A stretch of DNA of 64,000 bases from Heptranchias perlo (Eukaryota), in assembly GCF_035084215.1 (NCBI RefSeq), contig NC_090363.1, forward strand, positions 12,338,001-12,402,000. The letters run 5' to 3'. The notes under the pieces were generated by a model. That model did no database searches, was not told where the DNA came from, and worked only from the letters and a program-made list of their open reading frames with translations. A program made the translations under genes and the position numbers. Below, piece after piece: positions 1-64,000 of this stretch. Each line of letters begins with the position of its first letter. Within the stretch, counting starts at the first letter, position 1.

Positions 1-436
1 TTAATTAAGATTTAAAAATTACCTCCTTAATTTTGGAAAGCACAAGGTTAAGTGCAATAGGCCTTTAGTTAGAAAGTCTGAGCAATCGACGTTCTTTGGG
101 ATAGAACGTTGGCAAACAGCTCTATAAGTAAAAAGGATATGAGGAATGAATGCAACCGACAGTGTGTAAACAGATCAACACGTGGCTGAGATCAGACACA
201 TGCATCTCGAAAACCATAGGAAGAATTCTACCAGAGTTAGAGTTTTTTGGAGTTAATGAAAGGCATGATCCAACATACAGTTTATTATAATGTTGAAACA
301 TTACATAATGTGGCCGTGAGAATGCCTTGAAGACATTTTAGTGAGGTTTCACTATATGATTGGTATATTAATATATTCCAATTTGGCTTTCACAAGCTTA
401 ATCCACATTCAAACATGTGCCTGGGGCAGGAAATCA

Positions 437-2310
437 ACATAGGAACAAGAGTAAACCATTTAGTCCCTCGACCCTTTCCGCTGTTCAATGAGATCATGGC
501 TGATCTGTATCCTAACTCCATCCACCCGCCTTGGTTCCTGATCCTTAAACAACCTTGGCTGGCAAAACTTTAATCGATGTAAGATTTATAATTATTAATT
601 GAAGGAGCATCTGTTGCTTTTTGTGGGAGAGAGTTCCACATTGCTACCACTCTATGTGTGAAGAAATGTTTCCTAATTTCTCACCTCAAAAGCCTGGTTA
701 TGATTTTACGGTTATGTCCCCTTGTCCGAGACTCCCCAACCAGCGGATTTTTTTCCCCTCCACCGACCCTATCATATCCTTTCCAAATCCAAAAAAAGTC
801 AATCAAATCACCCGTTAACCTTTTATATTCGTGGGACTACAAGACTGGTTCGTGTATTCTCAGCATATAATCTAACACTTGGAGCCCTGGTAACATTTCT
901 TCACTCAGAGGGTGGTGAACCTATGGAATTCTCTGCCACAGAAGGCTATGGAGGCCAAGTCACTGAACATATTTAAGAAGGAGCCAGATAGATTTCTAGA
1001 CACAAAAGACATCAAGGGGTATGGGGAGAGAGTGGGAATATGGTGTTGAGATAAAGGATCAGCCATGATCATATTGAATGGCGGAGCAGGCTCAAAAGGG
1101 CGGAATGGCCTATTCCTGCTCCTATTTTCTAAGTTTCCATGTAACATTCTGGTGAATTTGCGCTGCACTCCTTCCAAGGCCAATATATCCTTTCTGAACT
1201 GCAGTGCCCAGAACTGTACACAGTACTCTTGATGTAGTCTAACCAGGGCTTTGGAAAGCTGGAGCAAACCTTCCTCCCCTTTATATTCTAGCCCTCCACT
1301 TATAAAGGCTAACATTCCATTAGTCTTTGTGATTATTTTTTTTTACCTGACTACAACATTTTAGTGATCTGTGTAGATGGACCATTAAATATCGTTGGAC
1401 CTGCACTGATCCTAACTTTTCACCATTTAAAAATACTCGGATCAATCCTTTTTTGGTCCAAAATGGATGACCTCACACTTGTCTGAAATTAAATTTCAAT
1501 AACTTGGCCACAACAAAAGTTAGACTAACAGATTTTTAATTTCCTGGTACTTCTCTCTCGCATCTTTCTTAAATAAAGGTTTTACATTTGCAGTATTCCA
1601 ATCTAAAGACGCAATTCCAGAATCGAGAGAGTTTTGGAAGAGTATGGCTAAAGCATCTGCAATTTCCTCACCGACTTCCTTTAAAATCCAGGCGTGGAAA
1701 CCATCAGGCCCTGAGGATTTGTCAGTCTATACTGCCCTTATTAATCCTAATTTTGTTGTCTTGCTTACATTAACGTCAGTGAGTTTCAGTCCTTGATTCA
1801 TTATTAATTTCCCTGGAATGTCAGATATATTATCCTTTTCCTCTACTGTGAAGATTGACACAAAATAATTATTCAACAAGTCTGCCACTTCCTTATTTTC
1901 ATTTGAAATATTACCAGCGTCTGTTTTGATTACCGTTTTTCTTCTAATATAATCGTAAACACCTTTTGTGTTAATCTTGGTATCCCTCGCAAGTTTCTTT
2001 TCATATTCCGTTTTTGCAGCTCTTATTATCTCTTTTTGTTTCCTTTGCTGTTCTTTATATCACCACCAGACCCCTGGATCTACACTATTCCTTGCACTTT
2101 TTAAATGCTCTTTCGTTTAGTTTTATGTTACCTCTCATCTTTTTATTCTGCCATGGCTCTTCATTGGTACGTTACATTATTTTTTGAACACCGCCCACTG
2201 ATCATCGGTAGTTTTACTCGTAAACAGTTTTGATAAGTTTGCTTTCGTCAGTCTCTGTCTCACCGCTTTAAAGTTAGACATATCACCATCTAGAATCTTA
2301 GTAATCGTGT
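437..2310 (-). mobile_element. Decayed CR1 LINE, ORF2 3' part (paralogues ~12980-14230, ~24215-26145, ~34765-36640, ~46240-47512, ~57488-59417)
   Basis: Minus-strand peptides LVRLHLEYCVQFW..RKDILALEGVQRKFTRM and TRGHNLKI..FFTHRVV..WNSLP; CR1 3' UTR motif aatgagatcatggctgatct. Confidence 0.88.
898..1140 (+). mobile_element. 5'-truncated CR1 3' end nested in the older CR1 (also ~24677-24920, ~35226-35468, ~57949-58192; absent from B units)
   Basis: FFTQRVVNLWNSLP-type end plus 3' UTR and ttctatgtt-like tail, flanked by gtaacatt direct repeats. The empty site ctggtaacattcacgtgaat is at ~13410. Confidence 0.85.
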
Positions 2311-2325
2311 TAGGTTTCTCCTTCG

Positions 2326-2610
2326 GGAATGAATCATTCCCTTTTAACCACTGTGTACTGTACATGTACAGGACTGACACTGAAACACACACGGGCCGTA
2401 CAGTACCAGATGTGAGCAAATCATTCTCTTTTCCCCTTGTGTACTGTACTTATAAAGGAGCTGACATTAGGACACAAACACAGGCCGTACAATACCAGAA
2501 GGGCGTGACTTAGTCCCTTTTTCCCGCTGTGTGCTGTCCATGTGCAGAAGCTGACACTGAGACATACACGGGCCATACTGTCCCAGACGGGAGTGAACCA
2601 TTCCCCTTTA
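2326..2610. repeat. ~88-bp minisatellite (also ~14925-15290, ~27405-27640, ~36652-36936, ~48207-48572, ~60677-60910)
   Basis: 3-4 degenerate copies of gggagtgaatcattccc..ctgtgtgctgtacatgtacaggagctgacactgagacacac..gccatacagtaccagac; unit starts at 15008, 15096, 15184 and 15271. Confidence 0.85.
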
Positions 2611-2639
2611 ATATGTAACGTGTTACATTGTGTTACATA

Positions 2640-3175
2640 GCATTTACAACAGAGAAACAATCCATTCGGACTTTCTCCGACATGAAGTTATCATGCTTCC
2701 CCTTAACTACATTTATAGCTTCCGCCTTAACTTCTCCATGTGGTAGCAAGTTCCATTCTCTAACAACTCTGTGGGAAAAGACGTTGCCCCTGAATTTTTC
2801 ATTGGATTTATTAGTGACTATTTTATTTTCATGGCCCCTCGTTTTGGACTCCTCCACAACTGGTAACATCTTCTCTACTTCTAACCTCTCAAACACCTTC
2901 ATAATCCTGAAGACCTCTATTAGGTCACCCATCAGCCTTCCCTTTTCTTGAGAAAAGATGTCCAGCCTGTTTGGTCTTTCTTAAAATGTTGATATCATCC
3001 ATGTAATTTTTTTTGGAATCTTCTCTAGTGCCTCGATACCCTTTTGTAACATGGAGACCGCAGTACTCAAAGTTTGGTCGAACCAACGTTCTATTTTGGT
3101 TTAACATAACTTCTCTGCTTTTCAATTCTATTCGTTTAGAAATGAACCCCTGTGTGTTGTTTGTATTTTTATGGC
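2640..3175 (-). mobile_element. CR1 LINE 3' fragment (also ~15310-15955, ~36966-37500, ~48592-49240; deleted in C)
   Basis: GDLIEVFRIMK..ESKTRGH..FSHRVVREWNLLP peptide. Confidence 0.85.
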
Positions 3176-3179
3176 CTTG

Positions 3180-4390
3180 TATGGAGCAGGATGGTGCGCT
3201 CAAACGTGTCAAAGTCTGAGGTCATGTCGAGAAGGGTGAGGAGGGATGGTTCACCACGGTCACAGTCACATGGGATGTCATTTGTGACTTTGATAAGTTC
3301 CGTTTCAATCCTGTGGCAGGAGCGGAAACCTGATTGGAGGGGTTCAAACATGGAATAGGGGGAAAGATGGGCACGGATTTCGGGAGGAGACAACAACTTC
3401 AAGGACATTGGAGCGGAAATGCAGGTTGGAGATTGTAGTTTGCAAGGGCAGATGGGCGAAGGTGTTCTTTTGAGCAGGGTTGTGATGACGACAGATTTAA
3501 AGGAGAGCGAGCCAGTAAAATAGCCATTGATTTGCTTCAAATTCTGACACAAAAGAGTTCACAGCGTGAGAGAAGTTTAGGAATACACGTCAGTCAGAAA
3601 TACAAAATCTTGGAGATGCTTAACAAGCCTGTTAACATGTGGAAGAGAAACTCAGGTTAAAACTCTGCATGAGGATCCTCACGTTAAACCTGATGGCCAC
3701 AGTTATTCCAGGCAGCTTAGAACAGGGAAACGTTAATATCATCAGCTAACATGGGGCTAGGAAGTGAAGTTGGGTGGACAGCAGTTTGGTGGGAATAGGG
3801 TCGAGGTAGCAGGAGGTGGTCAAGACTAGCTCGGAGAGCGCATGAGGAGAGACAGGCGAGAAAGTAGAGAAAGGTGGAAGTTCAAGGCTAGGGCAGGGAG
3901 GAACCTTGGGGTAAGTTTGGCTTCGTGGGTTAAGGGAAAGCAGGGAAGCGGCAGAGGCAGCAGAACGGATGGTCTCAATCTTAGTAATAACGAAGTCCAT
4001 GAGCTCGTCGCACTTGTTGTTGGAGCTGACTGCAGAGGGGCAGTGATTAGAGGTTCAAGAATACCGTTTGCAATGGAGAAATGACGCCGGGGTTAATGTT
4101 ATCATTCCAGGATGGTCCTGGAATATTGAGCAATTTTGGCAGAGGAGAATAGGACACGATAAAGCTTTATGTAGTCCAGCCAGATCTGGCAATGGATTGT
4201 TATACCAGTTGTCCGCCGTAAATGTTCAAGTCTGGGTCCCTTGGACTTCAGGGAGGGGAGATGTGGGCTGTAACGGGGGTAAGGACCAGGGTGAGAGGCA
4301 ATAATTGTTTTAATGGAGCAAGGGCATCAAAGTTGGAGGTACGGTGTGATTGAGCAGATCGGTAGCCATTAGGTACAGTGTAGATATTTT
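3180..4390 (-). mobile_element. L2-clade LINE ORF2 fragment interrupted by a ~205-bp insert (also ~15958-17165, ~37506-38716, ~49243-50450; partial in C at ~28433-28855 and ~60913-61345)
   Basis: FEPLQSGFR..H.TETALIKVTNDI..LLILLDL...FDT (RT motif) and MDF.ITKIETIR..LDPIPTKLL, typical of L2. Confidence 0.85.
3513..3718 (-). repeat. ~205-bp segment that is an inverted copy of GPCR intron 1 sequence 5518-5875 (also 16294-16500 vs ~18958-19305, and in A2/B2)
   Basis: The reverse complement reads gctgcctggaataactgtggccatcaggtttaacgtgaggatcc...tgtcagaatttgaagcaaatcaatggctattttactg, which matches the intron. Confidence 0.85.
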
Positions 4391-4982
4391 ATATTGAAAA
4401 AAATATGCATTCAGGGTACGACAATGACTAACAGTCACTCAATCGCCGACCATGTTGCGCTGGTGAAATTGTGTTCGTCGCACCAGCACCTGATTGAACG
4501 GTGCTGCCGGGTGATGACCCATTTTATATTCCCCTCCCAGCTCCGATATTGTATCTCATGTTGTCAATGCGATTTACTCTATCACTCTATCACTCTCACA
4601 GCTTTTTGGTATGATTTGCACTTTGACGGTTAAGTGCTAACTGACAGGTTCACATTTTATTCCCCTCCTTCTCCAATTCACTTTTAATTTTTAGAACTGG
4701 AACAACGGAGCCTTCGTAGAATTAATTAAAGCATCGAGTTACCAAGAGCTAAATAACGTCATCAAGAAACTGCTTTGAGGTCACAGTTTCAGCGCGGGGG
4801 ATGACTGAGCCTCAGAGTGCCCAGTGGAGCCTCGATTTTCGCACTGCCTCATTAAATGATCGTGGAGCGCACTTTACTCATTGATTTGGAAAATAAATAT
4901 GTTCTAATATGTTTGTTCGAAGGCCCGTGGCTAATACCATCTCTTATGTAAAACCACTGTGTCCCTGTGGGATTGACTGGTG

Positions 4983-4989
4983 TATAAAA
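4983..4989 (+). promoter_or_regulatory. TATA box of GPCR A1 (equivalents at 17737, ~29439, ~39309, ~51022, ~61929)
   Basis: gactggtgTATAAAAc is conserved in all six units, about 83 bp upstream of the exon 1 ATG. Confidence 0.7.
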
Positions 4990-5065
4990 CAGCTCCTGTT
5001 TCAGTTCATTGTCTTTGTGTTCAAACCACACCCTTGCTTCCACGATTGTCCGGTTTCGGCAGGAA

Positions 5066-5135
5066 ATGGGACGGGCAGCAGTTTTCTCCGAATCAGTCAT
5101 TTGCTATCCAATTCTTGCAATTATTGGTCTTCCCA
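5066..5135 (+). pseudogene. GPCR A1 exon 1 (MGRAAVFSESVICYPILAIIGLP), first coding exon of the nonsense-disabled copy
   Basis: ATG in gaaATGG context; 70-nt phase-1 exon ending at a GTAAGT donor (5136). It joins exon 2 in frame to give ...YPILAIIGLPTNLMSVVILSRGKCGLS (TM1). Confidence 0.85.
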
Positions 5136-5147
5136 GTAAGTAATAAA

Positions 5148-5278
5148 TTAATGACGAAAGGTCATCGACCTGAAACGTTAACTCTGTTCCTTTCTCCAAA
5201 GATGCTGCCTCACTGAGTATTTTCAGCATTTTCTGTTTTTATTTCAGAGTTCCAGAATCCGCAGTATTCTGCGCTTGC
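5148..5278 (+). mobile_element. Penelope-like element-derived fragment with degenerate hammerhead ribozyme at the start of intron 1 (also ~17905, ~29607, ~39477, ~51190, ~62097)
   Basis: (a)TGACGA-A-AGGTC-ATC-GACCT-GAAA-CGTT-AACT fits a minimal hammerhead layout with the first core C lost, followed by cagatgctgcc..ctgagtatttccagcattttctgtttttatttcag. Confidence 0.65.
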
Positions 5279-5684
5279 AGTAATAACAAGCAATTATTAT
5301 GTGGACCATTTTTAAAATGCATTGTTGCTTTCACAATGTGCTGTTTGCCTCCATCTCTTTCTTCCTTGGTTGCCCATTTTATGGTAAGTTTATTGAATAG
5401 AAAGCGCTCACTTTGCCTTACTTCTTATAAAAGGAAAACTATTGTGATATTATATAAGGCTCTCTAAATGCATACATCAAATGCAAGTTCTCCCGTTTGT
5501 TAAACGCCTTGCAATCAGCTACATGGAATAACTGTGACCATCAGGTTTATCGTGAGGACCCTTATGCGGAGTTTTAACCAGAGTTTATCTTCCAAATGTC
5601 AACAGGCCGGTTACGCATCTCCAAGATTCAGTATACCTGACTCACGTGAATTCCTAAACTTCTCCCACGCTGTGAATTGACTTT

Positions 5685-5832
5685 GGGGGCGAATTCAACC
5701 TAACCCGACTGTCGGGAAACTGACGGGATCGTGTGCATCGCTGGTTTAATACCCCATCCCATTTTATCCACTATTGAACGCAAAGGGTTCTAAAACCGGC
5801 GTTTCACGCCATACTTGGGTTAAAATTACCCC
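5685..5832. mobile_element. ~148-bp MITE in intron 1 (also 19114-19261, ~40011-40158, ~52395-52542)
   Basis: Imperfect TIRs ggggcgaattcaacc / ggttaaaattacccc and an internal palindrome (ctggttttatacccca..tggggtgtaaaaccgg in B). Absent from the inverted copy at 3513-3718. Confidence 0.7.
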
Positions 5833-6225
5833 TTCTGTCGCATAATTTGAAGGAAATCAATGGCTGTTTTACTGAACTCTCTTCATCACTTGCTCAGGAT
5901 GAAATGGCTTCTCATAAGTAATGTGTCTCCGAAAATATCATTGACAAAATCGTGAAAGTGTCACAGTAAATCACGTGTGTCAAAGGAGGAGCCAATTTCC
6001 AGCAATTCGTATGCTGCACATACTTTATTCTCGACTGGAATCACTTAAATCAGCAGATAGTAGTGAGTGAATTTGGCACTGTCCTGATCTGGTTCTCTCA
6101 GTACAGCACCCGGTGAGACTGGGAGGAATCCGTCTCAGTAACAAGCCTCCTTTCTCACAAATACCAAACAGCCAATTCCAAAGGAGTGTGATTTTATATC
6201 TTGTTTTTTTTTCAATTTATTTCAG

Positions 6226-7121
6226 CAAACCTGATGTCAGTTGTGATCCTGTCCCGGGGAAAGTGCGGTCTCTCCAAAGGAATCACTCGTTACATGGCGG
6301 CCATGGCAGTAGCAGATCTAATGGTTTGCATGTTTAATGTAATATTACGAAATATCTTCAGGTATCATTTTCGAGATTCATGGTTGAGCTACACTTACGT
6401 GTGCCGTTTTACTGCTTTTATACAAGTATTTAGTAGCCAGCTCTCTGTCTGGTTCACAGTTTCATTCACCTTTGACCGCTTCATATCAATTTGTTGTCAG
6501 AAACTAAAATTGAAATATTGCACCGAATGAACTGCCAGTGTAGTTTTAACGACCATATGTGTGCTCAGCTTTTTGATGAATATTCCTGTTTATTTCCGAT
6601 TTGAGCCATACTATATGGTTGATCATATACAGTGGGGCTGCCGTACAGTTACAGGATATTTTTCTTCACCGGCATGGGTAGCTTACAAATGGATTAGCAC
6701 TCTCTCATTCCCAATTCTCCCATTCCCTTTGTTATTGCTGTTAAATTCTCTCACTGCCAGGCACATCTTAGTGGCCAGTAGATCTCGCAGAGCCCTGAAG
6801 AGCCGAAACAATGGGGAGAACAGCAGTGATCCCGAGATGAAGAACCGAAGAACATCCATCATTCTGCTCTTCGCTGTCTCGGGGAGTTTTATTGTGTTGT
6901 GGACGCCGATTACTGTAATAAACATCTGTGTCGGTGTGACGGAGACACCTACTTTCAAAGGTTCAAACTCACTTTATTTGGCAATTAGAATCACACTTCT
7001 GCTGATGTATTTGAGCTCCTGCACGAACACGTGCATTTATGCATTGACCCAGAGGAGATTCCGAGAGGAGATGAAGAATATGGTGAAATATCCGGTTACT
7101 TTCGTTATCAAGTTATTTTAA
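6226..7121 (+). pseudogene. GPCR A1 exon 2, GPR139/GPR142-like class A receptor with premature stop
   Basis: tttcAG acceptor; ADL (TM2), FTFDRF (DRY equivalent), LWTP (TM6) and TNTCIY (NPxxY equivalent). AGA->TGA at 6528-6530, where the other five copies have Arg, splits the ORF into 6201-6530 and 6561-7121. Confidence 0.9.
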
Positions 7122-7381
7122 TAATTAAATTTTATTTACTCGCATTTTCCTGGGATCTAGGTTCGTTGTTGCAACTTGAAGTGTTCGGCTGAGGCCAGGT
7201 ATTGCACCCATTGGTTCTCATCCTTCCACAACACCAGTTGTCCATTTTCCTACCTCACAAGGTGATGGCAGTTCCGCTGCTGTTCCAAAACTCGCCATAC
7301 CGATATGAGAAAACGAATCGCACCGAATTCTCTAAACATATTACTGATAGAATGTTTTGCGGTATCTAAAAGTTCACAACA

Positions 7382-7608
7382 TTTCACAATGGTTCATTTT
7401 TTGAGATGAAAGGACAGAGAGCGAAGGTCCCCATCAGTTCTTGGCAAATTTCGGAATATTCCCTTTGGCTCCTATGAGTGAAAATACCAGATACTCACCG
7501 TGAAGAGTCCATCTGGTCTGTACATGTGAGGGCATCAGTGACTCATTGGGGATATTTCTTCTGTATCCAATCCGTCAGGTTATCAGTGTGATCCCTATGT
7601 CTAAAGGG
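7382..7608. repeat. Left arm of the inverted pair with 11268-11748, continuing at 10322-10372 after the CR1 insertions (also ~20790-21014, ~31229-31450, ~41706-41932, ~54071-54295, ~63776-64000)
   Basis: ttcacaatggttcattttttgagatgaaa..gtccccatcagttcttggcaaa is the reverse complement of tttgtcaagcactgatgggaatc..tttcatctcaaaaatgaacaattgtgaa. Confidence 0.75.
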
Positions 7609-7635
7609 TTGGAAGTTATGCTCCAGTGATACAAA

Positions 7636-9742
7636 CGTAGAAACATATGGAAACATAGAAAATAGGAGCAGGAGTAGGCATTCGTCACATCAAGCCTGTT
7701 CCGCCATTCATTATAATCATGGCTGACCCTCTATCTCAATGCCATATTCCCGCTTGCTCCCCATACCCCTTGATGCCTTCAGTGTCGAGAAATTTATCTA
7801 GCTCCTTCTTAAATATATTTAGTGAATTGGCCTCTACAGCCTTCTGTGGTAGAGAATTCCACAGATTCACCACACTCTGAGTGAAGAAGCTTCTCCTCAT
7901 CTCAGTCCTAAATGGCCTACCCCATATCCTGAGACTGTGACTCCTCGTTCTGTATCCCACAGCCAGGGGAAACATCCGCCCTGCATCCGGTCTGTCTAGC
8001 CCTGTCAGAGTTTTACATATTTCAATGAATACCCTCTCATTCTTCTCAACTGGAGTAAATACAGGCCGAGTCGACCCAATCTCTCCTCAAACGACAGTGC
8101 TGCCATCCCAGGAATCAGCCTGGTGAACATTCGTTGCACTCCCTCTAAGGCAATTATATCCTTTATTAGATAAGGAGACCAAAACTGCATACAATACTCC
8201 AGATGTGGTCTCACCAAGCCCTGTATAACTGCAGTAAGACATATTAGCTCCTGTACTCAAATCCTCTTGCAATGAAGGCCAACATACCATTTGCCTTCCT
8301 AACTGCTTGCTGCACCTGCATGTTTGCTTTCAGTGACTGGTGTACAAAGACACCCAGGTCCCTTTGTACATTAACATTTCCCAGTCCATCACCATTTAAA
8401 TGATACTCTGCCTTTCTGTTTTTTCTTCCGAAGTGGATAACTTCACATTTATCCACATTATACTGCATCTGCCATGTATTTGCCCACTCACTCAACTTAC
8501 CTCAATCGCCTTGATGCCTCTTTGCTTTCTCCTCACATTTCATGATCCCACCTAATTTTGTGTCGTCAGCAAACTTGGAAATATTACATTTGGTTGTCGT
8601 CTCCAAATCATTGATATATATTGTGAATAGCTGGGGCCCAAGCACTGATCCCTGCGGTAACCCACTAGTCACTGCCTGCCACCCCGAAAAAGACCCATTT
8701 ATTCCAACTCTCTGTTTCCTGACTGTTAACCAATTTTCAATCCACGACAGTATATTACCCCCAATCCAATGTGCTTTCATTTTTCATGTGGGTCTTTATC
8801 AAAGGCTTTCTGAAATTCCAAATAAACCACATCTACTGGTTCTCTCTTACCTATTCTACCAGTTATATCCTCAATAAACTGCAGTGATTTTGTCAAACAT
8901 GATTATCCTTTCAGAAATCCATGTTGACTTTGTCTAATCCCTTTGATATTTTCTAAGTGTCCTGTTATCACATCCTTTATAATAGACTCTAGCATTTTTC
9001 CTACTACTGATGTTAGGCTACCCGGTCTGTTTTCCCTGTTTTCTCTCTCCCTCAATTTTTAAAATAGTGGGCTTACATTTGCCACCCTCCAATCTGCAGG
9101 AACTGTTCCATAATCGATCGAATTTTGGAAAATGACAACTCATGCATCCACTATTTCCATGGCTACCGCTTTCAGTATTCTGGGATGCACATTATCAGGC
9201 CCTGTGGATTTATCGGCTTTCAGTCCCATTAATTTCTCCAGTACTATTTTTTTACTAATACTAATTTCCTTTAATTCCTCCTTCTCACTACTCCCTTGGT
9301 TCCCTAGCATTTCTGGGAAGTTATTTGTGTCCTTTTCCGTGAAGACAAAACCAAAGTATTTGTTCAATTGCTCTGCAATTTCCTTCTTCCCCATTATAAA
9401 TTCTTCCGTTTCTGACTGTAAGGGACTTACATTTGTCTTCGCTAATCTTCTTCTTTTTACATACTTATTGAAGCTTTTACAGTCCACTTCTATGTCCCTT
9501 GCAAGTTTACTCTCATACTCTATTTTTCCCTTCTTAATTGATCTCTTGATCCTTTTTTGCTGAATTCTAAACTGCTCCCAATCTTCAGGCTTGCTTCTTT
9601 TTCCGGTAACTTTATATGATTCCTCTTTTGATCTAATACTATTCTTAATTTCTTTTGTTAGCCACGGTTAGGCCGCTTTTCCTTTTGTGTTTTCGTGCCA
9701 GAAAGGAATGTATAATTGTTGCAATGCATGCATTGCTTCCTG
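7636..9742 (-). mobile_element. ~2.1-kb 5'-truncated CR1, A-unit specific, nested in a + strand CR1 (A2 copy ~41960-42930 has an internal 1136-bp deletion)
   Basis: RT motifs SGLPQGSVLGPQLFTIYINDL..KFADDTKL; WQMQYNVDKCEVIHFG; (agaaacat)n tail; atacaaa duplicated at 7629 and 9745. Confidence 0.92.
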
Positions 9743-10322
9743 TTATACAAAGCCCTGGTTAGACCGCACCTGGAGAACTGTGTACAGTTCAAAGTACCTC
9801 AAAATGGAAAGGATATTGAACTTGATGGAAGGGCAGCGTTGATTTACTAGAATGATACTTGGACTCCAAGGGTTCAATTGTGAGAGATTACACAAACTAG
9901 GGTTGTATTCCCTGGAATGTGGAAGATTAAGGGGTGATTTGCTCGAAGTTTTCAAGATATTAAAGGGAACTGATATGGTAGATCGAGAGAAAGTATTTAC
10001 GCTGGTTGAGGACTCTAGGACTAGGGGACATAGCCGAAAAATTACAGCCAGCATCTTGAGGAGTGAAGTTAGGAAACGCTTCCACACGCAAAGAATGATA
10101 GAAGTTTGGAACTCGCTTCGGCAAACGGCAGTTGATGCTAACTCAATTGTTAATTGTTAATCTGAGATTGATAGATTTTTGTCAACTAAAGGTGTCAAGC
10201 GATTTGGGGCGAAGGCGGGTATATTGAGTTAGATCAGAGATCAGCCATGAATTCATTAAATGGCAGAACAGGCTCGAGGGGTTAAATGGCCTACTCATGT
10301 GCCTATGATCCAATGTTCCAAT
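9743..10322 (+). mobile_element. CR1 3' fragment (starts at ~7609 before the nested insertion; also ~21015-21612, ~31450-32050, ~42931-43510, ~54296-54893)
   Basis: RLHKLGLYSLE..RLRGDLLEVFKILKG..SRTRGH..VWNSL peptide plus CR1 3' UTR and (cctatgtt)-like tail. Confidence 0.87.
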
Positions 10323-10519
10323 GATATCAGAACCATAACAATATGGTATGTAATTCTGCAACAAGTAAGGGACAGAAATTGTGTTTCTTTGTGACAAGGT
10401 CCACAGAGCTCTCCTGACGGGAGATTGATAGACACAGGAAGTCACATCGTTGGGTGTGCGAGGTTATATAACAATTGGACCATATTGTAAAATAGTAGAA
10501 TTTGTTTTTAAATTTATTC

Positions 10520-10900
10520 TCAGAATGTGTACATCCCTGGCTAGGCCGGCATTTATTGCCCAGCGCTAGTTGACGTGAGAAGGTGATGACGGACCTTCTT
10601 CCTTGAATCATCTTTATTGGTATGATACAACTGTGTGGCTTGCATGTCCATTATGAGGGTAGATAAGAGTCAACCAAGTAACAATAGGCCAGAATCTATG
10701 ACAGTTTTCCTTCCCTAAAGGACATCATTGAACCGATTCGGTTTTTAAAACTATCAGATTGCCTTATGATCACTTTTACTGGCTTTTTTTCCAGATGTCC
10801 AGGGAAACAGAATTAAAATTCTCATAAAGCGGTGGTGCAATTTGAACTCAAGGTCTCCGAATTACTAGCCCAGGAATATAACCGCTTCATTGTCGTAACC
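10520..10900 (-). mobile_element. Decayed tRNA-type SINE with LINE-derived tail (also ~21805-22115, ~32248-32615, ~43708-44088, ~55086-55396)
   Basis: The tail ggcatttattgccc..tgagaaggtg is homologous to the LINE 3' end at 18140. A head-like segment (tttgaactc..attactagcccag..taacc) gives reverse-complemented B-box/A-box-like motifs. Confidence 0.65.
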
Positions 10901-11267
10901 GTTATATCATTATAATGCACTGTCAAGCTTGCCCAATTCATAAATCTGTGCCTTGTTTGTTAAAGATCTGCTCCAATTAGAAGATTATGATTTGATTTTT
11001 GGCTTTAGGAGCTCAACTATTCGCTTCAATGCTCAAGGACTGAGAACATGTAGAAGTTGGGCGGGGTCCATTCTCCTGGTCAAATTTAAATGACCTCTCT
11101 GCGAAAGTATGCCTGTCTGTAGGCTGGGAGCAGCTCAGCTTGAGTTAAACCTAGAGTACATCACATGTGGAGAATCACAATGCATCCTGACAAGCAGTGA
11201 AAGATCACACGCTCTGGACCATGTGTCATACTTCGCAGAAAACCACCGCCTATGTTTGCACGTGAAA

Positions 11268-11748
11268 TCCCTTACTTTGTGCAGAAATACATCGCATATT
11301 TTATTGCTTCTGATACCCTTGCACACGGTGACCAAAGGTATTCTTGATCAGTTCCTGCTGTCCTCTCACATACAAACCAGTAGTAACCACCCTGTGCTGT
11401 AGCTGATATTTTCAGTCATATGGACCAACGGCAACTTTTCCGTTCTGCAGATTATACAGTCACTCATAGGGACCAGATGGAATCTTCCAGTTATGTACCT
11501 GATATCTTCACTCATAGCGACCAAAGGAAATTTTCCCATTGTGCAGATGATACGTTTACTCATAGGGATCAAAGGGAATCTTCCTATTCTGTATCTGATA
11601 TTTTCGCTCATAGCGACCTGATGGCTTCCTCACATTTTGTATCTGACATCTTGACTCGTAGGGAAAATAGGAATCTTCTACCCTTTGTCAAGCACTGATG
11701 GGAATCTTCCCCTGCTGCGTTTTCATCTCAAAAATGAACAATTGTGAA
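11268..11748. repeat. 48-bp tandem repeat array, right arm of an inverted pair (also ~22483-22912, ~32983-33450, ~44456-44936, ~55756-56185)
   Basis: Repeats of actcatagggaccaaagggaatcttcccattgtgtatctgatatcttc; gives 16-aa periodic ORFs on both strands. Confidence 0.85.
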
Positions 11749-14569
11749 CAATATTAAGGATTAAGTTGTGCATGTGATCGTCTAACATTCATCAGATTCA
11801 AACATCTGGATGAAAGTGTCCAATATGTCACTTGTACGTCAATGTTTTCTCCCAGTCTACATATATTGTAAATTTATCTTCAGAATTGATCGCAACTGGG
11901 GCAATTCAAAAATCGAATTCATTGTCCGCATGCCTGATTGATTACTTGTTCGTTCTGCTGAGCAGATCTGAATCCACATTGCAATGAATTTACCTGATTT
12001 TAAAATATTTTAGTTTGCCAAATCTACAGAAATACTTTTCCATGCAATTCGATTTGATATAACTGTCCTGCTTGACGTGTCGAAGGCCATTTTATCAGGA
12101 CAGAAGCAATCTTCCAAGGGGCTGATGTGCAAATGATGTCATTCAGATGATGATAAAGGATTGCACAATGAATGATAAAAGTAATTATTTTGGGAAAGGA
12201 ACGGAGTGATGCAGAGAACAGATTGTGGGGAGGTCCTCAGTTGAAAAAAGGAATCAGGCGATGCGCCATGATCAACTGCGCAGGTAGAGGGTCATTTGCG
12301 GATGTTTGTCAGCAATAAGCCAATCTTTTATTCAAAATCTTCTGATATTAGCTTGTTTAGTTGTTCAAATGTCAATCCATGTCAATGGCGTTGACTATCA
12401 GCAAATTAAATTTTCAAAATACTCACCAGTAGGAATCTGGTGGTGTATCGATATATATCGAGGACATCGGTATAACTGCCTCACCGAACTCCATGCTGGT
12501 GTTCAAAGATTAGAAGAGATCTTTCATGTCGATGAAGTAATTAAGATTTGAAAATTCCCTCCTTAATTTTGGAAAACACAGGGTTAAAGTGCTTAACCTT
12601 GGCCTTTAGTTAGAAGGTCAGGGCTATCGACGTTCTTTTGGATAGAATGTTGACAAACAGCTCTTTAACTGAAAAGGATATGAGGAATGAATGCAACCGA
12701 CAGTGTGTAAATAGAAGAACACGTGGCTGAGATCAGACACATGAATCTAGAGAACCAAAGGAAGAATTCTACCAGAATTAGAATTTTTTGGAGTCAATGA
12801 CAGGCAGGATCCGACATACAGTTTATGATAATCTTGACAACATTACATAAAATGGCCGTGAGAAAGCCTTGAAGACATTTTAGTGAAGTTTCGCTGTATG
12901 GTTGGTATTTTAATATATTCCAATTTCGCTTTCAAAAGCTTAACACACGTTAAAACACGTGCATGAGACAGGAAGTCAACGTGGGAACAGGAGTATGTCA
13001 TTCAGTCCCTCGAGACTTTTCCGCTGTTCAATGAGGTCATGACTTATCTGTATCCTAATTTCATCCACCCGCCTTGGCTCCATATCCTTAAATAACCTTG
13101 GCTGGAAAAACTGTCAAAGATCTCAGATTTAAAGTTATTAATTGAAGTAGCATCTATTGCATTTTGTGGGAGAGAGTTCCACATTGAGAATCTATGTGTG
13201 AAGAAAGATTTCGCAACTTCTCTCCTCAATGGCCTTGCTCTTTGTCCTCGACTCCACAATCAGCAGAAAAAAAATTCGCTCTATCTATCCTATCAATTCC
13301 TTTCAAAATCCGAAAAAACGTCAATCAAATCACCCGTTAACCTTCTATTTTCGAGGGACGACAAGCCTGGTTTGTGTATTCTCACCTCATAATCTAATCC
13401 TTGGATCCCTGGTAACATTCACGTGAATTTGCGCTGCACTCCTTCCAAGGCCAATATATCCTTTCTGAGGCGCAATGCCCAGAACTGTACACAGTACTCC
13501 AGATGTAGACTAACCAGGGTTTTGTATAGCTGTGGCAAACATTCCTGTCCTTTCTATTCTATCCCTCTCCTGATGAAGGCTAACATTCCATTAGTCTTTT
13601 TGATAATTTTTTCTACCTGACGACTACATTTTACTGATCTGTGGAGATGGAGCACAAAATCTCCTTGGACCTCCAATGTTCCTAACTTTTCAGCATTCAA
13701 AAATACTCGGATCAATCCCTTTTTGGTAGAAAATGGATGACCTCACACTTGCCTGAATTGAAATTATAATAACTTCCCCACAACAAATGTTAGATTATTA
13801 GATTTTAAATGTCATGGTATTTCTCTCTCATTTTTCTTAAATAATGGAGTTACATTTGCAGTATTCCAATCTAAAGGGCCAATTCCAGAATCGGGAGTGC
13901 TGTGAATATTATGGCGAAAGCATCTGCAATTTCCTCACCTACTTCCTTTAAAATCCTGGGGGTAAAGTATAAGGCCTGGGGATTTGTCATTCTATACGGC
14001 CATCAATATTTCTAATTTAGTTTTCTTGCGTACATTATCGTCAGTGAGTTCCAGTCCTTGATTCATTATTAGATTCCCTGGAATGTAAGGAATATTATCC
14101 TATTCCTCTACTGTGAAGACTAGCACAAAGGAATCATTCATCACGTCAGCCATTTCCTTATTTTCATTAGCAATATTACCAGCATCTTTTTTGCTTACAC
14201 TTTTTCTTCTACTATAATGATAAACACATTTGTAAATTCCCTGCTATCGTTACAAAGGCAGGAGTTGGGGTTGTTCAATGGAGATGGGGAATTTGCTCAA
14301 TTCAATACGGTCAGAATTAGATTGTGTCCCTCACATCCACACTGTTCACAGTAAACATCCTGAGGCAATGAAATGTGTAACCGTGTCTGAGAAATTTCAA
14401 AGTGACGAAACACACAAAGGAAGAGTCGATGGGAGAATATACGAAACCTGAGGCCCAGTAGAGAGCACAAGGAAGGTGTTAGCAGCAATTACAGTTTTGC
14501 ATCTGTTGTGTATTTGCAGCAGATGCTGTTTAACTTTAGTTCTTTAATGTAGTCGCTGGACAGCGAGTG

Positions 14570-14785
14570 CTGTGCCTGGGGAGGCTGGGTTACTTGGGCA
14601 CAAGGGGAGTCGGAGATAGGCGGTGAGGGTACCTGCGGTCCTTGGGCAACAGTGTGAAGGGGAGATAGGCTGCGAGGTGTCCCTGGGTTGCTTGTGCCAC
14701 AGAGAAGGGGAAGGCAGGTGTTGAGGGAGCCCTGGGCTGCTTGGAACAAAGCGGGAAGCGGAAACAGTCTGCAAGGGGTCCTTGG
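14570..14785. repeat. G-rich ~49-bp degenerate tandem repeat (also ~27060-27262, ~47852-48067, ~60332-60534)
   Basis: About 4 copies of gggtgcttgggcaca..ggaaggggagacaggctgcgagggaaccct. Confidence 0.7.
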
Positions 14786-17700
14786 ATTATATTATGTGAA
14801 CAGTGACACGGATACACACATCCGTTGAACAGTCATTAACACATGACCCGTGTCTGTGCTGACCCATTTGTGACACATTTTTAATATCAAATCAAAAATT
14901 CCTCGGTATGACAGGGACTTTCCGTCAATCATTCCCTTTTACTCACGGTGTAAGTACATGTACAGGAGCTGACATTGAGACACACATGTGGCATTAAAGT
15001 ATCAGACGGGACTGAATCATTCCCTTAAACCCACTGTGTACTGTACATGTATAGGAGCTGAAACTGAGACACACATGGACCATACAGTACCAGACGAGAG
15101 TGAATCGTTCCCTTGTACCCGCTGTGTGCTGTACACGTAGAGGAGCTGACATTGAAACACACAGTGGCCGTACAGTACCAGACGGGTGTGAATTATTCCC
15201 TTTCACCCGCTGTGTGCTGTACAATTCCAAAGCTGAAACTGAGACACACACGAGCCATACAGTCCCAGGCGGGAGCGAATCATTACCATTTACTGTGTAT
15301 GGTATTACATAGATTTACAAAGAATTTACAGCACAGCAACAGGCCATTCGGCCCAACTGGTCTGTGCTCGTTTTTATACTCCGCACAAGCGTCGTTCCAC
15401 TTTATTTTATCTAAAGCTATCTGCATGTCCTCGATCACTTTCTCCGACATGTACTTATCATGCTTCCCCTTAACTACATTTCTACTATTCGTCTGAACTG
15501 CTCCATGTGGTAGCAAGTTGCACATTCGAACAACTTTGTGGGTTTCTCCTGAATTCTTTATTGGATTTATTGGGAAATATCTTATTTTTATGGCCCCTCG
15601 TTTTAGATTCCTCCATTATTGGTAACATCTCTACATTTCTCCTCTCAAACACCTTCATAATTTTGAAGATCTCGATTAGGTCACCGCTCAGCCTTCTGTT
15701 TTCTGGAGAAAAGATCTCCAGCCTGTTTGGTTTTTCCAGATATTTGTACCCTCTCAATTTTGATATCATCCTTGTAAACCTTTTTTGAACCTTTTCCAGT
15801 GCCTCTATACTCTTTTGCAACATGGAGACTGGAGCTGTAGGCAGTGCTCCAAGTGTGGTCCAACCAACATTCCATACATGTTTAACATAACTTCTCTGCT
15901 TTTCAATTCTATTCATTTAGAAATGAACCCCTGTGCTTTGTTTGCATCTTTAGGGCCTTGTCTGGAGGAGGATGGTGTTCTCAACCGTGTCGAAGTCTGA
16001 GGTGAGGTCGAGCAGGATGAGGAGGGATATTTCACCACGGTCACAGTCACATAAGATGTCATTTGTGACTTTGATAAGGGCCGTTTCAGTGCTGTGGCAG
16101 AGGCAGAAACCTGATTGGAAGGATTCAAACATGGAGTTGCGGGAAAGATGCGCACATATTTGGGAGACGTTAACAACTTCAAGGACCTTGGAGTGGAATT
16201 GCAGCTTGGTGATAGTTGTTTGCGATGACAGGTGGGCCAAGGTTGTTTGCTTGATCAGGGGTGTGAGGACGGCAGATTTAAAGGAGAGAAAATCAGTAAA
16301 ATAGCCATTGATTTGCTTCAAATTCTGACATAAAGCAAACAGAGTTCACAGCGTGAGAGAAGTTCAGAAATACACGTGAGTCAGAAATACAAAATCTTGG
16401 ACATGTGCAACAGGCTTGTTAACATCTGGAAGAAAAACTCAGGTTAAAACGCCGCATGAGGGGCCTCACATTAGACCTGGTGGCCACAGTTATTCCAGGA
16501 AATGGGACAGGGAAACCTCAACAATATCAGCAAACATGGGGGCTCGAAAGAGAAGTTGGGTGGTCAGCAGTTTGGTGAGAATAGGGTTGACGCAGCAGGA
16601 AGTGGGTTTCATGGTCAAGATAAGCTTGGAGAGGGCATGAGGGGAGTTAGGAGAGAAACTAGAGAAAGATGGATGTTCAAGGCTAAGGCAGGGAGGAATG
16701 TTGGGGCAAGTTTGGCTCGGTGGGCTCAGGGAAGTGAGGGAAGTGGCAGAAGCAGCTGAACTGATGGCCTCAATCTTAGAAAGAGAGTACTGTTGTTGGA
16801 GGCGAGATTAGTGGGGGCAGGACAAAGAGTTTAAAAGACGGTTTGTAGTGGAGAAGAGACGCCGGGGTTATGTTTGCATTCCAGAATGATCCTGGAATAG
16901 TGAGCAATTTTGGCAGAGGAGACCATGACCCGATAAAGCTTTATGTGCTCCAACCAGATCTGGCAATGAATTGCTAAACCAGTTGTCTCCATAAATGTTC
17001 AAATCTGGGTCCGTTCGACTTAAGGGAGTGAAGATGGAGGCTGTACCAGGGCAAGGACCAGGGTGAGAGAGAGTAATGGTTTTAATGGAGGCAAGGGCAT
17101 CAAAGTTGGAGGTGCGTTTGTGATTGAGCAGATCGGTAGCCATGAGGTACATTGCAGATATGTTATATTGATCAAAATAACCATTCAGGGTATAACATTG
17201 GTGACAATGGTCACTCAATCGCCGACCATGTTATGCTGGTGAAATTGTGTTACTTGCACTGACACCTAATTGAACAGTGCTGCCGGGTGATGACCCATTT
17301 TATATTCCACTCCCAGCTTCGATACTGTATGTCATCAAGTCAATACGATTTACTCTATCACTCTATCACTCTCACAGCTTTTTGATATTATTTACACTTT
17401 GACTCTCATGTGCTAACGGACGGGTTCACATTTTATTCCCCTTCTTCTCCATTTAACTTTCAGTTTTTATGACTGAAGAAACGAAGCCATCGCAGAATGA
17501 ATTAAAGCATCGTGTTCCCAAGAGCAGAATAACGCAATCAAGATGATGTAATGAGGTAATAGGTTCAGAGCGGGGTATTCATAAGCCTGAGAATGCCCAT
17601 TGGAGCCTCGAATTACTCACTGCCTCATTAAGTGATCGTTTGGAAAATAAATATGTTCCAATGTGTTTGTTCCAGCGCGCGTGGCTGATACCGGGTTTAA

Positions 17701-17819
17701 TGTAAAACCACTGTCTCCCTGTGGGACTGACTGGTGTATAAAACACCTCCTGTTTCAATGCATTGTCTTTGTGTCCAAACCAGAGCCTTGCATCCACGAT
17801 TGTCTCGCTTAGGCAGGAA

Positions 17820-17889
17820 ATGGGAGGATCAGCAATTTTCTACGAATCAGTCATTTGCTATCCAATTCTTGCAATTATTGGTCTTCCCA
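17820..17889 (+). CDS. GPCR B1 exon 1 (MGGSAIFYESVICYPILAIIGLP)
   Basis: 70-nt phase-1 exon with GTAAGT donor at 17890 and upstream TATAAAA; in frame with exon 2. Confidence 0.85.
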
Positions 17890-18137
17890 GTAAGTAATAA
17901 GTTAATGACGAAAGGTCATCGACCTGAACCGTTAACTCTGCTTCTTTACCACAGATGCTGGCTCACTGAGTATTTTCGGCATTTTCTGATATTTTTCAGA
18001 TTTCTAGGATCCGCAATATTTTGCTTTTGAAGTAATAACAAGCATTTATTTTTTGAACCATTGTTTAATTACATTGTTGCTTTTAATACATGCTGTTTGC
18101 CTCTATATCTTTGTTCCTTGGTTGCCCATTTTTAAAA

Positions 18138-18780
18138 ATTCGTTAGTGGGATGTGGGCGTCGCTGGCGATGCCAGCATTTATTGCCCATCCCTAATTGCG
18201 CTCGAGAAGGTGGTGGTGAGAAGGTGGTGGTGAGCCGCCTTCTTGAACCGCTGCAGTCCGTGTGGTGAAGGTTCTCCCACAGTGCTGTTAGGAAGGGAGT
18301 TCCAGGATTTTGACCCAGCGACGATGAAGGAACGGCGATATATTTCCAAGTCGGGATGGTGTGTGACTTGGAGGGGAACGTGCAGGTGGTGTTGTTCCCA
18401 TGTGCCTGCTGCTCTTGTCCATCTAGGTGATAGAGGTCGCGGGTTTGGGAGGTGCTTTTGAAGAAGCCTTGGCGAGTTGATGCAGTGCATCCTGTGGATG
18501 GTACACACTGCAGCCACAGTGCGCCGGTGGTGATGGGAGTGAATGTTTAGGGTGGTGGATGGGGTGTCAATCAAGTGGGCTGCTTTATCTTGGATGGTGT
18601 CGAGCTTTTTGAGTGTTGTTGGAGCTGCACTCATCCAATCAAGTGGAGAGTATTCCATCACACTCCTGACATGTGTCTTGTAGATGGTGGAAAGGCTTTG
18701 GGGAGTCAGGAGGTGAGTCACTCGCCGCAGAATACCCAGCCTCTGACCTGCTCTCGTAGCCACAGTATTTGTATGGCTGA
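18138..18780 (-). mobile_element. 5'-truncated CR1/L2-group LINE 3' end in GPCR B intron 1 (also ~51423-52061)
   Basis: 194-aa ORF AGQRLGILRRVTHLL..IYK..VRSVMEYSP..WNSLP..FKKAAHHHLL is a LINE ORF2 C-terminus; absent from the A and C introns. Confidence 0.88.
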
Positions 18781-19638
18781 TAGGTGGTAGGTGGTAATCA
18801 GCAGGAGGTTTCAGCAGCAGCAGGTGGTTAGATTATTGATTCGAAATCTCTCACTTCTTATTTACTTCAAAATGACAACTTTTGTGATATTATATCAGGC
18901 TCTCTGAATGTCTGCATCAAATGCAAGTTCTTCCCTTTGTTAAACGACGCGCAATCAGCCACCTGGAATAACTGTGGCCATCAGGTCGAACGCGAGGATC
19001 CTTATGCGGAGTTTTAAATTGAATTTCTCTTCCAGATGTTAACAGGCCTGGTGTGCATCTCCAAGATGCTGTATTTCCGACTCCTGAATTTTGTCACGCT
19101 GTGACTTGACTTTGGAGGCAAAATTAATCCAACCCGACAGTCGGGAAACTGACGGGGTCGAGTGTTACGCTGGTTTTATACCCCACCAGATTTCACCCTC
19201 CATTGAAGTTAATGGGGTGTAAAACCGGCGTTTCACCCGATCCGTGGGTTAAAATTACCCCTTTTCTGTCAGAATTTGAAGCAAATCAATGGCTATTTTA
19301 CTGAACTCTGTTCATTACCCTCACACGAGGACGCGGCTTCTCATCAGTAATGTGAAACTGTCACATTAAATCACGTGTGACAAAGGAAGAGGCAATTTCG
19401 TTATTGGCACATACTTTATTCTCGAATGAGGTCAATTAAATCAGCACAGTAGTGAGTGAACTTGGTACCACCCTGTTCTGGTTGTCTCAGCAACCCACCC
19501 AGTGAGACTCGGAGGAATCTGTTTCAGTAACAAGCCTCCTGTCTCACAGCGACGAAACATTCAATTCCAAGGGAGTGTGATTTTATATCGCTAATCTATT
19601 TCTTCGTTAATTCTCCTGGTTTTTCCAATTTCTTACAG

Positions 19639-20537
19639 CGAACCTGATGTCAGTTGTGATCCTGTCACGGGGAAAGTGCGGTCTCTCCAAAGGAATCACT
19701 CGTTACATGGCGGCAATGGCATTGGCAGATCTAATGGTTTGCATGTTTAATGTAATTTTGCAAAACATCTTTCGGTATCATATTCTAAATTCATGGTTGA
19801 GCTACACTTACGTGTGCCGTTTTACTGCTTTTATACAAGTATTTAGTAGCCAACTCTCTGTCTGGTTCACAGTATCATTCACCTTTGACCGCTTCATATC
19901 GATTTGTTGTCAGAAACTAAAATTAAAATATTGCACCGAAAGAACTGCCTCTGTAGTTTTAACGATCGTGTGTTTGCTCAGCTTTTTGATGAATATTCCT
20001 GTTTATTTCCGTTACGAGCCCTACTCTATTATTGACGATATACCGTGGGGCTGCCGTACAGTATCAGGACATTTTTATTCACCGGCATGGGTAGCTTACA
20101 AATGGATCAACACTCTCTCATCCCCAATTCTCCCATTCCCTTTGTTATTGCTGTTAAATTCTCTCACTGCCAGGCACATCTTAGTGGCCAGTAGATCTCG
20201 CAGAGCCCTGAAGAGCCGAAACAATGGGGAGAACAGCAGTGATCCCGAGATGAAGATGCGAAGAACAGGCATCATTCTGCTCTTCGCTATCTCGGGGAGT
20301 TTTATTGTGTTGTGGACGCCGATTACTGTAATAAACATCTGTGTCGGTGTGACGGAGACACCTACTTTCAAAGGTTCAAACTCACTTTATTTGGCAATTA
20401 GAATCGCACTTCTGCTGATGTATTTGAGCTCCTGCACGAACACGTGCATTTATGTACTGACCCAGAGGAGATTCCGAGAGGAGATGAAGAATATGGTGAA
20501 ATATCCGGTTACTGTCATTACTAAATTATTTAAATAA
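19639..20537 (+). CDS. GPCR B1 exon 2, GPR139/GPR142-like class A orphan receptor (spliced 322 aa)
   Basis: Polypyrimidine tract with ttacAG acceptor; uninterrupted 296-aa ORF with TM segments, ADL, DRF, ECL2 Cys (WGC), LWTP and NTCIY. Confidence 0.92.
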
Positions 20538-21864
20538 TTACATTTTAATTCCTCGTATTTTCCTGGTATCCAGGTTCGTTGTTGCTACTTGAAGTGTTCG
20601 GCTGAGGCCAAATATTGCACCCATTGGTTCTCAACCTTCCACAACACCAGTTGGCCATTTTCCTACCTCACAAGGTGATGGTAGTTACGCTGCTGTTCTA
20701 AAACTCGCAATACCGATATCAGAAAACAAACCACACCGAATTTTCCAAACATATTGCTGAAATAATGTTTTAACATAAACTTCACAACGTTTCACAATTG
20801 TTCATTTTTTGAGGTGAAAGCACAGCGAGCAATGGTGCCCACCGGTTCTCAATGATTTGCAGAAGATTCCCTTTGGCTGCTACTATGAAGATATCAGATA
20901 CACAACGTGAAGATTCCATCTGGTCTGTACGTGTGTGGGCATCAGAAACTCATCGGGAATGCTTCTTTTGTATCCAGTCTTAAAGGATGTCAGTTTGGTT
21001 CCTGTGTGTAAGGGGTTGGAAGTTATGCTACAGCTATAGAAAGCCCTGGTTCGACCTCACCTGATATACTGTGTACAGCTCTGAGCACCGCACCTTAGGA
21101 AGGTTATATTGATCTTGGAGTGGGTGCAGCATAGGTTTGCTAGAATGATAACTGGAATCCAAGGGTTAAATTAGGTGAGATTACACAAACTATGGTTGTA
21201 TTCCCTAGATTTTAGAAGATTAAGGTGCGAGTTGATCAAAGTTTTCAAGATATTAAGGGGAACTGAAAGGGTAAATATAGAGAAACAATTTCCGCTGGTC
21301 GGGGAGTCTAGGACCAGTGGGATACCGCCTAAAAATCGAGCCAGAACCTTCAGGAGTGAAGTCAGGAAACACTTCAACTGGGGTGGTAGAAGTTTGGAAC
21401 TCTGTTCGGCAATCGGCGGTTGATGCCAGCTCGATTGTTAATTTGAAATCAGAGATTGATCTATTTTTGTTATTCATAGGTATTAAAGGATTTGGGGCAA
21501 AGCCGGGTATATGAAGTTAATTCACAGATCAGCCATGAACTCATTGAACGGCAGAACCGCCTCCAGTGGCTAAATGGCCTACTCCTGTTCCTATGATGTC
21601 ATGTTCCTATGATATCAGAGACACAACAATATATGTATTTCTGCAAAAAGGGACAGAAATTTTGTTTCTTTGTGATAAGCTCCACAACTGTCTCCTGACT
21701 GGAGATTAATAGACACGGGAAGTCACATCACTGGGTGTGCGAGATTATATAACAATTGGACCATATTGTAAAATAACGGGACTTATTTATTTAATTTATT
21801 CTTTGAATGTGGGCATCCCTGGATAGGCCGGACTTTATTGTCCATCGCTAATTGTCCTGTGAAC

Positions 21865-22009
21865 CTTTTGTTTTATTCGTTCATGGGTTGTGAGCGTCGC
21901 TAGCAAGGCCAGCATTCATTGCCCATCTCGAATTGCCCTTGAGAAGGTGGTGGTGAGCCGCCTTCTTGAACCGCCGCAGTCCGTGTCGTGAAGGTTCTCC
22001 CACAGTGCT
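21865..22009 (-). mobile_element. Short 3' fragment of the same LINE inserted in the SINE tail (also ~55146-55290)
   Basis: FKKAAHHHLLKG tail matching 18140-18290; not present in the A or C SINE copies. Confidence 0.75.
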
Positions 22010-25000
22010 GGTGATGGCAGGCCTTCTGCCTTGAATCACTGTCAGTTGTTTGAAACAAATGTGTGGATTGTGTGGCCACTTTACAGCGTAGCGAACCATT
22101 ATACTACCGTAGCCATGACTTCATTATAACGCAGTGTCCAGCTGGCCCAATCCGTGAATCTGAGCCTTGCTTGTAAATGATCCGTTCCAATTAGACGATC
22201 ATGATTTGATTTTTGGCGTTAGGAGCTCAACAATTCGCTTCAATGCTCAAGGACTGGGGATGTGTAAAAGTTGGGCGTGGTCCGCTCTCCTGGTCAAATT
22301 TAAATGACCCCTCTGCGAAAGTGTGCCTGTCTGGATTCCAGGAAGAGCTCAGCTTGAATTAACCCAAGGTTATATCTCATGTCGAGAATCACAGTGCATC
22401 CTCACAGGCAATGGATGATCATACCCTCAGGACCATGTGTCAGAATTAGCGGAAAACTTCCGTCGATGTTTACCTGCGAAATCCCTTACATTTTGCAGAA
22501 ATACATATCATATTGTATTGCAGATGATATCCGTGCACACGGAGACCAAGGTATTCCAGATCAGTTCTTGATGTCCTCAGACGCACAGTTCAGTTGCAAT
22601 TTCAGTGTTCTGTCGCTGATATTTTTACTCATATGGACCAAATGCAATCTTTCTGTTCTGCAGATGATATGGTCAATCAGAGGGAGCAAATGAATCTTCC
22701 AGTTTTGTTTCAGATATCTTCACTATTGGGAACAAAGTTCATTTTCCCATTGTGTAGATGATACATTTACTCAAAGCGATGAAAGGGAATCTTCCCATTG
22801 TGTATCTGACATCTTGACTGGTAGGGAAAAAAGGAATCTTCTATCCTTTGTCAAGCACTGATGGGAATCTTTCCCAACTGCGTTTTCATCTAAAAAATGA
22901 ACAATTGTGAAAAATATTAAGGATTAAGTTACGCATGTGATCATCTAACGTTCACCAGATTGAAACATCTGGATGAAAGTGTCCAATATGTCACTTGTAC
23001 GTCAATGTTTTCTCCCAGTCTACATATATTGTAAATCTATCTTCAGAATTGATCGCAAGTGGGGCAATTCAAAAATCGAATTAATTGTCCGCATGCCTGA
23101 TTGATTACTTTTTCTGTGCAGATCTGAATCAAATTGAAATGAATTTGTGATTTTAAAATATTTTAGAAAGCCAAATCTACAGAAATACTTTTCCATGCAA
23201 TTTGATTTGATATAACTGTCCTGCTTAACGAGTCGGAGGCCATTTTATCAGGGCATGAGTAATCTTCGAAGGGGCTGATGTGCAAATGACATCATTCATG
23301 GTTCCATGATTGGACGGTAATAAATTTCGGCAAGAAACATTGGCGGATTAAAAGAGGAAAGTTGATTATATCGGCCTGCTATCAACAAAATGGTGGATAT
23401 AATTGCATGATGAATGATAAAAGTAATTATTTTGGGAAAGGAACGGAATGATGCAGCAAACAGACTGTGGGGAGGTCCTCAATTGAAAATAAAAGACTCA
23501 GGCGAAGGGCCATGAGCAACCGCGCAAATGGAGGGACATACGGGAAGTTTGACAGCAATAAGCCAATCGTTCATTCAAAATCTTAGTATATTATCTTGTT
23601 TAGTTGTTCAAATGTTAAACCCTGTCAATGGCTTTGAATATCAGGAAAGTAAATTCCCAAATACTCACCAGTAGGAATATGATGGTTTATGAAGGGGCTA
23701 AAAAGGGCATCAGTAGAACTGCCTCACCGAACTCCATACTGGTGATCAGAGATTAGAAGAGAACTTTCAGGTCGATGGATTAATTAAGTTTTAAAATTTG
23801 CCACCTAAATTTTGGAAAACACAGGGTTAAGTGCAATCGGCCCTTAGTTAGAAAGTCAGAGCAATCGACGTTCTTTGGGATAGAACTTTGACAAACAGCA
23901 CTATAAGTAAAAAGGATATGAGGAATGAATGCAACCGACAGTGTGTAAACAGAACAACGCGTGCCTGAGATCAGACACATGCATCTCGAGAACCATAGGA
24001 AGAATTCTACCAGAGTTAGAGGTTTTTGGAGTCAATGAAAGGCATAATCCAACATACAGTTTATTATAATGTTGAAACATTACATAAAGTGACCGTGAGA
24101 ATGCCTTGAAGACATTTTAGTGAAGTCTCACTATATGATTGGTATATTAATATATTCCAATTTGGCTTTCGCAATATTAACCCACATTCAAACATGTGTA
24201 TGGGGTAGGAAATCAACATAGGAACAAGAATAAACAATTCAGTCCCTCGACCCTTTCCGCTGTTCAATGAGATCATGGCTGATCTGTATCCTAACTCCAT
24301 CCACCCGCCTTGGTTCCTGATCCTTTAATAACCTTGGCTAGCAAAACTGTTATCGATCTCAGATTTAAAGTTATGAATTGAAGTAGCATCTGTTGCTTTT
24401 AGTGGGAGAGAGTTCCACATTGCTACCACTCTATGTGTGAAGAAATGTTTCCTAATTTCTCTCCTGAATGGCCTGGTTATGATTTTAAGGTTATGTCCCC
24501 TTGTCCAAGACTCCCCAACCAGCGGAATTTTGTTCCCTCCATCAACCCTAGCAAATCCTTTCAAAATCCTAAAAACGTCAATTAAATCACCCCTTAACCT
24601 TCTATATTCGAGGGGCTACAAACCTGGTTTGTGTATTCTCACCATATAATCTCACCCTTGGAGCCCTGGTAACATTTCTTCACTCAACGGGGTGGTGAAC
24701 CTATGGAATTCTCTACCACAGAATGCTATGGAGGCCAAGTCACTGAATATATTTAAGAAGGAGCTAGATAGATTTCCAGACACAAAAGGCATCATGGGGT
24801 ATGGGAAGAGAGCGGGAATATGGTATTGAGATAGAGGATCAGCCATAATCATATTGAATGACGCAGCAGGCTCGAAGGGCCGAATGGCATAATCCTGCTC
24901 CTATTTTCTATGTTTCTATGTTACATTCTGGTGAATTTGCGCTGCACTCCTTCCAAGGCCAATATATCCTTTCTGAGGCGCAATGCCCAGAACTGTACAC

Positions 25001-26214
25001 AGTACTCCAGATGTAGTTTAACCAGGGCTTTGTATCGCTGTTGCAATCCTTCCTCCTTTTTATATTCTGGCCCTCTTGTTATTAAGGCGAACATTCCATT
25101 AGTTTTTTTGATTATTTTTTGTACCTGACTACTACATTTTAGTGATCTGTGTAGATGGACCATTAAATCTCTTTGGACCTCCACTGTTCCTAACTTTTCA
25201 CCATTGAAAATTGCTCGGATCAATCCTTTTTTGGTCCTCGCACTTTTGGATGACCTCACACTTGCCTGAATTGAAATTTCAATAACTTCTCCACATCAAA
25301 TGTTAGACTCACAGATTTATAATTTCCTGGTACTCACTCTCGTCTTTCTTAAATAATGGAGTTACATTTGCCGTATTCCAATCTAAAGACGCAATTCCAG
25401 AATCGAGAGAACTTTGGAAGATTATGGCTAAAGCATCTGCAATTTCCTCACCTCCTTCCTTTAAAATCCTGGGATGGAAACCATCAGGTCCTGGGGATTT
25501 GTCAGTCTATACTGCCCTTATTAATCCTAATTTTGTTGTCTTGCTTACATTAACGTCAGTGAGTTTCAGTCATTGATTCATTATTAGCTTCCCTGGAGTG
25601 TTCGGTATATTATCCTTTTCCTCTACTGTGAAGATTGACACAAAATAATTATTCAACAAGTCTGCCACTTCCTTATTTTCATTTGCAATATTACCAGCGT
25701 CTGTTTTGATTACCGTTTTTCTTCTAATATAATCGTAAACACCTTTTGTGTTGATCTTGGTATCCCTCGCAAGGCTCTTTTCGTATTCCGTTTTTTGCAG
25801 GCATTTTTATCTGTTTTGGCTTCCTTTGCTGTTCTTTATATCACCCCCAGTCCCCTGGATCTACACTATTCTTTGTACTCTTTTATGCCCTTTCGTTTAG
25901 TTTTATGTTGTCTCTCATCTTTTTATTCTGCCATGACTGTTTTATTTGGTACGTAGAGCTCTTGTCCCTTCTGGTTATATACTGGTCCTGTATCAAATTA
26001 AATTCTTCTTTGAACACCGCCCACTGTTCGTCTGCAGTTTGACTCGACAACAGTTTTGATAAGATTGATTTCGTCAGTCTCTGTCTCACCGCTTTAAAGT
26101 TAGCCATATCAAAATCTGGAATCTTAGAAATTGTGTTACGTTTCTCCTCAGGGAGTGAATCATTCCTTTTTAAACACTGTGTATTGTACATGTACAGGAC
26201 TGACACTGAGACAC

Positions 26215-26480
26215 TCTTTCTATTTCTCTCTCTCCATCTTTATCCCTCTATATCTCTCTACCTAACTCTCCGTCCTTTCTGTTTCTCTGTCTCTATTTCT
26301 CGCTGACTGAATCTCTTTTGTTCATTTCTCTCCCCCACTCGCTGCCCTTTCTCTTTCCCTCTCTCCTTCTTTCACTCTTCTGCTCACTCTCTATTTGTAT
26401 TTCTCTCTCTATCCCTTTTCCCCTGCCCCTATCACTGTTCCTCTCCCTTTCTTGCTGTCTCCCTTTCATTGTTGTCTCTG
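26215..26480. repeat. CT-rich low-complexity tract (also ~59487-59752)
   Basis: Degenerate (CT)n pyrimidine run. Confidence 0.85.
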
Positions 26481-27751
26481 AAATGTTCTTCATTGAGATG
26501 TACTCTGAAATATTTCAGTCTCACTGGTAAATAACAACAAATCACAATTCTATAGCTTTTCTATACATTAAAGGTTCAATTAGGGGTTGCAAATCTGTCA
26601 GGAAGTTCTGGTTTCTCAACTTAAAACATTTTAGTGTTTAAAATTTTACAGGGACCTGAGATCAAAAGCTGTTTCCCATTCAGACATTCCAGCATTTGGA
26701 AGTCCCTGTTATCTTTACAGAGACAAGGGATGGAATTGTTCAATAGAGATGGAAGATTTGATCAATTGAGTAGTGTCAGAATTAGATTGAGTCGCTCACA
26801 TCTACACTGTATTCAAGCTGTTTCCAGTAAACACCCTGAGGCAATGAAATGGGTAAACCATGTCTGAGAAATTTCAAAGTGACGAAACACACAATGGAAC
26901 AGGAAATGGGAGAATATACAAAACCGGAGGCCCAGAACAGAGCAGAAGGAAGGTGTTAGCATCAATTTCAGTTTTTGCATCTGTTGTGTATTTGGACCAG
27001 ATGCTGTTTAACTTTAGTTCTTTAATGTAGTCGCTGGACAGTGAGGGCTGTGCCTGGGGAGCCTGGGGTGCTTGGGCACAAGGAGAGTAGGAGATAGGCG
27101 GTGAGGGGACCCTGGGGTCATTGGGCAACAGTGGGAAGGGGAGACAGGCTGCGAGGGTACCCTGCGGTGCTTGTGCAATGGAGGAGGGGAAGACAGGTGT
27201 TGAAGGAACCCTGGAGTGCTTGGGCACAGAGGGAAGGGGAAACAGGCTGCGAGGGAACCCTGGATTATATTATGCGACCAGTGACACTGAGAAACACATA
27301 CGTTGAACAGTTAGTGACAAATGTCCCGTGTATGTGCTGATCCATTTGTGACACATTTTTAATGTCGAATCAAATATTCCTGCGTACGACAGAGACTGTC
27401 CGTCAATAATTCCCTTTTACTCACAGTGTACTTGTGCGTATACAGAAGCTGAAACTGAGACATACGTGTGCCATACAGTACCAGACGGGAGTGAATCGGT
27501 CCCTTAAACACGCTGTGTACTGTACATGTACAGGAGCAGAAACTGAGACATACACGGCCATACAGTACCAGAGGAGAGTGAATTGTTCCCGTGTGCCCGC
27601 TGTGCGCTGTACATGTAGAGCAGCTGACATTGAGACAAGCATGGTCTCTCAGTAATCTTAGTCATGATGTGGAGATGCCGGTGATGGACTGGGGTTGACA
27701 ATTGTAAACAATTTTACAACACCAAGTTATAGTCCAGCAATTTTATTTTAA

Positions 27752-27792
27752 ATTCACAAGCTTTCGGAGATTTTCTCCTTCCTCAGGCAAAT
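27752..27792 (-). ncRNA. Minimal type I hammerhead ribozyme motif (inverted copy)
   Basis: Exact reverse complement of 28345-28385. Confidence 0.7.
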
Positions 27793-28344
27793 GTTTCAAG
27801 ATCTCCTTGAAGCCTACGCATTTATACATATTGAACAATAATAAATGGTGTTTACAGACTGCCCCTGCAACTGCCCGTTGCCAAGGCAATCACCGTGTTC
27901 AGACAGAGAGGTGTTACCTGCAGAACCTCCGAATACACATTCAATAAAAAAACAAACAGGGAAAAAAAACAGAAAAAAAAACAGAGAGAGAGGCAGAAAC
28001 ATCCGGAAGGCAGAGAGAGCCAGCAAATGACCCATTATATTAAAAACAGATAACATTTGTTCATTTGTTCAGCGAACAAATGTTATCTGTTTTTAATATA
28101 ATGGGTCATTTGCTGGCTCTCTCTGCCTTCCGGATGTTTCTGCCTCTCTCTCTGTTTTTTTTTCTGTTTTTTTTTCCCTGTTTGTTTTTTTATTGAATGT
28201 GTATTCGGAGGTTCTGCAGGTAACACCTCTCTGTCTGAACACGGTGATTGCCTTGGCAACGGGCAGTTGCAGGGGCAGTCTGTAAACACCATTTATTATT
28301 GTTCAATATGTATAAATGCGTAGGCTTCAAGGAGATCTTGAAAC

Positions 28345-28385
28345 ATTTGCCTGAGGAAGGAGAAAATCTCCGAAAGCTTGTGAAT
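28345..28385 (+). ncRNA. Minimal type I hammerhead ribozyme motif
   Basis: atttgc-CTGAGGA-a-GGAGA(aaa)TCTCC-GAAA-gc-TT-gtgaat: core boxes, 5-bp stem II, palindromic AAGCTT stem III and stem I pairing. Confidence 0.7.
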
Positions 28386-29521
28386 TTAAAATAAAATTGC
28401 TGGACTATAACTTGGTGTTGTAAAATTGTTTACAGTAATCTTAGTGATAACGAAGTCCATCAGCTCGTCGCACTTGTTGTTGGAGGTGGCTGTCGAGGGG
28501 CAGTGGTTAGAGGTTTTAGAAGACCGTTTGCAGTGGAGAAAAGAAGACGGGGTTTATGTTTTCATTCCAGGATGATCCTGCAATAGTGAGCAATTTCGAC
28601 AGAGGAGAACAGGACCCGATAAAGCTGTATGTGGTCCAGCCAGATCTGGCAATGAATTGATAAACCAGTTGTCGGCCATAAATTTTAAAGTCTGGGGCCC
28701 TTGGACTTAAGCAAGTGGAAGTGGGAGCTGTGCCAAGGGCAAGGACCAGTGTGAGAGGGAGTAATGGTTTTAATGGAGCAAGGGCAACAAAGTTGGAGGT
28801 GCGGGTGTGATTGAGCAGATCAGTAGCCATTAGGTACAGTGCAGATATTTTATATTGATCAGAATAACTCTTCAGGATAGGACAGTGACCAACAGTCACT
28901 CAATCGCCGACCATGTTCTGCTGGTGAAATTGTGTCAATCGCACTGGCACCTGATTGAACGGTGCTGCCGGGTGATGAGCCATTTTATATTCCACTTCCA
29001 GCTTCGAAATTGTATGTCATGAAATCAATGCGATTTACTCCATCACTCTTTCACTCCCACAGCTTTTTGATATCATTTACACTTTGACTGTTATGTGCCA
29101 ACGGACGGGTTCACATTTTATTCCCCTTCTTCTCAATTTCATTTTTAGATTTTACAACTGGAACAACGGAGCCTTCTCAGAATTAATTAAAGCATCGTGT
29201 TACTAACAGCAGAATCACAAAAGAAGCTGCTTTGAGGTAATAGTTTCAGAGCGGGGGATGACTGAGCCTGAGAGTGCCCAGTTGAGCCTCGATTTTCTAA
29301 CTGCCTCATTAAGTGATCGTGGAGCGCATTTACTCATTGATTTGGAAAATAAATATGTTCTAATGTGTTTGTTCGAAGACCCGTGGCTAATACCATCTCT
29401 TATGTAAAACCACGGTGTCCCTGTGGGACTGACTGGTGTATAAAACAGCTCCTGTTTCAATACGTTGTCTTAGTGTTCAAACCAGACCGTGGCTTCCACG
29501 GTTGTCTGAATTAGGTAGGAA

Positions 29522-29591
29522 ATGGGACGAGCAGCAATTTTCGACGAATCAGTCATCTGCTATCCAATTCTGGCAATTATTGGTCTTCCCA
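29522..29591 (+). pseudogene. GPCR C1 exon 1 (MGRAAIFDESVICYPILAIIGLP)
   Basis: 70-nt exon with GTAAGT donor; its partner acceptor is deleted. Confidence 0.8.
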
Positions 29592-29928
29592 GTAAGTAAT
29601 AAATTAATGACGAAAGGTCATCGACCTGAAACGTTAACTTTGCTTGTTTGCCACAGATGCTGCCTCACTGAGTATTTCCAGCATTTTCTGTTTTTATTTC
29701 AGAGTTCCAGCATCCGCAGTATTCTGCTCTTGCATGAATAACAAGCATGTATTAAGTGAAACATAAATGCATTGTTGCTTTCACGTTTTGCTGTTTGCCT
29801 CCATCTCTTTGTTCCTTGGTTGCCCATTTTATGATAAGCTTATTGAATAGAAATCTCTCACTTATCCTTATTTTCTTCAAAACGATAACTATTGTGATAT
29901 TATATAGTGCTCTCTAAACGTATACATC

Positions 29929-30040
29929 ATAAGAACATAAGAACATAAGAACATAAGAAATTGGAGCAGGAATAGGCCAATCGGCCCCTCGAGCCTGCTC
30001 CGCCATTCAATAAGATCATGGCTGATCTGATCCCAACCAC
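29929..30040 (-). mobile_element. Young, very short CR1 3' end in GPCR C1 intron 1
   Basis: Unmutated (aagaacat)n tail followed by ggagcagg..cctcgagcctgctccgccattcaataagatcatggctgatct; the empty site tacatcaaatgcaag is at ~62413. Confidence 0.88.
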
Positions 30041-30207
30041 AAATGCAAGTTCTCCCCTTTGATAAGCGCCTTGCAATTAGCTACCTGGAATACCTGTGGC
30101 CATCAGGTTTATCGTGAGGATCACTATGCGGAGTTTTAACCAGATTTCTCTGGCCTCCTTTCTCATAAATGATAAACAGCCAATGCTAAAGGAGTGTGAT
30201 TTTATAT

Positions 30208-30985
30208 TTTGCAAAATATCTTTAGGTATCATTTTCTAGATTCATGGTTGAGCTACACTTACGTGTGCCGTTTTACTGCTTTTATACAAGTATTTAGCAG
30301 CCAACTCTCTGTCTGGTTCACAGTATCATTCACGTTTGACCGCTTCATATCCATTTGTTGTCAGAAACTAAAATTAAAATATTGCACCGAAAGAACTGCT
30401 GCTGTAGTTTTAATGTTCGTGTGTGTGCTCAGCTTTTTGATGAATATTCCTGTTTATCTCCGTTATGAGCTCTACTCTATTATTGACGATATACAGTGGG
30501 GGTGCCGTACAGTAACAGGATATTATTCTTCATCCGCATGGGTAGCTTACAAATGGATTAGCACTCTCTCTTCCCCAATTTTCCCATTCCCTTTGTTATT
30601 GCTGTTAAATTCTCTCACGGCCAGGCACATCGTAGTGGCCAGTAGATCTCGCAGAGCCCTGAAGAGCCGCAACAACGGGGATAACAGCAGTGATCCCGAG
30701 ATGAAGAACCGAAGAACATCCATCATTCTGCTCTCCGCTATCTCGGGCAGTTTTATTGTGTTGTGGACGCCGATTACTATAATAAACATCTGTGTCGGTG
30801 TGACGGAGACACCTACTTTCAAAGGTTCAAACTCACTTTATTTGGCAATTAGAATCACACTCCTGCTGATGTATTTGAGCTCCTGCACGAACACGTACAT
30901 TTATGCATTGACCCAGAGGAGATTCCGTGAGGAGATGAAGAATATGGTGAAATATCCATTTACTGTCGTTAAGTTATTTAAATAA
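30208..30985 (+). pseudogene. GPCR C1 exon 2 remnant; splice acceptor and TM1 end-TM2 deleted
   Basis: gtgattttatat|tttgcaaaatatc joins sequences that are 169 bp apart in C2 (62586-62754 missing, AT microhomology). The rest of the frame is intact to the stop. Confidence 0.88.
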
Positions 30986-33900
30986 TTATATTTTAATTCC
31001 TCGCATTTTCCTGGCATCTAGGTTGGTTTTTGCGACTTGAAGTGTTCGGCTGAGGACAGGTATTGCACCCATCGGTTCTCATCCTTCCACAACATCAGTT
31101 GACCATTTTCCCACCTCACAAGGTGATGGCAGTTCCGCTGCTGTTCTAAAACTCGCCATACCAATGTCAGCAAACGAATCACACCGAATTCTCCAAACAT
31201 ATTGCTGATAGGATAAACTTCACAATGTTTCACAATTGTCTATTTTTTGAACAATTGAGTGAGCGAAGTTCCCAATCGGTTCCCGACGATTTGCGGAAGA
31301 TTCGCTTTGGCTCCCATTGGTGAAGCTATCAATTACATAACGTAAAGATTCCATCTGGTCTGTACGTGCGAGGGCGTCAGATACTCATCAGGGATACTTC
31401 TTCTGCGTCCAGTCTGTAAGGATGTCACTGTCGTCCCTGTGTGTAAGGGTTTGAAATTGATGCAACAGCTGTACAAAGCACTGACTAAACCACACCTGGA
31501 GTACTGTGTACAGCTCTGAGCACCGCACCATAGGAAGGAAATATTGATCTTGGAGGGAGTGCTGCCTAGGTTTACTAGAATGATACCTGGACGCCAAGGG
31601 TTAAATTAGGAGAGATTACACAAACTAGTTTTGTATTCCCTGGAATTTAGAAGATTAAGGTGTGAGTTGATCGAAGTTTTCAAGATATTAAGGGGAACTG
31701 ATAGGACAAATAGAGAAAAACTATTTCCGCTGGCCGGTGAGTCTCGGACTAGGGGATACAGCCTAAAAATAGAGCCAGAACCTACAGGAGTGAAGTTATG
31801 AAACACTTCTACACCCAAAGAGTGGTGGAATTTGGAACATTCTTCGGCAATCGGCAGTGGATGCTAGCTCTATTGTTAATTTTAAATCTGAGATTGACCT
31901 ATTTTTGTTAATCAAAGGGAGTAAAGGTTTTGGTGCTAAGGCGGGTATAGGAAGTTAGTGCACAGATCAGCCATGAATTCATTGAATGGAAGAACAGCCT
32001 CGAGGGGCTAAATGTCCCACTCCTGTTCCTATGATCCTATGTTCCTATGATATCAGAAACACAACAATATATGTATTTCTTCAAAGAGTAAGGGACAGAA
32101 ATGTTGTTTCTTTGTGATAAGCTTCACACTGCTATCCTGACTGGAGATTGATAGACACAGGAAGTCACATCACTGGGTGTGCGGTGACTATATAACAATT
32201 GGACCATATTGGAAAATAGCAGAACCTTTTTATTTCATTTATTCTTCGAAAGTGGGCATCCCTGGCAAGGCCGTCCTTTATTGCCCATCCCTAGTTGACC
32301 TGAGAAGGTGAGGACTGGCTTTCTTCCTTGAATCACCGTTAGTTTTTTTGAAACAAATATGTGGCTTGCGTGGCCACATTTGAGGGTAGGAAAGAGTCAA
32401 CCAAGCACTTCTGGGCCAGAATGGATGGCTGATTTCCTTCCCGAAAGGACATCATTGAAACGATTGGGTTTTTAAAAGTATTGGACTGCTTCATGATCAC
32501 TTCTATTGGCTTTTATTTCCATAGAAACAGAATTCAAATTCTCATAAAGTGATGGTGCAATTCACAGCATCTGGATTACTAGCCCAGCAATATAACCAGT
32601 ACATAACCATACCCATGACTTCATTATAATGCAGTGTGCAGCTGGCTCAATCCGCGAATCTGAGCCTTGTTTGTAAACAATCCGTTCCAATTAAAAGCTC
32701 ATGTTTTGATTTTTTGGCGTTAGGAGCTCAACAATTCACTTCAATGCTCAAGGATTGTGGACGTGTAAAAGTTGGGCGGCGTCCATTCTCCTGGTTAAAT
32801 TTAAATGACCCCTCTGCGAAAGTGTGCCAGTCTGGATGCTGTGAACAGCTGACCTTGAATTAATCCTAGAGTACATCACATGTCAAGAATCACAGTGCAT
32901 CCTCTCACACATTGGAAGATCATACCCTCTGGACCATGTGGCAGGCTGAGTGGAAAACTTCCGTCAATGTTTACATGTGAAATCCCTGACATTTTGCAGA
33001 AATACATATGATAATGCATTGCTTATGGTATCCGTGCACACGGAAACCAAAGGTATTCCAGATCATCTCCTGATGTCCTCCGGCGTACAGACCAGTTGTA
33101 ATTTCTCTGTTCTTCAGCTGATATTTTCACTCATATGGACCAAAGGCAATCTTTTCGTTCTGTAGATGATCTCGTCACTCATAGGGACCAGATGGAATCT
33201 TCCAGTTATGTACCTGATGTCTTCACTCATAGGAACGAAAGGCAATTTTCTCAATGTGTCGATTATATATTTACTCATAGCAATGAAAGGGAATCGTCCC
33301 GTTGTGTAAATGATATCTTCACTCATAGGGACCTGGTGGAATCCTGCCATTGTGTATCTGACATCTTGACTCGTAGGGAAAAAAAGGAATCTTCCCCCTT
33401 TGTCAAGCACTGATGGGAATCTTCTGCATCTACGTTTTCATCTCAAAAATTAAAAGTTTTAAGCTTTAAGTTACGCATGTGATCATCTAACGTTCACCAG
33501 ATTGATACATCTGGATGAAAGTGTCCAATATGTAACTTGTATTTCATTGTTTTTCCCTGTCTATGTATGTTGTAAGTCTATCTTAAGAATTGATCGCAAC
33601 TCGGGTAATGCAAAAATGTAATTCATTGTCCGCATGACTGATTGTTTACTTTTTCGCTCTGCTGAGCACATCTGAATCAAAATTGCAATGAATTTATGTG
33701 ATTTTAAAATATTTTTACTGAGCCAATTCACCAGAAATACTTTTCCATGCAATTTGATTTGATATAACTGTCCTGCTTAACGAGTCGATGGACAATTTAT
33801 CAGGGCATGAGCAATCTTCGAAAGGCCTGATGTGTAAATGAGATCATTCATGATGCAATGATTGGACGGTGATAAACTCAGACAAGAATCATTGGCGGAT

Positions 33901-36900
33901 TAAAAGAGGAAAGTTGATTATATCGGCCTGCTATCAACAAAGTGGTGGATATGATTGCATGATGAATGATAAAAGTAATTATTTTGGGAAAGGAACGGAG
34001 TGATGCAGAGTACAGATTGTGGGGAGTTCCTCAGTCCTAAAAGACTCAGGCGATGGGCCATGAGCAACTGCGCAAGTAGAAGGACATAAGGGGAAGTTTG
34101 ACAGCAATAAGCCAATCGTTCGTTCCAAATCTTATGATATTAGCTTGTTTAATTGTTCTATTATCATCCCTATCAATGGCTTTGAATATTTGTAAATTAA
34201 ATTACCAAAACACTCACCAGTCGGAATCTGATGGTGTATAAAGGAGCCAATGAGGTCATCAGTAGAACTGCCTCACCGAACTCCATACTGGTGATCAGAG
34301 ATTGGAAGAGAACTTTCATGTCGATGGATTAATTAAGATTTAAAAATTACCTCCTTAATTTTGGAAAGCACAAGGTTAAGTGCAATAGGCCTTTAGTTAG
34401 AAAGTCTGAGCAATCGACGTTCTTTGGGATAGAATGTTGGCAAACAGCTCTATAAGTAAAAAGGATATGAGGAATGAATGCAACCGACAGTGTGCAAACA
34501 GATCAACACGTGGCTGAGATCAGACACATGCATCTCGAAAACCATAGGAAGAATTCTACCAGAGTTAGAGGTTTTTGGAGTTAATGAAAGGCATGATCCA
34601 ACATACAGTTTATTATAATGTTGAAACATTACATAATGTGGCCGTGAGAATGCCTTGAAGACATTTTAGTGAGGTTTCACTATATGATTTGTATATTAAT
34701 ATATTCCAATTTGGCTTTCACAAGCTTAATCCACATTCAAACATGTGCCTGGGGCAGGAAATCAACACAGGAACAAGAGTAAACCATTTAGTCCCTCGAC
34801 CCTTTCCGCTGTTCAATGAGATCATGGCTGATCTGTATCCTAACTCCATCCACCCGCCTTGGTTCCTGATCCTTAAACAACCTTGGCTGGCAAAACTTTA
34901 ATCGATGTAAGATTTATAATTATTAATTGAAGTCGCATCTGTTGCTTTTTGTGGGAGAGAGTTCCACATTGCTACCACTCTATGTGTGAAGAAATGTTTC
35001 CTAATTTCTCACCTCAAAAGCCTGGTTATGATGTTAAGGTTATGTCCCCTTGTCCGAGACTCCCCAACCAGCGGAATTTTTTCCCCTCCACCGACCCTAT
35101 CATATCCTTTCCAAATCCAAAAAAAGTCAATCAAATCACCCGTTAACCTTTTATATTCGTGGGACTACAAGACTGGTTCGTGTATTCTCAGCATATAATC
35201 TAACACTTGGAGCCCTGGTAACATTTCTTCACTCAGAGGGTGGTGAACCTATGGAATTCTCTGCCACAGAAGGCTGTGGAGGCCAAGTCACTGAACATAT
35301 TTAAGAAGGAGCCAGATAGATTTCTAGACACAAAAGACATCAAGGGGTATGGGGAGAGAGTGGGAATATGGTGTTGAGATAAAGGATCAGCCATGATCAT
35401 ATTGAATGGCGGAGCAGGCTCAAAAGGGCGGAATGGCCTACTCCTGCTCCTATTTTCTAAGTTTCCATGTAACATTCTGGTGAATTTGCGCTGCACTCCT
35501 TCCAAGGCCAATATATCCTTTCTGAACTGCAGTGCCCAGAACTGTACACAGTACTCTTGATGTAGTCTAACCAGGGCTTTGGAAAGCTGGAGCAAACCTT
35601 CCTCCCCTTTATATTCTAGCCCTCCACTTATAAAGGCTAACATTCCATTAGTCTTTGTGATTATTTTTTTTTACCTGACTACAACATTTTAGTGATCTGT
35701 GTAGATGGACCATTAAATATCGTTGGACCTGCACTGGTCCTAACTTTTCACCATTTAAAAATACTCGGATCAATCCTTTTTTGGTCCAAAATGGATGACC
35801 TCACACTTGTCTGAAATTAAATTTCAATAACTTCGCCACAACAAAAGTTAGACTAACAGATTTTTAATTTCCTGGTACTTCTCTCTCGCATCTTTCTTAA
35901 ATAAAGGTTTTACATTTGCAGTATTCCAATCTAAAGACGCAATTCCAGAATCGAGAGAGTTTTGGAAGAGTATGGCTAAAGCATCTGCAATTTCCTCACC
36001 GACTTCCTTTAAAATCCAGGCGTGGAAACCATCAGGCCCTGAGGATTTGTCAGTCTATACTGCCCTTATTAATCCTAATTTTGTTGTCTTGCTTACATTA
36101 ACGTCAGTGAGTTTCAGTCCTTGATTCAATATTAATTTCCCTGGAATGTCAGATATATTATCCTTTTCCTCTACTGTGAAGATTGACACAAAATAATTAT
36201 TCAACAAGTCTGCCACTTCCTTATTTTCGTTTGCAATATTACCAGCGTCTGTTTTGATTACCGTTTTTCTTCTAATATAATCGTAAACACCTTTTGTGTT
36301 AATCTTGGTATCCCTCGCAAGTTTCTTTTCATATTCCGTTTTTGCAGCTCTTATTATCTCTTTTTGTTTCCTTTGCTGTTCTTTATATCACCACCAGTCC
36401 CCTGGATCTACACTATTCCTTGCACTTTTTAAATGCTCTTTCGTTTAGTTTTATGTTAGCTCATCTTTTTATTCTGCCATGGCTCTTCATTGGTACGTTA
36501 TATTATTTTTTGAACACCGCCCACTGATCATCGGTAGTTTTACTCGTAAACAGTTTTGATAAGTTTGCTTTCGTCAGTCTCTGTCTCACCGCTTTAAAGT
36601 TAGACATATCACCATCTAGAATCTTAGTAATCGTGTTAGGTTTCTCCTTCGGGAATGAATCATTCCCTTTTAACCACTGTGTACTGTACATGTACAGGAC
36701 TGACACTGAAACACACACGGGCCGTACAGTACCAGATGTGAGTAAATCATTCTCTTTTCCCCTTGTGTACTGTACTTATAAAGGAGCTGACATTAGGACA
36801 CAAACACAGGCCGTACAATACCAGAAGGGCGTGACTCAGTCCCTTTTTCCCGCTGTGTGCTGTCCATGTGCAGAAGCTGACACTGAGACATACACGGGCC

Positions 36901-39391
36901 ATACTGTCCCAGACGGGAGTGAACCATTCCCCTTTAATATGTAACGTGTTACATTGTGTTACATAGCATTTACAACAGAGAAACAATCCATTCGGACTTT
37001 CTCCGACATGAAGTTATCATGCTTCCCCTTAACTACATTTATAGCTTCCGCCTTAACTTCTCCATGTGGTAGCAAGTTCCATTCTCTAACAACTCTGTGG
37101 GTAAAGACGTTGCCCCTGAATTTTTTATTGGATTTATTAGTGACTATTTTATTTTCATGGCCCCTCGTTTTGGACTCCTCCACAACTGGTAACATCTTCT
37201 CTACTTCTACCCTCTCAAACACCTTCATAATCCTGAAGACCTCTATTAGGTCACACCTCAGCCTTCTCTTTTCTTGAGAAAAGATGTCCAGCCTGTTTGG
37301 TCTTTCTTAAAATTTTGATATCATCCATGTAATGTTTTTTGGAATCTTCTCTAGTGCCTCGATACCCTTTTGTAACATGGAGACCGCAGTACTCAAAGTG
37401 TGGTCGAACCAACGTTCTATTTTGGTTTAACATAACTTCTCTGCTTTTCAATTCTATTCGTTTAGAAATGAACCCCTGTGTGTTGTTTGTATTTTTATGG
37501 CCTTGTATGGAGCAGGATGGTGCGCTCAAACGTGTCAAAGTCTGAGGTCATGTCGAGAAGGGTGAGGAGGGATGGTTCACCACGGTCACAGTCACATGGG
37601 ATGTCATTTGTGACTTTGATAAGTTCCGTTTCAATCCTGTGGCAGGAGCGGAAACCTGATTGGAGGGGTTCAAACATGGAATAGGGGGAAAGATGGGCAC
37701 GGATTTCGGGAGGAGACAACAACTTCAAGGACATTGGAGCGGAAATGCAGGTTGGAGATTGTAGTTTGCAAGGGCAGATGGGCGAAGGTGTTCTTTTGAG
37801 CAGGGTTGTGATGACGACAGATTTAAAGGAGAGCGAGCCAGTAAAATAGCCATTGATTTGCTTCAAATTCTGACACAAAAGAGTTCACAGCGTGAGAGAA
37901 GTTTTGGAATACACGTCAGTCAGAAATACAAAATCTTGGAGATGCTTAACAAGCCTGTTAACATGTGGAAGAGAAACTCAGGTTAAAACTCTGCATGAGG
38001 ATCCTCACGTTAAACCTGATGGCCACAGTTATTCCAGGCAGCTTAGGACAGGGAAACGTTAATATCATCAGCTAACATGGGGCTAGGAAGTGAAGTTGGG
38101 TGGACAGCAGTTTGGTGGGAATAGGGTCGAGGTAGCAGGAGGTGGTCAAGACTAGCTCGGAGAGCGCATGAGGAGAGACAGGCGAGAAAGTAGAGAAAGG
38201 TGGAAGTTCAAGGCTAGGGCAGGGAGGAACCTTGGGGTAAGTTTGGCTTCGTGGGTTAAGGGAAAGCAGGGAAGCGGCAGAGGCAGCAGAACGGATGGTC
38301 TCAATCTTAGTAATAACGAAGTCCATGAGCTCGTCGCACTTGTTGTTGGAGCTGACTGCAGAGGGGCAGTGATTAGAGGTTCAAGAATACCGTTTGCAGT
38401 GGAGAAATGACGCCGGGGTTAATGTTATCATTCCAGGATGGTCCTGGAATATTGAGCAATTTTGGCAGAGGTGAATAGGACACGATAAAGCTTTATGTAG
38501 TCCAGCCAGATCTGGCAATGGATTGTTATACCAGTTGTCCGCCGTAAATGTTCAAGTCTGGGTCCCTTGGACTTCAGGGAGGGGAGATGTGGGCTGTAAC
38601 GGGGGTAAGGACCAGGGTGAGAGGCAATAATTGTTTTAATGGAGCAAGGGCATCAAAGTTGGAGGTACGGTGTGATTGAGCAGATCGGTAGCCATTTGGT
38701 ACAGTGTAGATATTTTATATTGAAAAAAATATGCATTCAGGGTACGACAATGACTAACAGTCACTCAATCGCCGACCATGTTGCGCTGGTGAAATTGTGT
38801 TCGTCGCACCAGCACCTGATTGAACGGTGCTGCCGGGTGATGACCCATTTTATATTCCCCTCCCAGCTCCGATATTGTATCTCATGTTGTCAATGCGATT
38901 TACTCTATCACTCTATCACTCTCACAGCTTTTTGGTATGATTTGCACTTTGACGGTTAAGTGCTAACTGACAGGTTCACATTTTATTCCCCTTCTTCTCC
39001 AATTCACTTTTAATTTTTAGAACTGGAACAACGGAGCCTTCGTAGAATTAATTAAAGCATCGAGTTACCAAGAGCTAAATAACGTCATCAAGAAACTGCT
39101 TTGAGGTCACAGTTTCAGCGCGGGGGATGACTGAGCCTCAGAGTGCCCAGTGGAGCCTCGATTTTCGCACTGCCTCATTAAATGATCGTGGAGCGCACTT
39201 TACTCATTGATTTGGAAAATAAACATGTTCTAATATGTTTGTTCGAAGGCCCGTGGCTAATACCATCTCTTATGTAAAACCACTGTGTCCCTGTGGGATT
39301 GACTGGTGTATAAAACAGCTCCTGTTTCAATTCATTGTCTTTGTGTCCAAACCAGAGCCTTGCTGCCACGATTGTCCGGTTTCGGCAGGAA

Positions 39392-39461
39392 ATGGGACGG
39401 GCAGCAGTTTTCTCCGAATCAGTCATTTGCTATCCAATTCTTGCAATTATTGGTCTTCCCA
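39392..39461 (+). CDS. GPCR A2 exon 1 (MGRAAVFSESVICYPILAIIGLP)
   Basis: 70-nt phase-1 exon, GTAAGT donor at 39462. Confidence 0.85.
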
Positions 39462-40549
39462 GTAAGTAATAAATTAATGACGAAAGGTCATCGACCTGAA
39501 ACGTTAACTCTGTTCCTTTCTCCAAAGATGCTGCCTCACTGAGTATTTTCAGCATTTTCTGTTTTTATTTCAGAGTTCCAGAATCCGCAGTATTTTGCGC
39601 TTGCAGTAATAACAAGCATTTATTATGTGGACCATTTTTAAAATGCATTGTTGCTTTCACAATGTGCTGTTTGCCTCCATCTCTTTCTTCCTTGGTTGCC
39701 CATTTTATGGTAAGTTTATTGAATAGAAAGCTCTCACTTTGCCTTACTTCTTATAAAAGGAAAACTATTGTGATATTATATAAGGCTCTCTAAATGCATA
39801 CATCAAATGCAAGTTCTCCCGTTTGTTAAACGCCTTGCAATCAGCTACATGGAATAACTGTGGCCATCAGGTTTATCGTGAGGACCCTTATGCGGAGTTT
39901 TAACCAGAGTTTATCTTCCAAATGTCAACAGGCCGGTTACGCATCTCCAAGATTCAGTATACCTGACTCACGTGAATTCCTAAACTTCTCCCACGCTGTG
40001 AATTGACTTTGGGGGCGAATTCAACCTAACCCGACTGTCGGGAAACTGACGGGATCGTGTGCATCGCTGGTTTAATACCCCATCCCATTTTATCCACTAT
40101 TGAACGCAAAGGGTTCTAAAACCGGCGTTTCACGCCATACTTGGGTTAAAATTACCCCTTCTGTCGCATAATTTGAAGGAAATCAATGGCTGTTTTACTG
40201 AACTCTCTTCATCACTTGCTCAGGATGAAAAGGCTTCTCATCAGTAATGTGTCTCCGAAAATATCATTGACAAAATCGTGAAACTGTCACAGTAAATCAC
40301 GTGTGTCAAAGGAGGAGCCAATTTCCAGCAATTCGTATGCTGCACATATTTTATTCTCGACTGGAATCACTTAAATCAGCAGATAGTAGTGAGTGAATTT
40401 GGCACCGTCCTGATCCGGTTGTCTCAGTACAGCACCCGGTGAGACTGGGAGGAATCCGTTTCAGTAACAAGCCTCCTTTCTCACAAATACCAAACAGCCA
40501 ATTGCAAAGGAGTGTGATTTTATATCCTTTTTTTTTCAATTTATTTCAG

Positions 40550-41445
40550 CAAACATGATGTCAGTTGTGATCCTGTCCCGGGGAAAGTGCGGTCTCTCCA
40601 AAGGAATCACTCGTTACATGGCGGCCATGGCAGTAGCAGATCTAATGGTTTGCATGTTTAATGTAATATTACGAAATATCTTCAGGTATCATTTTCGAGA
40701 TTCATGGTTGAGCTACACTTACGTGTGCCGTTTTACTGCTTTTATACAAGTATTTAGCAGCCAGCTCTCTGTCTGGTTCACAGTTTCATTCACGTTTGAC
40801 CGCTTCATATCGATTTGTTGTCAGAAACTAAAATTGAAATATTGCACCGAAAGAACTGCCAGTGTAGTTTTAACGACCATATGTGTGCTCAGCTTTTTGA
40901 TGAATATTCCTGTTTATTTCCGATTTGAGCCATACTATATGGTTGATCATATACAGTGGGGCTGCCGTACAGTTACAGGATATTTTTCTTCACCGGCATG
41001 GGTAGCTTACAAATGGATTAGCACTCTCTCATCCCCAATTCTCCCATGCCCTTTGTTATTGCTGTTAAATTCTCTCACTGCCAGGCACATCTTAGTGGCC
41101 AGTAGATCTCGCAGAGTCCTGAAGAGCCGAAACAATGGGGAGAACCGCAGTGATCCCGAGATGAAGAACCGAAGAACATCCATCATTCTGCTCTTCGCTA
41201 TCTCGGGGAGTTTTATTGTGTTGTGGACGCCGATTACTGTAATAAACATCTGTGTCGGTGTGACGGAGACACCTACTTTCAAAGGTTCAAACTCACTTTA
41301 TTTGGCAATTAGAATCACACTTCTGCTGATGTATTTGAGCTCCTGCACGAACACGTGCATTTATGCATTGACCCAGAGGAGATTCCGAGAGGAGATGAAG
41401 AATATGGTGAAATATCCGGTTACTTTCGTTTTCAAGTTATTTTAA
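40550..41445 (+). CDS. GPCR A2 exon 2, GPR139/GPR142-like class A orphan receptor (spliced 321 aa)
   Basis: tttcAG acceptor; intact ORF 40555-41445 with all class A motifs. Confidence 0.92.
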
Positions 41446-44400
41446 TAATTAAATTTTATTTACTCGCATTTTCCTGGGATCTAGGTTCGTTGTTGCTACT
41501 TGAAGTGTTCGGCTGAGGCCAGGTATTGCACCCATTGGTTCTCATCCTTCCACAACACCAATTGTCCATTTTCCTACCTCACAAGGTGATGGCAGTTCCG
41601 CTGCTGTTCTAAAACTCGCCATACCGATATGAGAAAACGAATCGCACCGAATTCTCTAAACATATTACTGATAGAATGTTTTGCGGTATCTAAAAGTTCA
41701 CAACATTTCACAATGGTTCATTTTTTGAGATGAAAGGACAGAGAGCGAATGTCCCCATCAGTTCTTGGCAAATTTCGGAATATTCCCTTTGGCTCCTATG
41801 AGTGAAAATACCAGATACTCACCGTGAAGAGTCCATCTGGTCTGTGCATGTGAGGGCATCAGTGACTCATTGTGGATATTTCTTCTGTATCCAATCCGTC
41901 AGGTTATCAGTGTGATCCCTATGTCTAAAGGGTTGGAAGTTATGCTCCAGCGATACAAACATAGAAACATATAGAAACATAGAAAATAGGAGCAGGAGTA
42001 GGCATTCGTCACATCAAGCCTGTTCCGCCATTCATTATAATCATGGCTGACCCTCTATCTCAATGCCATATTCCCGCTCGCTCCCCATACCCCTTGATGC
42101 CTTCAGTGTCGAGAAATTTATCTAGCTCCTTCTTAAATATATTTAGTGAATTGGCTTCTACAGCCTTCTGTGGTAGAGAATTCCACAGATTCACCACACT
42201 CTGAGTGAAGAAGCTTCTCCTCATCTCAGTCCTAAATGGCCTACCCCATATCCTGAGACTGTGACTCCTCGTTCTGGATCCCACAGCCAGGGGAAACATC
42301 CGCCCTGCATCCGGTCTGTCTAGCCCTGTCAGAGTTTTACATATTTCAATGAATACCCTCTCATTCTTCTCAACTGGAGTAAATACAGGCCGAGTCGACC
42401 CAATCTCTCCTCAAACGACAGTGCTGCCATCCCAGGAATCAGCCCGGTGAACATTCGTTGCACTCCCTCTAAGGCAATTATATCCTTTATTAGATAAGGA
42501 GACCAAAACTGCATACAATACTCCAGATGTGGTCTCACCAAGCCCTGTATAACTGCAGTAAGACATATTAGCTCATGTACTCAAATCCTCTTGCAATGAA
42601 GGCCAACATACCATTTGCCTTCCTAACTGCTTGCTGCACCTGCATGTTTGCTTTCAGTGACTGGTGTACAAAGACACCCAGGTCCCTTTGTACATTAACA
42701 TTTCCCAGTCCATCACCATTCTTAATTGATCTCTTGATCCTTTTTTGCTGAATTCTAAACTGCTCCCAATCTTCAGGCTTGCTTCTTTTTCCGGTAACTT
42801 TATATGATTCCTCTTTTGATCTAATACTATTCTTAATTTCTTTTGTTAGCCACGGTTAGGCCGCTTTTCCTTTTGTGTTTTCGTGCCAGAAAGGAATGTA
42901 TAATTGTTGCAATGCATGCATTGCTTCCTGTTATACAAAGCCCTGGTTAGACCGCACCTGGAGAACTGTGTACAGTTCAAAGTACCTCAAAATGGAAAGG
43001 ATATTGAACTTGATGGAAGGGCAGCGTTGATTTACTAGAATGATACTTGGACTCCAAGGGTTCAATTGTGAGAGATTACACAAACTAGGGTTGTATTCCC
43101 TGGAATGTGGAAGATTAAGGGGTGATTTGCTCGAAGTTTTCAAGATATTAAAGGGAACTGATATGGTAGATCGAGAGAAAGTATTTACGCTGGTTGAGGA
43201 CTCTAGGACTAGGGGACATAGCCGAAAAATTACAGCCAGCATCTTGAGGAGTGAAGTTAGGAAACGCTTCCACACGCAAAGAATGATAGAAGTTTGGAAC
43301 TCGCTTCGGCAAACGGCAGTTGATGCTAACTCAATTGTTAATTGTTAATCTGAGATTGATAGATTTTTGTCAACTAAAGGTGTCAAGCGATTTGGGGCGA
43401 AGGCGGGTATATTGAGTTAGATCAGAGATCAGCCATGAATTCATTAAATGGCAGAACAGGCTCGAGGGGTTAAATGGCCTACTCATGTGCCTATGATCCA
43501 ATGTTCCAATGATATCAGAACCATAACAATATGGTATGTAATTCTGCAACAAGTAAGGGACAGAAATTGTGTTTCTTTGTGACAAGGTCCACAGAGCTCT
43601 CCTGACGGGAGATTGATAGACACAGGAAGTCACATCGTTGGGTGTGCGAGGTTATATAACAATTGGACCATATTGTAAAATAGTAGAATTTGTTTTTAAA
43701 TTTATTCTCAGAATGTGTACATCCCTGGCTAGGCCGGCATTTATTGTCCATCGCTAGTTGACGTGAGAAGGTGATGACCGACCTTCTTCCTTGAATCATC
43801 TTTATTGGTATGATACAACTGTGTGGCTTGCATGTCCATTATGAGGGTAGATAAGAGTCAACCAAGTAACAATAGGCCAGAATCTATGACAGTTTTCCTT
43901 CCCTAAAGGACATCATTGAACCGATTCGGTTTTTAAAACTATCAGATTGCCTTATGATCACTTTTACTGGCTTTTTTTCCAGATGTCCAGGGAAACAGAA
44001 TTAAAATTCTCATAAAGCGGTGGTGCAATTTGAACTCAAGGTCTCCGAATTACTAGCCCAGGAATATAACCGCTTCATTGTCGTAACCGTTATATCATTA
44101 TAATGCACTGTCAAGCTTGCCCAATTCATAAATCTGTGCCTTGTTTGTTAAAGATCTGCTCCAATTAGAAGATTATGATTTGATTTTTGGCTTTAGGAGC
44201 TCAACTATTCGCTTCAATGCTCAAGGACTGAGAACATCTAGAAGTTGGGCGGGGTCCATTCTCCTGGTCAAATTTAAATGACCTCTCTGCGAAAGTATGC
44301 CTGTCTGTAGGCTGGGAGCAGCTCAGCTTGAGTTAAACCTAGAGTACATCACATGTGGAGAATCACAATGCATCCTGACAAGCAGTGAAAGATCACACGC

Positions 44401-47400
44401 TCTGGACCATGTGTCATACTTCGCAGAAAACCACCGCCTATGTTTGCACGTGAAATCCCTTACTTTGTGCAGAAATACATCGCATATTTTATTGCTTCTG
44501 ATACCCTTGCACACGGTGACCAAAGGTATTCTTGATCAGTTCCTGCTGTCCTCTCACATACAAACCAGTAGTAACCACCCTGTGCTGTAGCTGATATTTT
44601 CAGTCATATGGACCAACGGCAACTTTTCCGTTCTGCAGATTATACAGTCACTCATAGGGACCAGATGGAATCTTCCAGTTATGTACCTGATATCTTCACT
44701 CATAGCGACCAAAGGAAATTTTCCCATAGTGCAGATGATACGTTTACTCATAGGGATCAAAGGGAATCTTCCTATTCTGTATCTGATATTTTCGCTCATA
44801 GCGACCTGATGGCTTCCTCACATTTTGTATCTGACATCTTGACTCGTAGGGAAAATAGGAATCTTCTACCCTTTGTCAAGCACTGATGGGAATCTTCCCC
44901 TGCTGCGTTTTCATCTCAAAAATGAACAATTGTGAACAATATTAAGGATTAAGTTGTGCATGTGATCGTCTAACATTCATCAGATTCAAACATCTGGATG
45001 AAAGTGTCCAATATGTCACTTGTACGTCAATGTTTTCTCCCAGTTTACATATATTGTAAATTTATCTTCAGAATTGATCGCAACTGGGGCAATTCAAAAA
45101 TCGAATTCATTGTCCGCATGCCTGATTGATTACTTGTTCGTTCTGCTGAGCAGATCTGAATCCACATTGCAATGAATTTACCTGATTTTAAAATATTTTA
45201 GTTTGCCAAATCTACAGAAATACTTTTCCATGCAATTCGATTTGATATAACTGTCCTGCTTGATGTGTCGAAGGCCATTTTATCAGGACAGAAGCAATCT
45301 TCCAAGGGGCTGATGTGCAAATGATGTCATTCAGATGATGATAAACTTAGGCAAGAAACGTTGATGGATTAAAAGAGAAAAGTTGATTAAATCTGCCTGC
45401 TATCAACAAAATGGTGGATAGGATTGCACAATGAATGATAAAAGTAATTATTTTGGGAAAGGAACGGAGTGATGCAGAGAACAGATTGTGGGGAGTTCCT
45501 CAGTTGAAAAAAGGAATCAGGCGATGCGCCATGATCAACTGCGCAGGTAGAGGGTCATTTGCGGATGTTTGTCAGCAATAAGCCAATCTTTTATTCAAAA
45601 TCTTCTAATATTAGCTTGTTTAGTTGTTCAACTGTCAATCCATGTCAATGGCGTTGACTATCAGCAAATTAAATTTTCAAAATACTCACCAGTAGGAATC
45701 TGGTGGTGTATCGATATATATCGAGGACATCGGTATAACTGCCTCACCGAACTCCATGCTGGTGTTCAAAGATTAGAAGAGATCTTTCATGTCGATGAAG
45801 TAATTAAGATTTGAAAATGCCCTCCTTAATTTTGGAAAACACAGGGTTAAGTGCTTAACCTTGGCCTTTAGTTAGAAAGTCAGGGCTATCGACGTTCTTT
45901 GGGATGGAACGTTGACAAACAGCTCTTTAACTGAAAAGGATATGAGGAATGAATGCAACCGACAGTGTGTAAATAGAAGAACACGTGGCTGAGATCAGAC
46001 ACATGAATCTAGAGAACCAAAGGAAGAATTCTACCAGAATTAGAATTTTTTGGAGTCAATGACAGGCAGGATCCGACATACAGTTTATGATAATCTTGAC
46101 AACATTACATAAAATGGCCGTGAGAAAGCCTTGAAGACATTTTAGTGAAGTTTCACTGTATGGTTGGTATTTTAATATATTCCAATTTCGCTTTCAAAAG
46201 CTTAACACACGTTAAAACACGTGCATGAGACAGGAAGTCAACGTGGGAACAGGAGTATGTCATTCAGTCCCTCGAGACTTTTCCGCTGTTCAATGAGGTC
46301 ATGACTTATCTGTATCCTAATTTCATCCACCCGCCTTGGCTCCATATCCTTAAATAACCTTGGCTGGAAAAACTGTCAAAGATCTCAGATTTAAAGTTAT
46401 TAATTGAAGTCGCATCTATTGCTTTTTGTGGGAGAGAGTTCCACATTGAGAATCTATGTGTGAAGAAAGATTTCCCAACTTCTCTCCTCAATGGCCTTGC
46501 TCTGAATTTAAGGTTATGGCCCTTTGTCCTCGACTCCACAATCAGCAGAAAAAAAATTCGCTCTATCTATCCTATCAGTTCCTTTCAAAATCCGAAAAAA
46601 CGTCAATCAAATCACCCGTTAACCTTCTATATTCGAGGGACGACAAGCCTGGTTTGTGTATTCTCACCTCATAATCTAATCCTTGGATCCCTGGTAACAT
46701 TCACGTGAATTTGCGCTGCACTCCTTCCAAGGCCAATATATCCTTTCTGAGGCGCAGTGCCCAGAACTGTACACAGTACTCCAGATGTAGACTAACCAGG
46801 GTTTTGTATAGCTGTGGCAAACATTCCTGTCCTTTCCATTCTATCCCTCTCCTGATGAAGGCTAACATTCCATTAGTCTTTTTGATAATTTTTTCTACCT
46901 GACGACTACATTTTACTGATCTGTGCAGATGGAGCACAAAATCTCCTTGGACCTCCAATGTTCCTAACTTTTCAGCATTCAAAAATACTCGGATCAATCT
47001 CTTTTTGGTAGAAAATGGATGACCTCACACTTGCCTGAATTGAAATTACAATAACTTCCCCACAACAAATGTTAGATTATTAGATTTTAAATGTCATGGT
47101 ATTTCTCTCTCATTTTTCTTAAATAATGGAGTTACATTTGCAGTATTCCAATCTAAAGGGCCAATTCCAGAATCGGGAGTGCTGTGAATATTATGGCGAA
47201 AGCATCTGCAATTTCCTCACCTACTTCCTTTAAAATCCTGGGGGTAAAGTATAAGGCCTGGGGATTTGTCATTCTATACGGCCATCAATATTTCTAATTC
47301 AGTTTTCTTGCGTACATTATCGTCAGTGAGTTCCAGTCCTTGATTCATTATTAGATTCCCTGGAATGTAAGGAATATTATCCTATTCCTCTACTGTGAAG

Positions 47401-50400
47401 ACTAGCACAAAGGAATCATTCATCACGTCAGCCATTTCCTTATTTTCATTAGCAATATTACCAGCATCTTTTTTGATTACACTTTTTCTTCTACTATAAT
47501 GATAAACACATTTGTAAATTCCCTGCTATCGTTACAGAGGCAGGAGTTGGGGTTGTTCAATGGAGATGGGGAATTTGCTCAATTCAATACGGTCAGAATT
47601 CGATTGTGTCCCTCACATCCACACTGTTCACAGTAAACATCCTGAGGCAATGAAATGTGTAACCGTGTCTGAGAAATTTCAAAGTGACGAAACACACAAA
47701 GGAAGAGTCGATGGGAGAATATACGAAACCTGAGGCCCAGTACAGAGCACAAGGAAGGTGTTAGCAGCAATTACAGTTTTGCATCTGTTGTGTATTTGCA
47801 GCAGAGGCTGTTTAACTTTAGTTCTTTAATGTAGTCGCTGGACAGCGAGTGCTGTGCCTGGGGAGGCTGGGTTACTTGGGCACAAGGGGAGTCGGAGATA
47901 GGCGGTGAGGGTACCTGCGGTCCTTGGGCAACAGTGTGAAGGGGAGATAGGCTGCGAGGTGTCCCTGGGTTGCTTGTGCCACAGAGAAGGGGAAGGCAGG
48001 TGTTGAGGGAGCCCTGGGCTGCTTGGAACAAAGCGGGAAGCGGAAACAGGCTGCAAGGGGTCCTTGGATTATATTATGTGAACAGTGACACGGATACACA
48101 CATCCGTTGAACAGTCATTAACACATGACCCGTGTCTGTGCTGACCCATTTGTGACACATTTTTAATATCAAATCAAAAATTCCTCGGTATGACAGGGAC
48201 TTTCCGTCAATCATTCCCTTTTACTCACGGTGTAAGTACATGTACAGGAGCTGACATTGAGACACACATGTGGCATTAAAGTATCAGACGGGACTGAATC
48301 ATTCCCTTAAACCCACTGTGTACTGTACATGTATAGGAGCTGAAACTGAGACACACATGGACCATACAGTACCAGACGAGAGTGAATCGTTCCCTTGTAC
48401 CCGCTGTGTGCTGTACACGTAGAGGAGCTGACATTGAAACACACAGAGGCCGTACAGTACCAGACGGGTGTGAATTATTCCCTTTCACCCGCTGTGTGCT
48501 GTACAATTCCAAAGCTGAAACTGAGACACACACGAGCCATACAGTCCCAGGCGGGAGCGAATCATTACCATTTACTGTGTATGGTATTACATAGATTTAC
48601 AAAGAATTTACAGCACAGCAACAGGCCATTCGGCCCAACTGGTCTGTGCTCGTTTTTATACTCCGCACAAGCCTCGTTCCACTTTATTTTATCTAAACCG
48701 ATCTGCATGTCCTCGATCACTTTCTCCGACATGTACTTATCATGCTTCCCCTTAACTACATTTCTACTATTCGTCTGAACTGCTCCATGTGGTAGCAAGT
48801 TGCACATTCGAACAACTTTGTGGGTTTCTCCTGAATTCTTTATTGGATTTATTGGGAAATATCTTATTTTTATGGCCCCTCGTTTTGGATTCCTCCATTA
48901 TTGGTAACATCTTCTCTACATTTCTCCTCTCAAACACCTTCATAATTTTGAAGATCTCGATTAGGTCACCGCTCAGCCTTCTGTTTTCTGGAGAAAAGAT
49001 CTCCAGCCTGTTTGGTTTTTCCAGATATTTGTACCCTCTCAATTTTGATATCATCCTTGTAAACCTTTTTTGAACCTTTTCCAGTGCCTCTATACTCTTT
49101 TGCAACATGGAGACTGGAGCTGTAGGCAGTGCTCCAAGTGTGGTCCAACCAACATTCCATACATGTTTAACATAACTTCTCTGCTTTTCAATTCTATTCA
49201 TTTAGAAATGAACCCCTGTGCTTTGTTTGCATCTTTAGGGCCTTTTATGGAGGAGGATGGTGTTCTCAACCGTGTCGAAGTCTGAGGTGAGGTCGAGCAG
49301 GATGAGGAGGGATATTTCACCACGGTCACAGTCACATAAGATGTCATTTGTGACTTTGATAAGGGCTGTTTCAGTCCTGTGGCAGAGGCAGAAACCTGAT
49401 TGGAAGGATTCAAACATGGAGTTGCGGGAAAGATGCGCACATATTTGGGAGACGTTAACAACTTCAAGGACCTTGGAGTGGAATTGCAGCTTGGTGATAG
49501 TTGTTTGCGATGACAGGTGGGCCAAGGTTGTTTGCTTGATCAGGGGTGTGAGGACGGCAGATTTAAAGGAGAGAAAATCAGTAAAATAGCCATTGATTTG
49601 CTTCAAATTCTGACATAAAGCAAACAGAGTTCACAGCGTGAGAGAAGTTTAGAAATACACGTGAGTCAGAAATACAAAATCTTGGACATGTGCAACAGGC
49701 TTGTTAACATCTGGAAGAAAAACTCAGGTTAAAACTCCGCATGAGGGGCCTCACATTAGACCTGGTGGCCACAGTTATTCCAGGAAATGGGACAGGGAAA
49801 CCTCAACAATATCAGCAAACATGGGGGCTCGAAAGAGAAGTTGGGTGGTCAGCAGTTTGGTGAGAATAGGGTTGACGCAGCGGGAAGTGGGTTTCATGGT
49901 CAAGATAAGCTTGGAGAGGGCATGAGGGGAGTTAGGAGAGAAACGAGAGAAAGATGGATGTTCAAGGCTAAGTCAGGGAGGAATGTTGGGGCAAGTTTGG
50001 CTCGGTGGGCTCAGGGAAGTGAGGGAAGTGGCAGAAGCAGCTGAACTGATGGCCTCAATCTTAGAAATAGAGTACTGTTGTTGGAGGCGAGATTAGTGGG
50101 GGCAGGACAAAGAGTTTAAAAGACGGTTTGTAGTGGAGAAGAGACGCCGGGGTTATGTTTGCATTCCAGAATGATCCTGGAATAGTGAGCAATTTTGGCA
50201 GAGGAGACCATGACCCGATAAAGCTTTATGTGCTCCAACCAGATCTGGCAATGAATTGCTAAACCAGTTGTCTCCATAAATGTTCAAATCTGGGTCCGTT
50301 CGACTTAAGGGAGTGAAGATGGAGGCTGTACCAGGGCAAGGACCAGGGTGGGAGAGAGTAATGGTTTTAATGGAGGCAAGGGCATCAAAGTTGGAGGTGC

Positions 50401-51104
50401 GTTTGTGATTGAGCAGATCGGTAGCCATGAGGTACATTGCAGATATGTTATATTGATCAAAATAACCATTCAGGGTATAACATTGGTGACAATGGTCACT
50501 CAATCGCCGACCATGTTATGCTGGTGAAATTGTGTTAATTGCACTGACACCTAATTGAACAGTGCTGCCGGGTGATGACCCATTTTATATTCCACTCCCA
50601 GCTTCGATACTGTATGTCATCAAGTCAATACGATTTACTCTATCACTCTATCACTCTCACAGCTTTTTGATATTATTTACACTTTGACTCTCATGTGCTA
50701 ACGGACGGGTTCACATTTTATTCCCCTTCTTCTCCATTTAACTTTCAGTTTTTATGACTGAAGAAACGAAGCCATCGCAGAATGAATTAAAGCATCGTGT
50801 TCCCAAGAGCAGAATAACGCGATCAAGATGATGTAATGAGGTAACAGGTTCAGAGCGGGGTATTCATAAGCCTGAGAATGCCCCTTGGAGCCTCGATATA
50901 CTCACTGCCTCATTAAGTGATCGTTTGGAAAATAAATATGTTCTAATGTGTTTGTTCCAGCGCGCGTGGCTGATACCGGGTTTAATGTAAAACCACTGTC
51001 TCCCTGTGGGACTGACTGGTGTATAAAACACCTCCTGTTTCAATGCATTGTCTTTGTGTCGAAACCAGAGCCTTGCATCCACGATTGTCTCGCTTAGGCA
51101 GGAA

Positions 51105-51174
51105 ATGGGAGGATCAGCAATTTTCTACGAATCAGTCATTTGCTATCCAATTCTTGCAATTATTGGTCTTCCCA
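51105..51174 (+). CDS. GPCR B2 exon 1 (MGGSAIFYESVICYPILAIIGLP)
   Basis: 70-nt phase-1 exon, GTAAGT donor at 51175. Confidence 0.85.
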
Positions 51175-52919
51175 GTAAGTAATAAGTTAATGACGAAAGG
51201 TCATCGACCTGAACCGTTAACTCTGCTTCTTTACCACAGATGCTGGCTCACTGAGTATTTTCGGCATTTTCTGATATTTTTCAGATTTCTAGGATCCGCA
51301 GTATTTTGCTTTTGAAGTAATAACAAGCATTTATTTTTTGAACCATTGTTTAATTACATTGTTGCTTTTAATACATGCTGTTTGCCTCTATATCTTTGTT
51401 CCTTGGTTGCCCATTTTTAAAAATTCGTTAGTGGGATGTGGGCGTCGCTGGCGATGCCAGCATTTATTGCCCATCCCTAATTGCGCTCGAGAAGGTGGTG
51501 GTGAGAAGGTGTTGGTGAGCCGCCTTCTTGAACCGCTGCAGTCCGTGGACGGTTCTCCCACAGTGCTGTTAGGAAGGGAGTTCCAGGATTTTGACCCAGC
51601 GACAATGAAGGAACGGCGATATATTTCCAAGTCGGGATGGTGTGTGACTTGGAGGGGAACGTGCAGGTGGTGTTGTTCCCATGTGTCTGCTGCTCTTGTC
51701 CTTCTAGGTGGTAGAGGTCGCGGGTTTGGGAGGTGCTTTTGAAGAAGCCTTGGCGAGTTGATGCAGTGCATCCTGTGGATGGTAAACACTGCAGCCACAG
51801 TGCGCCGGTGGTGATGGGAGTGAATGTTTAGGGTGGTGGATGGGGTGTCAATCAAGTGGGCTGCTTTATCTTGGATGGTGTCGAGCTTTTTGAGTGTTGT
51901 TGGAGCTGCACTCATCCAATCAAGTGGAGAGTATTCCATCACACTCCTGACATGTGTCTTGGAGATGGTGGAAAGGCTTTGGGGAGTCAGGAGGTGAGTC
52001 ACTCGCCGCAGAATACCCAGCCTCTGACCTGCTCTCGTAGCCACAGTATTTGTATGGCTGATAGGTGGTAGGTGGTAATCAGAAGGAGGTTTCAGCAGCA
52101 GCAGGTGGTTAGATTATTGATTCGAAATCTCTCACTTCTTATTTACTTCAAAATGACAACTTTTGTGATATTATATCAGGCTCTCTGAATGTCTGCATCA
52201 AATGCAAGTTCTTCCCTTTGTTAAACGACGCGCAATCAGCCACCTGGAATAACTGTGGCCATCAGGTCGAACGCGAGGATCCTTATGCGGAGTTTTAAAT
52301 GGAATTTCTCTTCCAGATGTTAACAGGCCTGGTGTGCATCTCCAAGATGCTGTATTTCCGACTCCTGAATTTTGTCACGCTGTGACTTGACTTTGGAGGC
52401 AAAATTAATCCAACCCGACAGTCGGGAAACTGACGGGGTCGAGTGTTACGCTGATTTTATACCCCACCAGATTTCACCCTCCATTGAAGTTAATGGGGTG
52501 TAAAACCGGCGTTTCACCCGATCCGTGGGTTAAAATTACCCCTTTTCTGTCAGAATTTGAAGCAAATCAATGGCTATTTTACTGAACTCTGTTCATTACC
52601 CTCACACGAGGACGCGGCTTCTCATCAGTAATGTGAAACTGTCACATTAAATCACGTGTGACAAAGGAAGAGCCAATTTCGTTATTGGCACATACTTTAT
52701 TCTCGAATGAGGTCAATTAAATCAGCACAGTAGTGAGTGAACTTGGTACCACCCTGTTCTGGTTGTCTCAGCAACCCACCCAGTGAGACTCGGAGGAATC
52801 CGTTTCAGTAACAAGCCTCCTGTCTCACAGCGACGAAACATTCAATTCCAAGGGAGTGTGATTTTATATCGCTAATCTATTTCTTCGTTAGTTCTCCTGG
52901 TTTTTCCAATTTCTTACAG

Positions 52920-53818
52920 CGAACCTGATGTCAGTTGTGATCCTGTCACGGGGAAAGTGCGGTCTCTCCAAAGGAATCACTCGTTACATGGCGGCCATGG
53001 CATTGGCAGATCTAATGGTTTGCATGTTTAATGTAATTTTGCAAAACATCTTTCGGTATCATATTCTAAATTCATGGTTGAGCTACACTTACGTGTGCCG
53101 TTTTACTGCTTTTATACAAGTATTTAGTAGCCAACTCTCTGTCTGGTTCACAGTATCATTCACCTTTGACCGCTTCATATCGATTTGTTGTCAGAAACTA
53201 AAATTAAAATATTGCACCGAAAGAACTGCCTCTGTAGTTTTAACGATCGTGTGTTTGCTCAGCTTTTTGATGAATATTCCTGTTTATTTCCGTTACGAGC
53301 CCTACTCTATTATTGACGATATACCGTGGGGCTGCCGTACAGTATCAGGACATTTTTATTCACCGGCATGGGTAGCTTACAAATGGATCAACACTCTCTC
53401 ATCCCCAATTCTCCCATTCCCTTTGTTATTGCTGTTAAATTCTCTCACTGCCAGGCACATCTTAGTGGCCAGTAGATCTCGCAGAGCCCTGAAGAGCCGA
53501 AACAATGGGGAGAACAGCAGTGATCCCGAGATGAAGAACCGAAGAACATCCATCATTCTGCTCTTCGCTATCTCGGGGAGTTTTTTTGTGTTGTGGACGC
53601 CGATTACTGTAATAAACATCTGTGTCGGTGTGACGGAGACACCTACTTTCAAAGGTTCAAACTCACTTTATTTGGCAATTAGAATCGCACTTCTGCTGAT
53701 GTATTTGAGCTCCTGCACGAACACGTGCATTTATGCATTGACACAGAGGAGATTCCGAGAGGAGATGAAGAATATGGTGAAATATCCGGTTACTGTCATT
53801 ACTAAATTATTTAAATAA
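52920..53818 (+). CDS. GPCR B2 exon 2, GPR139/GPR142-like class A orphan receptor (spliced 322 aa)
   Basis: ttacAG acceptor; intact ORF 52928-53818. Confidence 0.92.
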
Positions 53819-56800
53819 TTAAATTTTAATTCCTCGTATTTTCCTGGTATCAAGGTTCGTTGTTGCTACTTGAAGTGTTCGGCTGAGGCCAAATATTGCA
53901 CCCATTGGTTCTCAACCTTCCACAACACCAGTTGGCCATTTTCCTACCTCACAAGGTGATGGTAGTTACGCTGCTGTTCTAAAACTCGCAATACCGATAT
54001 CAGAAAACAAACCACACCGAATTTTCCAAACATATTGCTGAAATAATGTTTTAACATAAACTTCACAACGTTTCACAATTGTTCATTTTTTGAGGTGAAA
54101 GCACAGCGAGCAATGGTGCCCACCGGTTCTCAATGATTTGCAGAAGATTCCCTTTGGCTGCTACTATGAAGATATCAGATACACAACGTGAAGATTCCAT
54201 CTGGTCTGCACGTGTGAGGGCATCAGAAACTCATCGGGAATGCTTCTTTTGTATCCAGTCTTAAAGGATGTCAGTTTGGTTCCTGTGTGTAAGGGGTTGG
54301 AAGTTATGCTACAGCTATAGAAAGCCCTGGTTCGACCTCACCTGATATACTGTGCACAGCTCTGAGCACCGCACCTTAGGAAGGTTATATTGATCTTGGA
54401 GTGGGTGCAGCATAGGTTTGCTAGAATGATAACTGGAATCCAAGGGTTAAATTAGGTGAGATTACACAAACTATGGTTGTATTCCCTAGATTTTAGAAGA
54501 TTAAGGTGCGAGTTGATCAAAGTTTTCAAGATATTAAGGGGAACTGAAAGGGTAAATATAGAGAAACAATTTCCGCTGGTCGGGGAGTCTAGGACCAGTG
54601 GGATACCGCCTAAAAATCGAGCCAGAACCTTCAGGAGTGAAGTCAGGAAACACTTCAACTGGGGTGGTAGAAGTTTGGAACTCTGTTCGGCAATCGGCGG
54701 TTGATGCCAGCTCGATTGTTAATTTGAAATCAGAGATTGATCTATTTTTGTTATTCATAGGTATTAAAGGATTTGGGGCAAAGCCGGGTATATGAAGTTA
54801 ATTCACAGATCAGCCATGAACTCATTGAACGGCAGAACCGCCTCCAGTGGCTAAATGGCCTACTCCTGTTCCTATGATGTCATGTTCCTATGATATCAGA
54901 GACACAACAATATATGTATTTCTGCAAAAAGGGACAGAAATTTTGTTTCTTTGTGATAAGCTCCACAACTGTCTCCTGACTGGAGATTAATAGACACGGG
55001 AAGTCACATCACTGGGTGTGCGAGATTATATAACAATTGGACCATATTGTAAAATAACGGGACTTATTTATTTCATTTATTCTTTGAATGTGGGCATCCC
55101 TGGATAGGCCGGACTTTATTGTCCATCGCTAATTGTCCTGTGAACCTTTTGTTTTATTCGTTCATGGGTTGTGAGCGTCGCTAGCAAGGCCAGCATTCAT
55201 TGCCCATCTCGAATTGCCCTTGAGAAGGTGGTGGTGAGCCGCCTTCTTGAACCGCCGCAGTCCGTGTGGTGAAGGTTCTCCCACAGTGCTGGTGATGGCA
55301 GGCCTTCTGCCTTGAATCACTGTCAGTTGTTTGAAACAAATGTGTGGATTGTGTGGCCACTTTACAGCGTAGCGAACCATTACACTACCGTAGCCATGAC
55401 TTCATTATAACGCAGTGTCCAGCTGGCCCAATCCGTGAATCTGAGCCTTGCTTGTAAATGATCCGTTCCAATCATGATTTGATTTTTGGCGTTAGGAGCT
55501 CAACAATTCGCTTCAATGCTCAAGGACTGGGGATGTGTAAAAGTTGGGCGTGGTCCGCTCTCCTGGTCAAATTTAAATGACCCCTCTGCGAAAGTGTGCC
55601 TGTCTGGATTCAAGGAAGAGCTCAGCTTGAATTAACCCAAGGTTATATCTCATGTCGAGAATCACAGTGCATCCTCACAGGCAATGGAAGATCATACCCT
55701 CTGTACCATGTGTCAGAATTAGCGGAAAGCTTCCGTCGATGTTTTCCTGCGAAATCCCTTACATTTTGCAGAAATACATATCATATTGTATTGCAGATGA
55801 TATCCGTGCACACGGAGACCAAGGTATTCCAGATCAGTTCTTGATGTCCTCAGACGCACAGTTCAGTTGCAATTTCAGTGTTCTGTCGCTGATATTTTTA
55901 CTCATATGGACCAAATGCAATCTTTCTGTTCTGCAGATGATATGGTCAATCAGAGGGAGCAAATGAATCTTCCAGTTTTGTTTCAGATATCTTCACTATT
56001 GGGAACAAAGTTCATTTTCCCATTGTGTAGATGATACATTTACTCAAAGCGATGAAAGGGAATCTTCCCATTGTGTATCTGACATCTTGACTGGTAGGGA
56101 AAAAAGGAATCTTCTATCCTTTGTCAAGCACTGATGGGAATCTTTCCCAACTGCGTTTTCATCTCAAAAATGAACAATTGTGAAAAATATTAAGGATTAA
56201 GTTACGCATGTGATCATCTAACGTTCACCAGATTGAAACATCTGGATGAAAGTGTCCAATATGTCACTTGTACCTCAATGTTTTCTCCCAGTCTACATAT
56301 ATTGTAAATCTATCTTCAGAATTGATCGCAAGTGGGGCAATTCAAAAATCGAATTCATTGTCCGCATGCCTGATTGATTACTTTTTCTGTGCAGATCTGA
56401 ATCAAATTGAAATGAATTTGTGATTTTAAAATATTTTAGAAAGCCAAATCTACAGAAATACTTTTCCATGCAATTTGATTTGATATAACTGTCCTGCTTA
56501 ACGAGTCGGAGGCCATTTTATCAGGGCATGAGTAATCTTCGAAGGGGCTGATGTGCAAATGACATCATTCATGGTTCCATGATTGGACGGTAATAAATTT
56601 CGGCAAGAAACATTGGCGGATTAAAAGAGGAAAGTTGATTATATCGGCCTGCTATCAACAAAATGGTGGATATAATTGCATGATGAATGATAAAAGTAAT
56701 TATTTTGGGAAAGGAACGGAATGATGCAGCAAACAGACTGTGGGGAGGTCCTCAATTGAAAAAAAAAGACTCAGGCGAAGGGCCATGAGCAACCGCGCAA

Positions 56801-59800
56801 ATAGAGGGACATACGGGAAGTTTGACAGCAATAAGCCAATCGTTCATTCAAAATCTTAGTATATTAGCTTGTTTAGTTGTTCAAATGTTAAACCCTGTCA
56901 ATGGCTTTGAATATCAGGAAAGTAAATTCCCAAATACTCACCAGTAGGAATCTGATGGTTTATGAAGGGGCTAAAAAGGGCATCAGTAGAACTGCCTCAC
57001 CGAACTCCATACTGGTGATCAGAGATTAGAAGAGAACTTTCAGGTCGATGGATTAATTAAGTTTTAAAATTTGCCACCTAAATTTTGGAAAACACAGGGT
57101 TAAGTGCAATAGGCCCTTAGTTAGAAAGTCAGAGCAATCGACGTTCTTTGGGATCGAACTTTGACAAACAGCACTATAAGTAAAAAGGATATGAGGAATG
57201 AATGCAACCGACAGTGTGTAAACAGAACAACGCGTGCCTGAGATCAGACACATGCATCTCGAGAACCATAGGAAGAATTCTACCAGAGTTGGAGGTTTTT
57301 GGAGTCAATGAAAGGCATAATCCAACATACAGTTTATTATAATGTTGAAACATTACATAAAGTGACCGTGAGAATGCCTTGAAGACATTTTAGTGAAGTC
57401 TCACTATATGATTGGTATATTAATATACTCCAATTTGGCTTTCGCAATATTAACCCACATTCAAACATGTGTATGGGGTAGGAAATCAACATAGGAACAA
57501 GAATAAACAATTTAGTCCCTCGACCCTTTCCGCTGTTCAATGAGATCATGGCTGATCTGTATCCTAACTCCATCCACCCGCCTTGGTTCCTGATCCTTTA
57601 ATAACCTTGGCTAGCAAAACTGTTATCGATCTCAGATTTAAAATTATGAATTGAAGTAGCATCTGTTGCTTTTAGTGGGAGAGAGTTCCACATTGCTACC
57701 ACTCTATGTGTGAAGAAATGTTTCCTAATTTCTCTCCTGAATGGCCTGGTTATGATTTTAAGTTTATGTCCCCTTGTCCTAGACTCCCCAACCAGCGGAT
57801 TTTTTCCCCTCCATCAACCCTAGCAAATCCTTTCGAAATCCTAAAAACGTCAATTAAATCACCCGTTAACCTTCTATATTCGAGGGGCTCCAAACCTGGT
57901 TTGTGTATTCTCACCATATAATCTCACCCTTGGCGCCCTGGTAACATTTCTTCACTCAACGGGGTGGTGAACCTATGGAATTCTCTACCACAGAATGCTA
58001 TGGAGGCCAAGTCACTGAATATATTTAAGAAGGAGCTAGATAGATTTCCAGACACAAAAGGCATCAAGGGGTATGGGAAGAGAGCGGGAATATGGTATTG
58101 AGATAGAGGATCAGCCATAATCATATTGAATGACGCAGCAGTCTCGAAGGGCCGAATGGCATAATCCTGCTCCTATTTTCTATGTTTCTATGTTACATTC
58201 TGGTGAATTTGCACTGCACTCCTTCCAAGGCCAATATATCCTTTCTGAGGCGCAATGCCCAGAACTGTACACAGTACTCCAGATGTAGTTTAACCAGGGC
58301 TTTGTATCGCTGTTGCAATCCTTCCTCCTTTTTATATTCTGGCCCTCTAGTTATTAAGGCGAACATTCCATTAGTTTTTTTGATTATTTTTTGTACCTGA
58401 CTACTACATTTTAGTGATCTGTGTAGATGGACCATTAAATCTCTTTGGACCTCCACTGTTCCTAACTTTTCACCATTGAAAATTGCTCGGATCAATCCTT
58501 TTTTGGTCCTCGCACTTTTGGATGACCTCACACTTGCCTGAATTGAAATTTCAATAACTTCTCCACATCAAATGTTAGACTCACAGATTTATAATTTCCT
58601 GGTACTCACTCTCGTCTTTCTTAAATAATGGAGTTACATTTGCCGTATTCCAATCTAAAGACGCAATTCCAGAATCGAGAGAGCTTTGGAAGATTATGGC
58701 TAAAGCATCTGCAATTTCCTCACCTCCTTCCTTTAAAATCCTGGGATGGAAACCATCAGGTCCTAGGGATTTGTCAGTCTATACTGCCCTTATTAATCCT
58801 AATTTTGTTGTCTTGCTTACATTAACGTCAGTGAGTTTCAGTCCTTGATTCATTATTAGCTTCCCTGGAGTGTTCGGTATATTATCCTTTTCCTCTACTG
58901 TGAAGATTGACACAAAATAATTATTCAACAAGTCTGCCACTTCCTTATTTTCATTTGCAATATTACCAGCGTCTGTTTTGATTACCGTTTTTCTTCTAAT
59001 ATAATCGTAAACACCTTTTGTGTTGATCTTGGTATCCCTCGCAAGGCTCTTTTCGTATTCCGTTTTTTGCAGGCATTTTTATCTGTTTTGGCTTCCTTTG
59101 CTGTTCTTTATATCACCCCCAGTCCCCTGGATCTACACTATTCTTTGTACTCTTTTATGCCCTTTCGTTTAGTTTTATGTTGTCTCTCATCTTTTTATTC
59201 TGCCATGACTGTTTTATTTGGTACGTAGAGCTCTTGTCCCTTCTGGTTATATACTGGTCCTGTATCAAATTAAATTCTTCTTTGAACACCGCCCACTGTT
59301 CGTCTGCAGTTTGACTCGATAACAGTTTTGATAAGATTGATTTCGTCAGTCTCTGTCTCACCGCTTTAAAGTTAGCCATATCAAAATCTGGAATCTTAGA
59401 AATTGTGTTACGTTTCTCCTCAGGGAGTGAATCATTCCTTTTTAAACACTGTGTATTGTACATGTACAGGACTGACACTGAGACACTCTTTCTATTTCTC
59501 TCTCTCCATCTTTATCCCTCTATATCTCTCTACCTCACTCTCCGTCCTCTCTGTTTCTCTGTCTCTATTTCTCGCTGTCTGAATCTCTTTTGTTCATTTC
59601 TCTCCCCCACTCGCTGCCCTTTCTCTTTCCCTCTCTCCTTCTTTCACTCTTCTGCTCACTCTCTATTTGTATTTCTCTCTCTATCCCTTTTCCCCTGCCC
59701 CTATCACTGTTCCTCTCCCTTTCTTGCTGTCTCCCTTTCATTGTTGTCTCTGAAATGTTCTTCATTGAGATGTACTCTGAAATATTTCAGTCTCACTGGT

Positions 59801-62011
59801 AAATAACAACAAATCACAATTCTATAGCTTTTCTATACATTAAAGGTTCAATTAGGGGTTGCAAATCTGTCAGGAAGTTCTGGTTTCTCAACTTAAAACA
59901 TTTTAGTGTTTAAAATTTTACAGGGACCTGAGATCAAAAGCTGTTTCCCATTCAGACATTCCAGCATTTGGAAGTCCCTGTTATCTTTACAGAGACAAGG
60001 GATGGAATTGTTCAATAGAGATGGAAGATTTGATCAATTGAGTAGTGTCAGAATTAGATTGAGTCGCTCACATCTACACTGTATTCAAGCTGTTTCCAGC
60101 AAACACCCTGAGGCAATGAAATGGGTAAACCATGTCTGAGAAATTTCAAAGTGACGAAACACACAATGGAACAGGAAATGGGAGAATATACAAAACCGGA
60201 GGCCCAGAACAGAGCAGAAGGAAGGTGTTAGCATCAATTTCAGTTTTTGCATCTGTTGTATATTTGGACCAGATGCTGTTTAACTTTAGTTCTTTAATGT
60301 AGTCGCTGGACAGTGAGGGCTGTGCCTGGGGAGCCTGGGGTGCTTGGGCACAAGGAGAGTAGGAGATAGGCGGTGAGGGGACCCTGGGGTCATTGGGCAA
60401 CAGTGGGAAGGGGAGACAGGCTGCGAGGGTACCCTGCGGTGCTTGTGCAATGGAGGAGGGGAAGACAGGTGTTGAAGGAACCCTGGAGTGCTTCGGCACA
60501 GAGGGAAGGGGAAACAGGCTGCGAGGGAACCCTGGATTATATTATGCGACCAGTGACACTGAGAAACACATACGTTGAACAGTTAGTGACAAATGTCCCG
60601 TGTATGTGCTGATCCATTTGTGACACATTTTTAATGTCGAATCAAATATTCCTGCGTACGACAGAGACTGTCCGTCAATAATTCCCTTTTACTCACAGTG
60701 TACTTGTGCGTATACAGAAGCTGACACTGAGACATACGTGTGCCATACAGTACCAGACGGGAGTGAATCGGTCCCTTAATCACGCTGTGTACTGTACATG
60801 TACAGGAGCAGACACTGAGACATACACGGCCATACAGTACCAGAGGAGAGTGAATTGTTCCCTTGTGCCCGCTGTGCGCTGTACATGTAGAGCAGCTGAC
60901 ATTGAGACAAGCATGGTCTCTCAGTAATCTTAGTGATAACGAAGTCCATCAGCTCGTCGCACTTGTTGTTGGAGGTGGCTGTAGAGGGGCAGTGGTTAGA
61001 GGTTTAAGAAGACCGTTTGCAGTGGAGAAAAGAAGACGGGGTTTATGTTTTCATTCCAGGATGATCCTGCAATAGTGAGCAATTTTGACAGAGGAGAACA
61101 GGACCCGATAAAGCTGTATGTGGTCAAGCCAGATCTGGCAATGAATTGATAAACCAGTTGTCGGCCATAAATTTTAAAGTCTGGGGCCCTTGGACTTAAG
61201 CAAGCGGAGGTGGGAGCTGTGCCAAGGGCAAGGACCAGTGTGAGAGGGAGTAATGGTTTTAATGGAGCAAGGGCAACAAAGTTGGAGGTGCGGGTGTGAT
61301 TGAGCAGATCAGTAGCCATTAGGTACAGTGCAGATATTTTATATTGATCAGAATAACTCTTCAGGATAGGACAGTGACCAACAGTCACTCAATCGCCGAC
61401 CATGTTCTGCTGGTGAAATTGTGTCAATCGCACTGGCACCTGATTGAACGGTGCTGCCGGGTGATGACCCATTTTATATTCCACTTCCAGCTTCGAAATT
61501 GTATGTCATGAAATCAATGCGATTTACTCCATCACTCTTTCACTCCCACAGCTTTTTGATATCATTTACACTTTGACTGTTATGTGCCAACGGACGGGTT
61601 CACATTTTATTCCCCTTCTTCTCAATTTCATTTTTAGATTTTACAACTGGAACAACGGAGCCTTCTCAGAATTAATTAAAGCATCGTGTTACTAACAGCA
61701 GAATCACAAAAGAAGCTGCTTTGAGGTAACAGTTTCAGAGCGGGGGATGACTGAGCCTGAGAGTGCCCAGTTGAACCTCGATTTTCTAACTGCCTCATTA
61801 AGTGATCGTGGAGCGCACTTTACTCATTGATTTGGAAAATAAATATGTTCTAATGTGTTTGTTCGAAGACCCGTGGCTAATACCATCTCTTATGTAAAAC
61901 CACGGTGTCCCTGTGGGACTGACTGGTGTATAAAACAGCTCCTGTTTCAATACGTTGTCTTAGTGTTCAAACCAGACTCTTGCTTCCACGGTGGTCTGAA
62001 TTAGGCAGGAA

Positions 62012-62081
62012 ATGGGACGAGCAGCAATTTTCTACGAATCAGTCATCTGCTATCCAATTCTTGCAATTATTGGTCTTCCCA
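62012..62081 (+). CDS. GPCR C2 exon 1 (MGRAAIFYESVICYPILAIIGLP)
   Basis: 70-nt phase-1 exon, GTAAGT donor at 62082. Confidence 0.85.
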
Positions 62082-62636
62082 GTAAGTAATAAATTAATGA
62101 TGAAAGGTCATCGACCTGAAACGTTAACTTTGCTTGTTTGCCACAGATGCTGCCTCACTGAGTATTTCCAGCATTTTCTGTTTTTATTTCAGAGTTCCAG
62201 CATCCGCAGTATTCTGCTCTTGCATGAATAACAAGCATGTATTAAGTGAAACATAAATGCATTGTTGCTTTCACGTTTTGCTGTTTGCCTCCATCTCTTT
62301 GTTCCTTGGTTGCCCATTTTATGATAAGCTGATTGAATAGAAATCTCTCACTTATCCTTATTTTCTTCAAAACGATAACTATTGTGATATTATAGAGTGC
62401 TCTCGAAACGTATACATCAAATGCAAGTTCTCCCCTTTGATAAGCGCCTTGCAATTAGCTACCTGGAATACCTGTGGCCATCAGGTTTATCGTGAGGATC
62501 ATTATGCGGAGTTTTAACCAGATTTCTCTGGCCTCCTTTCTCATAAATGATAAACAGCCAATGCTAAAGGAGTGTGATTTTATATCGCTGATCTATTTCT
62601 TTGTGATTCTCCTGCTTTCTTTCCAATTTCTTTCAG

Positions 62637-63532
62637 CGAACCTGATGTCAGTTGTGATCCTGTCCCGGGGAAAGTGCAGTCTCTCCAAAGGAATCACTCG
62701 TTACATGGCGGCCATGGCAGTAGCAGATCTAATGGTTTGCATGTTTAATGTCATTTTGCAAAATATCTTCAGGTATCATTTTCTAGATTCATGGTTGAGC
62801 TACACTTACGTGTGCCGTTTTACTGCTTTTATACAAGTATTTAGCAGCCAACTCTCTGTCTGGTTCACAGTATCATTCACGTTTGACCGCTTCATATCCA
62901 TTTGTTGTCAGAAACTAAAATTAAAATATTGCACAGAAAGAACTGCCACTATAGTTTTAATGATCGTGTGTGCGCTCAGCTTTTTGATGAATATTCCTGT
63001 TTATCTCCGTTATGAGCCCTACTCTATTATTGACGATATACAGTGGGGGTGCCGTACAGTAACAGGATATTATTCTTCATCCGCATGGGTAGCTTACAAA
63101 TGGATTAGCACTCTCTCATCCCTAATTCTCCCATTCCCTTTGTTATTGCTGTTAAATTCTCTCACGGCCAGGCACATCTTAGTGGCCAGTAGATCTCGCA
63201 GAGCCCTGAAGAGCCGCAACAACGGGGATAACAGCAGTGATCCCGAGATGAAGAACCGAAGAACATCCATCATTCTGCTCTTCGCTATCTCGGGCAGTTT
63301 TATTGTGTTGTGGACGCCGATTACTATAATAAACATCTGTGTCGGTGTGACGGAGACACCTACTTTCAAAGGTTCAAACTCACTTTATTTGGCAATTGGA
63401 ATCACACTTCTGCTGATGTATTTGAGCTCCTGCACGAACACATACATTTATGCATTGACCCAGAGGAGATTCCGTGAGGAGATGAAGAATATGGTGAAAT
63501 ATCCATTTACTGTCGTTAAGTTATTTAAATAA
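62637..63532 (+). CDS. GPCR C2 exon 2, GPR139/GPR142-like class A orphan receptor (spliced 321 aa)
   Basis: tttcAG acceptor at 62635-62636 and intact frame. The ORF-track extension 62474-62636 is intron read-through. Confidence 0.92.
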
Positions 63533-64000
63533 TTATATTTTAATTCCTCGCATTTTCCTGGCATCTAGGTTGTTTTTTGCGACTTGAAGTTTTTGGCTGA
63601 GGCCAGTTATTGCACCCATTGGTTCTCATCCTTCCACAACATCAGTTGACCATTTTCCCACCTCACAAGGTGATGGCAGTTACGCTGCTGTTCTAAAACT
63701 CGCCATACCAATGTCAGCAAACGAATCACACCGAATCCTCCAAACATATTGCTGATAGGATAAACTTCACAATGTTTCACAATCGTCTATTTTTTGAACA
63801 ATTGAGCGAGCGAAGTTCCCAATCGGTTCCCGACGATTTGCGGAAGATTCGCTTTGGCTCCCATTGGTGAAGATATCAATTACATAACATAAAGATTCCA
63901 TCTGGTCTGTACGTGCGAGGGCGTCAGATACTCATCAGGGATACTTCTTCTGCGTCCAGTCTGTAAGGATGTCACTGTCGTCCCTGTGTGTAAGGGTTTG

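Follow-up and report, generated by a model that had tools for sequence, protein, structure and literature searches.

The receptor array and its surroundings

The analysed window, a stretch of 64,000 nt from Heptranchias perlo, carries six two-exon class A G protein-coupled receptor (GPCR) genes that lie on the + strand in an (ABC)x2 array (Table 1). Four of the six are intact (B1, A2, B2, and C2, with proteins of 321–322 aa) and two are disabled. In every copy, coding exon 1 comprises 70 nt followed by a GTAAGT donor, a phase-1 intron interrupts TM1, and a TATAAA box is located 83 nt 5' of the ATG. DRF is present in 6/6 copies, NTCIY is found in the A and B copies, and NTYIY in the C copies. 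These gene models confirm the first-pass annotation with respect to the arrangement, the number of intact and disabled copies, and the motif variants. Structure prediction for B2 yielded a confident class A GPCR model (pLDDT 87), and tblastn detected no seventh copy in the 64-kb window. Several copies are cut short and misnamed in RefSeq, where the models lose exon 1.

Table 1. Features of the receptor array, in window positions
Feature	Position	Strand	Remarks
First ABC block	1..31453		extends past left end of window
A1 exon 1	5066..5135	+	ATG, 23 codons, first half of TM1; TATA box 4983
A1 exon 2	6226..7121	+	early TGA at 6528-6530 (codon 125; AGA in A2); pseudogene
B1 exon 1	17820..17889	+	TATA box 17737
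B1 exon 2	19639..20537	+	intact; 322 aa total
C1 exon 1	29522..29591	+	TATA box 29439
C1 intron insertion	29928..30039		112 nt, missing in C2; begins (CATAAGAA)x4; presumably a retroelement 3' end
C1 exon 2 remnant	30206..30985	+	169 nt deleted, including the splice acceptor, the exon 2 start, and the remainder of TM1 up to mid-TM2; pseudogene
Second ABC block	34329..64000		~99% identical to first block except large indels; extends past right end
A2 exon 1	39392..39461	+	TATA box 39309
A2 exon 2	40550..41445	+	intact; 321 aa total
B2 exon 1	51105..51174	+	TATA box 51022
B2 exon 2	52920..53818	+	intact; 322 aa total; 7tm_1 E 1e-23
C2 exon 1	62012..62081	+	TATA box 61929
C2 exon 2	62637..63532	+	intact; 321 aa total

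The long ABC blocks show 97.8–99.7% identity in alignment, with large indels, and the A, B, and C units align with one another at approximately 81–89%. It is conceivable, albeit unlikely, that the doubling is partly an assembly artefact in which two haplotypes of one ABC block were set in tandem, as approximately 1% substitutions together with a few large indels would fall within the allelic range. The local loci would then drop to three, the wider family would be unaffected, and the other readings considered below would be compatible with this one. However, a third A-type version (P0004, 95%), a third B-type version (P0001, 97%), and four further paralogues (88–94%) are found on a contig of the same 21.08 Mb size, and amplification beyond two versions is therefore real.

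Comparison among A, B, and C gave dN/dS values of 0.33–0.49, indicative of purifying selection, and coding distance was 0.06 as compared with 0.12–0.26 for most flanking and intron segments. The locus thus differs from the handful of neutral copies with dN/dS near 1 that the first-pass annotation had set up as its own counter-case, and the family is large. The six window copies are nearly identical in the pocket, with A, B, and C differing at few pocket positions, and no positive selection was seen among them (dN/dS 0.44 in the outer and 0.36 in the inner part). Across nine close paralogues, variable sites were more frequent in the outer part (42/129) than in the inner part (24/125; p 0.02). 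The lack of a positive-selection signal among these six DNA copies is in keeping with genomic drift or dosage, whereby unequal crossing-over expands the array, the copies all serve one endogenous ligand or a few of them redundantly, and diversity arises without a detection role. The very recent duplication of whole blocks, the quick losses, and the dN/dS of 0.51–0.74 in the youngest pairs (from 9–16 changes each) fit this account as well.

In the A and C units, a 48-bp repeat located 3' of the copies contains an open frame of 103 codons, which was considered as a co-duplicated ligand or partner gene. The frame is shifted in the B unit, mismatches are spread evenly across codon positions (18/17/21) with a dN/dS of 1.13, and nothing in the Atlas scored above 0.84; the candidate was therefore rejected as non-coding. 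None of 14 other long open reading frames selected from the window matched Pfam, and there were no Rfam matches; these frames presumably derive from retroelements, whose remains they resemble. With regard to promoters, no O/E-type site is common to the six copies. TAATGA occurs on the minus strand approximately 200 nt upstream of all six, among 44 such hexamers in the window, but it represents one inherited site and therefore provides no evidence for an olfactory promoter.

Family extent and nearest relatives

A family search retrieved 1,761 proteins at E<=1e-3 from 2,637 candidates, and 104 clusters (50% identity) scored E<=1e-30. Among the best 120 of the 1,761 matches, 119 are named shark or ray proteins from 17 species, and the 120 matches listed include at least 33 Heptranchias protein clusters on contigs of 15 different sizes. 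The family tree is marked by species-specific bursts. Judged from these sequences, this is a large elasmobranch family with many subfamilies and ongoing gene birth and death. No description of it was found in the open-access literature. One read-derived match, P0057, was discarded as expression evidence because its sequence begins past the exon junction and is hence uninformative.

Relationships were read from trees of the family and its relatives that contain no GPR139 or GPR142 row. In the quick tree as well as in an IQ-TREE run on fewer sequences, the sister of the expanded family is a single-copy amphibian and sturgeon orphan gene (P0214 group, 'probable GPR139' in RefSeq; SH-aLRT 99 in the quick tree and 89/90 in the IQ-TREE run). 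This gene shares the short N-terminus and both cysteines with the family (32% identity, 138 bits) but is represented by one cluster per species among 21 matches, and its pocket is nearly invariant (0.16 bits). A second single-copy relative (P0234 group; 103 bits) belongs to the same branch, likewise has the short N-terminus and both cysteines, and is kept in sharks (orthologues P0269, P0272, and P0276) and non-mammalian bony vertebrates. It nevertheless forms a separate clade (99.9/100) and is GPR139-like at two positions, with R6.51 in 77/77 and D7.36 in 76/77 members. Because both single-copy relatives possess it, the short N-terminus is ancestral rather than diagnostic and was dismissed as a chemoreceptor mark. 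Either group may correspond to the 'GPR210' of PMC6504862, a paper whose text nowhere mentions sharks.

The top PDB sequence match of three queries was human GPR139 (7vug, 9m42), with 42.5 bits for the window protein and 70.4 and 53.2 bits for the single-copy relatives, although the lead for the window protein is small (the mu-opioid receptor scores 40.0 bits). By sequence, no characterised receptor is nearer than GPR139, and on this measure the family belongs to the GPR139-related branch of class A GPCRs. In a search by fold, GPR139 ranked eighth, level with peptide receptors, and the two are not separated. The window genes are not GPR139 orthologues, given six copies and 42.5 bits to human GPR139 as compared with 103 and 138 bits to the two orphan groups. 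The GPR139-like label of the first-pass annotation, taken to mean duplicates of GPR139, has to be given up accordingly, as the nearest relatives are the two other single-copy vertebrate orphan genes.

GPR139 itself responds to Trp and Phe, signals through Gq/11, and is expressed in the habenula. The family and GPR139 share W6.48 and the missing proline at 7.50. Their pockets differ, with Q3.32, V3.33, S/N at the H187 position, I6.51, and L7.39 in place of E108, F109, H187, R244, and N271. GPR139 is single-copy in mammals whereas the family is multi-copy, and the TM3 and ECL2 cysteines are kept in 190/195 family members whereas the alignment places Asp at 3.25 in human GPR139. The residues of the GPR139 Trp/Phe pocket are F3x33, H5x43, W6x48, R6x51, and N7x38 (PMC5430874, PMC8807744), and one of these five (W) is kept in those five copies that retain both exons. 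Across the family, R6.51 is found in 7/195 members, N7.39 in 4/195, and F3.33 in 20/195. The earlier proposal of aromatic amino-acid sensing by analogy is therefore unsupported.

Pocket variability and the case for a ligand repertoire

Pocket divergence is to be expected in any paralogous GPCR family, sensory or otherwise. Across the whole family, mean entropy was 3.03 bits at 14 GPR139 contact positions, 1.83 bits at 49 other outer-half positions, and 0.99 bits at 67 inner positions on the G-protein face (p 3e-6), and the single-copy groups showed the opposite pattern (0.66/1.08 and 0.16/0.60 bits). The test sets paralogues (mean identity 47%) against orthologues (57% and 76%) and assumes that positions vary independently. 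Seven-residue pocket fingerprints numbered 130 distinct in 136 non-redundant members, as compared with 13 in 32. At the same time, subfamily pocket residues are conserved across sharks and rays (Q3.32 in 62/65, Q3.37 in 62/65, and R7.36 in 54/65).

These data weigh against genomic drift, which we regard as improbable. If the receptors served a single ligand redundantly, their pocket would be expected to stay the same, whereas here the pocket is the least conserved helix part in the family, single-copy relatives keep theirs, and the subfamily residues are maintained. A hypervariable pocket over a conserved intracellular face instead reads as the signature of a many-ligand repertoire, and this signal comes from variation in the whole family rather than in the six window copies. 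The family probably constitutes a diversified-ligand repertoire. In this respect the first-pass annotation holds in part: lineage expansion, birth and death, and an apparently uncharacterised status all stand and are joined by the diversified pocket, with duplication of GPR139 and aromatic amino-acid sensing the exceptions. The fuller reading, that the locus is a recently formed part of a large elasmobranch class A GPCR family, still amplifying in tandem and serving many-ligand detection, may well be correct, the balance being about even.

The sequences show that an orphan receptor gene of the GPR139-related branch, which amphibians and sturgeon retain as one copy, was amplified into many shark and ray subfamilies that keep on duplicating and dying. 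The intracellular face has stayed conserved, and pocket residues were altered member by member. By analogy with GPR139, all members may signal through one G-protein pathway (Gq/11 or Gi); each may have its own small-molecule or short-peptide ligands, and jointly they could span a ligand space that varies or originates outside the body.

Mammalian MRGPRs and formyl-peptide receptors act as sentinels for microbial, parasite, and damage peptides and for irritants. A comparable internal repertoire in leukocytes, mast-like cells, or skin sensory neurons is rather unlikely here, although birth and death and the pocket pattern fit it too. MAS1 and its relatives are reportedly missing from cartilaginous fishes (PMC8455134), which would leave the sentinel role vacant. 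However, no MRGPR or FPR appears among the best 60 of 191 PDB sequence matches, and the 'C5a receptor-like' RefSeq names on some copies carry no weight as evidence, being best-hit labels of truncated models.

Sharks fertilise internally, and in the catshark a number of or and v2r genes are enriched in testis. A reproductive role could be imagined, in which the receptors act in gonad, sperm, or the female tract and respond to rapidly evolving peptides of seminal or pheromonal origin. This would recall the insect sex-peptide receptor, to whose kind the GPR139 branch is related; GPR139/142 are reported kin of MIP/sex-peptide receptors (PMC12208981, PMC8514136). The case is purely circumstantial and no ligand gene accompanies the array; of the readings weighed here, we hold this the least probable.

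Possible chemosensation and implications for cartilaginous fishes

Whether the repertoire serves external chemosensation is evenly poised, and its site of action would most likely be chemosensory cells of the olfactory epithelium, taste or solitary chemosensory cells, or the gut lining. Features of a chemoreceptor-type repertoire were found, namely tandem clusters, lineage-specific birth and death, pseudogenes, and a pocket that differs between paralogues while the signalling face is conserved. Vertebrate OR, TAAR, V1R, V2R, T1R, and T2R genes likewise form clustered arrays with pseudogenes and a variable pocket over a conserved scaffold, but they differ in ancestry, and the present family has two coding exons. 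In a Pfam scan of 100 members, all matched 7tm_1 and 12 matched Srx weakly; none matched the OR, V1R, V2R, or taste-receptor models, and none matched Srw (PF10324) at E<=0.01. TAARs are likewise covered by 7tm_1.

The nematode srw family is described in PMC2576165 as kin of FMRFamide and myosuppressin receptors that evolves by birth and death and is speculated to sense environmental peptides. Such birth-and-death growth from the FMRFamide/myosuppressin-receptor branch, in srw and related invertebrate expansions, resembles that of the shark family, and srw-bearing clusters rank third and fifth among its Atlas look-alikes. The shark family would represent a separate vertebrate expansion.

A further olfactory or gustatory family from the GPR139/sex-peptide-receptor branch, larger than the known shark olfactory repertoire and sparsely expressed in chemosensory neurons, is a possibility we put forward only tentatively. 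The 50 top brain and olfactory genes of the catshark given in PMC11979771 include no GPCR, but known V2Rs are missing from that list too. Nor does the family appear in the main text of a catalogue of vertebrate chemoreceptors (0 'GPR' matches), in which cartilaginous fishes average 43.8 olfactory receptor genes though their sensory neurons are many (PMC10869828).

Two conserved single-copy vertebrate orphan receptors have been concealed under the GPR139 label. According to PMC8455134 and PMC10869828, cartilaginous fishes have few GPCRs and olfactory receptors. Those counts leave out a family that comprises, in a single shark, at least 33 distinct protein clusters and whose pockets vary between members. 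If the family is immune or somatosensory, it would be an MRGPR counterpart of independent origin. If it is sensory, it would be a new vertebrate chemoreceptor class with a bearing on shark smell and taste, and an olfactory or gustatory role would explain the chemical coverage achieved by animals with approximately 44 known olfactory receptor genes.

Structure of the receptor copies and their flanks

Six-frame translation and self-alignment of the window reveal one class A GPCR gene present six times on the plus strand, and the first-pass description of two-exon copies in an (ABC)x2 array, four intact and two broken, holds. More specifically, B1, A2, B2, and C2 are intact and encode 321–322 aa, A1 is disabled by a TGA at codon 125, and C1 has lost 169 nt that included the splice acceptor and the beginning of exon 2; a tblastn search of the window yielded no seventh copy. 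The two ABC blocks share long alignments of 97.8%–99.7% identity with large indels, and identity among the A, B, and C units is approximately 81%–89%. All six copies possess a TATAAA box 83 nt 5' of the ATG, 70 coding nt in exon 1 followed by a GTAAGT donor, and a phase 1 intron within TM1. This exon 1 model is supported by full-length relatives that begin equally short, with N1.50 at residue 23–27 in 35 of the 38 relatives with a readable motif (38 of the best 120 matches). The only Pfam match of the window protein is 7tm_1, and exon 2 of copy B2 is predicted with confidence to fold as a class A GPCR bundle that includes an ECL2 hairpin (pLDDT 87, pTM 0.84).

Two segments of about 1.1 kb (8410–9527) and 0.8 kb (27666–28432) occur in the first ABC block only. 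A minus-strand ORF in the former (9143–9667) has no Pfam match and resembles a LINE fragment. C1 and C2 diverge by 2.2% between 30206–31453 and 62753–64000, compared with about 1% over the rest of the duplication; conversion by another paralogue may have raised the divergence here. The 48-bp repeat was rejected as a gene: the A and C units carry an open frame of 103 codons, yet its evolution is not coding-like.

Repeats flanking the receptor copies
Feature	Positions	Location
48-bp tandem repeat	11398–11678, 22607–22841, 33069–33396, 44586–44866, 55880–56114	2–4.5 kb downstream of five copies
Inverted single 48-bp repeat unit	7453–7518, 20862–20925, 31295–31360, 41777–41842, 54143–54206, 63842–63907	~310–330 nt past each stop codon
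87–89-bp tandem repeat	2332–2593, 14927–15293, 27426–27637, 36651–36935, 48209–48575, 60698–60909	1.1–2.6 kb 5' of ATG, all six units

Expansion in sharks and rays, selection, and ancestry

A search with the window protein returned 1,761 matches among 2,637 candidates, and 119 of the best 120 are shark and ray proteins from 17 species; the closest match listed is a Heptranchias perlo protein (97%), and no chimaera protein appears among the species-named matches listed. The best 120 matches reach down to 318 bits and species cluster counts are lower bounds, with at least 26 clusters in Heterodontus and at least 33 in H. perlo, the latter covering at least 101 member sequences that may include isoforms or other species and lying on at least 15 contigs of differing length. 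Representatives at 50% identity form 104 clusters at E<=1e-30, part of them fragments. A tree of 201 of the 268 retrieved proteins (>=240 residues covered) and five window proteins places the window copies in a subfamily common to sharks and rays, with independent expansions of this subfamily in Heptranchias, Pristiophorus, Mustelus, Narcine, and carpet sharks. The earlier claim of a lineage-expanded family is thus borne out.

A family of few neutral copies with dN/dS near 1 had been named as the finding that would speak against this claim. In comparisons among A, B, and C types, dN/dS ranges from 0.33 to 0.49, and relatives are numerous in sharks and rays. The youngest pairs reach 0.51–0.74, each on just 9–16 changes. 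Between-type distance is 0.06 in exon 2, 0.14–0.16 upstream, 0.12–0.26 in the intron, and 0.18–0.20 downstream, although one upstream 200-nt segment of A2/C2 falls to 0.07. These ratios and the low exon 2 distance indicate that the copies were under purifying selection. No sign of positive selection was seen among the six window copies (dN/dS 0.44 in the outer, extracellular half of the helices, 0.36 in the inner half). Among nine close paralogues, variable sites number 42/129 in the outer and 24/125 in the inner half (p 0.02).

The proposed likeness to GPR139 survives in part. Among PDB sequences, human GPR139 matches best (42.5 bits), narrowly ahead of the mu-opioid receptor (40.0), and ranks 8th in a fold search; two single-copy orphan groups, led by the proteins P0214 (138 bits) and P0234 (103 bits), are closer. 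P0214 leads 21 matches, one per species, from 20 amphibians (including frogs, a newt, and a caecilian) and one sturgeon, and the pocket of this group hardly varies. The P0234 group spans coelacanth, ray-finned fishes, amphibians, turtles, squamates, and sharks, and mammals and birds are absent among the species-named rows of the best 120 of 145 matches. The P0214 group branches as sister of the expanded family (SH-aLRT 99 with 83 rows in a quick search; 89/90 with 38 rows), the P0234 group and its shark orthologues stand apart (99; 99.9/100), and the expanded clade itself has moderate support (82; 89/88), in trees that omit GPR139 and GPR142 and whose root is held by long branches of unplaced proteins. 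The P0214 receptor is likely the bony-vertebrate orthologue of the shark family. Two P0234-group models (Stegostoma, Hyla) are annotated as TMEM183A isoforms, hinting at a neighbouring gene common to P0234 loci. One report gives the name 'GPR210' to sets of orphan receptors close to GPR139/142 from gar, coelacanth, and fishes (PMC6504862), and one or both groups may be this receptor. Two others describe GPR139/142 as kin to MIP/sex-peptide, proctolin, and FMRFamide receptors (PMC12208981; PMC8514136).

A diversified pocket and its predicted function

According to two studies, Trp/Phe activation of GPR139 requires F109, W241, and N271; H187 is important for surrogate agonists, and R244 is a ligand contact (PMC5430874; PMC8807744). 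By PDB-match alignment, only the tryptophan among these key residues is present in the five window copies that have both exons, so that aromatic amino-acid sensing by GPR139 analogy finds no support. GPR139 R6.51 and N7.39 occur in only 7/195 and 4/195 expanded-family members, whereas R6.51 is kept in 77/77 of the P0234 group. In that group (e.g., P0269, P0272, P0370), the GPR139-like R6.51 and D7.36 are kept in sharks, fishes, amphibians, and reptiles.

The family set comprised 195 rows (201 tree proteins minus 15 outgroup, plus five window proteins and four added with the P0214 search), or 136 at 80% identity; the P0234 set held 77 of 120 rows, reduced to 32, after 33 without a species name, one fusion, and nine short rows were dropped, and the P0214 set held 21. 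In the family, entropy averages 3.03 bits over the 14 GPR139 contact positions, compared with 1.83 over the 49 remaining outer-half positions and 0.99 over the 67 inner ones (p 3e-6); the test takes positions as independent although they are not, uses sequence-based numbering, and includes many family rows without a species name. A generic 31-position pocket list gives the same ranking (2.56, 1.85, 0.99). The single-copy groups are reversed, the pocket being their conserved part (P0234 0.66 vs 1.08; P0214 0.16 vs 0.60), although the groups differ in depth, mean identity being 47% in the family and 57% and 76% in the single-copy groups. Seven-position pocket combinations number 130 in 136 family members versus 13 in 32 P0234-group members. 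Within the window subfamily a core is constant across sharks and rays (Q3.32 62/65, Q3.37 62/65, R7.36 54/65), which suggests tuning at the subfamily level. Each disulphide cysteine is retained in 190/195 family members.

Our comparisons of gene and predicted protein sequences show that the family has amplified, with gene birth and death, that its signalling face and both disulphide cysteines are retained, and that its pocket has diversified. All members would feed one shared G-protein route, and their ligands would be many and varied; the ancestry and the nearly absent N-terminal domain make small molecules or short peptides probable. Since fixed-hormone receptors, like both single-copy relatives, keep their pockets, these ligands are probably variable or external. 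Chemosensory cells are our best guess for the site of action, a guess we hold about evenly; an immune or somatosensory sentinel role seems rather unlikely, and a reproductive role or drift improbable. A minus-strand TAATGA hexamer some 200 nt before the ATG in 6/6 promoters resembles a homeodomain site of olfactory receptor promoters, but as a single inherited site it is no evidence of an olfactory-type promoter, and no O/E site is common to the six. On average, cartilaginous fishes have 43.8 olfactory receptor genes alongside many sensory neurons (PMC10869828), and GPCRs of any kind are absent from the catshark olfactory top-50 gene list (PMC11979771). The related nematode srw family followed a similar path, environmental peptides being its speculated ligands (PMC2576165; PMC11682238).

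An overlooked family

Expanded-family proteins are already present in RefSeq. The six closest models (P0001–P0006; 275–276 aa) lack exon 1, begin in TM2, and are named mu-opioid, cephalotocin, C5a, or melatonin receptor-like; copy B2 is likewise truncated in the Atlas, and 'probable G-protein coupled receptor 139' is the label on most of the remaining members. No description of the family was found among the open-access titles and abstracts listed, and earlier mention in subscription journals or in supplements is possible; the main texts of catshark, whale shark, and chemoreceptor-catalogue papers, and 12 of 24 whale-shark supplements, do not mention it under the terms searched. The sequences indicate that this receptor family of sharks and rays is real, under-annotated, and of the repertoire type, with a predicted function. 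Misnamed models of this type would inflate shark counts of mu-opioid, cephalotocin, C5a, and melatonin receptors, and the P0214 receptor is a good first target toward the ancestral ligand.
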